Part shown: positions 1 through 64,000 of the stretch, piece by piece
Position numbering within the stretch: position 1 is the stretch's first letter
Layout of the letters: every line of letters begins with the position of its first letter
Source of the DNA: Elusimicrobiota bacterium
GTDB lineage: Bacteria; Elusimicrobiota; Elusimicrobia; UBA1565
NCBI GenBank assembly: GCA_043827405.1
Contig: JBDRPD010000034.1
Coordinates: forward strand, 32,001-96,000
Reading direction: 5' to 3'
Length of the DNA: 64,000 nucleotides
Made by a program: the position numbers and the translations under genes
The notes under the pieces: model-generated
What the model was told of the DNA's origin: nothing
What the model saw: the letters and a program-made list of their open reading frames with translations, nothing else
Databases searched by the model: none

Positions 1-575
1 AGCGCTTCCGCTCCGCGCATATCCCGCGGGACGGAATCGCCGACCATTAGGGCCGCTTCCGGAGCGACGCCCAGCAGGTCCGTGGCGTGCAGGAACAGTT
101 TCTTGTCCGGCTTCAGAGCGCCGACTTTCTCGGAGTCCGCTACGGCATCGAACAGGTCGGCGAGGCCTTCATGCTCAAGGATAGAATCGAGATTGCCGTA
201 GAAATTTGAAACGATGCCGAGGCGAAAGCGACGACGAAGGCGCTCGAGCAGTGGTCGATTAAGCTGGAGGGCCGTGCGCGACTCTTCCACGAAGCGGCGG
301 GTGATCTTCTCAAGGTAGGTGCCGCGTGCCATATTTAGGGCGTCCAATACGCAGCCGGCCTGCAGCCGGACCGTCTCTTCTAAGGAAAGGCCGGCAAGAG
401 CAAAGCGGGCGGGCAGGTTGTCGTCCGCATCATAGAAGGCGCGGTCGAATGTTTCGGGAGCGGCCGGGCATCCGCTATCAGCATAAATCCGCCGAAAACG
501 CTCGCGCCAATGGAGTCCATTGGCATCTAGAGTCCCGCCAAAATCGAACAATACGGCCTGTATAGTTTGTGTCAT
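1..575 (-). CDS. HAD-superfamily hydrolase (3' end runs off the window)
   Basis: Not in the ORF track; translated by hand from ATG at 575: MTQTIQAVLFDFGGTLD (motif I) ... LGIVSNF (motif II) ... KPD (motif III) ... ALMVGDSVPRDM (motif IV). Confidence 0.9.
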   Translation of the reverse strand, partial: MTQTIQAVLFDFGGTLDANGLHWRERFRRIYADSGCPAAPETFDRAFYDADDNLPARFALAGLSLEETVRLQAGCVLDALNMARGTYLEKITRRFVEESRTALQLNRPLLERLRRRFRLGIVSNFYGNLDSILEHEGLADLFDAVADSEKVGALKPDKKLFLHATDLLGVAPEAALMVGDSVPRDMRGAEA

Positions 576-634
576 AAACGGGGGCGCCGGAGGGAATGAG
601 CAACTCCGATGCATTTTACTACAAAAAATAGGCC

Positions 635-663
635 TTGACAAACATTCACAATCCTGTTAAAAC
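635..663 (+). promoter_or_regulatory. Sigma70-type promoter of the pilM operon
   Basis: TTGACA at 635-640, 17-bp spacer, TG-n-TAAAAC at 655-663, with an A-tract upstream. The -10 lacks the final T. Confidence 0.6.
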
Positions 664-699
664 TTCACAGACGTAGGTTCTTCTGGAACAAATAGGAGC

Positions 700-745
700 G
701 CGCCGAATGAGTCCTCGCGAGAGGAGCGTCGGCGTTTTTTGTTTT
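700..745 (+). terminator. Terminator/attenuator-like hairpin in the pilM 5' leader
   Basis: GCGCCGA(700-706)/TCGGCGT(729-735) outer stem, TCCTC-GCGA-GAGGA inner stem with a GNRA loop, immediately followed by TTTTTTGTTTT. Confidence 0.6.
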
Positions 746-833
746 ATTGTTCGTGCAGCTGCCAGCATGTTCGCGTGATGTGGCGGACGGGTGGCGCTTA
801 CGGATGCGGTTATTTTTTGGAGGCACTTTCCAT

Positions 834-1997
834 ATGGCTGGCTTGGCCGGGCTGAAGGAAAAGCTTAAAAAGGTCGACTTAAAAGGACTGAAGGAGAAGG
901 CAATGTCCTTGGTGGTCGGCCCGCAGGATATTATCGGCATTGATATCGGCAGCCATGCCGTGAAGGTCGCGGCCATCAAAAAAGTTAAGGATAAGCTGAC
1001 TCTCCATAGCTGGGGTTATCTGCCGCTTGATCCCAAGCCGGAAGCCACGGCGGATGAGAGGAAGCAGCAGACGATCAACCTGCTGAAGGCCTTCCTCATA
1101 CAGAAGAACGTGCAGATTAAAAATGTCGCCACGTCTATTTCCGGCAATGCGGTGATCGTGCGCTATGTTAAATTTCCTTTGCTGACCAAGAACGAGTTTA
1201 AGGCGACGCTCGCCACGGAAGCCGAGCCTTTTATCCCGTTCGATATCAACGAGGTTCAGCTGGGTTTCCATATCCTCGGCGAGCTGGTCGAGGAAGGGCA
1301 GAAAAAGATGGAGACTGTGCTGGTCGCGGCCAAGAAAGAAGCCGTGCAGATGCGGGTGGAGGTGCTGCAATCTCTGGGTCTTAAGCCGACGATCATCGAC
1401 GTGGACTCTTTCGCTCTGGAAAACGTATATGAGCGGATGGCGGAAGCGGGTACGGGCGGCGGCGCGACGCTTCTTCTTAACGTCGGGCACTCCGTTACCA
1501 ACCTCTCTATTATTGAGGAAGGCGTGACGCGCGTGGTCCGCGACATCCTGATTTCAGGGAATACCTTTACGCGCGCGATCATGAAGTCGCTGCAGTGTGA
1601 GTTCCCCAAGGCGGAGGAGGCTAAGAAAGCCTTCGGCATTCTCGTCGATCCGGAAGAGAAGGAGAAGGCGCTGCAGGCGGGCCAGCGGGAGGCGCTGGGG
1701 GTTTCCCAGGCCGTCACCACCGTACTCAAGGACATGGTCGGCGAGCTGCACCGGTCGGTCGATTTTTACCTTTCGCAGGGACCGGAGCGCTCGATCGGGC
1801 GCATCGTGCTCTCCGGTGGGTCGGCCGGGATGAAAAATATGGCCCGGCATCTGGCGGCCGAACTGAAGGTTCCGGTTTCGGTACTGGATCCGTTCGCCTG
1901 CCTTTCGGAGCTGCCCGCGGATATTCCCAAAGAGATCGCGCCCGGATTGGGCGTTGCCGTAGGCTTGGCCCTGCGCAGCAATAGGGACTGGGAATGA
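834..1997 (+). CDS. pilM: Type IV pilus assembly protein PilM (actin-like)
   Basis: IGIDIGSHAVK, VIVRYVKFP, IPFDINEV, LLNVGHSVTN, IVLSGGSA, VAVGLALR. Start at ATG 834 after GGAGG (819-823). Confidence 0.93.
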   Translation: MAGLAGLKEKLKKVDLKGLKEKAMSLVVGPQDIIGIDIGSHAVKVAAIKKVKDKLTLHSWGYLPLDPKPEATADERKQQTINLLKAFLIQKNVQIKNVATSISGNAVIVRYVKFPLLTKNEFKATLATEAEPFIPFDINEVQLGFHILGELVEEGQKKMETVLVAAKKEAVQMRVEVLQSLGLKPTIIDVDSFALENVYERMAEAGTGGGATLLLNVGHSVTNLSIIEEGVTRVVRDILISGNTFTRAIMKSLQCEFPKAEEAKKAFGILVDPEEKEKALQAGQREALGVSQAVTTVLKDMVGELHRSVDFYLSQGPERSIGRIVLSGGSAGMKNMARHLAAELKVPVSVLDPFACLSELPADIPKEIAPGLGVAVGLALRSNRDWE

Positions 1998-2557
1998 TTA
2001 AGGTAAACCTGGTACCGGCGGAGATTCTGGACCGGGAGGTCCAGCGCCAGCGGGCGATCCAGGTGGGGATCGTCGCCGGCCTGGTCGCGCTGTTATTTGC
2101 GGGCGTTTCATTCACCCATTATCGCACCAAGATCCAGGTGACCAAGCAGCTCGAGGAGGAGAACGCGCGCTTAAAAAAGCTGGAGGCGATCGTCGCGCAG
2201 GTCAATGCCTTCGAGTCGAAGGCCGCCGCGGTGCGCTCGCGCTTGGGCGTGATGAACGATCTTTTGAAGTCGCGGGAGCTGTATCCTAAATTTATGGTCG
2301 ATATTATCGAATCTTTTCCGGACGGCGTATGGATCGGCACCTTGTCCACCACAAAAAAAGACAAGACCCTGTCGCTGTCAATGCCCGCTTTTGCCGCATC
2401 GACCGGCGATCTGACCACCTGGCTGCGCACGCTGGAGGAGTCAAAAATTTTTTCCGAAGCCAAGATCAGCGGGATAGCGATCGACCAGGAAGGCAAACAT
2501 ACTTTTAGTATGTCGATGATTTATACGCCGCAGGATGGGGAAAAGAAGCAGCCGTAG
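1994..2557 (+). CDS. pilN: Type IV pilus assembly protein PilN
   Basis: N-terminal IKVNLVP (INLLP-like PilM-binding motif), one TM helix, coiled coil, PDGVWI; ATGA overlap with pilM. Confidence 0.9.
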   Translation: MIKVNLVPAEILDREVQRQRAIQVGIVAGLVALLFAGVSFTHYRTKIQVTKQLEEENARLKKLEAIVAQVNAFESKAAAVRSRLGVMNDLLKSRELYPKFMVDIIESFPDGVWIGTLSTTKKDKTLSLSMPAFAASTGDLTTWLRTLEESKIFSEAKISGIAIDQEGKHTFSMSMIYTPQDGEKKQP

Positions 2558-2566
2558 CGAGCGAGC

Positions 2567-3115
2567 ATGGCGAATATCCAAATCAAGCTGACCAAAGAGC
2601 AGCAGCAGTATCTGGTGTTTGCGGTGATGTTTTTGGGCGGCGGCGGGTATGCGTATGTGAAATATTTTTGGCTGCCGACTTCGGCGGCGATCACCAAGAC
2701 GAACGCCGAGATCGAAAGCGTCGTCAAGAAGATCACGAAGGCGAAGGGCGCCGCGGGAAAACTAAAGAAGATCCAGCAGGAACTCGAGCTGCTTAATAAG
2801 CAGGCGGAAGAAGCGGAAAAGCGTCTGCCGAAGGAAGAGGACTTCCCCACTGTCGTCGATACGATTACCGGCTTGGCCCGCAAGTACAATGTGGAGCTGA
2901 AGTCGTTCTCGACCGGCAAAAGGCAGGACCAGGCTCATTTCGTGCAGCTCACCTATTCGATTTCCGCTTCGGCGCCGTATCATGATTTGGGAAAGTTTTT
3001 TGCCTCGCTCGCTCTCGAAGAACGCATCTACAATGTGGAGAATGTCAGCTACTCTCCGGCGGAAGACACGGTGAGCGTTAATTTCCTGCTGATATCGTAT
3101 ATGTACAAAGGGTGA
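2567..3115 (+). CDS. pilO: Type IV pilus assembly protein PilO
   Basis: TM helix, coiled coil, RLPKEEDFP, YHDLGKFF..L..ERIYNV; follows pilN. Confidence 0.88.
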   Translation: MANIQIKLTKEQQQYLVFAVMFLGGGGYAYVKYFWLPTSAAITKTNAEIESVVKKITKAKGAAGKLKKIQQELELLNKQAEEAEKRLPKEEDFPTVVDTITGLARKYNVELKSFSTGKRQDQAHFVQLTYSISASAPYHDLGKFFASLALEERIYNVENVSYSPAEDTVSVNFLLISYMYKG

Positions 3116-3116
3116 T

Positions 3117-3584
3117 ATGAGGATTTATTGCGCGGCCGTTTTATTTCTATTTACGTTCTCTCGCGGCGTGGGGGCGGAGGAGTTTTCTGTTGCCGCTTCA
3201 TCTGCGGCCGTCAAGCCGCGGACAGTCAACGATATATACACCGGGGCGCATTATCGCAACCCCTTCACGGCGGTGGCGATCAAGAGCGGGGGGATTTCCT
3301 TCGCCGCGGCGGCGGCCTGGGATCCCGCGGATTTTAACATCCATGAGCTGGACCTAAAAGGGCTCCTGCGCGACAAAAATGGGGCCTTCGCCATACTTAC
3401 GGACCGGTTGGCCGGCGTGGGCTTCATGCTGCGCAAGGGGAAGCTTTATGATTACCGGAACAATCTCATCCCCGATGTGACCGGCAAGATAAATGTGGCG
3501 CAGAAAACGGTTTATCTGATAACCTCGGAAAAAGATGTCCAGACGTTGCATCTCGGCGAGGACAAAGATGATTCGGAGCAATAA
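3117..3584 (+). CDS. pilP: PilP-like pilus assembly protein
   Basis: Lies between pilO and pilQ; YRNPF (RDPF-like) and LDLKGLL...AFAILTD beta-domain; signal peptide without an evident lipobox. Confidence 0.65.
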   Translation: MRIYCAAVLFLFTFSRGVGAEEFSVAASSAAVKPRTVNDIYTGAHYRNPFTAVAIKSGGISFAAAAAWDPADFNIHELDLKGLLRDKNGAFAILTDRLAGVGFMLRKGKLYDYRNNLIPDVTGKINVAQKTVYLITSEKDVQTLHLGEDKDDSEQ

Positions 3585-3599
3585 CGAGGAGATATCGTC

Positions 3600-5741
3600 A
3601 TGATCAGGGAACTCTTCAAAAAATGCATCGCCGTGCTCATCGCGCTGCTGCTGTCGGCGCAAGGTCAGGGCGCGTTGGTGTGGGCCGCGGAAGCGGCGAC
3701 GCTCGACGGCATCGAGGTCCAGCCGGATCAGGTGACGATGCACCTCAGCAAAGAGGTCCGCTATAATAGTTTTATAACGGTTGAGCCGCCGCGCCTGATC
3801 GTTGAACTCCTCAATACCGAGTTCGCCGCCGCGCAGAAGACTCAGCAGGGGCAGGGGACGCTCCTTAATCGCGTGCGCGCGGCGCAGTATCAGCGCGAGC
3901 CTAATCTAATAACCCGGATCGTGCTGGACCTTAAGAAGCTCGCCGCGTACCGGGCGAAGTGGGATGGCGGCAAGCTGATCGTCATTCTCATGGGCGGCGA
4001 CAGCGACAGCGATGAGGGCGCGGATGCGGTCGCGGACGAGGAGGCGCCGGCGGTAGAGCAGGCGCTCAAGCCCGCTATCGAGCCGGCCAAGAAAACCGTC
4101 GTCGAGCGGGAGTTGCGGCCCGTGGTCAAGCGGGTGCAGAAGCCCGTTCCCGTGCCGGAGCCCGCGCCGGTCATGCGCGATGCGGCCGCTGAGGACGTCG
4201 CGCCGGTGCCTGCGCCGGCGCTGAAACCGGAGGTCGCGGCAGTCGCGCCGGAGCCGGAGGCCGCGCCGAAGCCGGCCGCTATGCCGAAGCGGATGACGAC
4301 GCAGGCATCAGAGGAGCTGACCCGGATGGCTATGAGTTCAGACGTCCGTCCGGGAGCCCCGGTCGAGGCGGCCGGCCAGCGCCGTGCGAGTAAGGGCCGG
4401 AAGCCGGCGGATGCCGAAGCGCGCCGGGATATTCTGGCGACACTGTCCACGGACCCCATCACGCTGGATTTTGACAATACCAATATCCAGGACATTCTAA
4501 AACTCCTGGCGGTGAAGGCGAAGGTTAATGTCGTATACGGACCGGACGTTACCGGTGCCCTGACCCTGCATTTGTCGGACGTGCCGTTTAATGAGGCCTT
4601 CATGACGGTCCTCTCCATGCAGGGGCTGGTCGTCGCCCAAGTCGGCCAGAATATCCTGCGGATAATGACGCCGATTACGATGTCCAAGGAGCGGGCGTCG
4701 GCCGTGACGCAGACGCGCGTTATCCACTTAAACTACGTCAAGGCGGCTGACGTCAAGAAGGCGTTGGATAGCGTTCGCACGGCGGAAGCAAGGGCGGGTG
4801 TCGTGAATTTCGACGAGTACACAAATTCCTTAATCATTACGGACAGCCTTGACGGCATCGCCGCGGCCGAGCGGCTGCTGGCGGAGCTGGATGTCCGGCC
4901 CCGGCAGGTCATGATCGAGTGCAAGCTGGTGGAAGTTATCCTAAGCAAGGATTTCAACGTCGGCATTGAGTGGGACTATTTTAGCGTGGACCAAAGCAAG
5001 CAGTTCGGCCAGCAGGGCTGGGACGTCATCGGCACTGTGGCGAACCCGTTGGTTGTCGGCGGCGCCGTCGCCCGCCCGTTTGATAATAATGCGCAGCTCA
5101 ATGCGGTTGGAACGGCGATACCCGGCGCGGGCGGCCGCGGAACGGGCGTATTCCTGCCGGCGACGAACGTATTCGGCGCTTTCACCTATGGCCGCATAAC
5201 GAACAACTACTTTCTGAATGCGACCCTGACCGCTGCCGCCTCGCGCGGCAAGGCCAAGGTGCTTTCCGACCCCAAGATTTCGGCGCTTAATGGAGAGAAG
5301 GCGTCGATCGATATTACGACGAATATCCCTTACGTGACCTCCGAAACGGTGCAGGGCGCGACGCCGACCACGACGGAAAAGGTCTCCTATACCGTCACGG
5401 GTATTAAGTTGGAAGTCACTCCGAACATCAATAGCGATGGCAGCATCACTCTTGAGATTAAGCCGGAGGTCAGTCAGCCGTCTACGGTGGCGTCCGCCGC
5501 CGGTGGGACCGGAGCGATCTCTACCGACTCGCGCAGCGCGCAGACGACCGTGCACGTCAACGACGGCGACACCATCGTCATCGGCGGTCTCATCTCCGAC
5601 ACGGAAAGCGAGAACATCGCCAAAATCCCGCTGCTGGGTGATATTCCGATCCTGGGATGGCTGTTTAAGAAGAAAACAAACGTCCGCAACCGGACCGAGC
5701 TGCTGATCTTCGTCACCAGTAAAATCGTTAACCCCTCCTAG
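3600..5741 (+). CDS. pilQ: Type IV pilus secretin PilQ (AMIN domain, Pro/Ala linker, N domains, secretin)
   Basis: Signal peptide; PPRLIVEL/TRIVLDL AMIN motifs; ITLDFDNTNI; DEYTNSLII; QVMIECKLVEV; KIPLLGDIPILGWLFK; ELLIFVT. Confidence 0.95.
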   Translation: MIRELFKKCIAVLIALLLSAQGQGALVWAAEAATLDGIEVQPDQVTMHLSKEVRYNSFITVEPPRLIVELLNTEFAAAQKTQQGQGTLLNRVRAAQYQREPNLITRIVLDLKKLAAYRAKWDGGKLIVILMGGDSDSDEGADAVADEEAPAVEQALKPAIEPAKKTVVERELRPVVKRVQKPVPVPEPAPVMRDAAAEDVAPVPAPALKPEVAAVAPEPEAAPKPAAMPKRMTTQASEELTRMAMSSDVRPGAPVEAAGQRRASKGRKPADAEARRDILATLSTDPITLDFDNTNIQDILKLLAVKAKVNVVYGPDVTGALTLHLSDVPFNEAFMTVLSMQGLVVAQVGQNILRIMTPITMSKERASAVTQTRVIHLNYVKAADVKKALDSVRTAEARAGVVNFDEYTNSLIITDSLDGIAAAERLLAELDVRPRQVMIECKLVEVILSKDFNVGIEWDYFSVDQSKQFGQQGWDVIGTVANPLVVGGAVARPFDNNAQLNAVGTAIPGAGGRGTGVFLPATNVFGAFTYGRITNNYFLNATLTAAASRGKAKVLSDPKISALNGEKASIDITTNIPYVTSETVQGATPTTTEKVSYTVTGIKLEVTPNINSDGSITLEIKPEVSQPSTVASAAGGTGAISTDSRSAQTTVHVNDGDTIVIGGLISDTESENIAKIPLLGDIPILGWLFKKKTNVRNRTELLIFVTSKIVNPS

Positions 5742-5743
5742 GC

Positions 5744-7228
5744 GTGATCCTGCCCGCGCTGCTGGCCCTCGCGGTTGCGCTGGGCCCGCTGTTGCGCGGC
5801 TGTTGGGATATCTGGGCGCAGGCGCTCATCCATCAGGCCGCGGTATGCGGCATTATCCTCTGGCTGCTGTCGCGCGTGATTGTGGGCTATGTGCCGCTGC
5901 CGTCGCGCCGGAACCTGTTATGGGCGGTGCTGCTGACGGCGCTGGGCACGGCATCCGTCGTGCGCAGTCCGGTCCATGCTCTGGTCCTGCCCGAGTGGTA
6001 CAACTTTCTCAACGCCCTGTGGATATTCCCCATTATGGCCGCGGTATCCAAGGACGAGCGCCAGCATGTCGATATCGCGCTGCGGGCGGCGGCGTGGATA
6101 CTGATGGCGCTCGCTTTTTATCAGCACTTCCGGCTGGGAGAAGCCCGGCCGGCCAGCGCGCTGGTCAACGAGAACGTCTTTGCCGGGACGATTCTGCTGC
6201 TGCTGCCGTTGGCGCTGGAGAAAAAGGATTGGCTGCTGGCGGGAGGGCTGTTCGTGAACCTCCTGTGGACGCGGAGCGTAGGCGCCTGGCTGGGACTGGC
6301 CGTCGCTTTGCTGGTGACGCAGCGGGGGCGGCGCGCCGTCTGGTTCTGGGCCGGTCTGGCCCTGGGACTCCTCTGCGCCGTGGCGGTTTACAATAAGCTG
6401 CAGTCCCCGGACGTGCTCAACCGGCTGTACTGGTGGCAAGCGGCGGTCGCGATGATCTGCGAGCGTCCGCTCACCGGCTTCGGGCCGGGGGCGTACGCGC
6501 CGGTGCTGCCGGCGGTCGCGGCGAAAGAGGGCGTGTTCTCCGGGTATGCTCACCAGTATTTCCTGCAGACGGCGGCGGAGTACGGTATAGTATTCACCGG
6601 CATCTGGCTTGCGGGGCTGTGGAGCTGCGTCGTGCGCGGAAGTTCCTACAAGAGGTTCGGCGCGCTGGCTTTGCTCGTTTATTCCTGCTGTGATTGGTCG
6701 CTGTCGATGCCGGCCAACTTATGGCTGTTCTCATATTTTGCGGCGTCCTCGATTTCGGAGGGCTCACAGGGCGTCAATGTCCCAACGCGTTTTAAGCTTC
6801 CCTGCTGCGCGCTGCTGCTGCTTATTGGAGGGTTTCTAACCGTGCGCATTCTGCATCTATGGGCCGCCGACCGTGCGAAGACCCGGGCGGTCGCGGCGCT
6901 GCATTCCGGCGACCTCGCGGCGGCGCGCGCCGCCGGGGAGGCGGCGGCGCGGCATGTCGCCCGTGATCCCGACACGCAGGAGCTGCTCGCCGCTGCCGAC
7001 CTGGGGCGGACCGCCGGCCGGGGCGCGGGCGATTCTGCGCTGCGTTCGGCGGCCGGACATCTTGAGAAGGCGGCGCAATGGAATCCGTACCGAGCTCGCA
7101 CTTGGGCCGCTCTGGCTGACGTGCGGGGCCGGCTCGGGGACGGCCCGGGCGCCGCGGCGGCACGACGGGACGGCGCCCGGTGGAGTCTGCGCTACCGGCG
7201 CGGACTGGAGAAAGAAAGTGCTCGGTGA
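5744..7228 (+). CDS. O-antigen ligase / O-oligosaccharyltransferase-like (Wzy_C) membrane protein with C-terminal TPR-like region
   Basis: Many TM helices; NENVFAG, TRSVGAWLG, R.YWWQAA..MI.ERPLTGFGPG, YAHQYFLQTAAEYG (WaaL-type His motif); helical TPR-like tail (WNPYRARTW). Confidence 0.8.
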   Translation: MILPALLALAVALGPLLRGCWDIWAQALIHQAAVCGIILWLLSRVIVGYVPLPSRRNLLWAVLLTALGTASVVRSPVHALVLPEWYNFLNALWIFPIMAAVSKDERQHVDIALRAAAWILMALAFYQHFRLGEARPASALVNENVFAGTILLLLPLALEKKDWLLAGGLFVNLLWTRSVGAWLGLAVALLVTQRGRRAVWFWAGLALGLLCAVAVYNKLQSPDVLNRLYWWQAAVAMICERPLTGFGPGAYAPVLPAVAAKEGVFSGYAHQYFLQTAAEYGIVFTGIWLAGLWSCVVRGSSYKRFGALALLVYSCCDWSLSMPANLWLFSYFAASSISEGSQGVNVPTRFKLPCCALLLLIGGFLTVRILHLWAADRAKTRAVAALHSGDLAAARAAGEAAARHVARDPDTQELLAAADLGRTAGRGAGDSALRSAAGHLEKAAQWNPYRARTWAALADVRGRLGDGPGAAAARRDGARWSLRYRRGLEKESAR

Positions 7229-9221
7229 GGGCCGCGGCCGTATAACGCGCCGCGATATCGCCGGTCTTGCGGCGCTCACGGCGCTGCCCGCGCTGCTCTT
7301 CGGCCTGCGCTGGGTGTTCGGCCAGACATTTTTTTGGGGCGACCTCCTGTATCTGCATTATCCCTGGAAGGCCGCGGCGGCGGAGCGTGTGCTGCAGGGA
7401 GCCGTGCCGTTATGGAACCCCTATATCTATCTGGGCATGCCGCTGGCCGCCGAGATGCAGTGCGCGGTTTGGTATCCGGGCTCACTGCCGTTTTATTTTT
7501 TTAATTTTCCGACGGCTCTGGCGGTGTTTCATACCGTTCATTTCGGGCTGGTCGGCATGTTCTCCTATCTGTGGCTGCGGCGGCTGGGTTTTTCTCGTGC
7601 GGCGGCCTGGGGCGGGGCGGCGGTATTCATGCTGTGCGGCAGCGTGGTCAGCCGCATCCCCTTTCTGAACCATATTTCGACGATCATGTTTTTCCCCGCC
7701 CTGCTGCTGCTGGCGCGGTTCCCCGTGCTGTTGGGGCTGGTTTTCGCGCTCGCCTTCTTCGGCGGCTACCCCACTATGCTCATCGGCGAGATCGCCGCGG
7801 CCTGGCTGCTGCATGTGCTGATCGAGGGGCGGGGACGACGCGCGCTGCGGGCGGCGCGCGTCTGGGCGGCGGCGGCCGTTCTGGGCCTGGGCCTTGCGGC
7901 CTGCCTGTTCCTGCCGGCGGCCCAGTTGGCGGCCGGTTCCAAGCGCGGGCAGGGCATGGAGGCGCCGGAGGTGTTGACCTGGTCGTTTCGTCCGGGAGAT
8001 TTGGTGCAGCTGACCGCTCCGCCGCTGATACCCGCCGGCGAGTTCTCGCCGACGGGCTTATGGTGGAAGACGGTATATTTCGGCTTCGGCGGGTGCGCCG
8101 CCGCCGCCGCCGGACTGCTGGCCGCCGGTCCTGCGGCGGCCGCGGCGGCGGCCGGCTATATCGGCGCGGTGCTGCTGATCCTGCTGGGGGATGGAAATCC
8201 GGTCTCGCATTTCATTTGGACTTATTTTCTGCCGCTTAAATACGTGCGCTATCCCGGCAATATGGCGTACCTGCTGCTGCCGGCCGCGGCGCTGCTGATC
8301 GCCCGCGGACTGCATCGACGCCGCTGGGCATGGGGTGCGGCGGCGGTCATTGCCGTCGAACTGGGCGTGTATGCCGCGGTCTCGCAGCCCACGGTCAGCA
8401 AGGGTTATTTCGCCGACAGCGGCCCGCTGGTGCGCGTGCTGCGCCGGGAATTGGACGGGCATCGCTACCTGCTGTCGCCGCTGGCGCTGCATTGGCAGCG
8501 CGGGGCCGGCGGAGACTCGCCCGCCGCCTTTCGCGATCTAAAGCACCGCCTCTACGGTCTGACCAATATGCCTTATCATCTGGAGAGCGTCGGCAGTTTC
8601 GGCGAGCCGCTGGTGCCGCAGCCGTCCTATGATTTTATGGATTTCATCTTCAGTCGTCCCAGCTTGGCGGAGGCGGCGCGGTGGCTCCATTGGGCGGATG
8701 TCCGCATCCTTATGACGCGCGATCAAATGGCCGGCGGCGCGCTGCGCTACCTCGGCGACAGCTTATGGCATATCTACGCGAACACCGAGCCGGTTTCTCG
8801 AGCGTACTGGTTCGCTGAGGACGCCGGCGGAAATATCCCCGCCGTCCTCGGCCGGCTCCCGGGGGCCGATGTCGGGCGGGGCATACCGCTGTCGGTGGAG
8901 CGGTCGCGCGATGAGCGGTTTTCGATCGCCGCCTCTTTCCCGCGGCCGGGCTGGGTGTATGTCTCTGAACCGCTGGGCCCGGGTTGGAAAGTGGAGGTCA
9001 ACGGCCGCGCGGCGAGGACGGTTCCGGCGCTGCGCGCTTTTCACCGGCTGCGCGTGCCGGCGGGTAAGTGGCGGGCGGCGTTTCGCTATGAGCCGGTATT
9101 CTGGCGCCTGGGTTTGTGGCTGACTTTGCTCGTTCTGTGCGGCCTGACGGCATATTGGTACAACCGGCTTCTCATATATTCCGCAGGACAGGGCGTCCTC
9201 CAGCGCCGCTTGCGAGCATGA
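7218..9221 (+). CDS. YfhO-family (GT-C) membrane glycosyltransferase
   Basis: GDLLYLHYP, G.VPLWNPYIYLGMPLAAEMQCAVWYP, and C-terminal PGWKVEVNG...VPAGKW...FRYEP. Start trimmed to GTG 7218. Confidence 0.82.
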   Translation: MLGEGRGRITRRDIAGLAALTALPALLFGLRWVFGQTFFWGDLLYLHYPWKAAAAERVLQGAVPLWNPYIYLGMPLAAEMQCAVWYPGSLPFYFFNFPTALAVFHTVHFGLVGMFSYLWLRRLGFSRAAAWGGAAVFMLCGSVVSRIPFLNHISTIMFFPALLLLARFPVLLGLVFALAFFGGYPTMLIGEIAAAWLLHVLIEGRGRRALRAARVWAAAAVLGLGLAACLFLPAAQLAAGSKRGQGMEAPEVLTWSFRPGDLVQLTAPPLIPAGEFSPTGLWWKTVYFGFGGCAAAAAGLLAAGPAAAAAAAGYIGAVLLILLGDGNPVSHFIWTYFLPLKYVRYPGNMAYLLLPAAALLIARGLHRRRWAWGAAAVIAVELGVYAAVSQPTVSKGYFADSGPLVRVLRRELDGHRYLLSPLALHWQRGAGGDSPAAFRDLKHRLYGLTNMPYHLESVGSFGEPLVPQPSYDFMDFIFSRPSLAEAARWLHWADVRILMTRDQMAGGALRYLGDSLWHIYANTEPVSRAYWFAEDAGGNIPAVLGRLPGADVGRGIPLSVERSRDERFSIAASFPRPGWVYVSEPLGPGWKVEVNGRAARTVPALRAFHRLRVPAGKWRAAFRYEPVFWRLGLWLTLLVLCGLTAYWYNRLLIYSAGQGVLQRRLRA

Positions 9222-11089
9222 GAAAAAAAGACTTTTTTTTCATCGCGCTATTGGCGGGGGTCATCCTGGCGGTTCTCATGCCGGCGCTGCTGCAGCCCGC
9301 GAAGACGCTGGGAAATTTCGGCGATATCTACGCCTACCACCATCCGCTGCAGCATGCGGCGGCGTCCGAGATACAGTCGGGGCGCCTTCCATTCTGGAAC
9401 CCGTATGTATTCGCCGGCCTGCCGCTGCTGGCGAATTCCCAGTCGGCGGTTTTTTACCCGCCGGCCGTCCTGCTGCGGATGTTTCCTCTGGCTTACGCCT
9501 TCACGCTGTACGCCCTTCTGCATCTGCTGCTCGCGGCTTTGGGGATGTATCTGCTGCTGCGGTCATGCCGGGTGGATGCGGCGATGTCCGCTCTGTTTAC
9601 GGCGGCGTTTTCCCTGGGGCCGTTTCTGATTTATCGCATTCCGCAGGGTATCCCGACGCATTTATCGGCGCTGGCATTCGTCCCTTGGTGCTGGCTTGCG
9701 CTGCGCTCAGGCCGGACCGGGTATCTCGGCGGAGTATGGGCGCTGCAATTTTTTAGCGGCCATCCGCAGTTCGCGCTGATCAATGCGGCGGGGATGGGCG
9801 TTTATGCCGCGTTCGCGCTGGCCCGTAGGAACGCCGCCCCGTTTGCGGCGCTGGTTCGGGAGGGGGGTATCGCCGCGGCGCTGTGCCTGGTGCAGCTGTT
9901 TCCCATGGCCGAGTTCATCGCGCAGTCGAATCGCGCGGGGATTCCCGCCGCCTTTAAGACCGCCTATTCCATGCCTTTTTCCGCGCTGGCCACCCTGCTG
10001 CGGCCGTCCCTGTTCGGCGATCCCCTTGGCGGCGGCTTCGCTTCGGTCCCCTCCGTTTTTTTTGAGATGTACGTCGTGTATGTCGGATGGATTCCGTTCG
10101 TCCTGGCGGTTTTCGGCTTGTACGCCGCTTGCCGGCGTGACCAGACGGCCGGCCCGTTGGATCCGCGTCTGGGATGGGCGTTGGCCGCGATCGGCGTGTT
10201 CTTCGCCATGGGCAGCCATAACCCGTTGGCCGGGCTGATGCAGCACCTTCCCGTCGCGGGTCTTTCCCGGGTTCCCGCCCGTTTCACCTTGCTTGTTTTC
10301 TGGGGATTGCTGACCGCCGGCGCCGGGGGCTGGCTCGCGCTGCGCCGCCGCCATCGAGTGCCTCCTATGTGGAAGGCGGCGGCGCTGCTTCTCGTGCTCG
10401 CGGATGCGGGCTTCTGGGCGGCCCGCTTTGTCTACGCAGAGAATCCGGAGCCGTACTTGCGGCCGAATCCGGTGATGCGCCGCGAGCTGGCCGGCCGGCA
10501 GGTGCGCTTCGCGAGCAGTCCTGAACTGGCCAACCCGAATAAAGCCGTCCTGTATCGGGCGATGAACGTAAACGGCTACGATGCCTTTTACCTGGACAGC
10601 TATACGCGCTATGCGGCGCGCTCAGAGCGCGGGCCCGCCGGTGATCCGAGCCGGACCTATATTCGGCGCGCCGATTCCGCCGAGATGAAGAGGCTCGGCG
10701 TGGCGTATTATCTTGAGGTGAATGGTGGGATGAAGCTCCGCCGGCAGCCCAACGCCTACCCGCTCGCTTATATCGAACCGGCCGGCGGCGCGGCGCGGGC
10801 GACGCAGCGGGCGCCGGGGCGCTGGCTGGTGCGCGGCGCCGGTGCCGTTGCGGGCGCACGGTTGATTCTGAGCATACCGCGCTATCCGGGGTGGCGGGCC
10901 TATGTGAACGGCGGCCGCGTGCCGGTGTCGCTGCATGACGGGCTCGTGCAATCAATCGCGGTGCCGGCCGAGCAGCCTTTTCGCGCCGACTTCCTCTTTA
11001 TTCCGACCGCCTGGATGCTGCTGTGCGCGGTTTCGGCCGCGGCGTGGATCGCCTGGTCGGCGTTTTTCCCGCGGAGCGTGTTCGCATGA
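9218..11089 (+). CDS. YfhO-family (GT-C) membrane glycosyltransferase, paralog
   Basis: GDIYAYHHP, GRLPFWNPYVFAGLPLLANSQSAVFYP, GHPQ, RVPARF, YPGWRAYVNG; ATGA overlap at 9218. Confidence 0.85.
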   Translation: MRKKDFFFIALLAGVILAVLMPALLQPAKTLGNFGDIYAYHHPLQHAAASEIQSGRLPFWNPYVFAGLPLLANSQSAVFYPPAVLLRMFPLAYAFTLYALLHLLLAALGMYLLLRSCRVDAAMSALFTAAFSLGPFLIYRIPQGIPTHLSALAFVPWCWLALRSGRTGYLGGVWALQFFSGHPQFALINAAGMGVYAAFALARRNAAPFAALVREGGIAAALCLVQLFPMAEFIAQSNRAGIPAAFKTAYSMPFSALATLLRPSLFGDPLGGGFASVPSVFFEMYVVYVGWIPFVLAVFGLYAACRRDQTAGPLDPRLGWALAAIGVFFAMGSHNPLAGLMQHLPVAGLSRVPARFTLLVFWGLLTAGAGGWLALRRRHRVPPMWKAAALLLVLADAGFWAARFVYAENPEPYLRPNPVMRRELAGRQVRFASSPELANPNKAVLYRAMNVNGYDAFYLDSYTRYAARSERGPAGDPSRTYIRRADSAEMKRLGVAYYLEVNGGMKLRRQPNAYPLAYIEPAGGAARATQRAPGRWLVRGAGAVAGARLILSIPRYPGWRAYVNGGRVPVSLHDGLVQSIAVPAEQPFRADFLFIPTAWMLLCAVSAAAWIAWSAFFPRSVFA

Positions 11090-12069
11090 GGCCGGGCGGG
11101 CGGCAGGCGTCCATGGCCGTTGGGGTCGCGGTGGGGGCGCTGCTGTTGTGGTTCGCTTTCCGCGATGTGCGTCCCCTCGAGATCATCGGGGCGCTGGCTG
11201 ATTTCCGGCCGGTGTGGCTGCCGGTTATCATTTTTTTCCAGCTGCTGGACCTGTTGGCGCGGGCGGCCCGCTGGCAGGTTCTGCTGGCTCCTATGGTGCG
11301 TGCCGACCTGTGGCTGCTGTATCAGATCCAGACGATCAGCCTGACGATCAATAATCTCATTCTGATGCGGCTGGGCGAGTTCGCCAAGGGCGTCATCGGC
11401 GGACAGGAACTGAAAATCCCGACTATCAGCGTGTTGGCGACGGTGGTCGTGGAGCGTATTTGCGATACGATATCCCTATTGGTGCTGTTCGCCGGCTGCA
11501 GCTTTTTCGCGCCGGACTTCGTTGATGCGCGCATAAGAAACACCGCCGCGGCGGGTGCGGCGGGGCTGTTCGCGGCGCTGCTCGCCGCCGTGCTGGGCGG
11601 CGCTTGGCTGCGCGGCACGCGGCCGTTCGCGGCGCTGCGCAGTTATCCGGTAATCCATCGTCTGGCGGAAGATTTGATTCAGGGGACGCAGGCGCTGCGA
11701 TCCTGGTCCGCCGCGCTGCGCGTCGCGGCGTTCAGCTGCGGGCTGTGGCTCAGCGATGCGGCGATGTTTTGGGCCGCGGCGCGGGCGATGAACCTGGAGC
11801 CGCCGCTGCTTTTTACCCGTTCGGTGTTCGCCTTGGCTTCGGCGGCGGCGGCGTGCGCGCTGCCGTCGCTGCCGGGCGCGTTCGGTAACTTTGAGGCGGC
11901 GGTGAAGGCGATTATGCACCACCTGGGCTATTCCAAGGCGTTGGCGCTCAGCTACGGAGCTTTTCTGCACCTGATGGTATTTTCTATTGTCAGTCTTATG
12001 GGGGTCGTATTCTTTTACCGGCTCGGACATACGTTCGCCGGCCTGCGCCAGGCGGTGGAGAAAAAATGA
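11086..12069 (+). CDS. Lysylphosphatidylglycerol-synthase TM / flippase-like protein (UPF0104)
   Basis: RAARWQVLL, NNLILMRLGEFAK, ATVVVERICD, PSLPGAFGNFE; all-TM topology. Confidence 0.85.
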   Translation: MRPGGRQASMAVGVAVGALLLWFAFRDVRPLEIIGALADFRPVWLPVIIFFQLLDLLARAARWQVLLAPMVRADLWLLYQIQTISLTINNLILMRLGEFAKGVIGGQELKIPTISVLATVVVERICDTISLLVLFAGCSFFAPDFVDARIRNTAAAGAAGLFAALLAAVLGGAWLRGTRPFAALRSYPVIHRLAEDLIQGTQALRSWSAALRVAAFSCGLWLSDAAMFWAAARAMNLEPPLLFTRSVFALASAAAACALPSLPGAFGNFEAAVKAIMHHLGYSKALALSYGAFLHLMVFSIVSLMGVVFFYRLGHTFAGLRQAVEKK

Positions 12070-13091
12070 AACTGCATCTGCTGCCGGTGCTGGCATGTCC
12101 CGCGTGCGAGGGAGATATCGCATATGAGTCCCTGGAGCGGCAGCCGCGCGACGGCGAAGAGATAGAGAGTGGCATGCTTAAGTGCGTGCGATGCGCACAG
12201 GAGTACCCTATTATCGACGGCATCCCCCGTCTATTCCCCGCCGAGGAGCTTGATGCGCGGGTGCGCAAGACCCGGGAGAGCTTCGGTTGGGAATGGCTGC
12301 GCTACCCCGGCTCGCGCCCGGAAGACCGGGACCTGTTTCTCGAGGAGACGCAGCTGGGAGCGGATCAGTGGCGGGACCGCTTTGTGTTGGATGCCGGATG
12401 CGGCATGGGGCGTTATACCAAGGTCGCGCTGTCTTTGGGGGCGGAAGTGCTCTCTTTTGACCTTTCAGACAGTATTCTGCGCCTGATTCCCGAAGCGCGG
12501 AAGAATCCCCGGCTCCATCTCGTGCAGGGCAATCTGCTCGCGCCGCCGTTCAAGCCCGGCCGTTTCGACACCATCTACAGTCAGGGGGTCATCCACCATA
12601 CCGCCGATACGCGGGGCGCGTTCGATGAGATATCGCGGCTGGTTAAACGTGACGGGCACCTGTCGGTCTGGGTTTACGGTACGCCCGGGTCCTATCGGAG
12701 TTTTTCGACCAACCCGCTGCGCAGCGGGCGAAGGTGGCTGGGGCGGGTTCTTCCTCTCGTCTGGCTCGCCGTTTGGGCGCGGCAGTTGTTGAGCGACGCG
12801 GTGCGCGCGGTGACAACCCGCATGCCGGTGCGGCTGCTGTATGCCCTATGCTATCCGCTGACCCTGCTGGGCGCGGTTCCGGTGGTGAAGTATTTGACGT
12901 TTTCAGTGGAGCCGGATTTCGGCGTTCGGCTGACCGAGAACTTCGACTGGCTGGCGCCGCCGTTCCAGACCAAGCATACGAAAGAGGAGGTGCGGGGGTG
13001 GTTCGAATCGGCGGGCTATGAGGTGCTGCGCCATCTGCCGCACGGGGTGGTGCCGAAGATCGGGATTTTGGGTATAAAGAAACAGGGATGA
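12066..13091 (+). CDS. Trm112-like Zn domain fused to class I SAM methyltransferase
   Basis: LACPAC...GMLKCVRCAQEYPIIDGIPRL followed by VLDAGCGMGRY and GVIHHT. Confidence 0.85.
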   Translation: MKLHLLPVLACPACEGDIAYESLERQPRDGEEIESGMLKCVRCAQEYPIIDGIPRLFPAEELDARVRKTRESFGWEWLRYPGSRPEDRDLFLEETQLGADQWRDRFVLDAGCGMGRYTKVALSLGAEVLSFDLSDSILRLIPEARKNPRLHLVQGNLLAPPFKPGRFDTIYSQGVIHHTADTRGAFDEISRLVKRDGHLSVWVYGTPGSYRSFSTNPLRSGRRWLGRVLPLVWLAVWARQLLSDAVRAVTTRMPVRLLYALCYPLTLLGAVPVVKYLTFSVEPDFGVRLTENFDWLAPPFQTKHTKEEVRGWFESAGYEVLRHLPHGVVPKIGILGIKKQG

Positions 13092-14239
13092 GCACGCGGG
13101 GCGGCGGGATGACCGGGGTCGTGATGCTCACGCCGAACTTCCACCCGTATGTCGGCGGCGCCGAGAAGCAGGCCCTGGAGCTGTCGAAGGCGCTGAGCGC
13201 TTTGGGCGTTCGCGTGCAGGTGCTGACGCGGCGGGTGCGCGGTCTGCGCACCGAGGACGAAGTTTCGGGAATCCCCGTTTACCGCGCCTTCGCCTGCGGC
13301 GGCGGGCTGGTCAATGCCGTTACTTTTCTGTTTTCCAGTTTTATTTACCTGCTGCGGCGCTCCGCGGCGTATGACGTCATCCATGTGCATCTCGCGGGCT
13401 CGCCCGCCGTCGCCGCCTGCCTGGCGGGCCGGCTGCTGGGCAAGCGCGTCGTCGTCAAGGTCGGCGGGGGGCGCGGGATCGGTGAAATCGCCATGTCGCG
13501 GCGGACGCCGGCGGGGCGGCTAAAGCTGCTGCTGCTGCGCCGGATGAAGCCGCGGTTCGTCGCGGTGACTGAGGATTTGCGGCGGGAGATGATGGAGTTC
13601 GGCTTCACCGACGCGGTGCGGGTCGTGCCGAACGGCGTCGATATCGGCCGCTACCGTCCGGCGCGGGCGGATGAGAAGAGCGCGCTGCGCGCCGATCTGG
13701 AGTGGCCGGCGGGGACCTGCTTCCTGTACGTCGGCAGGCTGGCGGCGGAGAAGCAGCTGGATTTCTTCCTGCGCGCGTTTGCCGCGGCGATGGGCGGCTG
13801 CGCGGAGCGGGCCTTCTGCGTATTCGCCGGCGGCGGCGGCGAGCAAGCGCGTCTGCGGGACGTCGCGCGCGCCCAGGGCATCGCCGATGCGGTGCTGTTT
13901 GTTCCGCCGACCGACCGTATCGAGAGGCTTTACGCCGCGGCCGATGTATTCGTGCTGCCCTCGGTGTCGGAAGGTCTATCGAACGCGCTGCTGGAGGCGA
14001 TGGCGGCGGGGCTGCCGATTTTGGGCAGCCGCGTCGGCGGAACCCGGGAAGTCGTGAAGGACGGCGAGGCGGGGACGCTGTTCGCGGTCGACGATTTCGA
14101 CGGACTGCGGCGTGCCGTTGTGCGCTACGTGAAAGGTCCCGGCTTTGCCGCCGAGCAGGGACGGATCGCGCGCCGGGAAGCGGAACAGAAGTATTCGCTC
14201 GCAAGCGTCGCTAAACGTTATCTGGAGATCTACCACTAA
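13088..14239 (+). CDS. Glycosyltransferase family 4
   Basis: GGAEKQ, VPNGVD, YVGRL..EK, ADVFVLPSVSEGLSNALLEAMAAG (EX7E). Confidence 0.93.
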   Translation: MSTRGGGMTGVVMLTPNFHPYVGGAEKQALELSKALSALGVRVQVLTRRVRGLRTEDEVSGIPVYRAFACGGGLVNAVTFLFSSFIYLLRRSAAYDVIHVHLAGSPAVAACLAGRLLGKRVVVKVGGGRGIGEIAMSRRTPAGRLKLLLLRRMKPRFVAVTEDLRREMMEFGFTDAVRVVPNGVDIGRYRPARADEKSALRADLEWPAGTCFLYVGRLAAEKQLDFFLRAFAAAMGGCAERAFCVFAGGGGEQARLRDVARAQGIADAVLFVPPTDRIERLYAAADVFVLPSVSEGLSNALLEAMAAGLPILGSRVGGTREVVKDGEAGTLFAVDDFDGLRRAVVRYVKGPGFAAEQGRIARREAEQKYSLASVAKRYLEIYH

Positions 14240-14245
14240 ATTATT

Positions 14246-16174
14246 ATGTGCGGAATCTGCGGGATAGTCTACGACGAGCCGGGCCGCATGAACCCGGAGC
14301 GGCTGCGGTCGGCCAACGGCCTGATCGAGCACCGCGGTCCGGATGAGGAAGGCTATTACTCGGATGATCGCGCGGGGCTGGCGATGCGCCGGCTGTCGAT
14401 AATTGATCTCGCAACGGGACAGCAGCCGATCGCGAACCCGGCCGGAACCGTGCATATCGTCTTCAACGGTGAGATTTACAACTTCCCGGAGCTGCGCGAG
14501 GAGCTGGCGGCGCAAGGGTATCCTTTCAAGACGCGGTCGGACACCGAGGTAATTCTCGCGCTTTACGAGAAGGATGGGACGGCCTGCGTCCGCCGCCTGC
14601 GCGGGATGTTCGCGATCGCTATCTGGGACAAGCCCCGCCGGCGGCTGTTTCTGGCGCGCGACCGGGTCGGCAAGAAGCCGCTGGTGTATGCCGAGGGGCC
14701 CGGGTATCTGGCTTTCGGCTCCGAGCTGCGCACGCTGTTTAAGTGGCCCGGCATATCCCGTGATATTGATCCCGTGGCCGTCGACCTGTTTCTTTCGCTG
14801 CAGTACATCCCCAGCCCGCATACGATCTACCGCGGCATCCGCAAGCTCCCGCCCGCGCATACTTTGGTCTATGAGAACGGCAGGGCGGTTGTGGAGCGCT
14901 ACTGGGACCTCCCCGTTGATTCGCCCCCGATCTCCTGCGATCCGGTCGAGGCCGAGGAGCTGATCCGGCTCAAGCTTCGCGAGGCCGTGAAAATGCGCAT
15001 GATCTCGGAGGTCCCGCTCGGCGCCTTTTTGTCCGGCGGCATCGACTCTTCGATCATCGTGGCGCTTATGAGCGAGCTGTCCGAGCGGCCGGTTAAGACT
15101 TTTTCCATCGGCTTTGAGGAAGAAGAGTTCTCGGAGCTGCCCTTCGCCCGGGAGGTGGCGCAGGCCTACGGTACCGATCATACGGAGTTTATCGTTACCG
15201 CGGACATGGCGGATGTGCTGCCCAAGCTCGCTTGGCACTACGGCGAGCCGTACGCCGATCCCAGCGCCCTGCCGACCTATTACGTGTCGCGGGAGACGCG
15301 CAAGCATGTGACGGTCGCGCTCAACGGCGATGGGGGCGATGAGAACTTCGCCGGCTACATTCGCTATTTCGCCATGAAGGCGGCGCGCTATTACGACGCG
15401 GTGCCCTATCCGCTGCGCCGTCTTATGCAGGCGGGCGCGGAGTTCCTGCCCGAGAAAAACGCGCCGATCAGCACGCTCTGGAAGGCCAAGCGGTTTCTGC
15501 GCTCGGCGGTATTTACCGACATGCCGCGGCGCCATCTGAAGATGGCGAGCTTTTTTTCGGACGAAGACAAGCGAGACCTTTATGCGCCCGGCATGCGCCG
15601 CGCGCTCGGGCTTGCCGCCGGCTGCGTGCCCGACTCCGCGGACCGCTATATGACGGCGGCGTTTGACCGCTGCCGCGGAGCGGATTTCGTCAACCGCCTG
15701 CTCTACGCCGACTTCGCCACCTATCTTCCCGAATGCTTGATGACCAAGGTTGATATCGCATCCATGGCCGTGTCTTTGGAGGGGCGTTCGCCGTTTTTGG
15801 ACCACGAGTTCATTGAGACGGTTTACCGCATGCCGGGCGATTGGAAGCTGCGGGGCTTACGGGGCCATAAGTGGATACTCAAGCGCGCTTTTCAGCGGCA
15901 GCTTCCGGAGTCGATCAGCCGCCGCGGAAAAATGGGTTTCGGTATACCCCTGGGCTCTTGGTTCCGCGGCCGGCTGAAAGAGTATTGGCGGGAGCATGTG
16001 CTTTCTCCGGAAGGGCTCAGCCGCGGCCACTTCCGCCCGGAAGCGCTGCGCGAGATATGGGATGAGCATCAGAGCCGCCGGCGCGACCACGGCTACCGGA
16101 TGTGGGCGCTGCTCATGCTGGAGCTGTGGCACCGGCAGTATGCGTCCGACTTCAAGGGCTGGGGCGAACCATGA
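14246..16174 (+). CDS. asnB: Asparagine synthase (glutamine-hydrolysing)-type amidotransferase, likely glycan-modifying
   Basis: MCGI Ntn Cys, HRGPD, RRLSIID, NGEIYN, LSGGIDSS, GDGGDE.F.GY, R.KMGF. Confidence 0.93.
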   Translation: MCGICGIVYDEPGRMNPERLRSANGLIEHRGPDEEGYYSDDRAGLAMRRLSIIDLATGQQPIANPAGTVHIVFNGEIYNFPELREELAAQGYPFKTRSDTEVILALYEKDGTACVRRLRGMFAIAIWDKPRRRLFLARDRVGKKPLVYAEGPGYLAFGSELRTLFKWPGISRDIDPVAVDLFLSLQYIPSPHTIYRGIRKLPPAHTLVYENGRAVVERYWDLPVDSPPISCDPVEAEELIRLKLREAVKMRMISEVPLGAFLSGGIDSSIIVALMSELSERPVKTFSIGFEEEEFSELPFAREVAQAYGTDHTEFIVTADMADVLPKLAWHYGEPYADPSALPTYYVSRETRKHVTVALNGDGGDENFAGYIRYFAMKAARYYDAVPYPLRRLMQAGAEFLPEKNAPISTLWKAKRFLRSAVFTDMPRRHLKMASFFSDEDKRDLYAPGMRRALGLAAGCVPDSADRYMTAAFDRCRGADFVNRLLYADFATYLPECLMTKVDIASMAVSLEGRSPFLDHEFIETVYRMPGDWKLRGLRGHKWILKRAFQRQLPESISRRGKMGFGIPLGSWFRGRLKEYWREHVLSPEGLSRGHFRPEALREIWDEHQSRRRDHGYRMWALLMLELWHRQYASDFKGWGEP

Positions 16175-17190
16175 ACTGTCCCGCCTGCGGGACGGGGGCC
16201 GCGCCGCGCTTGCGGGAGACGCACCGGGATCCCATAAGCGCCGCGGAGTACCGGATTTTCGCCTGTGCCGGCTGCGGGGTGGAGTTCTCCGAGCCGCGCG
16301 CGGCGGTCGGGGGGGATTGGTATGCCGCTGCGGCGCCGCTGCGGCTGTCGGAGTTCGACCGCGCTCCGCGGAAGGATTTGAGGTTCGCGGCGTTTTTCGC
16401 CGAACGGCTGTCTCCGGGCAGCCTGCTTGACGTCGGCTGCGGCGACGGAGGGTTTTTGCTGCTGGCGCGGGAGCGGGGCTGGCAGGTCGCCGGCTTCGAT
16501 TACGACGAGCGGGTGGCGGCGGCGGCCCGCGCCGCGGGCCTGCCGGACGTGTCCTCTCAGGAGTTCGCGGAGTTCGTGCGCGGCCGCGCCGCGGGGGAGT
16601 TCGACGCCGTCACGCTTTTCGACGTGCTCGAGCATATGCCTGAGCCGCTGCGTTTTCTGCAGGAGCTCAAGCGGCTGCTTAAGCCGGGGGGAGTTATCGC
16701 TGTTACCTTCCCCAATGCGCGCCGCCCCATGCCTTGGGGGCGCGAGCTGCATGATTATCCGCCGCACCACTTCACGCGCTGGACGGGGGACGTCTTGCGC
16801 GGGTTCCTGGAGCGCAACGGCTTTTCGATTATCCGGCTCGAAGACCGTCGCCTGCGCGTCTACTATTTCGCCGAGCATTTATTTTTCTACGGCGTCATGC
16901 GCCGCCTGCTGCCGGTAATCAAACGCCTGCTGTTCGGCGCCGCCGCCGGCGCCGAAAGCGTCTCGCAGCTTTATGCCGCGGACGCGGCGAATACGCGATG
17001 CGGCCTGCGCGGGGCCTTTAGCGGCAAGGAGGCGCGGCACCGCTGGGTGACGGCGCTTAAGCGGTCGTTGGCGGTATTTATTTACCCCGTCGCGTTCTGT
17101 ATGGCCGTTTATTTTCGCCTGACCCGCCGCCGCTGCGGAGAGCATATCTTCGCGCTCGCGCGCCTAAACGTCCGACGGGAAAAAGTATAA
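16171..17190 (+). CDS. Class I SAM methyltransferase with N-terminal Zn-ribbon
   Basis: CPACG...CAGCG, LLDVGCGDG, FDAVTLFDVLEHMPEP, LLKPGG, PPHH. Confidence 0.88.
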   Translation: MNCPACGTGAAPRLRETHRDPISAAEYRIFACAGCGVEFSEPRAAVGGDWYAAAAPLRLSEFDRAPRKDLRFAAFFAERLSPGSLLDVGCGDGGFLLLARERGWQVAGFDYDERVAAAARAAGLPDVSSQEFAEFVRGRAAGEFDAVTLFDVLEHMPEPLRFLQELKRLLKPGGVIAVTFPNARRPMPWGRELHDYPPHHFTRWTGDVLRGFLERNGFSIIRLEDRRLRVYYFAEHLFFYGVMRRLLPVIKRLLFGAAAGAESVSQLYAADAANTRCGLRGAFSGKEARHRWVTALKRSLAVFIYPVAFCMAVYFRLTRRRCGEHIFALARLNVRREKV

Positions 17191-17191
17191 T
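17186..17191 (+). promoter_or_regulatory. Possible internal -10 box
   Basis: TATAAT overlapping the upstream stop codon, in the largest gap of the operon, followed by AGGTG and GTG 17209. Confidence 0.35.
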
Positions 17192-17208
17192 CCCCTGCAG
17201 GTGAAATC

Positions 17209-17904
17209 GTGAGCGAACTCGATCTTTCGATCGTTATCCCCACTCTCAATGAAGCCGCTAATATCGGCCCCGTCCTGCGCGGAATTTGCCAGCAGGCCGA
17301 ACGCCTTGGTTTGCGCTATGAGGCGTTTATCGTCGACGGCCCGTCGACGGATGGCACGGGAAAGGAGGCCGCGGCGGCGGGCGCCCGGGTTGTCGAGGAG
17401 CATGCGGGAGGGTTCGGCCGGGCGGTGCGCCGCGGCTTGACCGAAGCGCGGGGCGAGTTCGTGCTGCTGATGGACGCGGACGGCTCGCATTCCGCCGCGG
17501 TATTCCCCGAGATATGGGCCAAGCGCCTGCAGGCGGACCTCGTGATCGGTTCCCGCCTGGTGGCGGGAGGGGGGATGGAAATTCCGCCGCATCGCCGGCT
17601 GCTGACGCATATTCTCAACGGATTTTTCCGGCTCCTCTTCGGTCTGCCCGCACGCGACTGCTCGAGCGGTTATCGGCTTTACCGGGCGTCGGCCGTCGGG
17701 AATGTGGAAGGCATCGCCCAGGGCTTCGATATCCAGCAGGAGAACCTTATTAAGATGGTGCGCGCCGGCGGTCGTGTCGCGGAGGTGCCGATCTACTATG
17801 CTTGGCGCACGGAAGGGGTGTCGAAGGCGAAGATATTGAAATTCGGTCTCGGGTACCTGCGCTTGGTCGCCCGCTATTGGCGCGGCGGTCGCGGCGGTGC
17901 ATAA
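17209..17904 (+). CDS. GT2, polyprenol-phosphate glycosyltransferase (DPM-synthase-like)
   Basis: IVIPTLNE, VDGPSTDGT, MDADGSH, VIGSR, DCSSGYRLY, G.SK. Confidence 0.9.
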   Translation: MSELDLSIVIPTLNEAANIGPVLRGICQQAERLGLRYEAFIVDGPSTDGTGKEAAAAGARVVEEHAGGFGRAVRRGLTEARGEFVLLMDADGSHSAAVFPEIWAKRLQADLVIGSRLVAGGGMEIPPHRRLLTHILNGFFRLLFGLPARDCSSGYRLYRASAVGNVEGIAQGFDIQQENLIKMVRAGGRVAEVPIYYAWRTEGVSKAKILKFGLGYLRLVARYWRGGRGGA

Positions 17905-19661
17905 TGTTTGATGTGCGCGGCAAAGAGTCCTATGCGCTGATTATTGTTTTGGGGCTGCTGCTGGGGCTCAGCGGAATCCGCTGGGGCATTCCGGAAGACG
18001 GCCGCCTGCGGCGCATTCTGCCGCCCGGCCTGCACGGACCGCAATTCCATGCGGAACTGATCTCGGCCTGGGAGGACATCCACCGGCGCTTGGGGCCGAA
18101 CCTAATGCTTAATCCGGAATCCTTCGCCACCTTTTCGCAGGTGCAGGACGCCCCGGCCGGCTGGCAAAAGCCGCCGCGGTTTCTGTATAACGCCGTGCGC
18201 TCGTTCCATGTGCGCTCCGTTCACGACGACGAGCAGTCCGTCTTTCTGGCGCTTTCCAAGATGCGCCCGCGCCGCCTGGACTTCAACCCCCACTTCTTTA
18301 CCTACGGCGGAGTTTACATTTACGGAGTCGGCGCCTGGCTGGGCGTCGGAGCGCTGCTGGGCGCGGTGGACCTGCACTCTTCGCTGCTGCCGTACCTCAA
18401 CGAGCCCGTAAAGATGGGCGGGATGTACTTCTGGGGACGGCTGCTGTCGGTTGGGGCCTATATCGGCTGCGGCCTGATGCTCTTCGCGCTCGGGCGGACC
18501 TTTTTGCGCCGCCGGGCGGCGCTGCTGGCGGCGGTGCTGTTTATGCTTTCGCCGGCGGTCGTCGTCCAGGCGCATACGATGAAGCAGCATTCGCTGTGGA
18601 CCTTCCTTTCCTTCGCGACGCTGTATCTCTGCCTGCGGGTTCGCGAGCGCGGCGGGTGGCGGGAGTATCTGGCCGCCGGCGCGGTGGCGGGGCTGACCGT
18701 GGGGGCGGCGCTTAACGCCTGGCCGACCTGCCTCTATATCGCCGCCGCCGCCCTGCTGCGGACGCGCGAGAAGCCGGCGCGGTGGCGGACGGAGCTGCTG
18801 CGTCTCGCCGCCGCCGCCGCCGCGAGCGTCGCGGTGTTCTTCGCGACCAACCCCTACTGGCTGCTGGATTATGCCCACGCGTATCAGGAGTTCGTGGTGC
18901 TGACAGGCTATACTACGGCGAACCTTCTGAGTCCGGTGCGGATATTCACCGGCAGCTTCCGCCACGCCGTGACGACGCCGGTTTTCCTCCTGATCTGCGC
19001 GGGGATCGCCTGGGCGCTGACCTCCGGGCGGCGCAATCAGGGCGCGCTGCTGTGTCTGTGCGCGTTTTTCGTCATGCTGGCGGCCTCGGTTACCTCGCAG
19101 CTCACGGTCGGGATGCGGCAGATCCGCTACTTCCTGCCCATTGTGGGGACGGGCGCGCTGCTGGCGGCCGGCTGTGCCGATGACCTGCTGCTGCGGTTTC
19201 CCCGCTGGCGCCGGACCGCGGTCGCGGGGCTGGCGCTCGTCGTCGCCAATGTGGGAATGGCCGGCGCGCTCTACGCCTTAAACTTTCAGCGTACGTCGGC
19301 GCCGGGCTCGAACCATTACCGGGCCGGCGACTGGATCGCCGCGCAGGTGCCGGCAGGCGCCGTCATCGGCATGCTGCGCGATCCCGCGCCGTCCAACAGC
19401 GCCTACTTCCCGCTGTATCGCTACGGAATCCGGCTTATTCCGCCGGAGCTCTTCGGGACGCTCGAGCCCGAGCGCCTGCCGGACTATCTTGTACTGTCGG
19501 TGCCGGACTACGGACAGCGGGAGTCGCTCGAACCGAATTTGTCGCGCGAGTTTGAGCCGGCCGCCGAGTTCCTGCGTCCCCGGCTGGCGTGGAGCGAAAT
19601 CCAGCTGAGCGCCACCACGGCCAACCCCCCGATCATGGTGTACCGGAGGAAAGCTAAATGA
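17904..19661 (+). CDS. GT-C (GT39/ArnT-like) membrane glycosyltransferase
   Basis: GIRWGIP...HDDE, NPHFFTYG, GRLLSV, LSP....AH..K, NPY; many TM helices. Confidence 0.75.
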   Translation: MFDVRGKESYALIIVLGLLLGLSGIRWGIPEDGRLRRILPPGLHGPQFHAELISAWEDIHRRLGPNLMLNPESFATFSQVQDAPAGWQKPPRFLYNAVRSFHVRSVHDDEQSVFLALSKMRPRRLDFNPHFFTYGGVYIYGVGAWLGVGALLGAVDLHSSLLPYLNEPVKMGGMYFWGRLLSVGAYIGCGLMLFALGRTFLRRRAALLAAVLFMLSPAVVVQAHTMKQHSLWTFLSFATLYLCLRVRERGGWREYLAAGAVAGLTVGAALNAWPTCLYIAAAALLRTREKPARWRTELLRLAAAAAASVAVFFATNPYWLLDYAHAYQEFVVLTGYTTANLLSPVRIFTGSFRHAVTTPVFLLICAGIAWALTSGRRNQGALLCLCAFFVMLAASVTSQLTVGMRQIRYFLPIVGTGALLAAGCADDLLLRFPRWRRTAVAGLALVVANVGMAGALYALNFQRTSAPGSNHYRAGDWIAAQVPAGAVIGMLRDPAPSNSAYFPLYRYGIRLIPPELFGTLEPERLPDYLVLSVPDYGQRESLEPNLSREFEPAAEFLRPRLAWSEIQLSATTANPPIMVYRRKAK

Positions 19662-20875
19662 TTTTTTCGATCGTCATCCCGGCCTACAACGAGGAGGGCT
19701 CGGTGCAGGAGATCCTCCGCCGCAGCCTCGCGGCGGGCGGACATCTGGTGGCGGCGGGCGCCGGCGTGACGGAGGTCGAAGTGATCCTGGTGAGTGACGG
19801 GTCGAGCGACCGCACCGAAGAGCTGGCGCGCGGCATTGCGGGGGTGAAGGTGATCGCCTATCCCCATAATCGCGGCTACGGCGCGGCGATCAAGACGGGT
19901 TTTGCGGCCGCGCGCGGCGAGTGGCTGAGCTTTCTGGACGCGGACGGCACCTGCGATCCCGAGTTTTTTCACGAGCTCCTCGCGGCGGCGCGCGAGGAAG
20001 GGCTCGATGTGGTGCTGGGTTCGCGGATGCATCCCGGCAGCAAGATGCCTCCCGTGAGGGTGCTGGGCAACTGGATATTCCGCACCATCGTCAATCTCAT
20101 CGGCGAGTCGGACGTTACGGATACCGCCAGCGGCATGCGCATCCTGCGCCGCAGCGCGCTCGACCGCCTGGCGCCGCTGCCGGACGGGCTGCATTTTACG
20201 CCGGCGATGAGCGTGCGGGCGATCCTCGATCCCGAGCTCAAGATCGGCGAACGGCCGATGCCGTACGAGGAGCGGGTCGGGCGCTCGAAGCTGAGCGTGC
20301 TGCGGGACGGAGTGCGCTTCCTGCGCGTTATCCTGGAGACGGCGCTGACCTACCGCCCGCTCAAGTTCTTCGGCTGGGCGGCGGCGGCGCTGGCCCTGCC
20401 GGCGGTCCTGCTGCTGCTGCTGCGCCTCGGCGGCCCCACCGAGGCGCCGGTTCCGTTCTATATCAGCCGCGGGCGTATCGAGGACTGGATGTTTTTCCGC
20501 CTGATTCTGACGTCGGTCCTCTTCGCTTCATCGGTCTTTCTTCTGTCGTTGGGCCTGGTCGCGCAGTCGCTGGTCGGCATCATCAACCATGAGAAAGCCG
20601 CGCCGGACGGCTGGCCGCGGGCGGTGACGGATCGCTTCGCTTTATGGGGGGCGCTTAGCTTGGCCGCCGCGCTCGTCATCAACAAGCGCCCGCTGCTGTC
20701 GTACTGGCGAACGGGAGAAATCCCGGCCGAGTTCTGGGTCTTCCCCGTCGCCGGGGCGCTGTTCGTTCTGATCGGACTGCAGCTGCTGGCGTTCTATGTC
20801 GTCGCCGGTCTCTCGCGGCTGCTGTGGGAGCGTGAGCGTTATCGACGGCCCTCCGCGGGGGAGGACTCGCAGTGA
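19658..20875 (+). CDS. GT2 DPM/ArnC-like glycosyltransferase with C-terminal TM helices
   Basis: VIPAYNEE, DGSSDRT, NRGYGAA, FLDADGT, DTASGMR, Y.ER.GRSKL, RPLKFF. Confidence 0.9.
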   Translation: MIFSIVIPAYNEEGSVQEILRRSLAAGGHLVAAGAGVTEVEVILVSDGSSDRTEELARGIAGVKVIAYPHNRGYGAAIKTGFAAARGEWLSFLDADGTCDPEFFHELLAAAREEGLDVVLGSRMHPGSKMPPVRVLGNWIFRTIVNLIGESDVTDTASGMRILRRSALDRLAPLPDGLHFTPAMSVRAILDPELKIGERPMPYEERVGRSKLSVLRDGVRFLRVILETALTYRPLKFFGWAAAALALPAVLLLLLRLGGPTEAPVPFYISRGRIEDWMFFRLILTSVLFASSVFLLSLGLVAQSLVGIINHEKAAPDGWPRAVTDRFALWGALSLAAALVINKRPLLSYWRTGEIPAEFWVFPVAGALFVLIGLQLLAFYVVAGLSRLLWERERYRRPSAGEDSQ

Positions 20876-22146
20876 CCGAAAGGCGCGCCCTGATTATTAT
20901 CCTGGCCGCCGCCTTCTTCGTCCGTGTTTTGTACTGCTGGGGCTTCGGTCCTTATGAGCCCGGCGGGGACATCCCGAGCTACGACCATTATCAAAATCTG
21001 GCGCACAGCTTGTATACGACCGGATCCCTGAGGCTGGACGGCGACTTGAGCGCCTTCCGCGAGCCGGCCTATCCGATGTTCCTCGCCGCGCTGTATCGTG
21101 TCGCGGGCGAGAGCTTCCCGGTGCTGTGGATCGCGCAGTCCTTGGTCGACGTTTTGACCGTCTGGCTGGTATTCCTGCTGGGACGGCGCATCTTCAGCCG
21201 CAATGTCGCCTGGGCCGCTGCGGTCTTCGCGGCGTTTTATCCGCAGATGATCTACTATGCGGCCGAGCCGCGGCGGGAGAGCTTTCTGGTCTGCGCGCTC
21301 GCCCTGGCGATGTGGGCCACCATCACCGCCGGAGAAAAACCGAAGGACGCCCGCTTCCTGGTGGCGGGCCTGCTGTGGGCGGTTCCGCCGCTGACCAAGT
21401 CGGTCTACCTGCCGGTCGGGGTGCTCGCGGCGGTTGTCGTCTGGCTGCTGGGGCGGCGGCGCGAACAGGACCTGCGGCGGGGAGCGGCGGTATTCCTCGC
21501 GGCTTTTCTCGGCGTCTATGCGCTGTGGCCGCTGCGCAACTACCTGGTATTCGGCCAGTTTATCCCCGGGATTACGGGCGGCGGGGGGCATCTCTACGTC
21601 GGCCTCATCGTTCCCGACAAGGATGCCGGGACGTCCGCCGAGGAAAAGTATATCCTCAACGCCGAGGGCATGAAGTCGGCGGCCCGGTTGGGCCGCGAGG
21701 GCAAGCTCAACGTCGCGGAGCATAATGAAAATCTTGACCGGCACTTCTACCGCGAGTCGGCGCACTGGATCATGAAAAATCCCGGGCGGTTCACTCTGCG
21801 CTTGATTCTGAGCGCGCTCAAGCTGTGGCGCTTGTACCCGTATGAGCGGGATTACGGAAGGAACTACCGCCTGCTTAAATGGGTCAGTCTGCTTTCCGAC
21901 GGCTGGCTGATTCCGTTGGCGCTGGCCGGCATGCTGTTGGCCGGCCGCAAGTTTCCGCCAGCCGATCTCTTTCTGGTCACGCTGTTGGCGGCGACATTTG
22001 TCTATATGATATTCTGGGCCGTTATTCGTTACCGGCTGCCTCTTATGCCTTATATATTCCTCTACGCTGCGTACGCGCTGGAGCGCGCGGTTCTCCGGGT
22101 TCGGCCCGGAGCCCTGCCGTTTCCCGCATCCAAGGAGGCTGCATGA
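20872..22146 (+). CDS. GT-C (ArnT/GT83-like) membrane glycosyltransferase
   Basis: Y..LA.SL, AFREPAYPMFLA, FYP..IYY...ES, W..RNY.VFG.F, RYRLP. Confidence 0.8.
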   Translation: MTERRALIIILAAAFFVRVLYCWGFGPYEPGGDIPSYDHYQNLAHSLYTTGSLRLDGDLSAFREPAYPMFLAALYRVAGESFPVLWIAQSLVDVLTVWLVFLLGRRIFSRNVAWAAAVFAAFYPQMIYYAAEPRRESFLVCALALAMWATITAGEKPKDARFLVAGLLWAVPPLTKSVYLPVGVLAAVVVWLLGRRREQDLRRGAAVFLAAFLGVYALWPLRNYLVFGQFIPGITGGGGHLYVGLIVPDKDAGTSAEEKYILNAEGMKSAARLGREGKLNVAEHNENLDRHFYRESAHWIMKNPGRFTLRLILSALKLWRLYPYERDYGRNYRLLKWVSLLSDGWLIPLALAGMLLAGRKFPPADLFLVTLLAATFVYMIFWAVIRYRLPLMPYIFLYAAYALERAVLRVRPGALPFPASKEAA

Positions 22147-23144
22147 GTTTTTGGGACGGCAAGAAGGTCCTGGTCACCGGGGGCGGCGGTTTTATCGGCA
22201 GCCATACCGCCGAAATGCTGCTGACGGCGGGACAAGACGTCAAGGTCACGGTGGCCGATGATTTTTCGCGGGGGCTGCGTGAGAATCTCGCCGACATCAA
22301 GGACCGCATCCGTATCGAGCGGGCGCAGCTGCAGGATATGGCGGACTGCCGGCGCGTATGCCGGGGGCAGGACGTCGTGATCAACCTGGCGGCCAAAGTC
22401 GGCGGAGTGGGCTACAACGCGGTGCACCCGGCGACCATGTTCCGGGAGAATGTGCGGCTGAGCACCTATATGATGCAGGCCGCGCAGGAAGCCGCCGTGG
22501 AGCGGTTCGCGGTGATCAGTTCGGCCTGCGTATACCGTCGTCACTGTACGATCCCGACACCCGAGACGGAGGGCTTTGCGGGGTGGCCGGAGTTTACCAA
22601 CGAAGGCTACGGCTGGGCCAAGCGCATGGCGGAGTTCGAGGCGGAGGCGATCCATAAGGAGTTCGGCATGAAGGCGGCGATCCTGCGGCCCTACAACTGC
22701 TACGGCCCGCGGGATCATTTCGACCCCAAAACTTCGCATGTTATCGCGGCGCTCATCCAGCGGGTGCTGGGCGGAGAGAACCCCGTGCGCGTCTGGGGCG
22801 ACGGCTCGCAAACGCGGGCGTTTCTTTACGTTGAGGATTTCGCCCGCGGCGTGCTGGAGGTGACCGAGCGTTACGCGGAATGCGATCCGATAAACCTCGG
22901 CGCCGACGAGGAGGTCCCGATCCGCGACCTGATCGATATGATCATCGAGCTGACCGGCTCGCGGGCCGCGGTGGAATTTGACACCACCAAGCCGGCGGGC
23001 CAGCCCCGCCGCAACTGCGATACTAAAAAGGCGCGCGAGAAGACGGGCTTTACCGCGCAGGTGAGCCTCAAAGAGGGGCTGCGGCGGACCATCGAATGGT
23101 ACAAGAAAACCCATGAAACGAAGCTTGATTCTGCTGACGTATAA
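22143..23144 (+). CDS. Extended SDR NDP-sugar epimerase/reductase (GDP-L-fucose synthase-like)
   Basis: TGGGGFIG, LAAKVGG, SSACVY, YGWAK (YxxxK), SHVIAALI, WGDGSQTR.FLYVED, KPAGQPRR. Confidence 0.85.
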   Translation: MSFWDGKKVLVTGGGGFIGSHTAEMLLTAGQDVKVTVADDFSRGLRENLADIKDRIRIERAQLQDMADCRRVCRGQDVVINLAAKVGGVGYNAVHPATMFRENVRLSTYMMQAAQEAAVERFAVISSACVYRRHCTIPTPETEGFAGWPEFTNEGYGWAKRMAEFEAEAIHKEFGMKAAILRPYNCYGPRDHFDPKTSHVIAALIQRVLGGENPVRVWGDGSQTRAFLYVEDFARGVLEVTERYAECDPINLGADEEVPIRDLIDMIIELTGSRAAVEFDTTKPAGQPRRNCDTKKAREKTGFTAQVSLKEGLRRTIEWYKKTHETKLDSADV

Positions 23145-23802
23145 CGAGATAGAAGCCGCGCCGAAGGTCCTGGAGAACGTTCCGCTCGACTGCGCCGACG
23201 AGGTCATCGCGGTCGACGGCGGATCACAGGACGGAACCATCGACTTTTTGCGGTCCAAGGGGCTGCGCGTGGCGGTGCAGGAGAAGCGCGGCCGCGGCAT
23301 CGCCTTCCAGGTCGGGATGGAGGAGTCGCAGGGCGACCACGTCGTCTACTTCAGCCTCGACGGCAACGAGGACCCCGACGATATCCCGAAGCTCTTCGCG
23401 GTGCTGGAGGAGGGCGCCGATATCGCGATCGCTTCGCGCATGATGCGCGGCGCCTTTAACGAGGAGGATGTCCAGTGGATCCGCCTGCGCAAGTGGGTCA
23501 ACCACCTATTCTCCAATATCGCCAATATCCTATGGAATCGCGGCTGCTATGTCACCGACACGATTAACGGTTTTCGCGGCATCACTCGCAAGGCATTCGC
23601 CGCCGCCTGCCCGGACGCCGACGGTTTCGTTATTGAGTATCAGATGTCGATTCGGGCGATGAAAAAAGGGATGAAGATCGTCGAGATCCCCACCCATGAA
23701 GGCCAGCGCCTCGGCGGCGAAAGCACGGCCAAGTCATTTCCCACCGGGGTGATCTTTATTAAGCAGCTGCTTAAGGAAATCCGGTTAGGCCGCGCGTTCT
23801 GA
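23113..23802 (+). CDS. GT2 DPM-synthase-like glycosyltransferase
   Basis: LTYNE, VDGGSQDGT, FSLDGNEDP, IASR, TDTINGFR, R.GGES. Confidence 0.88.
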   Translation: MKRSLILLTYNEIEAAPKVLENVPLDCADEVIAVDGGSQDGTIDFLRSKGLRVAVQEKRGRGIAFQVGMEESQGDHVVYFSLDGNEDPDDIPKLFAVLEEGADIAIASRMMRGAFNEEDVQWIRLRKWVNHLFSNIANILWNRGCYVTDTINGFRGITRKAFAAACPDADGFVIEYQMSIRAMKKGMKIVEIPTHEGQRLGGESTAKSFPTGVIFIKQLLKEIRLGRAF

Positions 23803-23816
23803 GCGGCGTTCTGCCT

Positions 23817-24512
23817 TTATATATTGAAGGTCTCGAAGCCCGTGAGCATCTTCACGTCGGCTCCCGTGTGCTCGGCAGCTATCTTCTTTAGGAATTCGGC
23901 GGCGGCCGTCTCCCGCTCCAGCTCGACCGAGTAGGTGAGGATCAGCCGGCCGCCGAGCACCTCCGAGCTTAGCAGGGAGCAATGGCCCCCGGCGAGCCGC
24001 CGCAGCGTTCGCTCTAGTTCGGAAGTGCGGTCGGAATCATCCGGCAGCGCGACGCGCACCAGCCGTTCCTCGCGGCGGATGGTGCCGAACTGAATGCGGT
24101 CGAGAAGAAGGACCATGCCGGAAGCCATGCCGGTGAAAATGATCGCAAACCAGTATAGTCGCACTCCGCAGGCCATGCCGACGGCCATCGATAGGAAGAT
24201 GAAGGCCGTATCGCGCGACTCGCGCACTGCGTTTCGGTAGCGGATGATCGACAGTGCGCCGACTAGGCTGAAGGCGCGCGCCAGGTTGCTGCCGATGATC
24301 AGCATGATGAACGAGATGGTCACGGCCATTAGAATCATGGTGACGCTGAATGAGCGCGAGTAGGATACGCCGGAGTGGGTCCGGCGATAGACCAGGCCGA
24401 CGACCATCGCTAACGCGAAGCTCAGCAGGAGGCTTATCACGAACTCAAGAGAGGTGAAGCCGGCGCCGTTTTCTGCAGACCGCACGGCGAGCTGTTTGAG
24501 GAATTCATCCAT
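23817..24512 (-). CDS. DUF4956 family membrane protein
   Basis: IIGSNLARAFSLVGALSIIRYRNAVRESRDTAFIFLSMAVGMACG signature; several TM helices plus a small soluble C-terminal domain. Confidence 0.88.
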   Translation of the reverse strand: MDEFLKQLAVRSAENGAGFTSLEFVISLLLSFALAMVVGLVYRRTHSGVSYSRSFSVTMILMAVTISFIMLIIGSNLARAFSLVGALSIIRYRNAVRESRDTAFIFLSMAVGMACGVRLYWFAIIFTGMASGMVLLLDRIQFGTIRREERLVRVALPDDSDRTSELERTLRRLAGGHCSLLSSEVLGGRLILTYSVELERETAAAEFLKKIAAEHTGADVKMLTGFETFNI

Positions 24513-25221
24513 GACGTGCCAGCTCCGGAACTAGGGGCGCGTGGCGCCGAAAGCGCTCGACGCCGCCCCCGTATTTTGAGTAGGCGCGCGCGAAAAGCTC
24601 GAGGTCGGCGACCGTCTGGGAAAGCCATGTGGGTATCCGGTGATCGAACTTGAGTTCGAGCACGTGCAGCCCCGGCGGCAGGACGCGCAGGTCGTCGATT
24701 CCGACCGGCCGCGAAAAAAGATCCGGTCCGCCGCAGCGGACGTTTTCGTCGAGCGTGACGCGCAGGCTCGAGCCGAGAAGGTCGACAAGGGCGATGCGGT
24801 CATAGGTCACGGTGAGGATCGGAAGGTGGGGGCGGCGCGCGATTTCCGCAGTCGCGGCGCCCAGCGCTCGCCCCAGGGCGCTGGCGAAAGGATCGTGCAC
24901 CAGGTCGAGGGCCTCCGGCAGTGAAGCGGGAGCGCGCGTCTTCTCGACGCTGCGGTAACGGCGTGTTTTTACCTCGAAGAAGCCGCGCTCTCCCGCGGCG
25001 TCGTAGCCGCGCAGGCGGAGCTTTCGCTTGATGCAGTGGCCGTCGACAATGTCGCGGTAGTGCCGCAGGTCGGCGGTGTCGAAGTACAGCGAGCGGACGC
25101 GATAGTGCCGGCGGCCCTCGAGGTGGGGGTCGTGCCGCATCCAGCGTGACGCCCGGGCTAGAAAGGCCTGCGCCGTCCGGCGGTGGATCACGTATTTGAT
25201 CTCGTAGCGGTTGCGCGCCAT
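24505..25221 (-). CDS. VTC-domain (polyphosphate polymerase / TTM fold) protein
   Basis: RYEIKY, Y.VRSLYFDT, KRKLRLRGY, FFEVK, V.YDR.A, RVTLD, VLELKF, YSKY. Start is ATG 25221 or 25245. Confidence 0.9.
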   Translation of the reverse strand: MARNRYEIKYVIHRRTAQAFLARASRWMRHDPHLEGRRHYRVRSLYFDTADLRHYRDIVDGHCIKRKLRLRGYDAAGERGFFEVKTRRYRSVEKTRAPASLPEALDLVHDPFASALGRALGAATAEIARRPHLPILTVTYDRIALVDLLGSSLRVTLDENVRCGGPDLFSRPVGIDDLRVLPPGLHVLELKFDHRIPTWLSQTVADLELFARAYSKYGGGVERFRRHAPLVPELARHG

Positions 25222-25276
25222 GCGGTAAGCTCTTGATCCGGCCATATCATACTCATTATCGGAGCCATTTGATAAA

Positions 25277-28219
25277 ATGCGCCCGTTCATGCCGCATCCT
25301 ATTCTCCGGCCGGTGCGCCGTCCGCGAAAATCCGAAACCGCTTTGCTGTCCGTTCTGGTGTTGGCGAGCGCCGTGTTGCTGACTTTCTGGATCCGAGGGG
25401 GCGAGAAGAAGTCGGCCGTGCCCGCTGGCGAAGAGATGCCGTCCTTCCGAGCTCCGGCGGCCGGTGGGCTGTTCGCTTTGCGGCGGCTCCCGCATTTTAG
25501 TGTCGACGTCGCACCCGAGTTCCTGCGCGCCTTGGACCGGGCGCGTCCGCCGGTGCCCGTGAGCTGCCGCAAGGTGCGCTATAAGTACGTTCCCGCGCGT
25601 GGCGCTGGGCTGGACGGAGAGGCGCTGCCGGGGCCGTATCGGCTTAGATACCGAGGTTACTGCGCCCCGCACTGGCGGCATCGGCAGAGGTCCTTTAAGC
25701 TGCGCGGGCCGGGTGGACGCTCTCCGTACGGCTACCGCACGCTGAACCTCAACGCACTGGCGATCGATCCCTACCTCTTCGAGCCGTGGGCGGCTCAGGT
25801 CCTGTACCGGTCGGGCGGCATCGCCAGCCGGAGCGCTTTGGCCCGGCTGACGCTTAACGGGCAATACGATGGGCTGCGTTCTCTGAGCGAGAACCTGGAT
25901 GCGGACCTTTTGGCGCAGCAGGGCCTGCCCGAGGGCGCGCTGTACCGGGAGCGGGAGCACGCCGCGCTGGGGCGCCAATATGACTCGCTGGCCGAGCTGA
26001 AGGATTTCTGGCAGGCGAATACTCGGCAGAGCGGCTGGCAGGATCTTTGGGCGCTTAACGCCGCGATCCGCGGCTCGGTGCGCGACGGATCGGCCGAGTT
26101 CCGGCGGCGCATCAACGTCCCGCACTACATCAACTACAGCGCTGTCATCACCATAACAGGGACGAGACATCTCGGCGACCACAACATCCCGGTATATCGG
26201 CCGGGATGGGAGCCGCGATTTATCCCCGTCGGGTACGACTTCTTTGAGAACGCGATGGGCGAGCTCGGCGGCAGATTCGTCGCAGCCCAGACGCCTTACA
26301 TGGCCATGAACTGGCTGTCGCAGCTCTTTTGGTCGGACCCCGGCCTGCGCCGGCAGGTACACCGGCGGGCGGCCGAGATCCTGCGGCGTTTCCCCGACCT
26401 CGCCGGCTGGTACGACGATATCCTAAAGACGGCGGAGCCGGCGTTGAGCGAAGACCTCCCGCGGGGGAGGGCGCTGTCGCATATCGGGAGCGTGTCAACG
26501 CTGGCGGACTACCGCGAGAGCAATACTGTGCGGCGCCGGCTACGCATGCGCGTCGAGTTTCTGCGCCGCGCCTATTTGAGTCCTGCGGCACGCATTACGC
26601 CGCGTTGGAGCGGCCAGCGCGAGGCGCAGCTGGCGATCGAAGGCGCCGGAGCCTATTCCGTACTGCTGGCTCCGGAGCGGGACGTGTGCCGGAAAGGCGA
26701 CATGGTCCGTGTCCGCGTCCATAAGGGAGCTTGGCGCACGGTCATCGCCTGCGCGGCGGGCAAGCCCGCCGCGCGGGAGTTTTTGGCCGAGCGCAACGAT
26801 ATCGAGCGGCCCGAGCTGTCGACGCCCGGCGGCGTCCTGCGCAACAGCATCGGCGCCGTGCTCGTGGATATCGAGAACCGAAGCGGGATGCGGCTCATCC
26901 GGCCGGTGATCCGGTCGCTGCAGACCGGAGCGGACGTGCCGGTTAGCGAAGACTGGCCGTTTGACATCCGCCGGCTCGCCAACGGCAAAGCGGCGCTCGG
27001 CGCTCCGGCGCTGCCCTACCGCGAAGACCTGAGCGCCGGAGACGGCTATACTTGGATCGCCGTGCCGGAGCGCCAGACGCCCTTCTCGTATGACGCGGCG
27101 GCGCATATCTTAACCATCGACGGAGGGGTAGCGGGGTCCGAGACTTTCGGCTCCTACGGCCCGCTGCTGTGCTGGCGCCGTGACGGGCGCGGCTTCTGCT
27201 ACGAGTTCAACCGTTATTATGCGGCGGGGGATGAGCCGGCGGCGGAGCCGTCGCCGGCGGCGGATTGGAGGACGCTGGACGCAATCGGCCTGGCGCGGAA
27301 GATCGGCCTGCACAAGGTCGCCCCCGGCCGCTGGCGCGTCCGCCGGTCGGCTGTGCTGCCCGCGGGCTTGGCGCTCGAGTTCGCCGCCGGAGCGCGCCTG
27401 TACTTCGACCCGGGCGTCTATCTTATTGTGCGGGGCGACGTCAGTTTTCCCGCGACGGGGGAGCACGTGACGTTTACGGCTTACGATAAGGAATGGGGCG
27501 GCTTGGTGCTCGCCCGGGACGGCGGAAGCGTCGAGGTCAGAAACGCGCACTTCAGTCGTGCCAACGAGTTCTATCACCAGGGGCGACGCTACACCGCGGC
27601 GCTGACCATCGACGGCCCGGCAAAAGCGCGGATTGCCGCCTCCGCCTTTACCTCTAATTTTGGCGACGACGGCCTCAATGTCGTCGGCGCCGAGGCCAGC
27701 GTTACCGGCAACATATTCCTCGACAATCGCGACGCCATGGACTTCGACCGATGTAAGACCATGCTGTGGGAGAACATCGTGGCACGTTCCGCCGACGACG
27801 GCGTCGACTTCGGCGGCGGCACGGCCGCGTTGTGGGACAATATAGTCTGCGGCTCCGGCGACAAGGGGATATCGGTCGGCGAGGGCGCCGAGGTCCGCGT
27901 CTCTAGTTCGCTGGTCGCGGGCAACAACGTGGGCATCGGCGTCAAGGAAGATTCACGCGCGGTCCTGCGCTCCGTGCTGCTGAGCGGTAACCGCATCGGA
28001 GCCAACGTCTATAAAAATCCGGAGGCCTCGGCGTCGGCGCCGCCGGGGGTTGTCGCGGGAGCTTTTCTGCTTCACCGCAACGAGACGGACTACCAGAAAG
28101 ACGGCGTCCCGGAGAAACCGGACGGCGGCGCGTCGGCGCGTCCTGATGACCCCGTTTTCCGCTATCTGCTCTTTGAAAGCAAACGGCGGGGCAGGAACAT
28201 CTGTCCGGGGCTGCCTTAG
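25277..28219 (+). CDS. CotH-kinase-family protein with C-terminal right-handed beta-helix, membrane-anchored
   Basis: N-terminal TM; RYRG...SFKLR, LNLNA..DP...E, L.LNGQYDGL...E, HN....F.PVGYD; C-terminal repeats DDGLN/DAMDFD/DDGVD/GDKGISVGE/GIGVKEDS. True start may be ATG 25289. Confidence 0.8.
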   Translation: MRPFMPHPILRPVRRPRKSETALLSVLVLASAVLLTFWIRGGEKKSAVPAGEEMPSFRAPAAGGLFALRRLPHFSVDVAPEFLRALDRARPPVPVSCRKVRYKYVPARGAGLDGEALPGPYRLRYRGYCAPHWRHRQRSFKLRGPGGRSPYGYRTLNLNALAIDPYLFEPWAAQVLYRSGGIASRSALARLTLNGQYDGLRSLSENLDADLLAQQGLPEGALYREREHAALGRQYDSLAELKDFWQANTRQSGWQDLWALNAAIRGSVRDGSAEFRRRINVPHYINYSAVITITGTRHLGDHNIPVYRPGWEPRFIPVGYDFFENAMGELGGRFVAAQTPYMAMNWLSQLFWSDPGLRRQVHRRAAEILRRFPDLAGWYDDILKTAEPALSEDLPRGRALSHIGSVSTLADYRESNTVRRRLRMRVEFLRRAYLSPAARITPRWSGQREAQLAIEGAGAYSVLLAPERDVCRKGDMVRVRVHKGAWRTVIACAAGKPAAREFLAERNDIERPELSTPGGVLRNSIGAVLVDIENRSGMRLIRPVIRSLQTGADVPVSEDWPFDIRRLANGKAALGAPALPYREDLSAGDGYTWIAVPERQTPFSYDAAAHILTIDGGVAGSETFGSYGPLLCWRRDGRGFCYEFNRYYAAGDEPAAEPSPAADWRTLDAIGLARKIGLHKVAPGRWRVRRSAVLPAGLALEFAAGARLYFDPGVYLIVRGDVSFPATGEHVTFTAYDKEWGGLVLARDGGSVEVRNAHFSRANEFYHQGRRYTAALTIDGPAKARIAASAFTSNFGDDGLNVVGAEASVTGNIFLDNRDAMDFDRCKTMLWENIVARSADDGVDFGGGTAALWDNIVCGSGDKGISVGEGAEVRVSSSLVAGNNVGIGVKEDSRAVLRSVLLSGNRIGANVYKNPEASASAPPGVVAGAFLLHRNETDYQKDGVPEKPDGGASARPDDPVFRYLLFESKRRGRNICPGLP

Positions 28220-28223
28220 ACGG

Positions 28224-29231
28224 CTAGAGTCGGGCGGCTTCTTCCAGGCAGGGACGGATCGCCGCTTCCGCGCGGCGGTAGGCCGCCGGAGCCAGCCAGG
28301 CATGATAGCGCGTTTTCAGGTAGAGTGCCCGGGCGCCTTTGAGCGCGCCGAGCAGGGCGGCGGGCAGCAGGGTCTTCTTGTAGAGGGGATGCGACGGGGC
28401 CCGTTCGCGGAATTCCCGGATTAATACCTTGCGCGCCTCGTCGGGCCTGAGCCCTTTGAGCAGATAGGTCGCCACTTCGACCGCCAGCGCTTCGCGCTTT
28501 TTTTCCAGCACATCCGGGGGCGGGTTTCCCGACTTAAGCGCCAGGAGCGCCTCTGCGAAGTCTTTGTGGTAGTCGCCGGTTATCTGTGCCTCATGGATGC
28601 GCCGCACCGACAGCGGTTCGCGGATCGCGCCTACCAGCATCCCGGCGCCGAGCATGCGGCTGTAGAGTTCGGTGTCTTCCAAAATCTTTAGGTCTTCGCG
28701 GTAGTAGCCGTGCTCGGCAAAGGATTCCCGGCGTACCGCGATATTGGTCGTCACGTAGGGCAGGTGCTCGTCGCCGACGGCGTAGTAGCCGGGAACCGCG
28801 CCCTCCGGGATGTCCCGGTCGGGAGCAAAGAGCGGGCCGATGATGCGATCAAAGCGCCGCACATAGGCGTTGGAGAACCAGAATCCGATCTCGGGGCGCC
28901 GCTCCGCGGCGGCGCGGAAGCGGCCCAGGCGTTCGGGCAGATACAGGTCGTCGGAATCCAGGAAAGTCACGAATTTGCCGCGGGCGCGGCGGATCGCCAG
29001 GTTGCGGCAGACATGCTGCCTGCGGTTTTCCTGCTGGTGGATGATGTTTAGGCGCGGATCTTTGGGCAGGGCGCCGAGCACTCTGCGGGTATCATCGGTG
29101 GAGCCGTCATCGATCACCAGGCATTCAAAATCCCGCTCCTTTTGGCGCAGTACGCTCAGCACCGCCGCCGCGGCCATGCGGGCCCGGTTGTAAGTGGGGA
29201 GAATAATGGAAAAAAACGGTTTCTCCGCCAA
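28224..29231 (-). CDS. GT2 (GT-A) soluble glycosyltransferase
   Basis: SIILPTYNR, IDDGSTD, RN.AI..ARG..VTFLDSDD, ED.EL. Confidence 0.92.
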   Translation of the reverse strand: MAEKPFFSIILPTYNRARMAAAAVLSVLRQKERDFECLVIDDGSTDDTRRVLGALPKDPRLNIIHQQENRRQHVCRNLAIRRARGKFVTFLDSDDLYLPERLGRFRAAAERRPEIGFWFSNAYVRRFDRIIGPLFAPDRDIPEGAVPGYYAVGDEHLPYVTTNIAVRRESFAEHGYYREDLKILEDTELYSRMLGAGMLVGAIREPLSVRRIHEAQITGDYHKDFAEALLALKSGNPPPDVLEKKREALAVEVATYLLKGLRPDEARKVLIREFRERAPSHPLYKKTLLPAALLGALKGARALYLKTRYHAWLAPAAYRRAEAAIRPCLEEAARL

Positions 29232-29234
29232 GGA

Positions 29235-29768
29235 CTAAACCTTCGGTTTGTGCAGGCCGTGCGTGAACTTGAAGAGCGCGAGACAGATCAAGACGATGAA
29301 GATGCCGTACGCTCCCTGCTCGGCATATCTCGCGGCGGAGTAGGCTTCGGGCCGCAGCATCTGGATCACCATGAGAGCTATTAGTGCGGCATAGGAGGTG
29401 GCGAGGGTCTGCATTTGGGTTCCGTAGAGCGCCGACCCCATGGGGGAAAGCAGGAGCAGCAGCCAGATCGGCTTCCAGTAGAATCCGAAAAAGTAGACGA
29501 GGAGGATATTGGTCGCGGTGTTGAGCCAAACCCGCAGCAGGACCCTTTTTCTCCGCTGCTCCGGTGAAGTTCCCAGCCAATCGAAGGATATCATGTTGAG
29601 AAGCGCGGAGAAGACGATCAGGCCGATGATAAACTCGCGCTTGGGGCTCGGCGGCATCGAGACGATAAAGCCGGATCCCACCAGAAAGATCGAAAGCGGC
29701 GTGAAGTAATTACTGACGGTATGCGTCATCTTCTTGCTCGTGTCGGCGGGTTTGTTAGTCATATTCAT
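29235..29768 (-). CDS. Hypothetical integral membrane protein (about 5-6 TM)
   Basis: 177-aa hydrophobic ORF filling the gap between the pilin and the GT2 with 0-3 bp spacing. Confidence 0.75.
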   Translation of the reverse strand: MNMTNKPADTSKKMTHTVSNYFTPLSIFLVGSGFIVSMPPSPKREFIIGLIVFSALLNMISFDWLGTSPEQRRKRVLLRVWLNTATNILLVYFFGFYWKPIWLLLLLSPMGSALYGTQMQTLATSYAALIALMVIQMLRPEAYSAARYAEQGAYGIFIVLICLALFKFTHGLHKPKV

Positions 29769-30206
29769 TCAATAGGTGGACCATGCCGTGCCCTTGCCGT
29801 CGGTGTGGGTGCAGTTCACCCATACATTCCCATAGTCGGGCGCGGTCGCATCGTTGTTGTATGCCCAGCCGCCGGCGTCATCGATGCCGTTCGGGCTGGA
29901 GACGTTCAGGACGGACATCGAGTCGGGGTGATATTCCTTCAGCGACGTTTTGGGAATCTCCGCCAGATAACGGCCATTGACGGTGAGCGCTCCCACCTCG
30001 TAAGGGTGCTGCGTCAGGACATCCGCATAGTAGATCGAAAGGGCGCTGCGGATCGAGCCGAGATTGCCCTTGGTGGCCGAATCCCGGGATTTGCGCATCA
30101 CGGTTCCGAGCCGCTGCAGGGCGATCGTGCCGAGGATGCCGATGATAACCGTGACGATCATCAGCTCTATGATCGTATAGCCGCCGTGTTTTCGCAGACG
30201 CTGCAT
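29769..30206 (-). CDS. Type IV pilin / pseudopilin-like protein
   Basis: Class III signal MQRLRKHGG|YTIIELMIVTVIIGILGTIAL with E+5; amphipathic helix NL.SIRSAL.IYY.D. Confidence 0.9.
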   Translation of the reverse strand: MQRLRKHGGYTIIELMIVTVIIGILGTIALQRLGTVMRKSRDSATKGNLGSIRSALSIYYADVLTQHPYEVGALTVNGRYLAEIPKTSLKEYHPDSMSVLNVSSPNGIDDAGGWAYNNDATAPDYGNVWVNCTHTDGKGTAWSTY

Positions 30207-30212
30207 AATCCG

Positions 30213-30221
30213 ATTCTACCA
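30213..30221 (-). promoter_or_regulatory. Extended -10 (TGG-TAGAAT) for a probably leaderless pilin transcript
   Basis: Minus strand reads TGG TAGAAT CGGATT ATG; 6-nt spacer and no SD. Confidence 0.6.
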
Positions 30222-30240
30222 GTTTCTCGCGCCCAAACTC

Positions 30241-32268
30241 CTACGGGAGCGCGCCGCGGGGCGCCGGCGTTCTCTCTATGCGGAGTATATGCGCCGGTAC
30301 TTCGCGGGGACGAAGCTCCACGTAGTTGCGCCTTCCGCGCCACGGGTAGCGGGCGTCGGTCAGCAGATCGTGTACCTGATAGGGCTGGTTCTCATCGAGG
30401 CCGAAGTCGGCAAGGGGGAGGTCTACCCAGCCGGACTGCGGGCGCAGAGGGTCCAGGCTGATAATCACCACCACGGGGTCGTTCGGGGACTCCTCCGCGT
30501 GTTTGCTGTAGCACAGGATATTATCGTTGTCCACGGCGAGGAATCGCAGGCTCCAGTCGTTGTGCAGAGCCGGAAGGGCTCTTCGTATGCCGTTGACGCG
30601 CGCGATAAGCCCTTGTATCCCGCGTGAGTCTCCGCGGTTCCAATGCCGGAGCTGATACTTTTCCGAGTTCAAGTACTCTTCCTGGCCTTCCGCTTTCGCG
30701 CTGCTTTCGCAGAGCTCGAACGCCGGTCCGTAGATGCCGTAGCTGGCGCCCAAAGTGGATGCGAGCAGGTAGCGGACCATGAAGGCGGAATGCCCGCCTT
30801 GTTGGAGGTAGGCTATGAGGATGTCGGGCGTATTGGTCCATAAGTTTGGACGGTAGAATTCCCGGACTTCGCTCTGCGTCAGTTCGGTGAAGTACTCGAT
30901 GATCTCGTGCTTGCCGGTCTTCCAGGGGAAGTAGTTGTAGGACTGGGTAAATCCCAGCTTGGCGAGCCGGTACATTATCTTGGGCCGGGTGAAGGCCTCG
31001 GCCAAAAACAGGACGTCCGGATGCTGGGTGCGAATCTCCCGGATCAGCCACTCCCAGAACTCAAAAGGCTTGGTGTGCGGGTTGTCGACGCGAAATATCC
31101 GCACCCCCTGTTCTATCCAGAATAAGAATATGCTCCGGCATTCCTCCCAGAGTTCGCGCCACTGCGCGCATGCAAAGTCGAACGGATAGATGTCCTCGTA
31201 TTTTTTGGGCGGATTTTCGGCGTATTGGATTGTGCCGTCGGGCCGGCGGCGGAACCATTCGGGATGTTCCTTCACGTAGGGATGGTCGGGCGAGCACTGC
31301 AGGGCGATATCCAGGGCGACTTCCAGTCCGCAGCGGGAGGCCTTCTCGATTAGTTCCCGGAAATCGGCCAGCGTGCCCAGCGCGCCGTGGATGGATTTAT
31401 GGCCGCCCTCTGCGGACCCTATCGCCCAGGGGCTTCCGGGATCTTCCGGTCCCGCCGTGAGCGCATTGTTCTTTCCCTTGCGATGCGTACGCCCGATGGG
31501 ATGAATGGGCGGCAGATAGAGGACGTCGAACCCCATATCCGCGATGTAAGACAGCCGGCCGACGCAGTCGCGAAAAGTTCCGTGCTCGCCGGGCTTCGGG
31601 GCGCAGGAGCGAGGAAACATTTCGTACCATGCGCCGCAGCGCGCCCGGTCCCGGTCGATCCATGCTTCCAGCTCTTTCCCATAGCTCGCTATTCGGCGGC
31701 GGTCGGGGTAGCGGCGTGCCAGTTCGGCTATCTCCGGGCCGAGGATGCCGCGGATACGCTCGCCGCTGCCGGTTTCCTGGCGCAGTTTTTGCGCGCAGGC
31801 GCGCAGGCGGCGCGCATCGGCGCCGGCGGCGCGCCGGGCCGTCTGCTCCAGGCGGCCGGCTCCGATGAGCAGATCTACCCGCAAATCCTGTCCTGCCGCC
31901 AGGCGCTTGTCGAGGTCGCGCAGCCATGTCATGAAGGGGTCGATCCATGCCTGGGCCGTGAATTTATAGCGTCCGATCTCGGTCGCGGTGAATTCCGCCG
32001 ACCAGCAGTCGTTTCCGACGGGCTGAAGGGGGATCACGTTCCAGTCCGGCCGAGATTCGTGCCGGTATCTGAGATTGCATACGAGTTCTTCATGCCCGTC
32101 GGCGAAAATGTGCGCCGTTACTCGAATCTTCTCCCCCACCGTCCTTTTGAGGGGGAAGCGCCCGGCGTCTATTTCGGGCATCAGCCTCTCGATCACCACG
32201 CGCTGCCGGCCCTTGGCCGAAAAAGTCCGATGAGCCGTCTTCGGGGCGCCCGCTTGATTGTTGTTCAT
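30241..32268 (-). CDS. glgE: Alpha-1,4-glucan:maltose-1-phosphate maltosyltransferase GlgE (GH13_3)
   Basis: WYEMFPRS, MGFDVLYLPPIHPIG, RKGKNN, GSPWAIG, YAENPPKKYEDIYP, FRVDNPHTKP, LAEAFT, NTPDI, NSEKYQ. Confidence 0.96.
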   Translation of the reverse strand: MNNNQAGAPKTAHRTFSAKGRQRVVIERLMPEIDAGRFPLKRTVGEKIRVTAHIFADGHEELVCNLRYRHESRPDWNVIPLQPVGNDCWSAEFTATEIGRYKFTAQAWIDPFMTWLRDLDKRLAAGQDLRVDLLIGAGRLEQTARRAAGADARRLRACAQKLRQETGSGERIRGILGPEIAELARRYPDRRRIASYGKELEAWIDRDRARCGAWYEMFPRSCAPKPGEHGTFRDCVGRLSYIADMGFDVLYLPPIHPIGRTHRKGKNNALTAGPEDPGSPWAIGSAEGGHKSIHGALGTLADFRELIEKASRCGLEVALDIALQCSPDHPYVKEHPEWFRRRPDGTIQYAENPPKKYEDIYPFDFACAQWRELWEECRSIFLFWIEQGVRIFRVDNPHTKPFEFWEWLIREIRTQHPDVLFLAEAFTRPKIMYRLAKLGFTQSYNYFPWKTGKHEIIEYFTELTQSEVREFYRPNLWTNTPDILIAYLQQGGHSAFMVRYLLASTLGASYGIYGPAFELCESSAKAEGQEEYLNSEKYQLRHWNRGDSRGIQGLIARVNGIRRALPALHNDWSLRFLAVDNDNILCYSKHAEESPNDPVVVIISLDPLRPQSGWVDLPLADFGLDENQPYQVHDLLTDARYPWRGRRNYVELRPREVPAHILRIERTPAPRGALP

Positions 32269-33470
32269 TGTGGAATCAGACGCGCGTAAAGTTTTACCGT
32301 TTCTTGGGCGATCCTATCCCAGCTGAAGTCCCGTTCCACGCGGGCACGTCCGTTCTTGCCGAACGTCTCCCGCAGGGAGGGGTCGGATAAGAGGCGGTTT
32401 ATGGCGCAAGCCAGATCCGCGGAGAACTCGGCCGGATGTTCCGGTTCGAATGTGCCGTCCGTCTTGGAACGGAAAGGTACGGTGAGGCCCGTCTCTCCCG
32501 GGACCACGACTTCTTTTATCCCGCCCACGTCGGACGCCACGACGGCGGTCTCGCACGCCATGGCTTCCAGATTGATGATGCCGAAGGGCTCATAGATGGA
32601 TGGGCAGCAGAATACGGCGGCGTTGCTGTAGAGCTCGATCGCGTCGGTTTTGGACACCATCTTTTCGATCCAGACCACGTTCTTCCGGGTCTTTCTTATC
32701 GCGCGGACCCGCTCCGCCATCTCCCGGGCGATCTCGGCGGTATCCGGAGCCCCGGCGCAAAGCACTACCTGGACGCGGGGGTCGATCTTCGGTATTGCGT
32801 TGACGAGGTGGATGATGCCTTTTTGCCGCGTAATTCGGCCCACGAACAGGACGTAGGGGATATCCGGGTCCACGCCGGATTCCGTGAGGAAGCGCTTCTC
32901 GTTATTTTTTCTATATTCGTTGATGTCTATGCCGTTATGGATCACGTGGATCTTTTCGGGAGGGACATCATAGCAGCGAAGAATATCCTTCTTGACCTCC
33001 CGCGACACGGCGATCACGGCGTCCGCGGAAAGAATGGCGGTCCTCTCTATCCAACCGCTCAAATCATAGGCGTTTCCCAATTGCTCTCTCTTCCAGGGCC
33101 TTAGAGGCTCCAGCGAGTGGGTCGTGATGACCAGGGGGACGCCATGGAGGATTTTCGCGAAGTGGCCGCCCAGCATGGAATACCAAGTGTGGCAGTGCAC
33201 GACATCGGCGGTATTATCCTTGCAGAAGTTGAGGTTGATGCTGACGGCCTCCAGCGCCTTGGCAAAGCCGGGATTCGCGGACTTGGATATTTCCTTCCAG
33301 GGGTCGAAACCCCGCACGGTCAGGCGCGGCCGATCGACGCGCTGATCGCCGAAGCAGCGGACCTCGACGTCGATCAGCTTCGCCAGTGCGTTGGCGAGGT
33401 ATTCCACCGCGACGCCGGCTCCGCCGTAAACATTCGGCGGATATTCGTTCGTGTAGATGGCGGCTTTCAT
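32265..33470 (-). CDS. glgM: GT4 glycogen synthase / alpha-maltose-1-phosphate synthase (actinobacterial GlgA/GlgM type)
   Basis: EYPPNVYGGAGV, HCHTWY, HSLEPLRPWKREQLG, FVGRITRQKG, CPSIYEPFGIINLEAMAC; overlaps the glgE start. Confidence 0.9.
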   Translation of the reverse strand: MKAAIYTNEYPPNVYGGAGVAVEYLANALAKLIDVEVRCFGDQRVDRPRLTVRGFDPWKEISKSANPGFAKALEAVSINLNFCKDNTADVVHCHTWYSMLGGHFAKILHGVPLVITTHSLEPLRPWKREQLGNAYDLSGWIERTAILSADAVIAVSREVKKDILRCYDVPPEKIHVIHNGIDINEYRKNNEKRFLTESGVDPDIPYVLFVGRITRQKGIIHLVNAIPKIDPRVQVVLCAGAPDTAEIAREMAERVRAIRKTRKNVVWIEKMVSKTDAIELYSNAAVFCCPSIYEPFGIINLEAMACETAVVASDVGGIKEVVVPGETGLTVPFRSKTDGTFEPEHPAEFSADLACAINRLLSDPSLRETFGKNGRARVERDFSWDRIAQETVKLYARLIPQ

Positions 33471-33568
33471 GTTCAGGCATTTTATATCATTCTCAACTTC
33501 GCCGGTCTACCGATCCGACTCCTCTGGCGGCGGCGCATCCGCAGTTTTAGTATACTTCCGTTGACAAA
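33471..33568. promoter_or_regulatory. Divergent promoter region glgM / heptose operon
   Basis: Minus-strand TAAAAT (33479-33484) 8 nt before the glgM ATG; plus-strand TATACT (33551-33556) 12 nt before the hddC ATG. Confidence 0.5.
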
Positions 33569-34273
33569 ATGCCGATTCAAGCGGCCATAATTGCCGGCGG
33601 CCAGGGCCAGCGCATGCGTGCGGTTAGCGATGTGCCCAAGGTTATGCTGCCTGTCGGCGGAAAGCCGATTCTGGAACATCAGATAGAATGGCTTAAAAAA
33701 TATGGTTTTTCCGATGTTTTTTTGTGTCTCGGCTATAAGGCGGATGTCGTGCGGTCGCATTTTGGCGACGGCTCGAAGTGGGGCGTACAGCTGACCTACC
33801 GGATCGAAGAGACTGCACGCGGTACAGCGGGCGCGGTTGCCGATTTGGCGCCGTCGCTTTTGGGCGATCTGCTCATTGTATACGGCGACTTGTTTCTGCA
33901 AATGGACTGCGCGCGCCTGCTGGCGGAGCATGGGCGCCATGACGGGCTTGCCACCTTGGTGGTACGCCGGACCGAGCATCCGCATGATTCCGATCTGGTG
34001 ATGGCGGACCCGGAGGGGCGTATCCGCGCAATCGGGCGCCTGCGGGACGGTCAAGTCTCGGGTGATTTGGGCTGCGCGGCTGTCTGGGTCGTGCGGCGGG
34101 AGCTTTTGGCGCGTGTTCCGGCGGACCGGCCCAGCGATTTCGGCCGGGAGATTTTCCCGCAGGCGGTCGCCGACGGGGAGAAGCTCATGGCCTACCGTAC
34201 CGAAGAACCGGTGCTGGATATTGGGACGCCGGTGCGCTACGAGGCGTTCTGCCGGGCGTACGATTTGCAGTGA
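33569..34273 (+). CDS. hddC: Sugar-1-phosphate nucleotidyltransferase, probably heptose-1-phosphate guanylyltransferase
   Basis: IAGGQGQRM....PKVMLPVGGKPILE, RGTAGA, YGD, DIGTP; clustered with gmhB/hddA/gmhA. Confidence 0.75.
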   Translation: MPIQAAIIAGGQGQRMRAVSDVPKVMLPVGGKPILEHQIEWLKKYGFSDVFLCLGYKADVVRSHFGDGSKWGVQLTYRIEETARGTAGAVADLAPSLLGDLLIVYGDLFLQMDCARLLAEHGRHDGLATLVVRRTEHPHDSDLVMADPEGRIRAIGRLRDGQVSGDLGCAAVWVVRRELLARVPADRPSDFGREIFPQAVADGEKLMAYRTEEPVLDIGTPVRYEAFCRAYDLQ

Positions 34274-34857
34274 GCGGGCGTTGGGCGGTTTTTCTCGACC
34301 GCGACGGCACGCTCAATGAGGAGGTCGGTTTGGTGTCCCGGCCCGAGCAGCTGGTTCTGCTGCCGGGTGCGGTCCGCGCGCTCAAGGCGCTGCGCGGAGC
34401 GGGGGCGCTTTTGGTCGTCGCGACCAACCAGCCGGTGGTCGCGCGCGGTCTTATCGACGAGGAAGCGCTCGCCGGAATTCATCAGCGCCTGCGGGAACTT
34501 CTCGCGGAGGAAGGGGTCTCATTGGACGCAATATACTACTGCCCGCACCACCCGGAAAAGGGACATCCGGAGGCGCCGGATCCGCGCTACCGGCGGGACT
34601 GCTCCTGCCGCAAGCCCAAGCCGGGGATGATCCTCTCGGCGGCAGAACGTTTCGGCGTCGATATGGCGCGTTCGTTTTTTGTCGGCGACAGTACGCGCGA
34701 TGTCGCCGCGGCCCGCGCCGCGGGGTGCCGGCCGGTGCTGGTGCGCACGGGATTCGCCGGGCGCGACGGGAAATGTCCGGAGGCGCGGCCCGACGCGGAG
34801 GTCGCGGATATCGCCGCGGCGGCGGATTGGATACTCGGACCGGCGGGGGCGCATTGA
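34270..34857 (+). CDS. gmhB: D,D-heptose 1,7-bisphosphate phosphatase
   Basis: FLDRDGTLN, VATNQ, YYCPHHP, CSCRKPKPGM, VGDS..D. Confidence 0.92.
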   Translation: MSGRWAVFLDRDGTLNEEVGLVSRPEQLVLLPGAVRALKALRGAGALLVVATNQPVVARGLIDEEALAGIHQRLRELLAEEGVSLDAIYYCPHHPEKGHPEAPDPRYRRDCSCRKPKPGMILSAAERFGVDMARSFFVGDSTRDVAAARAAGCRPVLVRTGFAGRDGKCPEARPDAEVADIAAAADWILGPAGAH

Positions 34858-35825
34858 TCCTCTCAAAAACGCCGTTTCGCATCAGCTTCGCGGGCGGAGG
34901 CACGGATCTGTCTTCGTTTTACCGCAATGAGCCGGGAGCCGTCGTCTCCACGGCGATCGACAAGTATATGTATGTGACGATCAATAAGTACTTCGAAGAT
35001 CAGGTGATCCTGAAGTACTCGCGCACCGAACAGGTGGAGAGCGTGCTCCAGGTCCGCCATCCCCTGATTCGCGAGTCGATGCGGCTGACCGGGGTGCGGC
35101 GGGGTATTGAGATTACTTCCATGGCCGATATCGTCGGCGGGACCGGGCTGGGTTCGTCGTCGAGCTTCACCGTCGGCGCGCTGCATGTCCTGCATGCGTT
35201 TAAGGGCGAACGTGTCTCGGCCCGGCGGCTGGCTCGGGAAGCCTGCGAGGTCGAGATCCGGCGCGTTCGGGAACCGATCGGCAAACAGGATCAGTATATC
35301 GCCGCTTACGGCGGTTTTCAGTTTATTGAGTTCATGCCTGATGAAGCCGTGCGCGTTTCCCCGATCAAGTGTCCGTCCGAGAAGCTCCGTCGTCTCGACG
35401 GCAGCCTGCTGCTTTTTTACACGGGAAAGACGCGGCGCGCCAATACCATACTTAAGGGCGTACGGGACGGAATGCGTTCCAGGAAAGATATGATGCGCGC
35501 GCTGCGGAAGCTGGCCGACGACACCCGCCGGGAGCTGCAGCGCGGGAACGTCGAGAATATGGGGCGGCTGCTGCACGAAGGCTGGCTTATCAAGCGGGAC
35601 CTGCATGGCGGCATATCCAGCCCGGAGATCAACCAGGTCTACGCGCGGGCGCGCCGGGCGGGCGCCGCGGGCGGAAAGATTTTGGGCGCCGGCGGCGGCG
35701 GTTTCCTCCTGCTGTACGCGAGCAGGGGAAAGCAGGCCTCGGTGCGCCGGGCCATGCGCGGTTGGCGCGAAGTTCGTTTTCGGTTCGAGCCGGAGGGTTC
35801 GAAAATTATCCACATAGACCGTTGA
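34854..35825 (+). CDS. hddA: D-glycero-alpha-D-manno-heptose-7-phosphate kinase (GHMP)
   Basis: TPFRISFAGGGTD, GTGLGSSS, IGKQDQY..AYGG, GGKILGAGGGGFLL; TTG start overlapping the gmhB stop. Confidence 0.88.
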   Translation: MILSKTPFRISFAGGGTDLSSFYRNEPGAVVSTAIDKYMYVTINKYFEDQVILKYSRTEQVESVLQVRHPLIRESMRLTGVRRGIEITSMADIVGGTGLGSSSSFTVGALHVLHAFKGERVSARRLAREACEVEIRRVREPIGKQDQYIAAYGGFQFIEFMPDEAVRVSPIKCPSEKLRRLDGSLLLFYTGKTRRANTILKGVRDGMRSRKDMMRALRKLADDTRRELQRGNVENMGRLLHEGWLIKRDLHGGISSPEINQVYARARRAGAAGGKILGAGGGGFLLLYASRGKQASVRRAMRGWREVRFRFEPEGSKIIHIDR

Positions 35826-35832
35826 GGATTTT

Positions 35833-36462
35833 ATGATCAAGGAAAAGAAGCGGCCGGGACTGGCCGCCGCAAATTTTACCGGGACCGGCCCCGGGGGGCT
35901 GAGCCCCGAAAATTTCGCGCGCTGGTATCGCGAGGTGGAGATCGAACAATGGGGAAAGCTGGACATGAAGGCGGTTTCCCGGATCGCCAAGGCGCTGGAG
36001 CTCGCTGAGCGGCGCAAGCGGCATGTTTTTGTGATGGGCAACGGCGGCTCGGCGGCCACCGCATCGCATATCGCAACAGACTGGGCCAAGACGGCTGAGC
36101 GGCCGGGCAAGCCCCTGCTGCGCTGCATCTCGCTCAACGATAATGTGCCCTTTATGACCGCGATCAGCAACGATTTGGACTACGAGGACCTGTTCGTGCG
36201 CCAGCTGCAGAGCTTTCTGCAGCGCGGCGACGTCGTCGTGCTCATCAGCGGCAGCGGCAATTCGCCCAATGTGGTCAAAGCGGCAAAGTACGCCAAGCGG
36301 CAAGGCGCGAAAGTGATCGGCTTCACCGGCTTTACCGGCGGCAGGCTGCGGAAGCTGGCGGATATCACGCTCCACATAGACAGCGACCAATACGGCGTGA
36401 TCGAGGACCTGCATATGGCGGTGGGCTCGCTGATCGCGTTCTATCTGAAGCAGCGCAAGTGA
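35833..36462 (+). CDS. gmhA: Sedoheptulose-7-phosphate isomerase (SIS domain)
   Basis: GNGGSAA.ASH, TAISND..Y...F..Q, ISGSGNSPNV, EDLH. Confidence 0.88.
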   Translation: MIKEKKRPGLAAANFTGTGPGGLSPENFARWYREVEIEQWGKLDMKAVSRIAKALELAERRKRHVFVMGNGGSAATASHIATDWAKTAERPGKPLLRCISLNDNVPFMTAISNDLDYEDLFVRQLQSFLQRGDVVVLISGSGNSPNVVKAAKYAKRQGAKVIGFTGFTGGRLRKLADITLHIDSDQYGVIEDLHMAVGSLIAFYLKQRK

Positions 36463-37187
36463 AGCTATCGGTCATTTTCCCCGTCTATAATGAGCGGGCG
36501 ACCGTCCGCGAGATCCTTGATCGGGTGCTTGGTTTTTCAATGGCGGGGCTGGAGGTGGAAGTCCTTATTGTCGAGGGGAATTCTACCGACGGTACGCGTG
36601 AGATCATCCGTGAGTATGAAAAGCGTCCCCATGTCCGCGTCTTCTACGAGGAGCGTCCGCGGGGGAAGGGCGCGGCGGTGCGTACCGGGCTCAAGCATGT
36701 GCGCGGCGACATCGTGCTCATCCAGGACGGCGACCTGGAGTATAAGGTCGAGGATTATCCGAAGGTGCTGGCTCCGATCCTGGAGGGCAAAGCTGAAATT
36801 GTGTTCGGTTCGCGGGCGATGGAAGTTTCCACCCGCTGGCAGTACCGCAAGTTCGGCGGTTGCGAGCGGTTCTACGGCTTCTTCGTCAATATGGGGGGCG
36901 TTCTATTTACCGGTCTGTTTAATTTCCTCTACGGTACGCACTTGAGCGACGGCGCTACGATGTTCAAGGTCTACCGTGCCGATCTGCTCAAGGACCTGAA
37001 CCTGAAGAGCGACGGCTTTGACTACGACTGGGAGATGCAGGGCAAGCTGGCCAAGCGCGGACACAAGTTTTATGAGACGCCGATATCGTATAAGGCCCGG
37101 AGCCGCGAGGAAGGCAAGAAGATCGTCTTCTGGCGTGACGGGATCAAGGTGCTCTTGGCGATTCTGAGGTACCGTTTTTGCGACTGA
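36459..37187 (+). CDS. GT2 DPM-synthase-like glycosyltransferase
   Basis: PVYNE, STDGT, GKGAAVRTG, IQDGDLEY, VFGSR, Y.AR...EGKKI..RDG. Confidence 0.9.
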   Translation: MKLSVIFPVYNERATVREILDRVLGFSMAGLEVEVLIVEGNSTDGTREIIREYEKRPHVRVFYEERPRGKGAAVRTGLKHVRGDIVLIQDGDLEYKVEDYPKVLAPILEGKAEIVFGSRAMEVSTRWQYRKFGGCERFYGFFVNMGGVLFTGLFNFLYGTHLSDGATMFKVYRADLLKDLNLKSDGFDYDWEMQGKLAKRGHKFYETPISYKARSREEGKKIVFWRDGIKVLLAILRYRFCD

Positions 37188-38425
37188 ACCGCCTGCTGCG
37201 CTCCGAGCTGTTTTGGGTGCTGGGCGCGCTCGCCCTGCGCGCGGCTTTCGCTCTCCGGCTGGGAGGACGCTTCTACCAGGCCGATGAGAACGGCTTCACC
37301 GCGGTCGCCCGAAGTCTGGCGTGTAGCGGGGTTTACGGCATCGACGGCGAACCTACGGTCGGAGCCCTCGGGGCGCCGTTGTTTTTCAGCGCGTTTTACC
37401 GCCTATGGGACGGCCCGCAGCTGGCGCGTTTGGCGCAGGCGGTCCTCGCGACGGCCACCGCCTGGGGTATCGGAAGGATGACGCGCGATGCGGCGGATTC
37501 GCGGCGCGCCGGACTGCTCGCGCTGGCGGTCGCCTCCGTCTACCCCTTCTTTGTCTACTACTCCGGCATGCTGATGTCGGAGACGCTCTATATCGCGGCG
37601 GCGGTCGCGGGGTTGTGGGCGCTCGCGCGCAGCCTGCGCGAGCGGGGAGCGGTGGAGTGGCGGGCGGCGGCGGCCGGGCTTGCCCTGTCGGCCGCGGGCC
37701 TGACGCGTACCGAGGGCGTTCCCATCGCCCTGGTTTTATGGGGCGCGCTGGCGCTGTTGTGCCTGCTGCGGCGCTATGCCTGGCGTTCTCTGGTGCTGGC
37801 CGTGGTCTGCTGGGCGCTGCCGCTGGGCGGCTGGGCCGCGCGCAACGGCGCCGTGAGTGGCAAGGCGACGCTGGATCTGCACGGGGGATACACGCTGCTG
37901 TGCGGGACCATGTATTTCGAGCAGGACCAGCAGGATACGGTGTTCTGCAAGCGTGCGCTGGAAGCCTCGCCGCTGTACCGGGAGGCGCGCGGGCTCGGCG
38001 AGGCGCAGCGGGACGCGCTGTATTTTAGCGCCGCCCTGAACCATATGCGCGAGCATCCGGCCGCGACGCTGCGCCAGTGGGGCCGCAAGACGGTGAATTT
38101 CTGGCGCCTCTATCCCCGTACGGATAAGGTCTACCCGGACGATGCGCACGCGCAGCCGAGCGCGGGCGCGAGCCGCCGGGCCTTGGTGGCGGTCAGCCTG
38201 GTATTCGAGCCGCTGCTGATCTTCGCGGGGCTGGCCGGCGCCTGGCGCCTGCGGAGGCGGCTGCATTTTTTGTTTCCCTTCTACTGGCTGGTCCTGGCCA
38301 CCTTCGCGGTGCATGTCATCGTGGTCAGCCAGATGCGCTACCGCCTGCCGGTTATGCCGTTTATGATCCTGTTCGCCTGCGCGTGGGCGGACCGTGTTCT
38401 TCCCGGGGCGGAGGAGGACGCATGA
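37178..38425 (+). CDS. GT-C (ArnT/GT83-like) membrane glycosyltransferase
   Basis: QADE, VYPFFVYYSGMLMSETLY, W.ARN, FWRLYP, RYRLP. Confidence 0.8.
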   Translation: MRLNRLLRSELFWVLGALALRAAFALRLGGRFYQADENGFTAVARSLACSGVYGIDGEPTVGALGAPLFFSAFYRLWDGPQLARLAQAVLATATAWGIGRMTRDAADSRRAGLLALAVASVYPFFVYYSGMLMSETLYIAAAVAGLWALARSLRERGAVEWRAAAAGLALSAAGLTRTEGVPIALVLWGALALLCLLRRYAWRSLVLAVVCWALPLGGWAARNGAVSGKATLDLHGGYTLLCGTMYFEQDQQDTVFCKRALEASPLYREARGLGEAQRDALYFSAALNHMREHPAATLRQWGRKTVNFWRLYPRTDKVYPDDAHAQPSAGASRRALVAVSLVFEPLLIFAGLAGAWRLRRRLHFLFPFYWLVLATFAVHVIVVSQMRYRLPVMPFMILFACAWADRVLPGAEEDA

Positions 38426-40086
38426 CGGGGCGGCGGGGAGCGGGGCTGCTGCTGGCGATCGCGGCGACGGCGTTGTTCCTGCGCTGGACGGGAATCGACT
38501 ACGGCCTGCCGCAGGTCTTTAATTCGGACGAGCCGCATCATGTCAGCGTCGCGGTTTCCTTCGGGCGAGGGAGCCTCGATCCCGGGGTGTTTAAGTATCC
38601 GACGCTGTGGATGTACGTGCTGTTCGCCGCCTATGGCGTCTATTTTCTGCTGTGGTCGGGGCTCGGCCTGCTGCATTCCGCGCGCGAGTTCGGCGAGCTG
38701 TTCGTGCGCGATCCGGCCGGGTTCTATCTGCTTGCGCGCGCGCTGGCCGCCGCCCTTTCACTGGCGGCGGTCTATGCGGTCTATCGCGCGGGCGAAAAAC
38801 GGATCGGTTTGTGGGCGGGGGCGCTGCTCGCCGTTTCGCCGACCTTGATCGTGTCGGCGCACGCGGCCAAGCCGGAATCGCTGATGCTGCTGTGGTCCGC
38901 GCTGGCCTTCGGCTGCGCGCTGCGCTATCTGACGGGAGGGCGCGAACGCATGCTGTGGCTGTGCGGCGCCGGCGTCGGGCTGGCGGTCTCCACGCAGTAT
39001 AATGCGGCGCCCCTGGCGGCGCTGGTCCCCGCGGCCTGGTGGGCGCGCCGGATCGCCGGCGGGAAGTCCGCGCGGCGGCCGGGAGCGAAAGAGTGGGCGG
39101 AGTTGGCGCGGGCGGCGGCCTGGATTCCGGCGGCTTTTCTTCTGGGCTCTCCGTATGTGCTGCTGAACTGGAGCGCATTTTACCGCGATGCCCTCGACCA
39201 TATGATGCTTAACGCCCTCGGCCGCCCGGCCGGCGGCATCGTGCTCTACAATGCCGCCCGCTTCGCCGGCCAAGCGGCGGTCGGCGCCGTCCTGCTCCTC
39301 GCCGGCGCCTGGCACCTCGCGCGCCATGACCGTCCGCGGGCCGTGGTGCTGCTCGTCCCGACCGCATGCGTTTTGCTCGGCATCGGATTGGCGCCGGAAG
39401 GCTATTGGGAGCGCTATCTGCTGGCGGCGTATCCGGCGCTGGCGCTGATCGCCGCTTATGGCGTGGAGGCGGCCGCGGCGCGCGTCAAGCGCATACCTCT
39501 CGACGACCGCGCCGTCCGGGCGGTGGTGGCGGCCGGCCTTATGCTTCCCGGCGCGCTGCAGTCGCATGCCCATAATCGCGCGCTGCTCCTGCCGGATACG
39601 CGGACGCTGTCGACCCAGTGGGTCGAGCATCATATCCCGCCGGGGGCATCTGTCCTGATCGATCAGGATCATGCCTCGCCGCGCCTGGGCTATAGCCGGG
39701 CGCAGGCGGAAGAGCTGCTGGAAACGACGCGCGCCGCCGGACATCCGCGCGCGGCCTACTACCGGCTCATGGTCAGCGGCCATCCGGGGGGCGGCTACCG
39801 GGTGCAGCAGATTCTGCGGGATTACGCCGACCTCCATTCGGGCGGCTGGCACACGTCATGGTCCGCGCAGGGCCGGAGCATGATCGATGTGCGGCCCGGT
39901 CTGCAGGCGGCGCGCGCCGCCGGGGTGGAATATGTCGTTTTGACCAGTTTTGGGGCCCGGCTCGACCGGTCGCCCGAGCTTGTGAGTTTCCTGCGCGAGA
40001 CGGAGCTGCGCGGGACGCTGCTGAAGGAGTTCCGCGGCATCCCGGGCGTAACGTCCGGGCCGAGAATCCGCATCTATCGCATATAG
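38422..40086 (+). CDS. GT-C (GT39-like) membrane glycosyltransferase
   Basis: LRWTGIDYGLP...SDE, PGVFKYP, SP.....AH.AKPE, GSPY, ERYLL...P, DTR. Confidence 0.8.
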   Translation: MTGRRGAGLLLAIAATALFLRWTGIDYGLPQVFNSDEPHHVSVAVSFGRGSLDPGVFKYPTLWMYVLFAAYGVYFLLWSGLGLLHSAREFGELFVRDPAGFYLLARALAAALSLAAVYAVYRAGEKRIGLWAGALLAVSPTLIVSAHAAKPESLMLLWSALAFGCALRYLTGGRERMLWLCGAGVGLAVSTQYNAAPLAALVPAAWWARRIAGGKSARRPGAKEWAELARAAAWIPAAFLLGSPYVLLNWSAFYRDALDHMMLNALGRPAGGIVLYNAARFAGQAAVGAVLLLAGAWHLARHDRPRAVVLLVPTACVLLGIGLAPEGYWERYLLAAYPALALIAAYGVEAAAARVKRIPLDDRAVRAVVAAGLMLPGALQSHAHNRALLLPDTRTLSTQWVEHHIPPGASVLIDQDHASPRLGYSRAQAEELLETTRAAGHPRAAYYRLMVSGHPGGGYRVQQILRDYADLHSGGWHTSWSAQGRSMIDVRPGLQAARAAGVEYVVLTSFGARLDRSPELVSFLRETELRGTLLKEFRGIPGVTSGPRIRIYRI

Positions 40087-40095
40087 GACGCGCCG

Positions 40096-40851
40096 ATGAA
40101 GGGAGAAAATAAAGTTATCGTGGTGCTTCCCGCCTACAACGCGGAGAAGACGCTGGAGAAAACGATTCGCGACATCCCGCCGGGCTCCGTCGACGAGATG
40201 ATTTTGGTCGACGACTGCTCCATGGACGGCACGGTGGAGCTGTCGCGCCGGCTGGGGCTGACAACGATCGTCCATGAAAAGAATATCGGATACGGCGGCA
40301 ACCAAAAGACCTGCTACCGGGAAGCGCTCAAGCGCGGCGCCGACATCGTTATCATGATCCACCCGGACTATCAATACGACTCGCGGGTGACGCCGTTTTT
40401 GTCCGGGCTGATCATCAACGACGTCGCGGATTTCGTGCTCGGCAATCGTATCCGTACCCGGCGGGAGGCGCTGGCTGGCGGCATGCCCGTATGGAAGTAT
40501 GTGGCCAACAGGCTGCTGACGGCCTTCGAGAACCTGTTTGCCGGACAAAATCTCGGGGAGTGGCATTCCGGTCTGCGCGCGTATTCGCGCGAGATCCTTG
40601 AGACCATTCCTTGGGAGAAGAACTCGGACGACTTCGTGTTCGATCAGCAGTTTCTGCACCAGGCCGCATATCTCGGCTTCCGTATGGGCGATATCCCGGT
40701 TGCCGCCCGGTATTTTGCCGAAGCGTCATCGATCAACTTCCGCCGCAGCGTGGTCTACGGGCTGAGCTCGCTGGGGGTCATGTTCTGGGTGCTGGTCGCG
40801 CGCTGCGGATTATGGACGCATCCCATACTGCGGTCCGTTAAAACGCGATGA
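40096..40851 (+). CDS. GT2 DPM-synthase-like glycosyltransferase
   Basis: [58 protein letters not shown]. Confidence 0.92.
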
Positions 40852-42854
40852 AAAGAGCGCTGCCGGGCATCTTCGCCGGATTTATCCTGCTGCTCGCGGT
40901 GCATCTTTGCCTATCGTATTTCAGCGGGGCGGTCGCCGGCGGGCTGATCTCGGCCGCCATGTTCGCGCTGGTGTTTCTGACGGCGGCCGCTGGCGGGCGC
41001 ATCCTGCTGCGGCTGTTCGCCGTGCGCGGAATCAGCGAGTCCGAGAAGACCTTGATCGGCGCCACGCTGGGCCTGGGGCTACTGACGCAGGCGATGCTGC
41101 TCATCGGCATGGCGGGAGTCCTTAAGCCGTGGGCTGTTTCGCTCCTGCTGGGACTGTTCTGGATTATCGGCTTCACTGAAATGCGGGATCTGCTCCGGTC
41201 GCTTACGTCGAACCTGAGCTTGCTGCGGGACCGGCCCGTGCTCTCGGGCGGGATTCTGCTGCTGTTGGCGGTCTTGTTCTGCCTGACCTGGGTCCCGCCG
41301 CATCACTACGATTCCCTGGTCTATCACCTCGCCCTGCCGTCGGCCTATATTCGCGCCGGCCGGATTTTCACGGTCCCGCATCTGCTGTACTCGCATTTTC
41401 CGCAGAACGGCGAGATGCTCTATACGCTGGCGCTGCTGCTGGGGTCGGATGTTCTGGCTCAGATGTTCACTTGGCTGGGCACCTTTTTAAGCGTGTGGTG
41501 GCTCTTTGAGATGGGCAAGCACGAGCTCCCGATCGTCGTCGTGCTCGGCGCCTGCCTGCTGACGGTCACGCATACGGCGGTCATGCTGCTGACGCCGACG
41601 GCTTATGTGGAGTGCCTGGTGATGCTGTGGCTTACGGCGTCGGTGCTTTCTTTTCTGCGCTGGCGCATGGATTCCGATATCGAAGTCTCCCAGCGGGGCT
41701 GGCTGGCGATGGCGGGCGTGTTCGCGGGCTTGGGGGTGGGTACCAAATATTACGCCGGCATCTGTCCCGCCCTGATCGCCCTGTACCTCGCGACGCAGTG
41801 GCTGCGCATGCGGCCGTGGTCCCAAGGCGGGACCTATGTGCGCGGCCGCCTTTGGGACGCGGCGGCGTTCTGCGCGCCGGCACTGCTGTTCGGCGCGCCC
41901 TGGCTGGTCAAGAACGCCGTGGTGGTCGGCAATCCCGTTTTCCCTTTTCTCTACGACGTGCTTCCGCCCCGGGGGATCGCTTGGGGGGTGACGAACGCTG
42001 AACGGTACTTCGGTTTCCTGGTGGAATACGGCCATGCGCGGGGCGCGTTTCTTAAGGACCTGCTGCAGTTCCCCTATCTGGCCGCGGCGGGATCGACGCG
42101 CTTCGGCGGCGGCGCCGATGTCCTGGGAAATCTGGGCTGGGGGCTTGTTTTTGCGGCCTTGCCGGCGACGGTGTGGGCCGCCTGGGGCAACCGGTTTCTC
42201 CGCTGGGCGCTGTTCTACTGTCTGGCGCATTGGCTGATCTGGTTCAATACGGGCGTGGTCATGCGCTTTTTGACCGTCCTGGTGCCTCTGCTCAGCCTGC
42301 TGACGGCGCATGGTCTTTACAAGGTCTGGCAGCGTCTGGGGACCGCCGGCCGGGCGACTCTTGGGACCGGGGTCGCGGTGCTGGTCGGCACAAATCTCGC
42401 GCTTTTTCTGTATGTGAATGCGCTGTTCGACAGCTTGCCGCTGCTGGTCGGCCTGAAGTCGCGCCGCGAGTATCTGGCCCAGAAGCTGGACTACTATCCC
42501 TGCGCGCGCCGCGCCCGGGGACTTTTGGGCGAAAATGATAAGATTCTCGTCGTCGGAGAACAGCGGGGCTACTATGTGCCGCAGCCGCACGTAACGACCA
42601 CCCCGATGGCGCCCAACCGCTTCGTGCGTATCGCCAATGAGTCGGCGGACGACGGCGAGCTCCGGCGGACGCTCAAAAAGGAGGGGTTCCGGTATATGCT
42701 TTTCGTCCCGCGCGAGGCTCGACGGCTCAATGCCGGCTGGGGCGTATTTCATTTCAGCGAACGGGGGCGTGAGAACTGGACCGCGCTGGAGAAAGACGGC
42801 CTGGAGACCCTGTTTGACGTTAAGGGGCGGTGCGGCTTGTACCGGATATTATGA
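40848..42854 (+). CDS. GT-C-like multi-pass membrane protein (probable glycosyltransferase)
   Basis: [31 protein letters not shown]....GNPVFP, RFL; more than 12 TM helices. Confidence 0.75.
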
Positions 42855-43894
42855 TGCCCGAGCTGTCCCAAAAGTGGCTGTATATCATCGCCGTTCTGAT
42901 CGCTTTCGTTCTGTCCGTCTGCGCCACCCCGCTCGTGCGCCTCGCCGCCGTTAAGATGGGCTGGTACGATACGCCGGAGAGCGAGATCAAGACGCATAAG
43001 GTGGCGACGCCGTCCTTGGGCGGCGTCGCGATATGGATCGCTTTTGCCGGGACTTTGGTCGCGATGCGGTTTCTGACCAACTTTCCCACCGGCACGCTGT
43101 ACCGGCTGCGCGCGATCCTGATCGGCGGCGGGCTGGTCTTCCTGCTGGGGATAGTCGACGACCTGCGCAAGCCGCAGGGGCTCGGCTGGAAGAGCAAGTT
43201 CGTCGTGCAAATCGCGGCGGCCGCGCTGCTGGTGCATTTCGGCATTGAAATACGCTTTATCCAGCCCCATAATCTCGGCGTGATTCTGACGATCCTGTGG
43301 GTCGTCGGCATCTGCAACGCTTTCAATATCATCGATATCATGGACGGCCTGGCGTCGAGTCAGGCGGTGGTGGCCTCCCTGGGCTTTCTTCTGATCGCGC
43401 TGCCGTCTGAGGATATCTACGTCAACTTCGGGGCGGCGGCGCTGGTGGGCGCGGCGCTGGGTTTTTTCCCGTGGAACATGTCGTCGCGCTACAAGATCTT
43501 CATGGGGGACTCCGGTTCCCTGCTTTTGGGTTTCGTGCTGGCGGCGCTGGCGCTGGGCACCGACTATACGCAAGTCAACCCCTTCGGCTACTACGCGCCG
43601 ATCTTCATCCTCCTGGTGCCGATCTTCGACACCCTGTACGTGATGGTCATCCGCATGATGCGGGGACGGTCCCCGTTTTTAGGCTCGAAGGACCATTTCG
43701 CGCTGCGGCTGGAGCGCATGGGCCTCAACCGGCTGCAGGTGGTGCTGCTTAGCCTGCTGGCGGCGGTTTTTCTTACCGTATGCGCCTGGCTGGTTACCAT
43801 AGTCGGCACGATGTGGGCGATCCTTATCTACTTTGTGGTCGGGTCCTGGGTGGCCATTCTGTCCTGGCATTTGTCGAAGGTGGATATGCGATGA
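42851..43894 (+). CDS. MraY/WecA-family polyprenyl-phosphate sugar-1-phosphate transferase
   Basis: K.H...TP.LGG.AI, GIVDD, NAFNIIDIMDGLA, KIFMGDSGS, PIFDT. Confidence 0.9.
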   Translation: MMPELSQKWLYIIAVLIAFVLSVCATPLVRLAAVKMGWYDTPESEIKTHKVATPSLGGVAIWIAFAGTLVAMRFLTNFPTGTLYRLRAILIGGGLVFLLGIVDDLRKPQGLGWKSKFVVQIAAAALLVHFGIEIRFIQPHNLGVILTILWVVGICNAFNIIDIMDGLASSQAVVASLGFLLIALPSEDIYVNFGAAALVGAALGFFPWNMSSRYKIFMGDSGSLLLGFVLAALALGTDYTQVNPFGYYAPIFILLVPIFDTLYVMVIRMMRGRSPFLGSKDHFALRLERMGLNRLQVVLLSLLAAVFLTVCAWLVTIVGTMWAILIYFVVGSWVAILSWHLSKVDMR

Positions 43895-45249
43895 TCCATA
43901 CCGAGGTGCTGATTCTCGGCGCCGGGCTGGCGGGCCTGTCCACGGCCCATCATCTTGATCGTCTGGGCCGCAAGGGCCGGTATCTGATCGTCGAGAAGGA
44001 AAATGCGGTCGGCGGCCGGGCCGGATCCATGAAGCGGGACGGTTTCATTTTCGACCATACAGGCCACCTCCTGCACCTGCATGATCCGTACGGGAAAAGG
44101 CTGATCATGCGGCTGCTGCGCGGTAACCTCGCCCTGCACGAGCGATCAAACTGGATCTACTCGCACGGAGCCTTTACGCGCTATCCCTTCCAGGCGAACA
44201 CCTATGGGCTGCCGGTAAATGTCGTGGCCGAATGCGTGGGGGGCTTTGTCCGCAGCGCTTACCAGTGCCGGCGCCTGGGCGCCGACCCGTCCTTTCAGGA
44301 GTGGTGTCTGAAAACCTTCGGCTCCGGGATCTCGAAGCATTTCATGTTTCCCTACAACCGCAAGCTGTGGCGGATGCGGCTCTCCGATATGACGACCGAA
44401 TGGCAGGGGGCGTTTTTGCCGCGGCCGAAAGCCGACGAGGTACTTTACGGGGCGCTGAACGACCAAAAGAAGTTTTTCGGCTATAACGCGCACTTTCGTT
44501 ATCCCGTCCGCGGCGGGTGTCAGGTTCTGCCCGATGCCTTGGCGGCCAAAGTATCGAATATCCGGCTCGGCAGTCCGGTGCAATCTGTCGATCTGCGCGA
44601 GCGGACGGCCGTCGTCGCCGGCGTCGGGGAAGTGCGCTACGAGCGGCTGGTCAATACCCTGCCGCTGGTCGATTTCCTGGATTTGGCCTCGCCGCTGCCG
44701 GCCGCCGTGCGGTCCGCCCGATCCGACCTCCGCTACGTTTCCGTCTATAACTTAAACATCGGAATTCGGCGCGGCGGCATTTCGGACAAGCATTGGGTTT
44801 ACTTCCCCGGGAACCGGGAGGTTTTCTACCGCGCGGGCTTTACCAGCAATTTTTCGCCGCATCTGGCGCCCCGGAAAACGACGTCCATGTATATCGAGGT
44901 CGCGCGCCGCCCCGGGAGCCGGGTGAATCTTGACCGGCTGGAGCGGCAGTGCCTGGACGGCCTGCGCGGGTGCGGTATTTTGCGGGGCGCAGACAAGCTG
45001 GCCGCGCGGCTGTGGATTCCCATCCCCTGCGCCTATGTCGTCTACGACCGCCGCCGCACCGCCGCCCTCGGGCGCATCTTTCCGCACCTCGCAGCGCGCG
45101 GCGTCGCCTCGATCGGACGCTGGGGCGGCTGGAAGTATTCGTTCATGGAAGAGGCCGTCATGGACGGCCTGCGCTGCGCGCAGCGGCTGCTTGGGCGTCG
45201 AGTCAAGGGCGATATGTCCATGGACCGCCCTCTCGTCGCGCTGAAGTGA
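43891..45249 (+). CDS. FAD-dependent oxidoreductase (HemY-like / pyranose mutase-like)
   Basis: ILGAGLAGL, EKE..VGG, FD.TGH, FPYNRKLW, FRYP..GG, FYR, AYVVYD, GRWGGWKY..ME. Confidence 0.8.
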   Translation: MIHTEVLILGAGLAGLSTAHHLDRLGRKGRYLIVEKENAVGGRAGSMKRDGFIFDHTGHLLHLHDPYGKRLIMRLLRGNLALHERSNWIYSHGAFTRYPFQANTYGLPVNVVAECVGGFVRSAYQCRRLGADPSFQEWCLKTFGSGISKHFMFPYNRKLWRMRLSDMTTEWQGAFLPRPKADEVLYGALNDQKKFFGYNAHFRYPVRGGCQVLPDALAAKVSNIRLGSPVQSVDLRERTAVVAGVGEVRYERLVNTLPLVDFLDLASPLPAAVRSARSDLRYVSVYNLNIGIRRGGISDKHWVYFPGNREVFYRAGFTSNFSPHLAPRKTTSMYIEVARRPGSRVNLDRLERQCLDGLRGCGILRGADKLAARLWIPIPCAYVVYDRRRTAALGRIFPHLAARGVASIGRWGGWKYSFMEEAVMDGLRCAQRLLGRRVKGDMSMDRPLVALK

Positions 45250-46304
45250 GGCGGGCGCTCCCCCTTATCATTTTCGCCGGCGCGCTGGCCGCTTGCGGGC
45301 GCGGCGGCGAGAAGTCCTGGCCGGAGGTCCCGCTCACGGGTGAACGCGTGTCGGTGATGACCTTCAATGTCGAAAACCTGTTCGATGCGCGGCACGATTC
45401 CGGCAAGTCCGATCACGCCTTTCTCCCGCTCAGCGCCAAGCGAACGAAAGCGCATGCCGCGAGCTGCCGCGGGGTGCGCCAAGAGCTGTGGCGCGAGCAG
45501 TGCCTGCACTGGGACTGGTCTGAAAAGACGCTGCGCACCAAGCTCGCGCGGCTGGCGGGGGTCATCCTCTCGGTCGGCGGCGGACGCGGTCCGGATATTC
45601 TGATCCTGCAGGAAGTCGAGAACGCCCGGGTGCTGGAGCTGCTGCGCGCACAGCTGGCGCCCGCCGGTTATCGGCCGGGCATTCTCGTCGCGGGCGACGA
45701 TCCGCGAGGGATCGACGTCGCCGTGCTCGCGCGCTTGCCGGCTATCGGGGAACCGGTCCTGCACGCGATGCCGCGCCGGGGCCTGCGCGGCATTCTGCAG
45801 GCGGCATTCAAGCTGCCCGGCGGCAGGGAGCTCGCGGTCTTCGCCGTGCATTTGCCCGCGCCCACCCAGGCCCGGGATCTGCGTCTGGCGGCGCTGGAGG
45901 AGCTTAACCGTCTTCAGGCGCGGCTCCCCGACGGCCGAATGGCGGTCGCGGCGGGAGACTTCAACTTCCCGGCCGACGAGGACGCGGCCTACGGCGTTCT
46001 CGAGCGCTACGTGCGTCCGCGCTGGCTCGTCTCGCACCGCTTCGGCTGCGCCGGGTGCCGGGGCACGAACTACTACCCGCCCAAGGAGCAGTGGTCGTTC
46101 TTGGACATGATCCTGCTGTCGAAGAATCTGCATCCCAGCGGCGGCGCGCCCTGGGTGGTGCTGCGTGATTCCGTGCGGGTGATCGACGGCGCACCGCAGC
46201 AAAAGAATCGCTACGGCAGCCCGGCGCGCTTCGAGCCGGCATTCGGAACGGGCGTGTCGGATCACTGGCCGCTCGTGCTGACGCTGGCGGAGCGCGCGTC
46301 TTAG
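45246..46304 (+). CDS. Endonuclease/exonuclease/phosphatase-family lipoprotein
   Basis: Lipobox LAAC; FNVENLFD, LQEVEN, RGIDVA, GDFN, LD.I, SDHWP; GTG start overlapping the upstream stop. Confidence 0.88.
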   Translation: MRRALPLIIFAGALAACGRGGEKSWPEVPLTGERVSVMTFNVENLFDARHDSGKSDHAFLPLSAKRTKAHAASCRGVRQELWREQCLHWDWSEKTLRTKLARLAGVILSVGGGRGPDILILQEVENARVLELLRAQLAPAGYRPGILVAGDDPRGIDVAVLARLPAIGEPVLHAMPRRGLRGILQAAFKLPGGRELAVFAVHLPAPTQARDLRLAALEELNRLQARLPDGRMAVAAGDFNFPADEDAAYGVLERYVRPRWLVSHRFGCAGCRGTNYYPPKEQWSFLDMILLSKNLHPSGGAPWVVLRDSVRVIDGAPQQKNRYGSPARFEPAFGTGVSDHWPLVLTLAERAS

Positions 46305-46305
46305 G

Positions 46306-46707
46306 CTAGCTGGTCAGCTGCGCGTAGGCTTTCTGGATCGCTTTTGCTTTCTGTTCGGCCAGGCGGCGGAACTCGGCGCCCAGGTGCTGTACCTTGTCGG
46401 GATGGTATTTCGCCATCTCGCGCCGGTAGGCTTCTTTGATGTCCTGCGCGGCGGCATCGGGGGAGACGCCCAGCAGTTTGTAGGGGTCGCGCGGGAGCTC
46501 CTCTTCGGGCGGCGCGGCGGGCGCCTGCGCGCGCCGGCCGCCGGGTCCGGTGCGGACCTGTTTGCGCAGGGCCTCAACGGCGAGGTAGATGGCCAGTACG
46601 GCCACGAAGATGTCGTCGATCCAGCCGACCACGCCCAAAAAGTCGCCGTCGAAGGGCATGACGACATAGATGAACCCGGCGAGGAGGATGAGGAGGGGCC
46701 TGTTCAT
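46306..46707 (-). CDS. DUF1232-like membrane segment fused to a C-terminal J-domain
   Basis: YVVMPFDGDFLGVVGWIDD then DPYKLLGV...IKEAYR....YHPDK...AY. Confidence 0.85.
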   Translation of the reverse strand: MNRPLLILLAGFIYVVMPFDGDFLGVVGWIDDIFVAVLAIYLAVEALRKQVRTGPGGRRAQAPAAPPEEELPRDPYKLLGVSPDAAAQDIKEAYRREMAKYHPDKVQHLGAEFRRLAEQKAKAIQKAYAQLTS

Positions 46708-46724
46708 CAGCCGGCGCAGCAGGG

Positions 46725-47600
46725 TCAGATCCTCACCCCCTTGAGCAGCGCCCGCAGGCGGCGGCGGTTTTCCTTCGTGATGGGCGTTAGCGGCGCCCGC
46801 GGTTCGCCCGCGCACAGGCCGGCCATCTCCGCCGCGGCTTTCACCGGGATGGGATTGGTTTCAATAAATAAGCCTTTGATGATGGGAAACAGCTGGTGGT
46901 GCAGGCGCCGCGCCGTTTTGAAGTCGCCCTTGAGGGCCGCCGCGCACATGCGCGCGTTCTCGCGCGGCAGGATATTGGATACGACGCTGATGCCGCCTTT
47001 GCCGCCGATGCTCATCATCGGCACCGTCAGCGCGTCGTCTCCCGACAGGACGGTGAAGCCCGCGGGGCAGAGGCTCATGATCTCGCTCGCCTGATCCAGC
47101 GAGCCCGAGGCCTCTTTGGTCGCCGTGATGTTGCGGCAGGACTTGGCGAGGCGGGCGAGCGTCGCGGGCTGGAGATTAATGCCGGTGCGCCCGGGGATAT
47201 TGTAGACGACGATCGGTATGCGCACCGCCTGCGCGACCGCCCGGAAGTGCCGGTACAAGCCTTCCTGGGTGGGCTTGTTGTAGTAGGGGACGAGTACGAG
47301 CAGCGCGTCCGCGCCCCAGGATTCGACCTGGCGGCTGGCGGCCACGGCCTTCTCGGTTGAGTTGGTGCCGACGCCGGGGATTACCGGGATGCGGCCGCCG
47401 GCTTCCTCGACGGTGATCTCGATCACCCGGCGGTATTCCGCGTCGCGCAGCGTCGCCGCCTCCCCCGTCGAGCCGCAGGGGACGAGCCCGTTGGTGCCGG
47501 CGCGCAGCTGGCGGCGGATGAGCCGGCGCAGCGCGGGCTCGTCCAGCTTGTCGTTTTTGAACGGCGTGATCAGCGCGGTGATAGAGCCTTGAATCTTCAT
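46725..47600 (-). CDS. dapA: 4-hydroxy-tetrahydrodipicolinate synthase
   Basis: ALITPF, GSTGE, PYYNKP, YNIPGRTG, KEASG, LSGDD, ETNPIPVK. Confidence 0.96.
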   Translation of the reverse strand: MKIQGSITALITPFKNDKLDEPALRRLIRRQLRAGTNGLVPCGSTGEAATLRDAEYRRVIEITVEEAGGRIPVIPGVGTNSTEKAVAASRQVESWGADALLVLVPYYNKPTQEGLYRHFRAVAQAVRIPIVVYNIPGRTGINLQPATLARLAKSCRNITATKEASGSLDQASEIMSLCPAGFTVLSGDDALTVPMMSIGGKGGISVVSNILPRENARMCAAALKGDFKTARRLHHQLFPIIKGLFIETNPIPVKAAAEMAGLCAGEPRAPLTPITKENRRRLRALLKGVRI

Positions 47601-48415
47601 AGACATATCTCTCCTTCGTAGATGATGCGGGCGGGGCCCTCGAGCCGGATATCGTCAAACCGGTCTTGCGGAAGCTTCTTGAAGCGGACGGTCAGCGTAT
47701 CTCCGCTTTTTGTTACGACGCTGATCGGGGAATTCTTACCCGTCCAGACGGCGGTCAGCAGGGCGGCCGCGGCGGCGCCGGAGCCGCAGGCCAGCGTTTC
47801 GTCTTCCACGCCCCGCTCATAGGTGCGGATGTGCAGCCGGCCTCGTTCGACGCCGATGAAATTAATATTAGCTCCCGCCGGCCGGAAGACCGGATGGCGG
47901 CGCAGCGCGCGGCCGACCGGTACTACGGGATAGCCGGCCAAGCGCCGGAAGTCCAGGCGCAGGACGGCGTGCGGCACTCCGATATGCAGCGCGCCGAGGA
48001 CATAGCTGCGGCCGCGGACGCAGGCACGCAGGCGCGGGCGCAGTCCCGAGGCGGCCGGCATGGAGACGCTCGCGCGCGCGGCGCCGCGGACGCGGCAGGC
48101 GAGGAGACCCGCCGAGGTGGTGAGCGGGAAAGATGCGCCGGCGCCGCCCCGGAGCCGCAGCCAGACGGCCGCGCAGCGCGTGCCGTTGCCGCAGAAGGCG
48201 CGCGAGCCGTCGGCGTTGTAATAGTCGAGTTCGGCCGGCCGGCGGTCGTCGGCCCGGCGGACCAGCAGCAGTCCGTCGGCCCCGGCGGAGACCCGCCGAG
48301 CGCACAGCCGGCGCGCCAGCGCGCCGCCGGCGCGCCGGCCGTTCAGCCGGGCGCGGTCAATCAGGATGAAGTCGTTGCCGGCGCCGGAGAGCTTGGCGAA
48401 GGGGATGCGCTTCAT
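47597..48415 (-). CDS. dapF: Diaminopimelate epimerase
   Basis: GAGNDF, GADG, NADGS..FCGNGTRC, GVPH, YERGVEDETLACGSG. Confidence 0.95.
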   Translation of the reverse strand: MKRIPFAKLSGAGNDFILIDRARLNGRRAGGALARRLCARRVSAGADGLLLVRRADDRRPAELDYYNADGSRAFCGNGTRCAAVWLRLRGGAGASFPLTTSAGLLACRVRGAARASVSMPAASGLRPRLRACVRGRSYVLGALHIGVPHAVLRLDFRRLAGYPVVPVGRALRRHPVFRPAGANINFIGVERGRLHIRTYERGVEDETLACGSGAAAAALLTAVWTGKNSPISVVTKSGDTLTVRFKKLPQDRFDDIRLEGPARIIYEGEICL

Positions 48416-49359
48416 CGCTCTTTTTCCAGTTCCGCGAGCATGCTCCGGGCGGTCTTCGCGAGGAACGGGCTTGAATGGGAGGCCGCGGCGGCGGCCCGCA
48501 GGTCGACGCGCGCCTGGTCGTGGTTTCCGCGCCGGAGCGCGACGGAGGCGCGCAGCCAGCGGGCCAGCGGGGATGACGGCTTGGCCGCCAGAACGCTTTG
48601 CGCGATGTCCAGCGTCTCGTCCAGGCGCGCGTCCTCGAGGAGCCAGAGGGCTTTCTCCAGGAGCAGGTCGATCCGGTCGGGGGCGGCGGCGATGGCGTTT
48701 GTCAGGTTGATGTAGGCGGTCTCATGGTGCCCGCGGCGCCGTTCGATGCGCGCCAAGGCTGTTCGTGAATCGATGTGGCTTAGAAGTTCGAGCGAGGAGA
48801 GGATGGCCCGGGAAGCCTCGTCGAGCCGTCCCGCATCCGCCAGCGTCTGCGCGTAGCTCCGCCAGACATGCGGATTGTCGCCCCACTGCTGCAGGGTTTT
48901 TTCGTAATGTTCGACGGCCTTGGAGAGGTAGCCTTGGCTGCGGTAAATCTCGGCGATGCCCAGGTGCCCGCCGGCGTTGTTGGGGTGTATCGCTAGGATG
49001 CGAAGGTAGTAGGGGCGGGCCTGGCCGGGCAGCCCGGCATAGCGCAGCATCTCGGCGAGGTCCGACAGCAGATTCAGGTCCTTGGGATAGATGCCGGCTC
49101 CCAATTGGTAGATCTGCAGCGCCTTGGCCGGCTTGTTCGTAAGCTCATAGCATTTACCCAGCAGGTGATAGGCTTCCGCGCGGCGCCAGCGAGGAAGCTC
49201 GGAGATTTTGGACTCGGGCAGCTGGGCCAAAACCTTTTCATATGCCCGGGCCGTGAAATGGGCGCGGACGGGATTTAACGGGTCATGCCCGCGCAGCGCC
49301 TGCAGGCCCGCGCATCCGGTCAGCGCGCACAGGCAGGCGGCGAGGAGCGTTCGCTTCAT
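48412..49359 (-). CDS. TPR-repeat lipoprotein
   Basis: MKRTLLAACLCALTGC lipobox; repeated TPR helices (AYHLLGKCYE, HPNNAGGHLGIAEIY). Confidence 0.85.
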   Translation of the reverse strand: MKRTLLAACLCALTGCAGLQALRGHDPLNPVRAHFTARAYEKVLAQLPESKISELPRWRRAEAYHLLGKCYELTNKPAKALQIYQLGAGIYPKDLNLLSDLAEMLRYAGLPGQARPYYLRILAIHPNNAGGHLGIAEIYRSQGYLSKAVEHYEKTLQQWGDNPHVWRSYAQTLADAGRLDEASRAILSSLELLSHIDSRTALARIERRRGHHETAYINLTNAIAAAPDRIDLLLEKALWLLEDARLDETLDIAQSVLAAKPSSPLARWLRASVALRRGNHDQARVDLRAAAAASHSSPFLAKTARSMLAELEKER

Positions 49360-50318
49360 GGCGTCTTGTTCCATTTTTTCCACAGCCGGGGCAGCGTGAA
49401 CAGGATGAGGCTCTCTTGGGCGCCGCGCAGCTTGCCGGCCGCCGCGGACATCCCTTTTTCCATAGCCGTCTGCGCCTGCGCGACATCGTAATAGCGGATA
49501 TCGCCCACGTTGGGCTCGATAACCACATGTGCCGTTTTTCGCTGTTCCCGCGACAGGAGCGTCCCGCGGATATCGAAGATTTGCACCAAAGTGGACAGCA
49601 CGTTGTCGGGATGGGCTTTGGTGAAGTCTCCCTCGGTGACGCTGGCGATGATCCATTCGGCGCCGAGCAGTTTAGCAGCGTCGACGGGGATGTAATCCAC
49701 TACGCCGCCGTCCACCAGGTAGCGATGGCGGTAGTGGACGGGACGGAACAGGCCGGGCATGCTCCAGCTCGCCCGGACGGCGGGAGCCAGCGGGCCTTCG
49801 CGGAAAATAATCTTCTCGCCGGTGCGCAGGTCCATCGCCACGCAGGCAAAGGGCTTGATGGTCTGATCGAATCGCATATCGCCGAGCTGCCGGCGCATAA
49901 GCTCTTCAAACTTCTCGTTTGAGAGCAGGCTGTCGCTGAGCATGAGCTGCAGCAGCCGGATCTTGCTGAGGTTGCTGCCGGAGCCCAGGGTTAGGTTGTT
50001 GGGGAAGTTCAGCATGGAGTCCATGTCCATGCCGGCGGCGTAAAAGGAGCCGACGACCGCGCCCATCGAGGTCCCGGCCACAACGTCGATCGGAAACCCC
50101 GCGTTTTCGAGGACCTGGATGACGCCGACGTGAGCAACGCCGCGGACGGCGCCGGCCGACAGCACGAGACCGACTTTGGGGCGCTCCGTTTGCGGCATGG
50201 CGCGGACCTGGCGCCAGAGGTGCTCGCGCAGCAGCGTGTCGGCCTGCTCGCCGGACATCGCAGAGGCCGGTAGTGCGCCGAGGCCGAGGCAGGCGAGCAG
50301 GATGAGCGGCGCGCGCAT
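49356..50318 (-). CDS. Exported patatin-like phospholipase
   Basis: Signal peptide; LSAGAVRGVAH, GTSMG, VRAS..PG.F.P, LVDGG. Confidence 0.9.
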   Translation of the reverse strand: MRAPLILLACLGLGALPASAMSGEQADTLLREHLWRQVRAMPQTERPKVGLVLSAGAVRGVAHVGVIQVLENAGFPIDVVAGTSMGAVVGSFYAAGMDMDSMLNFPNNLTLGSGSNLSKIRLLQLMLSDSLLSNEKFEELMRRQLGDMRFDQTIKPFACVAMDLRTGEKIIFREGPLAPAVRASWSMPGLFRPVHYRHRYLVDGGVVDYIPVDAAKLLGAEWIIASVTEGDFTKAHPDNVLSTLVQIFDIRGTLLSREQRKTAHVVIEPNVGDIRYYDVAQAQTAMEKGMSAAAGKLRGAQESLILFTLPRLWKKWNKTP

Positions 50319-50320
50319 CG

Positions 50321-51595
50321 TCAGCGCACGTCGAGCGCCCGGCCCACGGCGCGCTCGAGCTGCGCGCGCGCGAGCAGGTGCGCGGTTATCGCTTCCAGAT
50401 GGCGCCGGCCGGCGCGCAGCACTCCGGCCGCGGCGCGCAGGACTTCGGCCGGCCGTGCGTTCTGCCCCTGGGCTTCTTCCAGCAGCGCCAGGAGGTCCTG
50501 GCTCTCCTGCTCGCGGAGGCGCCACTCACGCTGCCAGTACTGGAGCGCCCGGTGCGCCTTGTGGACGTCCAGATGTACGAGGTCGCGCAGTTCGGAACGG
50601 GTGATTTCCGCCTGGCGCTGCTCGGCGACTTTCTGGTTGTGTTTGGTCCAGAAGTCGAAGGAAAACGGCAGCCGTATCCCCAGGGTGGCGTCCCAGTTGT
50701 TCTGCCGGAGCGGAAACTCCTGGCCGGTGACCTCGTAATCAAAGCCGAGAAAGACGGTCGGGTAGCGGCGGCTGAGCGCGAGATTGACGCCGATCGCGTC
50801 CATCTCCGCGCGCAGCGTCTGCGACTGCAGCTCGGGGCGCAGTTCCGTGGCCCAGACCAGGGCCCGGCGCAGGTCGACCTGGACCGGCTGGGTCTCCAGC
50901 TCGCCGTCGACGCGCACCGCCCGGTCAAGCTCGAAGTTCAGCGCCTTGAGGAACTTCAGCCGGGCCAGCTCGAGATGGTGCAGCGCCTCCTCCCGCAGCG
51001 AGCGCAGTTCCGAGGTTAGAGCCGCCGCTTCCACCTTCTCCCAGGCGTTCGCGGACGCCCGCCCCGCGTTCGCGCGCGTCACCTTCAGGGTTTTGTCCAC
51101 CGCCGTCAGGGTCTTTTGCGCCAATAGCAGCCGATAGTACGCCTCTTTCGCGCGGTATTCCACGTCCAGCTTGACGGTGTCGAACTGGCTGCGCGCCTGC
51201 CGCAGGGCGGTTTGCGCCAGCCGCAGGGTGTTGATGTCGCGGCGGCCTTCGTAAAGCGAGAACAGGGCGTAGCCCTGGCCGGAATACAGGTAGTCCTTAT
51301 CGGACGGGAACAGCAGGGTGGAGCGCGGGCCGAAGCCGAGCGCGAACGGCCGGCGCGCGTTGAAGCGCGTCGTCGTCGCCTGCAGGCCGACTTCCGGCAG
51401 AAACCGCAGCTTGGCCTCCAGGACGCGCTCCTCGGCGATGGCGATGTCCTTCGCGGACTTTTGGATGCCGGCGCTGTTGTCGAGCGCGGATTTTACCGCG
51501 CGCTCGAGGGAGTAGGTTTCCGCGGGAGGCTCGGCGGCGGCGAACACCGCCGCTCCGGCGAGCAGGAATGTCAGTGTCGATGCGGTGCGAAGCAT
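50321..51595 (-). CDS. TolC-family outer membrane channel
   Basis: Signal peptide; LE.AV..AL.N, two-repeat helix/strand pattern (FLPEV..., YPTV..., LRLPF), A.A.LE.AVG C-terminus. Confidence 0.85.
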   Translation of the reverse strand: MLRTASTLTFLLAGAAVFAAAEPPAETYSLERAVKSALDNSAGIQKSAKDIAIAEERVLEAKLRFLPEVGLQATTTRFNARRPFALGFGPRSTLLFPSDKDYLYSGQGYALFSLYEGRRDINTLRLAQTALRQARSQFDTVKLDVEYRAKEAYYRLLLAQKTLTAVDKTLKVTRANAGRASANAWEKVEAAALTSELRSLREEALHHLELARLKFLKALNFELDRAVRVDGELETQPVQVDLRRALVWATELRPELQSQTLRAEMDAIGVNLALSRRYPTVFLGFDYEVTGQEFPLRQNNWDATLGIRLPFSFDFWTKHNQKVAEQRQAEITRSELRDLVHLDVHKAHRALQYWQREWRLREQESQDLLALLEEAQGQNARPAEVLRAAAGVLRAGRRHLEAITAHLLARAQLERAVGRALDVR

Positions 51596-51614
51596 GCTGT
51601 GGCCGCGCCTCAGA

Positions 51615-52193
51615 TCAGACCTTGAAGCTGCGTGTGATGTGGTGCAGCTCCTCCCGCAGGGATTTTAGATCGTCGCGCAGATGGTCGATCTCCGTCTCCG
51701 CGGGGGTGTCCGGCAGATTTTTCAGGGTTTCATCCAGGCGCGCGGTCAGGTGTTCGACCAGCGACCGGTCTTTCTGCACCAGGCGCTGGAGGTTGACGAT
51801 CATGGCGTTGACTTCGTCCTGCAGCTCCATGAGATCGTCGCCCGTTCTCAAGGCTACGCGGTGCGTCAGGTCGCCGGTGGAAAGAACCTGCGCCGAGCGC
51901 TCAAAGCGGTAGATCGGTCCGGCGAAGCGGTGCGACACGAACATGGAGACGAGGAACATGATTCCCATGAAGATGATCATCTTGACCATGTCCATGCGGA
52001 TGACCTGGCTCAGTATCGGCATCAGCGAGGGGTCGTTCTCCTCGATAAAGCGGAACATCGTCAGATAGCTGCCGATGCCGACGATCAGCGCGGTGAACGC
52101 CACGGCGGCGAACACGATCGCGGCATACTTCAGCTGCAGCCCGCGCTTGACCAGGACGGTCCGGCGCTGAAAACGCTGAGTCGGCTCGCCCAT
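51615..52193 (-). CDS. Two-TM HAMP-domain protein with coiled-coil tail
   Basis: Two TM helices, SHRFAGPIYRF...GDLT.RV.LR.GDD..EL...VN.M; no output domain. Confidence 0.82.
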   Translation of the reverse strand: MGEPTQRFQRRTVLVKRGLQLKYAAIVFAAVAFTALIVGIGSYLTMFRFIEENDPSLMPILSQVIRMDMVKMIIFMGIMFLVSMFVSHRFAGPIYRFERSAQVLSTGDLTHRVALRTGDDLMELQDEVNAMIVNLQRLVQKDRSLVEHLTARLDETLKNLPDTPAETEIDHLRDDLKSLREELHHITRSFKV

Positions 52194-52981
52194 TAGAAGC
52201 TCCCCGTGTACTTGAACTGAACAATGCGCTCCGGTCCGCGCACGGTGCCGTCCGTGTACTTACCGCCCATGCCGATGCCGCGCAGCGCGAAATCGAAGTG
52301 GAAGTTCGGGATCAGGTAGAAGCGCATGCCGATGTTGAGCCGGCTGTCCAGAAAATTATTAATATTGTCCCATTCGATCATCGGCATGACCCGGTCCTGC
52401 ACGTTGTAGTTCGCGGCGAGGATGCCGCCGAGGTCGTTGGAGTCGAAATCCGAGACGTACATGCCCGCGTGCGCCATTAGGCCGGGCAGGCCGATCTCCT
52501 GGGAGCCGATGAAGTACAGCCCATGCTGCCGCTGGTTGTAGCGTTTGTCGCCGCGGTTGTGGAGATAGCCCTGGCTGTCGAAGCCGACGGCGAGGGCGGG
52601 GATGATGCGGTCGCCGTCGAAAGCGCGGATCTTGAACTGCAGTTCGGGCCGGGTGATGCGGACCGGCGGACGGCTGCCGATGAGGCCGTCGACGTTGGCG
52701 GACACGCCGAGATTAACGCGCGGGTAGACGCCGAAGTTGAGGAATTCCACTACGCCGCCGTTGGAGAAGAAGCGGGTGCGCGAAGAAAAACCGCTATGGT
52801 CGGCGACGCCGGCGGTCGGTACGTCGATCAATAGGGTGTCGGGCAGCAGCAGTCCGGTGTGGGTGCGGCCTGCGGGTTCCGGCGGTGCGCCGCTGACCGG
52901 GTCGGCGCCTTGGGCGAAGACGCCCGCCGGGAGAGGCAGGAGTGCGGCGGCAAGGGCCAGGTTGAGCGTTATGCGCATCAT
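52193..52981 (-). CDS. YjbH-like outer-membrane beta-barrel protein
   Basis: Signal peptide, LIDVPTA, alternating beta strands, PALAVG, terminal Phe (FKYTGSF). Confidence 0.6.
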   Translation of the reverse strand: MMRITLNLALAAALLPLPAGVFAQGADPVSGAPPEPAGRTHTGLLLPDTLLIDVPTAGVADHSGFSSRTRFFSNGGVVEFLNFGVYPRVNLGVSANVDGLIGSRPPVRITRPELQFKIRAFDGDRIIPALAVGFDSQGYLHNRGDKRYNQRQHGLYFIGSQEIGLPGLMAHAGMYVSDFDSNDLGGILAANYNVQDRVMPMIEWDNINNFLDSRLNIGMRFYLIPNFHFDFALRGIGMGGKYTDGTVRGPERIVQFKYTGSF

Positions 52982-53991
52982 TGTTTCTTCTCCGGTTTCT
53001 TCGTCGCGGAATCTTCGCGGCTGTGCCGGCGCTCGAGGAAGGAGATCGACGACTCGATAACCTTTAGCGTCGCGGCGTCCTTTTCTGTTTTTGCCGCCTT
53101 GCGCAGGGCGTCGAGAGCCTGGTCCATGCCGCCGGATTCTCCGAGAATCTGGGCGGCCTGCCGGCGGAACTGGCGCTCCGGATGCCGCAGCGATTCGATC
53201 ACGGGCGGCAGCCATTGCGCGCCGCCCAAGGACGCCAGGAGCGCGGCGGCCTCGAGCCGTATGCGGTGATCGGGGTCTTTCAGCAGCGGAAGGAAGGCGT
53301 CTTTGCGCTTTGGCCCGCTGACGCGGCGAAGGGCGCGGATCGCTTCCAGCCGCACGTAGTCGTCCTGATCGGTGAGCGCTTGGTGCAGCGGTCCCAGGGA
53401 GCGGGCGGCGGATATTTGTCCCAGCGCGGCGGCGGCCGACCGCCGCATCTTAGCGGAGGGATCACGCAGCAGCGCCTCAAGGTCTGCGGCCGCGGCGGCG
53501 ACGCGCAGCTGGCCGAGCGCGCTGATGGCGGCGAAGCGCACGCTCAGCGCGTCGTCTTTGAGCGCCGTTATCAGCGTGTTGACCGCGGCCGGGTCCCCGA
53601 TCGCGCCAAGGGCTCCCGCGGCCTGCTGCCGGACGGCGGGATGCTTGTCCGCCTCCGTCATTTTCCGCAGGCGCGCAACGGCTTCGCGCGTCCTTTGGCG
53701 TCCCAGCGCGTTGGCGGCCGCGCTGCGGACCTCGGGCGCTTTATCCTCAAGGGCGTTGAGCAGCAGCGGTATGACGCGCGGATCGCGCATCCGGCGCAGT
53801 TCCGTTATGCTTTGACGGCGGACAAGGGGGTCTTCGTTTCGCAGCTGCTCGGCGGCAACAGTGAAGGGGTCCTTTTTCTCTTCCACGGCCGGGATCGGAT
53901 CCGCGGGTTCCGCGCCGTACAGAGGGCTCGTGCCCGCCAGGAATACGGCGCTTAAAAGCAGCTTCAGCAAACGTGAATGGGTATGCAGCAT
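52978..53991 (-). CDS. Exported HEAT-repeat protein
   Basis: Signal peptide followed by about 8 repeats of L.D....VR..AA.ALG. Confidence 0.9.
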   Translation of the reverse strand: MLHTHSRLLKLLLSAVFLAGTSPLYGAEPADPIPAVEEKKDPFTVAAEQLRNEDPLVRRQSITELRRMRDPRVIPLLLNALEDKAPEVRSAAANALGRQRTREAVARLRKMTEADKHPAVRQQAAGALGAIGDPAAVNTLITALKDDALSVRFAAISALGQLRVAAAAADLEALLRDPSAKMRRSAAAALGQISAARSLGPLHQALTDQDDYVRLEAIRALRRVSGPKRKDAFLPLLKDPDHRIRLEAAALLASLGGAQWLPPVIESLRHPERQFRRQAAQILGESGGMDQALDALRKAAKTEKDAATLKVIESSISFLERRHSREDSATKKPEKKQ

Positions 53992-53997
53992 GGGTCG

Positions 53998-54003
53998 ATT
54001 ATA
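53998..54003 (-). promoter_or_regulatory. -10 box for a probably leaderless transcript
   Basis: Minus strand reads TATAAT CGACCC ATG; 6-nt spacer, AT-rich upstream. Confidence 0.6.
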
Positions 54004-54013
54004 TAATTCTAAT

Positions 54014-54391
54014 TTAGGTTTTTTCGAATATTTCTTGGATTCTCTTATGCAGTTCGGCCATGCCGAAGGGCTTTTGCAGGACCGATATCGCGCCGCTCAT
54101 GATGGCGATCCCATGCTCGCGCTGGGTGTCGCGGCTGGTCATGATCATAATGCGCGGCGCGTTGGCTCCCAACTTGTTGGAGACTTCGGAGGCGACGTGG
54201 TAGCCGTCGATGTAGGGCATCATGACGTCGAGCAGGACGAGGTCGAACGGCTCTTTGACCGCCAGCTCAAGCGCGTCCTTGCCGTTGGCGGCGGTACGCA
54301 CCTCGTAGTCCTGGAAGGTGAGGTCCATTTTTAGAAGCTCCAGCAGATCCGGATCGTCGTCTGCCACTAGGATGCGCTTTCGATCTGCCAT
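54014..54391 (-). CDS. Single-domain response regulator (receiver)
   Basis: ILVADDD, LLDVMMP.IDG, IMTS, QKPF; overlaps the dnaE 3' end by 25 nt. Confidence 0.92.
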   Translation of the reverse strand: MADRKRILVADDDPDLLELLKMDLTFQDYEVRTAANGKDALELAVKEPFDLVLLDVMMPYIDGYHVASEVSNKLGANAPRIMIMTSRDTQREHGIAIMSGAISVLQKPFGMAELHKRIQEIFEKT

Positions 54392-57300
54392 GACTTGTCT
54401 CCCAGAAGTTTGGATAAATGTTCGAATAAGGAATCACGAAGGTCCACCCGCTCCTCGATCTCAATGAGCGTGTGCTCGTCGGTCGCGGACTCGATGCGCA
54501 GCCGCACCGGGATATGGCCGGGATATTGGTGCAGCAGGCGCTTGAGATCCTCGAGGAGCCTGTCCTCCATCCCGGCGGACGAGAACCTTAGCGTGAGGGA
54601 TTTCGCGTAACGGTTGACGGCCTTGTCCATGGGGATGATGTCTTCGACGAATAGTTCGGGCTTCTGCGGCTCGCTGTCGTCGCCGCGGAAGTTGGTCGGA
54701 AATGAAAGGCGTCCCAAGACCGTGACGACGGTGTCGGATTTCAGCTGCTGGCCGAGCCCGGAGGCGTAGGCTTTGGGAAAAACGATGAGGTTGATCTCTC
54801 CGGTCAGATCCTCCAGGACCGCGCGTCCCATCGGGTCGCCCTTGCGGGTAACGATGCGTTTGACCTGGTTGAGAAAACCGGCCAGCCGGACCTCCTTGGG
54901 GGAGTCCTCATTGAGCGCATCGATCGTATGGGTAGAGGTGAAGCCCAGGCGGTCCTTGAAGTGAACCAGCGGATGCCCCGAGAAGTAGAAGCCGAGGACT
55001 TCACGTTCCGCCTTGAGCAGGTCATGCTCATGCCACGGCGCGGCACTTTCCGCGCGGTCCTCCTCGGCGCTCGCGGCGCGCGCCACGGGGATATCCGTTC
55101 CGAACAGCAGCCCTTGGCCGCGCGCGAGGTCTTCCTTGATGCGCGACTGCCGCCCCATGGTGTCTTCGAGGGTGTGCATAAGGCGGGCACGGGCGGTCTC
55201 GATCGGCAGGCCCTGCATCAGCGAGTCCATGGCGCCCGCCTTGACCAGCGATTCCAGCGTCTTCTTGTTGGCGGCGCGCAGGTCGACGCGGCGGCAGAAT
55301 TCGTCGAGCGAGTCGAAGGGTTTCTCGCGGCGCGCCTCAACGATCGCCTCCGCGGCGCCCTGCCCGACGTTCTTTACCGCCGTCAGCCCAAAACGGATCG
55401 CTTTGCCTTCGATCGAAAAAATGGTTTCGGAGTTCTGGACATCCGGAGACAGGATTTTGATGTCGAAGTGCTTGGCGTCGTCAAGGTAGGTCGCCAGCTT
55501 GTTCTCCTTGCCTTCGACGGCGATGGCGCTGTGGCCGATTTCCGAGGTCAGGAGGGCGGTGAAGAACTCCAGCGGATAGTTGGCCTTAAGGTAGGCCGTC
55601 TGGTAGGAGACGGTCCCGTAGGCGACGGTATGCGATTTATTGAAGCCGTAGCCGGCGAACTTCAGAATCTGCTCGAAAATCTTGTTGGCGATATTATCCG
55701 CGATGTCATTCTTTTTGCAGCCCGCCAGGAAAATCCCGCGCTGCTCCTCAAGGAGCGCCTCATTTTTCTTGCCCATGGCCTTGCGGAAGACGTCGGCCTG
55801 TCCCGGCGTGAAGTTGGCCAGACTTTTGGATATCTCCATGACCTGTTCCTGATAGACCATGCAGCCGTAGGTGGGCTGGAGTATCGGCTCAAGCAGGGGG
55901 TGGTCGTAGCGCACCCGCTTGCCGTGCTTGCGGTCGACGAACAGGTCGAGCATGCCGCCCTTCATCGGCCCGGGGCGGTAGAGCGCGATGCAGGCCGAGA
56001 TGTCGTCAAACGATGTCGGCTTGAGGCTGCGCAGCAGTTCGCGCATGCCTTCCGAATCCAGCTGGAACACGCCGAGCGCTCGTCCCGACTGCAGCAGCTC
56101 GTAGACCTTTTTGTCATCGAACGGCAGGTCGTGGATATCGAAGTCTTTATCCCGGCGCGCGTGGATGAGCTTAACCGCTTCGTCGATAACCGACAGGTTG
56201 CGCAGACCCAGGAAGTCCATCTTGAGAAGCCCGAGGTTGGGCAGGACGTCGCCGTCGTATTGTGTGGTGACGACATCCGAGTTCGCGCCCTTGGCCAGCG
56301 GCGCGTAGCGCACGACCGGCTCCTTGGTGATGACTACGGCGGCGGCGTGGACGCCGGTATGGCGCTTGAGGCCTTCAAGTTTCTGTGCGAGGTTGAGCAG
56401 TTTCTTAATCTGCGGGTCCTTGGCCGCTTCCTGGAGGTCGGGCACCGTATTGAGCGCCTGATGGATGGTGTTGGCGAACGGGATGAGCTTGGCGACGCGG
56501 TCGACGTCGCTTAAGGGGACGTCCATGACGCGTCCGACGTCGCGGATGGCCAGGCGCGCCTTGAGCGAGCCGAAAGTGATGATCTGCGCGACATGGTCCG
56601 CGCCGTACTTTTGGCGCACGTACTCTATGACCTTGTCGCGTCCGCGGTCGGAAAAGTCGATATCCAGGTCGGGCATCGAAACCCGGTCGGGGTTGAGGAA
56701 CCGCTCGAAGAGCAGCTTGTGCTTGATCGGGTCGACCGCCGTGATGCCGAGCGCGTAGCAGACGACGGCGCCCGCGCCCGAGCCCCGGCCCGGTCCGACG
56801 GGGATATGCTGCTCCTTGGCCCAACGGATGAAGTCCCAGACGATCAGGAAGTAGCCCGAGTATTCCATTCGCTTAATGACGGAGAGCTCGTACTCCAGGC
56901 GGTCGGTGTAGGCCGGATCGCGGTCGCGTCCGAGGCGCACCAGGCCCGCGCGGCACAGCTCATCGAGGTAGACGTCCTGGTTTTTTCCGCCCGGCACCGG
57001 AAAGTCCGGCAGGATGGACTTGCCCATCGGAATTTCGACGTTGCACTGGTCGGCGATGCGCAGCGTGTTGGCGAGCGACTCGGGGGCAAAGTGGAAGGTC
57101 TTGGCCATTTCAGCGGCGCTCTTGAAGTAGAACTCGTTGCTTTCGAAGCGCAGGCGCTGGACGTCGGAGATCTTTTTCCCGGTGGAGATGCAGATGTGCG
57201 CGTCGTGGGCGATATGGTCGTCCGGCCGCGAATAGTGGCAGTCGTTGGTGGCGACGAGGGGGAGCTTGGTCTTCTCGTGCAGTTCCAGCAGGGCCTTTAG

Positions 57301-57888
57301 CGCGTCCTTCTGCAGGTCGATGCCGTGATCCATAATCTCCAGGTAGAAGGACCCCGGCTCCAGGATGTCGCGGTACTCCATGGCGAGCCGGAGCGCGCCC
57401 TTGACGTCGCCGGCCGTGATGCTCTGGCAGATTTCTGATTTCAGGCAGCCGGAGAGCACGATCAGCCCCTTGGCATGCTCGGCCAGCAGCTCTTTATCGA
57501 TGCGCGCATCGTAGTAGAAGCCCTCCATGAAGGCCTTGCTCGACAGCTCCATGAGGTTCTGGTAGCCCGCGAAGTTCTTGGCCAGGACGGTCAGGTGGCA
57601 GTTGTCGCGCTGGGATCCTTTGCGGTCGCGCCGCGAGCCTTTCGCCATATACATCTCGCAGCCGATAATGGGCTTGATGCCTACCTGGCGGGCTTGGGTG
57701 TAGAATTCGATGGCGCCGTACATGTTGCCGTGATCGGTCAGCGCCATGGCCTTGACGCCGTCGCGGCTGAGGCGCTCCAGCAGTTCGGAGGGATTGCCCT
57801 CGTGGTCCTTGAAGCGGTTGGTCCCGTCCAGCAGGGAATACTCGGAATGGTTGTGCAGGTGGACGAACTCGGGCTTCGTGGCGTTCAT
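54367..57888 (-). CDS. dnaE: DNA polymerase III alpha subunit
   Basis: FVHLHNHSEYSLLDG, ALTDHGNM, GPGRGSGAG, FERFLNP.R..MPDLDID, YGFNKSH, OB fold. Confidence 0.98.
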   Translation of the reverse strand: MNATKPEFVHLHNHSEYSLLDGTNRFKDHEGNPSELLERLSRDGVKAMALTDHGNMYGAIEFYTQARQVGIKPIIGCEMYMAKGSRRDRKGSQRDNCHLTVLAKNFAGYQNLMELSSKAFMEGFYYDARIDKELLAEHAKGLIVLSGCLKSEICQSITAGDVKGALRLAMEYRDILEPGSFYLEIMDHGIDLQKDALKALLELHEKTKLPLVATNDCHYSRPDDHIAHDAHICISTGKKISDVQRLRFESNEFYFKSAAEMAKTFHFAPESLANTLRIADQCNVEIPMGKSILPDFPVPGGKNQDVYLDELCRAGLVRLGRDRDPAYTDRLEYELSVIKRMEYSGYFLIVWDFIRWAKEQHIPVGPGRGSGAGAVVCYALGITAVDPIKHKLLFERFLNPDRVSMPDLDIDFSDRGRDKVIEYVRQKYGADHVAQIITFGSLKARLAIRDVGRVMDVPLSDVDRVAKLIPFANTIHQALNTVPDLQEAAKDPQIKKLLNLAQKLEGLKRHTGVHAAAVVITKEPVVRYAPLAKGANSDVVTTQYDGDVLPNLGLLKMDFLGLRNLSVIDEAVKLIHARRDKDFDIHDLPFDDKKVYELLQSGRALGVFQLDSEGMRELLRSLKPTSFDDISACIALYRPGPMKGGMLDLFVDRKHGKRVRYDHPLLEPILQPTYGCMVYQEQVMEISKSLANFTPGQADVFRKAMGKKNEALLEEQRGIFLAGCKKNDIADNIANKIFEQILKFAGYGFNKSHTVAYGTVSYQTAYLKANYPLEFFTALLTSEIGHSAIAVEGKENKLATYLDDAKHFDIKILSPDVQNSETIFSIEGKAIRFGLTAVKNVGQGAAEAIVEARREKPFDSLDEFCRRVDLRAANKKTLESLVKAGAMDSLMQGLPIETARARLMHTLEDTMGRQSRIKEDLARGQGLLFGTDIPVARAASAEEDRAESAAPWHEHDLLKAEREVLGFYFSGHPLVHFKDRLGFTSTHTIDALNEDSPKEVRLAGFLNQVKRIVTRKGDPMGRAVLEDLTGEINLIVFPKAYASGLGQQLKSDTVVTVLGRLSFPTNFRGDDSEPQKPELFVEDIIPMDKAVNRYAKSLTLRFSSAGMEDRLLEDLKRLLHQYPGHIPVRLRIESATDEHTLIEIEERVDLRDSLFEHLSKLLGDKSWQIESAS

Positions 57889-57902
57889 GCGCGGGATTCC
57901 GC

Positions 57903-57909
57903 TATAATG
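57903..57909. promoter_or_regulatory. Overlapping (bidirectional) -10 boxes between dnaE and the Nudix gene
   Basis: Plus-strand TATAAT 57903-57908, 6 nt before GTG 57915; minus-strand CATTAT 57909-57904; the intergenic gap is only 26 bp. Confidence 0.5.
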
Positions 57910-57914
57910 CGGGC

Positions 57915-58508
57915 GTGAGCCGCAAGCTGACCGAACGCCTGATCCGGAAAAAACGCGTTTATTCGGGCCATGCCGTCAATTTTTCCGTCGACAGCATACG
58001 GCTTCCCAACGGCAATCGGGCGGTCCGCGAATACACCGACCATCCGGGGGCGGCGGCGGTCGTTCCTTTCACGTCCGACGGCGAGGTCGTTCTCGTGCGG
58101 CAGTTTCGCTACCCCATCGGCCGGGTGACCATAGAAATCCCCGCCGGCAAGCTTGACGGCGGGGAGCTCCCGCTGCGCTGCGCGAAGCGCGAGCTCACGG
58201 AGGAGACGGGGTTCACCGCCGGCCGCATCCGCCGGTTGACCACGTTTTGGCCGGCGCCAGCTTTTTCCAACGAAACCCTGTATATTTTCGTCGCCGACCG
58301 GCTTCGGCGCGGCTGCGTGCGGCTGGATGAGGACGAGTTTGTCGAAGTGGTTCGGGTCCATTTCCAGAAAGCCTTGGACTGGGTCGTGTCCGGAAAAATC
58401 AAAGATTCTAAAACGATTATCGGCCTTCAGGCCTGCGCGCTCGCAGGATACGGGAGCAAAAGAATGCGCCCACCCGGCGCCGGTCGGTCCGCCGTACGCG
58501 CGCGTTAG
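57915..58508 (+). CDS. Nudix hydrolase (ADP-ribose pyrophosphatase-like)
   Basis: HPGA, RQFRYP, EIPAGKLD.GE....AKRELTEETG, IKDSKT. Confidence 0.93.
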   Translation: MSRKLTERLIRKKRVYSGHAVNFSVDSIRLPNGNRAVREYTDHPGAAAVVPFTSDGEVVLVRQFRYPIGRVTIEIPAGKLDGGELPLRCAKRELTEETGFTAGRIRRLTTFWPAPAFSNETLYIFVADRLRRGCVRLDEDEFVEVVRVHFQKALDWVVSGKIKDSKTIIGLQACALAGYGSKRMRPPGAGRSAVRAR

Positions 58509-58543
58509 CGATTATATCAAAATAAGGCGGACGAGCTAGGAAG

Positions 58544-60595
58544 ATGAATCCCGAGGAAATCCCCGTCTGGAAGCCGCTCTTGAAGCGGATTCCGCTCTTC
58601 CACGATCTCTCGGGCGAGGACCTCGGCAAGGTCGCCGCGTTGCTCAAGCCTTTGTCTTTGCCGCGCGGGGCGACGCTGTTTCATCAGGGTGATGAGGCGG
58701 ACGCTTTCTACGTTATCACCTCGGGGCGGGTCAATCTCGTGACCGAGCGGCAGGGGACCAAGACGATCGCCGGCTCGCTCGGGCGCGGCGATACGCTCGG
58801 TGAGCTGGCGCTGCTGTCGGGACAGCCCCGGCCGATGACGGCCCTGCTCGACACGACGACCGAGTTCCTGGTGCTGTCGAAGAAAGACTTCGCGGCGGTG
58901 CTGCGCAGCGCGCCGTCGATCCTGATGCAGCTGTCGCGGACGCTCTCGACCCAGATCCTGCGCGAGACCAGCGGGCGGCGCGAAGCTCCTCGGCAGAAGC
59001 GCATCCTCGCGCTGGTGGCGGCGCTGGATGAGGATGATCAGTCCCTGTTCACGCTAAACTTCGCTCTGGCGCTGATCGAGCAGACCCGCCGTCGCGTCTT
59101 GTTCGTGGATATGGACCCCGGGGGCGGCCGCTTCGCCAAGGAGTTCGGCCTGAAGCGCAGAACTCTTACCGAGGCGAAGCTGCGGCAGCACAACCTGCGC
59201 GACTCGAGTCTGCTTAAACAATGCGTGCAGACGCATCCCTCGGGTCTCGGGATCATCACTTTGCCGCCGGAGGTGCTGGCGGGACGGCTGTTTAAGAGTA
59301 TTTTTCTCCTCATGAACCTGCTGCGCGAGCACAGCGACTTCGTCGTGCTGTCCATGTCGGGCACGCTGGGCGAGGTTGAAAAATCGGTACTCTACGAGGC
59401 CGACCAATGGATACTTGTGGGCGGCGCGGGCCGCGAGGGGGAGTTCTCCCACTACCAGCGGTCGCTGCGCCGCCTGTCTTCCGAACAGAAAAGCCTGCTC
59501 GAAGTATGGCTGGGCGACAAGCCGCCCACCGCCCTGCGGCTGGGCCAGATCGGCGAATGGGTGCGCATCCCGTGGCCGCGTTCCTTGGCCGTCGCCCATC
59601 GCGGGGGGGCGTCGGCCTTCTCCGTTCTGGACCGGAGCGCGCGCTCCCGTTTCGGGGTGGAGAGCCTGGCCCGGCGGATCGGCGGCCACCGTCTCGGTTT
59701 GGCCCTGGGTACGGGCGCGGCGCTCGGCTACGCGCTGATCGGCATCCTGAAGACCTTCCGCCGCGAGGGCATACCCATTGACGTCGTCTCCGGCACCTCG
59801 ATAGGCTCGGTGATCGGCGGCCTTTATGCGCTGGGGTTGTCGCCGGAGGCGATCGAGGAGATCGCCATCGGCGTGGACAAGGCCTGGGTATGGGAGAACC
59901 TTTTTTGGGACCTGACCATACCCCGTTCTGGATTGTTCGAAGGTACGACCCTGCTGCGTTTTATCCGTTCGTATTTCGGCGACCGGGTATTCAGCGACCT
60001 GGAGATTCCCTTCGCCTGCGTGGCCACCGACATCGAGAACGGCGAGGAGGTCATTTTCAAGGAGGGAAAGGTCGCCGAGGCGGTGCGCTCGAGCTGCGGC
60101 ATCCCGCTGATCTTTCAGCCTTTTAGCTATCAGGGCCGCTTCCTCGTCGACGGCGGCCTGGTGGAGCCGGTGCCGACGCGGGTTCTCAGCCAGCTGGGCG
60201 CCGATATCCTGGTGGCCGTCAACCTGACGGTGCCGGCCGGCGCGCGCAAAACGACGCTGAGCAAGAAGCGGAGCGAACAGACGCTGGCGCAGCGCGAGCT
60301 CGAGAAGCTTAAGAAGCTGACCCTGCCGGAGGCCTTTCAGGCTCCGAACCTGTTTCAGGTTTTCTTCCAGATGATCTACACCATGGAATATGAGATCGCC
60401 CGTACCCGCTCCTCGCTCAGCGACGTCTATATCCATCCGGATTTGACCGGCTTCTCGTGGACCGAGATGCACCGCGCCAAAGAGCTTATTGACGCCGGCG
60501 AAAAGGTGGCCGAGGCGGTGCTGCCCAAAGTCAAGGCGCTGCTGCCCTTCTTTTCGGACTACTGCAAGGTCGACGTGGCGAAGCCGGTCTGGTAG
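58544..60595 (+). CDS. Cyclic-nucleotide-binding domain + MinD/CpaE-like domain + patatin phospholipase
   Basis: LFHQGDEAD.FY.I.SG, GELALL.GQPR; central VLFVDMD...DFVVL; GTSIG, ATDI..G, LVDGG. Confidence 0.88.
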   Translation: MNPEEIPVWKPLLKRIPLFHDLSGEDLGKVAALLKPLSLPRGATLFHQGDEADAFYVITSGRVNLVTERQGTKTIAGSLGRGDTLGELALLSGQPRPMTALLDTTTEFLVLSKKDFAAVLRSAPSILMQLSRTLSTQILRETSGRREAPRQKRILALVAALDEDDQSLFTLNFALALIEQTRRRVLFVDMDPGGGRFAKEFGLKRRTLTEAKLRQHNLRDSSLLKQCVQTHPSGLGIITLPPEVLAGRLFKSIFLLMNLLREHSDFVVLSMSGTLGEVEKSVLYEADQWILVGGAGREGEFSHYQRSLRRLSSEQKSLLEVWLGDKPPTALRLGQIGEWVRIPWPRSLAVAHRGGASAFSVLDRSARSRFGVESLARRIGGHRLGLALGTGAALGYALIGILKTFRREGIPIDVVSGTSIGSVIGGLYALGLSPEAIEEIAIGVDKAWVWENLFWDLTIPRSGLFEGTTLLRFIRSYFGDRVFSDLEIPFACVATDIENGEEVIFKEGKVAEAVRSSCGIPLIFQPFSYQGRFLVDGGLVEPVPTRVLSQLGADILVAVNLTVPAGARKTTLSKKRSEQTLAQRELEKLKKLTLPEAFQAPNLFQVFFQMIYTMEYEIARTRSSLSDVYIHPDLTGFSWTEMHRAKELIDAGEKVAEAVLPKVKALLPFFSDYCKVDVAKPVW

Positions 60596-60596
60596 G

Positions 60597-62003
60597 TTAC
60601 GCTCGTCCGCGCGCAATTCTAAGAAAAGCCCGCACCGCCGACTCCGTTTGCTCCTTTTCGCTGCGCGCGCGCCGGGCATAGCCGGAGTTCGGGAAGAGGC
60701 GGAGCGCCGCGTCATCGACGTAGGCGCGCAGGCGGGAACGCGGCGCCGGCGCCGCCGCGAATAGGCGCACGGTCTCTTTGTACTCCATGACCCGGCCGCC
60801 GTAGCTTTTTAGCTCCGCCAGCGTTCGCGCGAATCCTTTGTCGGCGCGCGCCCAATCCATGGGCGCCGGCTCGCCGGCGTCCGGCGCCAGCAGCGCCGCC
60901 GCCTGCTCTCCGGCGGCGAGCGCGTCCCGGATACGCGTTTCCAGCCCTTTGCCGTGGGCGAGATAGCCGGCGCGGTCCTTCTCTGCCGCCGGCAGCTTCT
61001 TGATGGCGGCGCGCAGGCGCTCATCGAGAAAGCCCGCTAGCGCGCGCAGACGGTAGAGGCGCTCGAGCTGGGCGGCGTAGGCGATCCAGCGCGCGGTTTC
61101 CCGGCGCTTATGCGACAGCGCCGTTAGGAGGAGCGGGGTGATGCCGGAGCGGTGTTTCGCCTTTTCGGCGGTTCGGCTAAAATCCGTCAGCGCGTTTTCC
61201 GCGCGCCTCAGCGCTTGCGCGCGCTGTTTATCGTCCGTCGCGTCGCGAACCAAAGTGCGCTTGAGGTTGTCGATGTCGTGGCGCAGGCCGAAGCGGGGAT
61301 AGGCCAGGGTCGCATGATCCAGGCGGCCGTCCTCGACCAGCGCCGGCGCCCCCGGCGCCCGGCGCCGGTTCATCGCGCTCTGGAAGGCCTGGACCTGCGG
61401 CGAATAGCCGGTGAGGTCGGCGGTGCTCAGCCGTTCGTACAGGCCGCCGCCCGCGGCGGGCGTCCCGCCGGCGCGTTTGTCGGGGGTATAGGAAGACTCG
61501 CCTTCGAAAAAGCGCTTGATGAGCCGGTGGCGCTCCTCGTCCTTAATATCTTCCTCGCCGATAATTTTACGGGTCTCGCGCGCCGCGCTCTCGAGGCGGT
61601 CGACCATCCCTCTGTGCCGCTCGGGATTAACCTCGAACAGGCGGACGATGCGGTTGTGCAGGGACTGTTCGAAGGCGTCGCCGCCGTCGGCATCGTCCTG
61701 TGCGAAGCCTACAGCCAGATGCGCGGCGTCCTCCGGATGGGCGGTGATCCAGCCGCGTATCGTCTCCCGCGCGCGCGGAGAATCCTGCTCGGCGATCTGC
61801 GGGCCGATGCTGGAGCGGAGGATTCTCGCCGCCAGCATGTCCGCGGCGGCGGGGTCGTCCAGCAGTTGGTCGCGAGCCCGGCGCCGGGAGTCGTCCTCTC
61901 GTGTCTCGACCGCCTGTCCCGGAGTCTCCGGGACGCTTTTGATGTCGAGCGCGGACGCCGTGAGGGGGAGGACGCCGGCGAGGACCAGCGGCAGGAGGTT
62001 CAT
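60597..62003 (-). CDS. Exported hypothetical protein, mostly helical
   Basis: Signal peptide MNLLPLVLAGVLPLTASA; ATGA-type coupling to the upstream gene. Confidence 0.7.
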   Translation of the reverse strand: MNLLPLVLAGVLPLTASALDIKSVPETPGQAVETREDDSRRRARDQLLDDPAAADMLAARILRSSIGPQIAEQDSPRARETIRGWITAHPEDAAHLAVGFAQDDADGGDAFEQSLHNRIVRLFEVNPERHRGMVDRLESAARETRKIIGEEDIKDEERHRLIKRFFEGESSYTPDKRAGGTPAAGGGLYERLSTADLTGYSPQVQAFQSAMNRRRAPGAPALVEDGRLDHATLAYPRFGLRHDIDNLKRTLVRDATDDKQRAQALRRAENALTDFSRTAEKAKHRSGITPLLLTALSHKRRETARWIAYAAQLERLYRLRALAGFLDERLRAAIKKLPAAEKDRAGYLAHGKGLETRIRDALAAGEQAAALLAPDAGEPAPMDWARADKGFARTLAELKSYGGRVMEYKETVRLFAAAPAPRSRLRAYVDDAALRLFPNSGYARRARSEKEQTESAVRAFLRIARGRA

Positions 62004-62719
62004 GGGAAACGGTAAAGCAGCTTGCCGCCGGAGCGGACCGCGCCGTCATCGGTCAGTTCGGCGCGGCCGAGTTCGGCGTCAGCCGCCGGGATGTCCTGGC
62101 GTTGTTTCTTCTGCAGGTTCAGCAGGGAATAGGTCAGGGCGCGGTCCTTTTCGCTCCACAAAACCAGGGCATAGCGGCCGTTCGGTGTGAGCCGGATATT
62201 CTCGATTCGCGCCGCGCCGCGGATGCCGGTGATGCGGTTGCCGGTGAACGTATAGGCGTTCACGCTCCAGCCGCCGTCGCGACGCTCCACGACGAGAAAG
62301 GTCTCACCGTCGCGGCTTTGCTCGAGCAGCGGGACGCCCGGCGGCGCGTCGGCGCGGCCGCTCTCCCAGAGGGTTTGGCCCCGGGTTCCCAAATATACCG
62401 CGGTTATGGTCGACGCCAGGATCGTGTCGGTGCGCCCGGGTTTAACCGTCTCGTCTTTGCGCCAATGCCAGGCGAAGCGGCTGTTGAGCGAGATGCCGCC
62501 GCGCATGCGGCGGCGCAGGATAAGCCCGTCCGTGAATTCCACCTCCCACTCGCCGATGCCGATCTCTTCGATCAGCCGCGCATTCCGGTCGAACAGCAGC
62601 AGCGAGGAGCTGGCCGCCGTCCAGCCGCCGCCCGGCGGGGCCTTGGGCGGCCGGGTCTTCGTCTCGCCGCCCAGGGCGGGGACCGCGAGCAGGGCGATGA
62701 GCGCCGCGGTCCGCAGCAT
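62000..62719 (-). CDS. Exported hypothetical protein, beta-rich
   Basis: Signal peptide; propeller-like motifs (SRDGE, TPNGRYALV). Confidence 0.7.
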   Translation of the reverse strand: MLRTAALIALLAVPALGGETKTRPPKAPPGGGWTAASSSLLLFDRNARLIEEIGIGEWEVEFTDGLILRRRMRGGISLNSRFAWHWRKDETVKPGRTDTILASTITAVYLGTRGQTLWESGRADAPPGVPLLEQSRDGETFLVVERRDGGWSVNAYTFTGNRITGIRGAARIENIRLTPNGRYALVLWSEKDRALTYSLLNLQKKQRQDIPAADAELGRAELTDDGAVRSGGKLLYRFP

Positions 62720-62721
62720 CT

Positions 62722-63201
62722 TCAGTTTACCCGGCGCAGCTTAACCGGAGCGTCGGCCGCCCGGTAAAGGCGTATGGCATAAGGCTGGGTGAAAGCCTGG
62801 ATGACGAAGCTCGAGCTCGCCGGCGCCGCCGCGCGGTAGGGCAGAGCTATCGCCTGTCCCGCGGCCGCGGGGGGGAGAAACTCGACGCCGTAGCCGCCGG
62901 TGTTGCGTACGCCGAGAAACACCGCCGCCGCGAAATACTTCTTGAAGTCGACCGGCGGCGCGTCGGCGCCGAAGGCTTCCCGCCAGAGCGCCTTCCATGC
63001 CTCCTCGTCACGGATGACGCGTTCCCCGGCGGCGGCGATTGAGCAGTTGGCGCCTTCCCAGGTAGACGGCGAGACGTCCACGACGATCAGGCCGGATGGG
63101 TCATTCATGGTACCTTGCTCCTTTTCCGCGGGGGTGCGCGCCATGGCGGTCAGCAGGGCGGCCGCCGCGCAAAGGAAGACGCCCGCCCGCAGCCGGCTCA
63201 T
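62722..63201 (-). CDS. PrcB C-terminal-domain (protease complex subunit) family exported protein
   Basis: PPVDF......VFLG.RNTGGYGV...IQAFTQPY. Confidence 0.8.
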   Translation of the reverse strand: MSRLRAGVFLCAAAALLTAMARTPAEKEQGTMNDPSGLIVVDVSPSTWEGANCSIAAAGERVIRDEEAWKALWREAFGADAPPVDFKKYFAAAVFLGVRNTGGYGVEFLPPAAAGQAIALPYRAAAPASSSFVIQAFTQPYAIRLYRAADAPVKLRRVN

Positions 63202-64000
63202 GGGGCCGTGGACGGCAGAGTGAGGATGATGGTCGTGCCTTCGCCGATCCGGCTTTCCAGGCGGACCGAGCCGTTGAGCTTCTGCAGAACCTTGCTGACG
63301 AACGGGAGGCCCAGCCCCCAGCCCTCGATCTGCCCGGTGAAGGATGATTCGACCTGGTAAAACTTCTTAAAGATATTCTCGGTCTCTTCCGGCGGAATGC
63401 CCGGTCCGTTGTCCTGCACGCGTATTTCCACCGTGCCGTTGTCGCCCGGCGCGGCCCACAGCAGCACTTTTCCGCTGCCCTTCTCCGAGAACTTGATTCC
63501 GTTTTCGATCAGGTTCTTCACCGCGTCGCGGATAAGCAGCGGATCGCCGTAAGCGGTTAGTCCCGACGCGGAGCGCAGTTCGGACGCGCCTTGGTAATCT
63601 TCGAGCCAGGTTTCCGTTCCCTTAATGGCGTCCTGCAGGGCTTCGTCCACGGCGAAGGATTTCAGCGCGCAGTCCGCGGCGTCGAGTTCTTCCAGGACTG
63701 TATAGTTGAGCAGCTTCTCCACCAGGACTGCGAGCTTCGACCCCTGGGTGTAGATGGTCTGCAGGCCTCTGACCGCGAACTCCGTTCCCGGCTTCTTCTT
63801 TAGATCGCTCAGCAGCAGCTGGCTGTAGCCCGTCACCGAAGAGAGGGGCGTCTTGAGCTTGTGCGAGATGAGCGAGAGGAAGCTGCGCTTGAGGCCTTCT
63901 TCCTGCTTTTCCTCGGTGACGTCGCGAAAGACGATGACCCGTCCCTGGAGCGCCGATTCGATGAGGGACGCCGTGCCGGCGAGCACCAGCTTTTTAGGCT
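63198..64000 (-). CDS. Sensor histidine kinase (5' end off the window)
   Basis: PAS end (VIVFRDVTEE), H-box SHKLKTPL, N-box NLIENGIKF, DNGPGI, GWGLGL, G.GTT. Confidence 0.93.
   Translation of the reverse strand, partial: PKKLVLAGTASLIESALQGRVIVFRDVTEEKQEEGLKRSFLSLISHKLKTPLSSVTGYSQLLLSDLKKKPGTEFAVRGLQTIYTQGSKLAVLVEKLLNYTVLEELDAADCALKSFAVDEALQDAIKGTETWLEDYQGASELRSASGLTAYGDPLLIRDAVKNLIENGIKFSEKGSGKVLLWAAPGDNGTVEIRVQDNGPGIPPEETENIFKKFYQVESSFTGQIEGWGLGLPFVSKVLQKLNGSVRLESRIGEGTTIILTLPSTAP

Follow-up and report, generated by a model that had tools for sequence, protein, structure and literature searches.

A type IVa pilus operon of Elusimicrobiota continuous with a candidate periplasmic glycosylation module

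Pilin glycosylation, as known from a few proteobacteria, is carried out by one transferase encoded beside the pilin gene. The TfpO rule is that the acceptor pilin ends in Ser. Varied pilus coats are usually attributed to the evasion of phages and predators.

The pglL gene adjoins pilin genes in 21 of 31 cases, and Q178, N180, H400, E404 and P406 are specific to PglL, with R224 shared (Schulz et al., PMC3643930); R191 of WaaL binds the phosphates of Und-PP, and polymerases of the clan have Asp/Glu where ligases and OTases have a conserved His (PMC10920833). TfpW is described as a GT-C with a lipid-monophosphate-type sugar pathway (bioRxiv 2020.04.19.049825), proteins of Streptococcus mutans as glycosylated by a GT-A, an epimerase and two YfhO-domain GT-Cs (PMC12041528), and YfhO and PMT_2 proteins as glycosylating wall polymers in three-component systems (PMC8035078). 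A published account of the present arrangement of pilMNOPQ with glycan genes was not found by title and abstract start, in a search that covered few subscription papers.

Content and packing of the gene run

The window (the whole stretch analyzed, 64,000 nucleotides of a groundwater Elusimicrobiota genome) carried, in its ORF list, 19 ORFs spanning 834..23802, all on the + strand (Table 1). The same 19 genes were returned by an independent codon-trained gene caller. Using the nearest plausible starts, the successive intergenic gaps were -4, 9, 1, 15, 2, -11, -4, -4, -4, -4, 6, -4, 18, -1, -4, -4, -4 and -32 bp. The description in the earlier note of 19 same-strand genes overlapping or separated by 18 bp or less was thus confirmed (range, -32 to +18 bp), as was its statement that a ligase/OTase-like gene lies 2 bp past the pilQ stop with no visible terminator between them. 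The pilQ stop ends at 5741, and the Wzy_C gene (product, WzyC1) begins at the GTG at 5744; no + strand terminator-like site was found at this junction in a terminator scan, and positions 1-13000 contained 16 such sites compared to 13.0 +/- 3.7 in shuffled sequences. On inspection, no purine-rich ribosome site was present ahead of the GTG, consistent with translational coupling. Three RNA runs from the same study yielded only fragments of 18-51 bases that came from other organisms and have no bearing on co-transcription. No Rfam matches were obtained in the window, and the run ends 14 bp from a convergent DUF4956 gene.

Table 1. Features of the gene run and of the related genes outside it.
Feature	Position	Strand	Evidence
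Promoter-like site ahead of pilM	635..663	+	exact -35 hexamer 635-640, 17-bp spacer, extended -10 655-663; by eye, absent from program scan
pilM	834..1997	+	TIGR01175 223.5 bits, over cut-off; PF11104
pilN	1994..2557	+	PF05137
pilO	2567..3115	+	PF04350
pilP-like	3117..3584	+	by position; no Pfam/NCBIfam match; homologues in same place in relatives
pilQ secretin (AMIN, Ala/Pro-rich linker, STN, secretin)	3600..5741	+	TIGR02515 291.4 bits (cut-off 284.35); PF11741, PF00263
WzyC1, Wzy_C membrane domain (GT-C B, WaaL/PglL fold) + C-terminal TPR; candidate O-oligosaccharyltransferase; core	5744..7228	+	PF04932
YfhO-like GT-C 1; core	7218..9221	+	PF09586 over cut-off; weak NCBIfam match to streptococcal PgfM2, E 6.8e-5; near-invariant Asp42
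YfhO-like GT-C 2, paralogue of GT-C 1; core	9218..11089	+	no Pfam/NCBIfam match alone; homology to GT-C 1
LPG_synthase_TM flippase-like membrane protein; core	11086..12069	+	PF03706, TIGR00374 over cut-off
Trm112-domain SAM methyltransferase; core within order	12066..13091	+	PF03966 + PF08241
GT4 glycosyltransferase; core	13088..14239	+	PF00534, PF13439; best NCBIfam TIGR03088, below cut-off
AsnB-type amidotransferase; core	14246..16174	+	TIGR01536 over cut-off; best score TIGR03108, below cut-off
SAM methyltransferase; variable tail	16171..17190	+	PF13489; present in 2/16 order-level loci
GT2, polyprenol-phosphate-sugar synthase-like; variable tail	17209..17904	+	PF00535; best NCBIfam AglJ and dolichyl-phosphate hexose transferase, below cut-off
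PMT_2-type GT-C; variable tail	17904..19661	+	PF13231
GT2 with C-terminal membrane helices (GtrB/ArnC/PgfS-like); variable tail	19658..20875	+	PF00535; NCBIfam AglJ, PgfS, ArnC below cut-off; 4 hydrophobic segments
PMT_2-type GT-C; variable tail	20872..22146	+	PF13231 E 3.6e-15
NAD-dependent sugar epimerase/reductase; variable tail	22143..23144	+	PF01370; best NCBIfam GDP-L-fucose synthase, below cut-off
GT2, polyprenol-phosphate-sugar synthase-like; variable tail	23113..23802	+	PF00535
Outside run: GT2, PMT-type GT-C, WecA-like phosphoglycosyltransferase (42830-43894), FAD oxidoreductase	40096..45249	+	PF00953; TIGR02380 108 bits, below cut-off

The first five genes are type IVa pilMNOPQ in order. 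A pilB-pilT-pilC cluster (C108) and many pilins are located elsewhere in the genome, and the prepilin peptidase was represented by a single weak A24 match, with no clear gene, in the 98% complete assembly. A Pfam scan of the 19-gene run yielded no initiating phosphoglycosyltransferase, Wzx flippase, Wzz/Wzc co-polymerase, Wza or ABC exporter. The WecA-like enzyme 19 kb beyond the run is likely the initiator of the glycan system, and the genes at 40096..45249 are likely displaced parts of that system. In other families, the 20 kb following pilQ held a close homologue of the WecA-like enzyme (45-55%) in 8 of 60 loci, and one of the FAD oxidoreductase (39-49%) likewise in 8.

Conservation of the linkage and of the glycan genes

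Close packing is common in this genome: of its 2404 pairs of adjacent same-strand genes, no fewer than 1285 are separated by 20 bp or less, a figure that is a minimum because the gene caller was crude. GT-C genes are also abundant in it (12 Wzy_C and 31 PMT_2 matches); a single pilQ junction in one genome is therefore weak proof. The junction was counted among 44 genomes picked by pilQ position, i.e. 44 of the 58 pilQ orthologues, the other 14 being left out; the secretins of two genomes were excluded as likely paralogues (430-470 aa, with a response regulator next). A Wzy_C gene immediately followed pilQ in 34 of the 44, was separated from it by one short TPR gene in four, and was located within 8 kb in three more (total, 41/44). 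It was not seen near pilQ in three genomes, in one of which pilQ was at a contig end. The pilQ-Wzy_C link is old and is found across much of Elusimicrobiota; this conservation makes it more than chance and is a positive outcome of the synteny check proposed in the earlier note.

WzyC1 also remained with a pilus gene through rearrangement. It accompanied pilQ where the pilD-pilM adjacency was broken (the gene order of this genome and that of three others), and pilQ-wzyC was retained in families f5 and f21, which have no YfhO genes. In family f12, pilC and pilM-Q are gone, and WzyC1 remains with pilin-pilD. Strong matches to pilQ and to WzyC1 were both absent from 49 of 50 f4 genomes, all 50 of which had LpxC; this co-loss is a single event among kin. 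YfhO1 was found in 0/50 f4 and 1/47 f12 genomes. A clean co-loss of pilin and WzyC1 was rejected: three genomes and genus g21 retain pilin and pilD but have no WzyC1. Five f1 genomes have WzyC1 lost or degenerate next to an intact pilMNOPQ, and the gene is therefore dispensable for keeping the operon.

The earlier note had regarded the last 14 genes of the run as one glycosylation cassette. As a conserved unit this did not stand, because the last seven vary (their genes were present in 2-6 of 16 order-level loci), but the first seven, from Wzy_C-TPR through AsnB, form a core that was kept in 13-16 of the 16. The GC content of the tail (0.61-0.68) resembled that of the core, and a horizontal origin of the tail was rejected. 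The seven tail genes are likely an exchangeable set that varies sugar decoration between strains. Tails of relatives carry Wzx- and MurJ-like flippases.

Within the core, YfhO was matched by 8 of the 22 members of a joint alignment of GT-C 1 and GT-C 2. Asp42 was kept in 21 of the 22 rows, and the remaining row was gapped. The YfhO profile had no match among solved structures, and the single-sequence model of YfhO2 reached a pLDDT of only 39.9. The LPG_synthase_TM protein was found by tblastn to be single-copy in the genome.

WzyC1, related ligases and candidate acceptors

The predicted model of WzyC1 (pLDDT 95.2) had WaaL 7TPG as its best fold match (Z 22.4, rmsd 4.4, 324 residues aligned, over residues 1-342), and the model placed a TPR domain at 367-494; the predicted location of this domain, judged by the number of helices and the inside-positive character of the loops, is the periplasm. 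Only Wzy_C was matched in a Pfam scan, and not PglL_A (PF15864) or Wzy_C_2 (PF11846). Besides 7TPG (8.1e-12), the membrane profile matched the OTase 9RMK (1.4e-7), and with the whole profile this second match extended over positions 35-485; the likeness to 9RMK is one of profile and residues, as fold searches did not return this structure.

In 43 pilQ-linked copies, the catalytic-Arg position (R227; R298 in PglL, R265 in WaaL) was kept in all, and the catalytic-His position (H270; PglL H349, WaaL H313) in 41, including the window copy. N144 (PglL N180) was kept in 40/43, and the Q178 position was Asn in 38. The E404 position was acidic in 41, but this does not discriminate, as it is also so in the WaaL-like family described below. 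H400 was kept in 16/43 (Tyr in the window copy) and P406 in five. The Arg common to WaaL and PglL (R191/R224) was present in only 5/43 and is Val179 in the window copy; an Arg or Lys two places earlier, found in 25/43, might stand in for it. The idea that loss of this Arg denotes a monophosphate donor is a lead at most, since one subclade keeps the Arg.

In this genome, and at 6 of 19 loci of relatives, lpxK and heptosyltransferase genes are followed by a member of a separate, TPR-less Wzy_C family (387-411 aa), which was found in 25 of 30 relatives. Its member in this genome follows waaA, GT9 and lpxK (C92). The WaaL R191 position was Arg in 16/16, the PglL Asn was absent, and the family profile matched WaaL 7TPG only (E 1.4e-16). 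At E 1e-30, the family was found in 21 of 161 phylum genomes and not in the other 140, so elsewhere WzyC1 or a neighbour could be the LPS ligase. At a second secretin locus of this genome (C66), two Wzy_C-TPR genes come first, directly ahead of pilB-pilC-pilin, and a relative has the same arrangement.

The C-terminal residue of 29 major-type pilins was Tyr in 22, Trp in three, Phe in two and Leu in two; Ser occurred in none. Ser/Thr made up 26% of the pilin variable loop and 19% of the rest of the pilin, with the loop value higher in 19 of 25, and 6% of the PilQ linker here. No enriched Ser/Thr word or glycosylation sequon was detected in 497 secreted proteins predicted with a crude signal-peptide rule, and comparing by eye the pilins of genomes whose WzyC1 is intact with those of genomes whose copy is degenerate revealed no differences. 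N-glycosylation was considered, as most major pilins contain an Asn-Cys-Ser/Thr word, and rejected: there was no STT3 match, and the motif's Cys, His and Asp look structural.

Interpretation and comparison with known systems

The best explanation, in which we have about even confidence, is that the type IVa pilus operon ends in a periplasmic module combining PglL-like protein O-glycosylation with Und-P-sugar decoration like that of streptococcal Pgf. In such a module, the WecA-like enzyme would prime a glycan on undecaprenyl phosphate, which would then be extended by GT4, amidated by AsnB and methylated. WzyC1 would be the likely PglL-like oligosaccharyltransferase, moving the lipid-carried glycan to Ser/Thr of pilins or other pilus or periplasmic proteins, with its TPR domain probably picking the acceptor. 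The GT2 enzymes would make undecaprenyl-monophosphate sugars, and the LPG_synthase_TM protein may act as flippase for lipid-linked sugars. Outside the cytoplasm, the four GT-Cs (two YfhO-like, two PMT_2) could add single sugars either to the glycan or directly to protein, the latter by analogy with PgfM1/PgfM2. A further-reaching version is held only tentatively: an ancestral, phylum-wide machine of undescribed design in which a TPR-bearing Wzy_C in each secretin operon glycosylates pilus proteins, the YfhO/PMT bank edits with exchangeable sugars, and some lineages keep a dead Wzy_C-TPR as a pilin-handling scaffold. If the glycosylation reading holds, an oligosaccharyltransferase and several GT-C editors would have stayed tied to pilMNOPQ throughout the phylum since its root, and the variable tail would give strain-specific pilus coats. 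The known OTases would also gain a TPR-bearing family whose donor site is changed and which could serve glyco-engineering.

It is possible, though less likely, that the glycan genes instead act on LPS or on some other glycolipid or polysaccharide of the envelope. WzyC1 would then be a second ligase, the YfhO/PMT_2 and GT2 proteins would be side-chain systems of the ordinary three-component type, and the pilus genes would be neighbours in an old outer-membrane super-operon, making the locus an ordinary envelope super-operon. In the ancestral order, found in five genomes, the pilus and glycan genes come after bamA-lpxD-lpxC-fabZ-lpxA-lpxB-msbA, all on the same strand; the unrelated relA, recG and coaD are likewise kept in the block, so gene-order inertia is strong. 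This reading also draws on the WaaL fold match, on the wall-polymer role of YfhO/PMT_2 (PMC8035078), on a GT9 heptosyltransferase-like gene inserted between the YfhO genes of two genomes, on the best scores of GT4 and AsnB with exopolysaccharide-associated models, and on the presence of LpxC in 160 of 161 phylum genomes, set beside the 140 in which the lpxK-linked family was not found. Against it, the LPS core cluster of this genome, and of most of its order, holds a separate WaaL-like gene, the TPR domain and PglL-type Asn of WzyC1 are absent from that family, and in four rearranged lineages WzyC1 moved with pilus genes and not with lpx or waaA/lpxK. The inference in the earlier note, glycosylation of the pilus or of secretion substrates, is thus favoured in part: the ligase-like gene appears more O-OTase-like than the lpxK-linked gene, but the ancestral position behind lipid A genes leaves room for LPS or lipid decoration. 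Judged from the sequences, the likely targets of the module are proteins, of the pilus or elsewhere on the surface, and not lipopolysaccharide. WzyC1 plus its pilins and the lpxK-linked gene offer gene sets for comparison within one genome.

WzyC1 could also serve the pilus mainly without catalysis, as a scaffold in the membrane whose TPR domain binds pilin or assembly proteins, with the downstream GT-Cs a separate surface-glycan cluster. Of the 27 f12 genomes examined, 14 (several of them small and reduced) still have, next to pilin-pilD, a full-length copy that lacks the catalytic His, and the YfhO-free f5 and f21 loci and the scarcity of the R191 equivalent point the same way; the near-universal R227 and H270 of the pilQ-linked copies and the five f1 genomes with intact pilMNOPQ make this improbable. 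Least credible, despite the precedent of the cyanobacterial hormogonium polysaccharide, the PEP-CTERM/exopolysaccharide models (below cut-off) scoring best for GT4 and AsnB, and the flippases in relatives' tails, is a secreted or cell-bound polysaccharide working with or leaving through the pilus machine, as the run has no co-polymerase, Wza or ABC exporter and the conserved His of WzyC1 is of the ligase/OTase type by the polymerase distinction of PMC10920833.

Compared with WaaL (Cupriavidus metallidurans 7TPG/7TPJ; CAZy GT121), WzyC1 shares the GT-C B fold and the R265 and H313 equivalents, but mostly lacks R191, has an added TPR domain, and is encoded outside the LPS core cluster, where the closer WaaL-like gene sits. 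As with TfpO/TfpW of Pseudomonas aeruginosa, the transferase gene is inside a pilus locus; however, in this genome it is not beside a pilin gene, the pilins have no terminal Ser, and the run has no D-arabinofuranose genes. The likeness to PglL/PglS (Neisseria, Acinetobacter; 9RMK, numbering of N. meningitidis PglL) comprises a Wzy_C membrane domain with an extra C-terminal domain, a gene beside pilus genes, and the retention of R298, H349, G316, G318, N180 and an acidic E404. In contrast to PglL/PglS, PglL_A/Wzy_C_2 is missing, R224 is mostly and H400 partly lost, P406 is rarely kept, the C-terminal domain is TPR, and the gene follows pilQ rather than a pilin gene, with GT-C and GT2 genes alongside. 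The three-component systems (CsbB/GtcA/YfhO; GtrABC; ArnT) share with the run a GT2, a flippase-like protein and a YfhO/PMT_2 GT-C, although the flippase candidate here is LPG_synthase_TM and not GtrA/Wzx, and the one run has four GT-Cs and three GT2s. The Pgf set of S. mutans (PgfS, PgfE, PgfM1, PgfM2) is complete in the run, the second YfhO being assigned by homology: a GT-A polyprenol-phosphate-sugar synthase, an epimerase and two tandem YfhO-domain GT-Cs. The PgfM2 and PgfS scores are far below cut-off, and unlike Pgf, the run belongs to a diderm host and is joined to pilMNOPQ and Wzy_C.

Gene run and its conservation

The window spans positions 32001-96000 of contig C34 in a genome of 4.33 Mb (98% complete) and carries 19 open reading frames at 834-23802, all on the + strand and spaced by -32 to +18 bp, as the earlier note had described. 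The pilQ stop lies at 5741 and the following gene, WzyC1, begins at 5744; no terminator-like site was detected at this junction in a terminator scan, and the abutting ligase/OTase-like gene reported from inspection was verified. In a homologue search, the closest named relatives of PilQ were from Elusimicrobiota, and so, one unnamed bacterium excepted, were all those homologues of Wzy_C and YfhO that carried a taxon name.

Features of the gene run and associated loci (window positions unless a contig or locus is given)
Feature	Coordinates	Strand	Place or content	Basis
pilM, N, O, P, Q		+	start of run	family matches; PilP by position
WzyC1 (Wzy_C-TPR)	5744..7228	+	glycan gene 1, directly 3' of pilQ	family matches
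Two YfhO-like GT-Cs	7218..9221, 9218..11089	+	glycan genes 2-3	family match (first), homology to the first (second)
LPG_synthase_TM flippase-like protein		+	glycan gene 4	family matches
Trm112-fused methyltransferase		+	glycan gene 5	family matches
GT4		+	glycan gene 6	family matches
AsnB amidotransferase		+	glycan gene 7	family matches
Second methyltransferase		+	glycan gene 8	family matches
GT2, then PMT_2		+	glycan genes 9-10	family matches
GT2 with membrane tail, then PMT_2		+	glycan genes 11-12	family matches
Epimerase, then GT2		+	glycan genes 13-14	family matches
DUF4956 and VTC-domain genes (-), CotH kinase/beta-helix protein (+)	23817-28219	-/+	right after run	
Major-type pilin	29769-30206	-		
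Second glycan run	33569-45249	+	HddC/GmhB/HddA/GmhA-like heptose genes, two GT2s, three PMT-type GT-Cs, WecA-like enzyme, FAD oxidoreductase	
WecA-like gene	42830-43894			
Divergent upstream set	L001:11585-19642	-	HAD hydrolase, NTP transferase, ATP-grasp-like protein, class III aminotransferase, Gfo/Idh oxidoreductase, CDP-alcohol phosphatidyltransferase, inositol-1-phosphate synthase	
Second secretin locus (L117, L118)	G000:C66:106761-123252		two 880-900-aa Wzy_C-TPR genes, pilB, pilC, pilin, TPR protein, three assembly-like genes, secretin, pilin	

Because close spacing is frequent in this genome (a gap of 20 bp or less separates at least 1285 of its 2404 same-strand pairs) and GT-C genes are abundant (12 Wzy_C and 31 PMT_2 matches), the case for linkage rests on conservation. 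A WzyC1 search of 31 genomes returned 20 loci, 19 of which (the window's own included) had pilQ just upstream. For an unbiased count, the position of pilQ served to choose genomes among 161 sampled across the phylum; 44 of 58 likely orthologues were fetched, and two further loci were excluded as paralogous secretins. Wzy_C was the gene next to pilQ in 34 of the 44, followed one short TPR gene in four and lay within 8 kb in three; it was not seen near pilQ in the other three. Synteny in relatives, which the earlier note had named as a check, therefore supports the linkage. YfhO1 was within 20 kb of pilQ in 18/44, and many genomes have tandem Wzy_C pairs at this locus.

Individual glycan genes were counted in 16 loci from the order, each 18 kb or longer and truncated at 20 kb; most had been chosen by WzyC1, and a gene was scored as present at 30% identity or above. 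The first seven (WzyC1 to AsnB) were found in 14, 15, 13, 14, 14, 16 and 15 loci, and the last seven in 2, 6, 3, 3, 2, 3 and 2. The proposed 14-gene cassette thus holds for a conserved core, and its remainder is an exchangeable tail; tails in other genomes carry DegT, RmlC/D, WecB, Wzx, MurJ, radical-SAM and heptose-kinase genes. The pilus-glycan gene arrangement is real and conserved. No published account of a pilMNOPQ-Wzy_C arrangement was found in a literature search of titles and abstract openings; the core/tail split and the lpxK-linked control, second secretin locus and f12 deletion series described below are new.

The divergent set directly upstream of pilM, ahead of bamA-lpxD-lpxC, recurs in G013 and L024 and partly in L033; it is possibly an amino-inositol lipid pathway. 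Back to back with the DUF4956/VTC genes lies a 980-aa CotH kinase/beta-helix protein (+).

WzyC1 as ligase or protein transferase

On the genes, their order, the fold and the residues observed, we give about an even chance that WzyC1 performs a PglL-like transfer of glycan to pilus or periplasmic proteins, accompanied by Und-P-sugar decoration. The predicted model (pLDDT 95.2) matches the O-antigen ligase WaaL (7TPG; Z 22.4, rmsd 4.4) over residues 1-342 and TPR proteins over 367-494. R227 and H270, kept in 43/43 and 41/43 WzyC1 copies, align with WaaL R265/H313 and PglL R298/H349, whose roles are taken from excerpts of PMC10920833 and PMC3643930. The second phosphate-binding Arg (R191/R224) is Val in the window's protein and Arg in 5/43 copies. 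At PglL-specific positions, N180 is kept in 40/43, E404 is acidic in 41/43, H400 is kept in 16/43 and P406 in 5/43; PglL_A and Wzy_C_2 gave no match to WzyC1 in a Pfam scan. The WzyC1 profile matches both WaaL and the PglL-type OTase 9RMK.

On contig C92, a separate Wzy_C gene lies downstream of waaA, heptosyltransferases and lpxK. This WaaL-like family is present in 25/30 relatives and adjoins lpxK in 6/19 loci. In its 16 complete copies (387-411 aa), the C-terminus comes 82-96 residues past the His position, the R191 Arg is conserved and the PglL-type Asn is missing; the family profile matches WaaL only. This contrast with WzyC1 within one genome is the strongest new evidence, and it holds for the order rather than the phylum, since the family was found in only 21/161 phylum genomes at E 1e-30. 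The gene occurs here twice, at the end of C92 and at the start of C2, the copies being 92% alike, and as a tandem pair in G025. A second pointer on ligase versus protein transferase is the second secretin locus, where two Wzy_C-TPR genes stand directly before pilB-pilC-pilin; such a pair likewise lies beside a secretin operon in G047.

Rearrangements of the locus and rival readings

In five genomes (G073, G144, G034, G093, G135), lipid A genes, msbA, (relA), recG, coaD, (pilB, pilT), pilC, pilin and pilD precede pilM onward on one strand. This lipid A-pilus-glycan block is an envelope super-operon, within which the glycan genes might instead decorate LPS or a glycolipid, a reading we consider rather unlikely. 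Housekeeping genes are carried inside the block, so arguments from adjacency only are weakened, and associations that survive rearrangement are more telling. In the taxonomic order to which this genome belongs, the lpx genes are inverted, pilin-pilD are elsewhere and pilQ-wzyC1-yfhO are still together; families f5 and f21 keep pilQ-wzyC without YfhO. Family f12 lacks pilC and pilM-Q and retains pilin-pilD-wzyC1-flippase-GT2, in some genomes apart from lpx genes; its Wzy_C gene nests within the WzyC1 clade (FastTree support 0.99, 106 rows). In f4, strong pilQ and WzyC1 matches are missing in 49/50 genomes and LpxC is kept in 50/50; this joint loss is a single event among kin.

Pilin and pilD persist without WzyC1 in G060, G138, G166 and genus g21, which contradicts a clean co-loss of pilin and WzyC1. 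Beside pilQ, WzyC1 is lost or degenerate in G007, G013, G008, G016 and G002. Of 27 pilin-linked f12 copies, 13 are intact and 14 lack the catalytic His, three of these genomes having a His-bearing copy elsewhere. With these copies on one side and the retention of R227 and H270 on the other, a non-catalytic pilus accessory is improbable for WzyC1. The f12 loci L094-L103 and L192-L195 carry full-length Wzy_C-TPR genes beside pilin-pilD in which Arg is replaced by Lys and the catalytic His is absent; such genes, candidate pseudoenzymes, are kept even in ~1.1-1.3 Mb genomes in which no secretin was matched at E 1e-20.

Proposed glycan supply, candidate acceptors and comparison with known systems

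Within the 19-gene run, a family scan revealed neither an initiating phosphoglycosyltransferase nor Wzx, and a pilus-linked polysaccharide, to which Wzx genes in other tails might point, is very improbable. Close homologues of the WecA-like gene and its neighbours lie at most 20 kb downstream of pilQ in 8/60 fetched loci, all from other families, and the gene is therefore the likely displaced initiator. The best models for the three GT2s were polyprenol-phosphate-sugar synthases (AglJ, dolichyl-phosphate hexose transferase, PgfS, ArnC), all below cut-off.

In TfpO systems, the acceptor pilin ends in Ser. None of 29 major-type pilins does, and this acceptor rule was ruled out; STT3 gave no match in a search. 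The variable loop of these pilins shows a modest Ser/Thr excess (26% vs 19%), which would weakly fit a PglL-type site. The major-type pilins (in the window and on C24, C66, C81, C105, C108 and C9; alignment A4) have a single Cys, in a C-terminal Cys-x-His-x-Asp motif; over 25 rows the upstream His84, Cys120 and Asp124 are invariant and His122 nearly so, likely a metal site replacing the usual disulfide. One search returned 17 major-type pilin matches in this assembly, which also has many PilT-like ATPase matches and no clear prepilin peptidase gene (one weak A24 match on C74).

Under protein transfer by WzyC1, the WecA-like enzyme, GT4, AsnB and methyltransferase would build an Und-PP glycan that WzyC1 would move onto pilus or periplasmic proteins, its TPR selecting the acceptors. 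The GT2s would make Und-P sugars, which would be flipped and then attached by the YfhO and PMT_2 enzymes. Excerpts of PMC8035078 and PMC11127046 describe this GT2/flippase/GT-C design as three-component systems, and those of PMC12041528 describe two YfhO-domain GT-Cs acting on protein in the S. mutans Pgf pathway. Comparisons drew on portions of these three and of PMC3643930, PMC10920833, PMC12800693 and bioRxiv 2020.04.19.049825. Because WzyC1 differs from PglL in its domains and from WaaL in the R191 Arg and its locus, and the pilins differ from TfpO acceptors, the system was assigned to no known type; in its working it would be most like PglL plus Pgf.

Follow-up and report, generated by a model that had tools for sequence, protein, structure and literature searches.

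A VTC-DUF4956-CotH/beta-helix gene cassette in an Elusimicrobiota glycan locus: a candidate unit for polyphosphate-dependent modification of the cell envelope

Introduction

The closest described relatives of the locus studied here are the accessory genes of Gram-positive pel loci, which have been published as a trio encoding a CotH protein, a poly-phosphate polymerase and a DUF4956 protein, and which the authors did not find outside pel loci (10.1101/768473 = PMC7112168). In Streptococcus intermedius, the trio corresponds to SIR_1592-1594 (PMC12345266). That report describes a loss of aggregation of more than 50% in sputum medium upon deletion of the DUF4956 or the CotH gene, with Pel shifted in opposite directions by these two deletions, whereas no such effect is reported for the VTC gene. 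VTC, membrane protein and CotH genes are also found beside a GT2 gene in Clostridium perfringens NELoc-2 (PMC2879425); these are given as annotations only, without mechanism, and the table of that article notes no beta-helix fusion of the kind present here.

The individual proteins also have characterized relatives. In the eukaryotic VTC complex (Vtc4/Vtc3/Vtc1; 3G3Q, 7YTJ, 8I6V), the channel mouth carries basic rings, and Lys458 distinguishes Vtc4 from the inactive Vtc2/3 (10.1101/2023.01.27.525886). Characterized CotH is a Ser/Thr protein kinase, which is inactivated in Bacillus subtilis by the substitution D228Q at the catalytic Asp position (PMC7821199).

Here, we analyzed a stretch of 64,000 nucleotides (the window) from an Elusimicrobiota genome. 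A preliminary description of this DNA had proposed a split VTC-like machine feeding a CotH-family kinase that would phosphorylate a surface glycan or pilin, with no characterized pathway of this kind. The latter statement is correct as far as the mechanism is concerned, but the three genes have already been described together in print and have been deleted in S. intermedius. Our literature search found neither the His/beta-helix form of CotH described below nor the export model.

Results

The three gene identities assigned previously hold up, since Pfam, profiles and structural models agree (Table 1). The arrangement is also genuine: the VTC and DUF4956 genes overlap by 8 nt (24505-24512), the VTC and CotH fusion genes diverge across less than 70 bp, and glycosyltransferase genes lie on both sides. 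The 67-bp gap assumes the public gene-call starts (238-aa VTC, 976-aa CotH from Met5) and shrinks to 31 bp if the outermost ATGs are taken as starts, with an alternative ATG for VTC at 25245. In a consensus scan, a sigma-70-like site within the gap faces VTC (minus strand, 25275 to 25246); two such sites were counted in 4.9 kb, versus 0.5 +/- 0.7 in shuffles. Upstream of the cassette, Pfam identifies a pair of PMT_2 (GT-C) genes and a gene for an NDP-sugar epimerase, and a prepilin gene (29769-30206) lies two genes from the CotH fusion. NCBIfam contains no family for any of the three cassette genes.

Table 1. Positions of the cassette, its domains and the adjoining genes in the window
Feature	Position	Strand	Basis
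GT2 glycosyltransferase, convergent on DUF4956	23113..23802	+	Pfam PF00535
DUF4956 membrane protein, 231 aa	23817..24512	-	PF16316, E 4.8e-18
Soluble VTC (TTM tunnel) domain, 238 aa	24505..25221	-	PF09359, E 1.2e-29
Divergent intergenic gap, 67 bp	25222..25288		sequence
CotH/beta-helix fusion ORF, 980 aa	25277..28219	+	Pfam
Predicted N-terminal membrane anchor or signal segment, residues 18-40	25328..25396	+	hydropathy (residues about 19-42), model helix 18-40
CotH kinase-fold domain, residues 69-459	25481..26653	+	PF08757, E 1e-15
Beta-rich middle region, residues 460-659, varies among homologs, without assigned family	26654..27253	+	model, alignment
Right-handed parallel beta-helix, residues 660-957	27254..28147	+	fold comparison
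GT2 glycosyltransferase, convergent on CotH fusion	28224..29231	-	Pfam

A Logan contig of run X1 covers 22500-28586 with 0 differences, so that the divergent layout is reproduced in a second assembly, possibly from the same reads, and a misassembly of the module was rejected. An invertible element around the CotH gene was rejected, as no matching inverted repeat was found at the gene ends or flanks, and four long ORFs suggesting VTC or DUF4956 gene fusions proved to be read-through artefacts on inspection.

The VTC protein is a single domain (104 bits against PF09359, cut-off 23) without hydrophobic segment, SPX or fused transmembrane domain. Its profile matched the Vtc4 structure 3G3Q with an E of 3e-22, and all significant matches were VTC subunits; a PDB search with the single sequence gave no matches, and sequence identity with Vtc4 is low. 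The nine active-site residues of Vtc4 named in 10.1101/2023.01.27.525886 are all present: K9, R69, R71, K85, Y140, R142, E189, S215 and K216 correspond to K200, R264, R266, K281, Y359, R361, E426, S457 and K458, respectively. Eight of them occur in 52 of 52 aligned rows, including Lys216, the equivalent of Lys458, and the S457 equivalent occurs in 50. Judging from this residue conservation, VTC probably makes polyphosphate (polyP) from ATP. As the host genome also encodes PPK1 and PPK2, an extra polymerase that is linked with a membrane protein would be in keeping with a polyP pool of its own.

The DUF4956 protein (65.9 bits against PF16316, cut-off 30.6; model pLDDT 87) comprises five predicted helices (21-139) followed by a C-terminal ACT domain (144-231), for which fold matches reached a Z of 8-10 and included the MgtC C-terminal domain. 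The protein scores below the cut-off of 31.4 against MgtC/SapB (22.7 bits, E 1e-4), with which it has the membrane plus ACT architecture in common. Directly after helix 3, on the predicted cytoplasmic side, lie Arg91, Arg93 and Lys/Arg97, the first two being conserved in 52/52 aligned rows. No likeness to Vtc1 was detected by profile or in fold searches with the whole protein, in which matches to the ACT domain took up the lists. The cassette shares with the eukaryotic VTC complex the TTM catalytic domain, the nine active-site residues and a small membrane partner that has several helices and conserved basic residues, but its polymerase lacks SPX and a fused membrane domain and its DUF4956 protein is not detectably related to Vtc1. 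Since the latter is instead MgtC/ACT-like, the "split VTC" of the preliminary description is an analogy. Passage of polyP through DUF4956 has a nearly even chance of being correct.

The CotH fusion carries one hydrophobic segment, preceded by the basic RPVRRPRK. Such an N-terminal segment was present in 94 of 116 full-length homologs and was richer in K/R before than after in 76 of these 94. Hydropathy and flanking charge predict an N-in, C-out topology, so the extracytoplasmic placement proposed earlier stands as a prediction. The CotH domain was confirmed by family profile and fold: it reached 58.5 bits against PF08757 (cut-off 23.8), its profile matched B. cereus CotH (5JD9) with an E of 2e-54, and its modeled fold superimposed on 5JD9 with a Z of 32.6 and an rmsd of 2.9 over 337 residues. 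It is, however, not a canonical kinase: the catalytic Asp position (D228 in B. subtilis, D224 in B. cereus) is occupied by His298 (codon 26168-26170), aligned on Asp224 in the profile match, and the same His is found in 121 of 135 homologs. As D228Q is inactive, the His form may be incapable of any phosphate transfer.

The metal-binding residues are kept, with Asn303 in 132 and Asp321 in 128 of 138 rows (N229 and D247 in B. cereus, D251 in B. subtilis; D224, N229 and D247 are our own count on the 5JD9 sequence). The RG loop and Ser139 are also conserved, as is His132 within the loop (133/138). Compared with Bacillus CotH, the window protein retains the whole-domain fold, the RG loop, the Asn and the metal-binding Asp, but differs in having His for Asp, the additional conserved His132, an anchor at the N-terminus, a beta-rich insert of 200 residues and, at the C-terminus, a beta-helix; moreover, B. 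subtilis carries CotH without VTC or DUF4956. In Gram-positive trios, the Asp was retained in two of five read directly and in a third by motif, which indicates that the His is not required for pairing with VTC; the CotH type beside VTC genes is known here from six plasmid-collection records and one locus of the phylum. In a quick tree with long branches, the five non-His rows were all placed to the same side of a branch whose support was 85. The His-type CotH/beta-helix clade gave 372 matches in a GTDB scan, and nine His-type ORFs lacked the beta-helix motif.

In the C-terminal beta-helix, NosD scored above its Pfam cut-off and Beta_helix slightly under it (E 5e-5), while a PDB search with the single sequence gave no matches. 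The modeled fold matched AlgG (Z 26.3) and AlgE6 (Z 25.8). More broadly, it shares with AlgG/AlgE epimerases, GH28, GH87 and RbmB a right-handed beta-helix (Z 22-26) with an Asp cluster on successive coils, but identity is 9-17%, no profile match is significant and a Lys takes the place of the GH28 His. The groove residues D798, D819, D822, D824, D841, D844, D862, K863, E869 and K890 are near-invariant, with conservation in 130-135 of 138 rows. D819, D840/D841, K863 and K890 align to the NTD, DD, GHG and RIK motifs of GH28 (1K5C) at a non-significant E of 0.06, and position 840 is Asn in 98/138 rows. This Asp/Lys cluster likely resembles that of a sugar enzyme; neither it nor the His at the catalytic Asp position had been noted in the preliminary description.

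The three families co-occur far beyond chance, which supports the preliminary description. Among 77 loci collected by the beta-helix motif alone, VTC was found in 52, DUF4956 in 56, both in 43 and either in 65; with at least 2 kb available per side, both partners were present in 32 of 50. Of the 25 loci without VTC, 17 were checked (16 genomes), and VTC was encoded elsewhere in all 16 genomes. Five genomes whose beta-helix loci had neither partner all carried adjacent VTC and DUF4956 genes elsewhere. VTC and CotH scored above cut-off in the same four of 301 genomes of the phylum and were found in the same four of 61 relatives. Among 14 control genomes, the same three contained all three families, with CotH additionally in B. 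subtilis. The GTDB scan revealed the trio in many phyla, and the second trio of the host genome likewise lies within a glycosyltransferase locus. In one relative, a CYTH gene is located directly upstream of the trio.

An association with glycan loci is borne out by enrichment: 23 of 39 well-flanked loci contained glycan genes, versus 26% of random windows of the host genome, and 16 contained at least two, versus 8%; the models used detected none in the other 16. Of 16 family relatives, 14 carry the GT2 that lies downstream of the CotH fusion; its surroundings there vary and lack the cassette. The flanking glycan locus showed rearrangements in each of the 11 stretches examined from relatives, so that conserved synteny was rejected. 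No homolog of the prepilin adjoined the flanking GT2 in these 11 loci. The suggested pilin link is unsupported. Like the Gram-positive pel trio, the cassette comprises the same three adjacent families with glycan-synthesis neighbors, a predicted secreted CotH and an MgtC/ACT-type membrane protein. It differs in that the locus contains GT2, GT4 and GT-C genes with no pel gene (pelDEA-FG) among the neighbors identified by the Pfam scan, namely GT2, PMT_2, epimerase and pilin genes, and in that its CotH has His for Asp and is fused to a beta-helix rather than FN3.

Discussion

We favor a reading in which the cassette acts as a single accessory unit that modifies the envelope by combining polyP export with glycan phosphorylation, to which we assign a probability of about 0.35. 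VTC would make polyP from ATP in the cytoplasm, and DUF4956 would pass this polyP through the inner membrane. On the outer side, the anchored His-type CotH domain would transfer phosphoryl groups of polyP to surface glycan, and the beta-helix would hold this acceptor. The pairing of polyP as donor with glycan as acceptor has a somewhat less than even chance of being right. It is unlikely that His298 or His132 carries a phospho-histidine intermediate, and the complete machine, with a DUF4956 pore, an outward His-CotH acting through phospho-histidine and a beta-helix-bound glycan, is just as doubtful. A strictly linear pathway predicts like phenotypes, so the S. intermedius deletions count against the favored explanation. 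So do the inactive D228Q, the 16 well-flanked loci without a detected glycan gene, the Gram-positive trios that retain the Asp, and the release of polyP by B. cereus, in which a VTC4 homolog is absent.

Export of polyP could also serve a CotH that is a pseudokinase binding or capping the chain, with a catalytic beta-helix (glycosidase, lyase or epimerase) and a polyP-decorated or remodeled surface polymer as product. The widespread loss of the catalytic Asp and the inactive D228Q point this way, as does a beta-helix whose Asp/Lys residues are conserved as strongly as those of the kinase and align with GH28 motifs, and whose best folds are AlgG, AlgE, RbmB and GH87 enzymes. We nevertheless regard it as rather improbable, given that Asn303, Asp321, the RG loop, Ser139 and H132 are conserved, that the Asp gave way to one reactive residue with no scatter, that the GH28 match is non-significant and that some His-type ORFs have no beta-helix motif.

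Alternatively, VTC and DUF4956 could be a cytoplasmic, MgtC-like pair balancing phosphate or ATP, with polyP kept inside and CotH using ATP or another donor delivered otherwise. The MgtC score and ACT domain of DUF4956 are consistent with this, a preprint on S. intermedius proposes that polyP remains cytoplasmic, and the three gene deletions in that species differ in phenotype. Against this, PPK1 and PPK2 already supply cytoplasmic polyP, and the presence of VTC in 16/16 tested CotH-fusion genomes would be left unexplained, which makes the pair an unlikely account.

A protein acceptor (pilin, surface or periplasmic) served by the same donor route would be in line with Bacillus CotH and the nearby prepilin gene, but is improbable given the polysaccharide-enzyme fold of the fused domain and the flanking GT2 without adjoining pilin homolog in relatives. 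TTM/CYTH enzymes have a basic tunnel in common. Different TTM enzymes do different chemistry in it, and a bacterial VTC domain that acts as a triphosphatase or makes another phosphoanhydride (short polyP, polyphosphorylated sugar or lipid) would suit the low Vtc4 identity, the blank single-sequence PDB search and the neighboring CYTH gene, but the invariant Lys458 equivalent and a profile significant for VTC subunits only make this equally improbable.

The occurrence of the trio across many phyla corrects the published statement confining it to pel loci. Its VTC is a candidate bacterial polyP polymerase distinct from PPK, of interest because extracellular polyP that does not depend on PPK is now being described, in a preprint on B. 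cereus, a species stated there to lack VTC4. Bacteria commonly secrete proteins with a kinase fold, and the cassette offers a testable three-gene answer to how a phosphoryl donor is supplied outside the cytoplasm. The large His-type CotH/beta-helix clade would either perform phosphotransfer by a new chemistry or be a pseudokinase of wide distribution. If the complete machine with its phospho-histidine is real, it would be a kinase fold that operates outside the cytoplasm independently of ATP, and would give bacteria an equivalent of VTC-coupled translocation.

Gene organization and distribution of the cassette

The DUF4956, VTC and CotH/beta-helix genes of the window were found to constitute a real, conserved and uncharacterised cassette. 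It is a variant of a published trio, and what distinguishes this variant is the fusion of a His-type CotH domain to a beta-helix that resembles an enzyme. The preliminary description had placed three open reading frames here, with an 8-nt overlap of VTC and DUF4956, a divergent gap of less than 70 bp and glycosyltransferases on either side. All of these features hold: the gap measures 67 bp between the starts of the public gene calls (VTC at 25221, CotH fusion at 25289), and Pfam identifies GT2 at both flanks. An HMM check of the families placed VTC, DUF4956 and CotH above the Pfam cut-off and Beta_helix just under it. The GC content of the trio (0.61-0.67) is similar to that of the genome (0.63), and an assembled contig from sequencing run X1 spans the cassette; the window DNA may itself derive from this run.

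Features of the window and of related loci (window coordinates unless a locus is named)
Feature	Coordinates	Strand	Match or remark
DUF4956 gene	23817-24512	-	Pfam 65.9 bits (cut-off 30.6)
VTC gene	24505-25221	-	Pfam 104 bits (cut-off 23)
CotH/beta-helix fusion gene (980 aa)	25277-28219	+	CotH part, Pfam 58.5 bits (cut-off 23.8); beta-helix part, NosD marginally above and Beta_helix marginally below cut-off
Contig of run X1	22500-28586		0 differences from the window
Presumed pilMNOPQ-like operon	747-5741		Start of the locus
177-aa multi-helix membrane protein	29235-29768		Between pilin and GT2; no Pfam/NCBIfam match
Presumed GlgE-like and glycogen-synthase-like genes	30241-33470	-	Inserted in the glycan locus, beside the pilin gene
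Presumed heptose-pathway-like gene set	33569-36462		After the GlgE-like and glycogen-synthase-like genes
Cassette of the closest relative (G002)	L012:5411-8195		Co-directional; CotH fusion and DUF4956 internally deleted, VTC intact
Second trio of the genome of the window	L006:8521-12291		On another contig (C88); very divergent, co-directional
CYTH-domain gene of a relative (G005)	L011:13738-14775		Second TTM-fold protein, directly upstream of the trio's DUF4956

A GTDB scan anchored on the beta-helix motif alone, and hence independent of the kinase loop and of the partner genes, confirmed 372 of 405 stretches, and the best 80 were kept, giving 77 loci. These best of the 372 come from many phyla, one archaeon included, with Saprospiraceae over-represented. 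The motif ORF carries a kinase domain in 68 of the 77; with our own HMMs, VTC was detected at 52 loci, DUF4956 at 56, both at 43 and either at 65. When at least 2 kb was available on each side (50 loci, same HMMs), both partners were found at 32, either at 44 and neither at 6. Seventeen of the 25 VTC-less loci, picked for long flanks and drawn from 16 genomes, were examined, and VTC was encoded elsewhere in all 16; in the five genomes with the six loci lacking both partners, DUF4956 was present and adjoined a VTC gene (5/5). Among 61 relatives, the carriers of VTC and those of the kinase domain are the same 4, the genome of the window being one of them, and above-cut-off CotH and VTC coincide in the same 4 of 301 phylum genomes, counts that include non-independent kin and some incomplete genomes. 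C. glutamicum and B. thetaiotaomicron, two culturable bacteria, also gave matches to each of the three families.

The divergent arrangement is restricted to the window among the loci seen, 77 of 77 scanned loci being co-directional. The deletions in the closest relative reflect either joint decay or assembly collapse. The second trio of the genome, comprising DUF4956, a His-type CotH/beta-helix gene and VTC, lies among glycosyltransferase and methyltransferase genes, and the gene that comes after the trio encodes a CDP-alcohol phosphatidyltransferase. Its CotH fusion has no match in Pfam and requires an unusual start, because the hydrophobic N-terminus precedes the first ATG. Six Bacteroidota loci (L016, L045, L050, L060, L066, L072) have 2-4 tandem His-type CotH/beta-helix genes, with VTC often elsewhere in the genome. 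The cassette also occurs in small-genome Patescibacteria and one Micrarchaeota archaeon, mostly within glycan loci (L019, L022, L023, L025, L039, L069, L077, L020), and in some of these the kinase and beta-helix domains are split onto neighbouring genes. Four unannotated 'Bacteriophage sp.' records of a phage collection (H8-H11) have a VTC-like gene and may be bacterial fragments.

The link between the cassette and glycan genes is real, if not universal, in accordance with the surface-glycan setting proposed earlier. Glycan-synthesis genes were called by partial local HMMs seeded from the genome of the window, which was also the one control genome: of the 39 loci flanked by 5 kb or more on both sides, 23 had such a gene and 16 had two or more, versus 26% and 8% of 2000 random 16.5-kb control windows. 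Two PMT_2 (GT-C) genes, more GT2 genes and one epimerase (Pfam) lie upstream of the cassette. Fourteen of 16 family relatives have the downstream GT2, and the cassette was absent from all 11 stretches fetched around the relatives' copies; the flanking glycan locus is mosaic. The presumed pilMNOPQ-like operon suggests that the cell has type IV pili and is bounded by an outer membrane.

Predicted properties of the three proteins

Between residues 70 and 459, the model of the CotH fusion (pLDDT 92, pTM 0.90) matches the fold of B. cereus CotH (Z 32.6, rmsd 2.9). In single-sequence and profile alignments, His298 lines up with Asp224 of the latter (5JD9). The B. subtilis variants D228Q and D251A are reported to be inactive (PMC7821199), and these residues were mapped to B. 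cereus D224 and D247 because both pairs are spaced by 23 residues. Of 138 aligned homologs, 135 cover the catalytic loop, where a His precedes a conserved Asn by five or six residues in 121 and another residue is found in 14; the loop is also covered by 82 of the 84 kinase ORFs taken from genome loci, and 78 of these have the His. An Asp often comes after the His (HQD) in the six-residue subgroup, so a replacement Asp is possible there, and the alignment reveals no conserved Asp at the loop in the window's own subgroup. Asn303 (132/138), Asp321 (128/138) and a second histidine, His132 (133/138), are kept, as are Gly127 and Ser139. Five Gram-positive trios have a gene that is hit by the CotH profile or annotated as CotH. 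Of these, two read directly (Enterococcus, Planococcus) and a third by motif (Nonomuraea) retain an Asp; these three proteins have no beta-helix motif.

As anticipated, the model has a parallel beta-helix C-terminal to CotH (residues 660-957), whose fold matches AlgG (Z 26.3), AlgE6 (25.8) and RbmB (24.3). D798, D819, D822, D824, D841, D844, D862, K863, E869 and K890 are each conserved in 130-135 of 138 rows, and the conserved residues align, at a weak E of 0.06, with the NTD, DD, GHG and RIK motifs of GH28 1K5C. As a lead, the beta-helix may have an enzymatic role or provide a site for metal and sugar, instead of being a spacer. The His at the kinase loop and these beta-helix residues favour the main rival explanation, in which the CotH domain is a polyP-binding pseudokinase and the beta-helix the catalyst, and the kept Asn303 and Asp321 count against it; we consider it rather unlikely. 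Of 116 full-length homologs, 94 carry a hydrophobic N-terminal segment, and 76 of the 94 are more basic ahead of it than behind, so the bulk of the fusion is predicted to lie outside, as the preliminary description had placed it.

In the DUF4956 model (pLDDT 87), residues 21-139 form five helices, and these are joined to an ACT domain, which in a fold search resembles many ACT folds, including the C-terminal domain of M. tuberculosis MgtC (Z 8.2). Profile and fold searches with the full protein, membrane part and ACT together, gave no match to Vtc1. All 52 aligned rows share Arg91 and Arg93 and have either Lys or Arg at position 97; by the positive-inside rule, these residues would face the cytoplasm. 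Since basic rings surround the mouth of the yeast VTC channel (10.1101/2023.01.27.525886), the basic residues of DUF4956 are at most compatible with an anion path. A cytoplasmic MgtC-like pair of VTC and DUF4956 is the next alternative and appears unlikely.

The 52-neighbour VTC profile matches yeast Vtc4 (3G3Q, E 3e-22), its significant matches being VTC subunits only. The triphosphate and metal ligands reported for Vtc4 (K200, R264, R266, K281, Y359, R361, E426, S457 and K458; 10.1101/2023.01.27.525886), among which K458 is described as the single residue setting Vtc4 apart from Vtc2/3, are all present in the window protein (9/9); across the aligned rows, eight occur in 52/52 and S457 in 50/52. 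The protein is thus predicted to be active as a Vtc4-type polymerase, and some other TTM chemistry is improbable. PPK1 and PPK2 are also encoded in the genome.

Published trios and candidate mechanism

The pel accessory genes described by Whitfield et al. include cotH, a poly-phosphate polymerase and DUF4956 (10.1101/768473). The S. intermedius preprint and paper describe the three domains and suggest that polyP stays cytoplasmic, and their authors did not find the trio outside pel (PMC12345266). The trio genes are present as annotation in C. perfringens NELoc-2 (PMC2879425), and the accessible text of PMC8250860 and PMC10657179 holds nothing further on bacterial VTC trios. PPK-independent extracellular polyP is reported for B. 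cereus, with no VTC4 homolog (10.64898/2026.08.04.742738). Our literature search, which covered main texts and few subscription journals, turned up no description of the His/beta-helix form and none of DUF4956 as an export route.

In S. intermedius, aggregation in sputum medium fell by half when DUF4956 or CotH was lost, DUF4956 loss and CotH loss shifted Pel levels in opposite directions, and the accessible text reports no comparable effect of VTC loss (PMC12345266). These deletions, the sole genetic data set, partly count against a linear pathway. The S. intermedius proteins are described with catalytic residues and without a beta-helix, and may therefore differ from the window form.

We tentatively favour, at a probability of about 0.35, a route in which VTC would make polyP, polyP would pass through DUF4956, and the His-type CotH domain would transfer phosphoryl groups to a glycan that the beta-helix binds. 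A protein acceptor has a slim chance; the prepilin gene two genes from the cassette showed no tie to it in anything tested. GT-C enzymes act at the outer face of the inner membrane. With no adaptor or outer-membrane channel gene adjoining the cassette here, the product of the favoured route would likewise remain at that face. The polyP-export and phosphorylation model first proposed for this locus is a plausible candidate.
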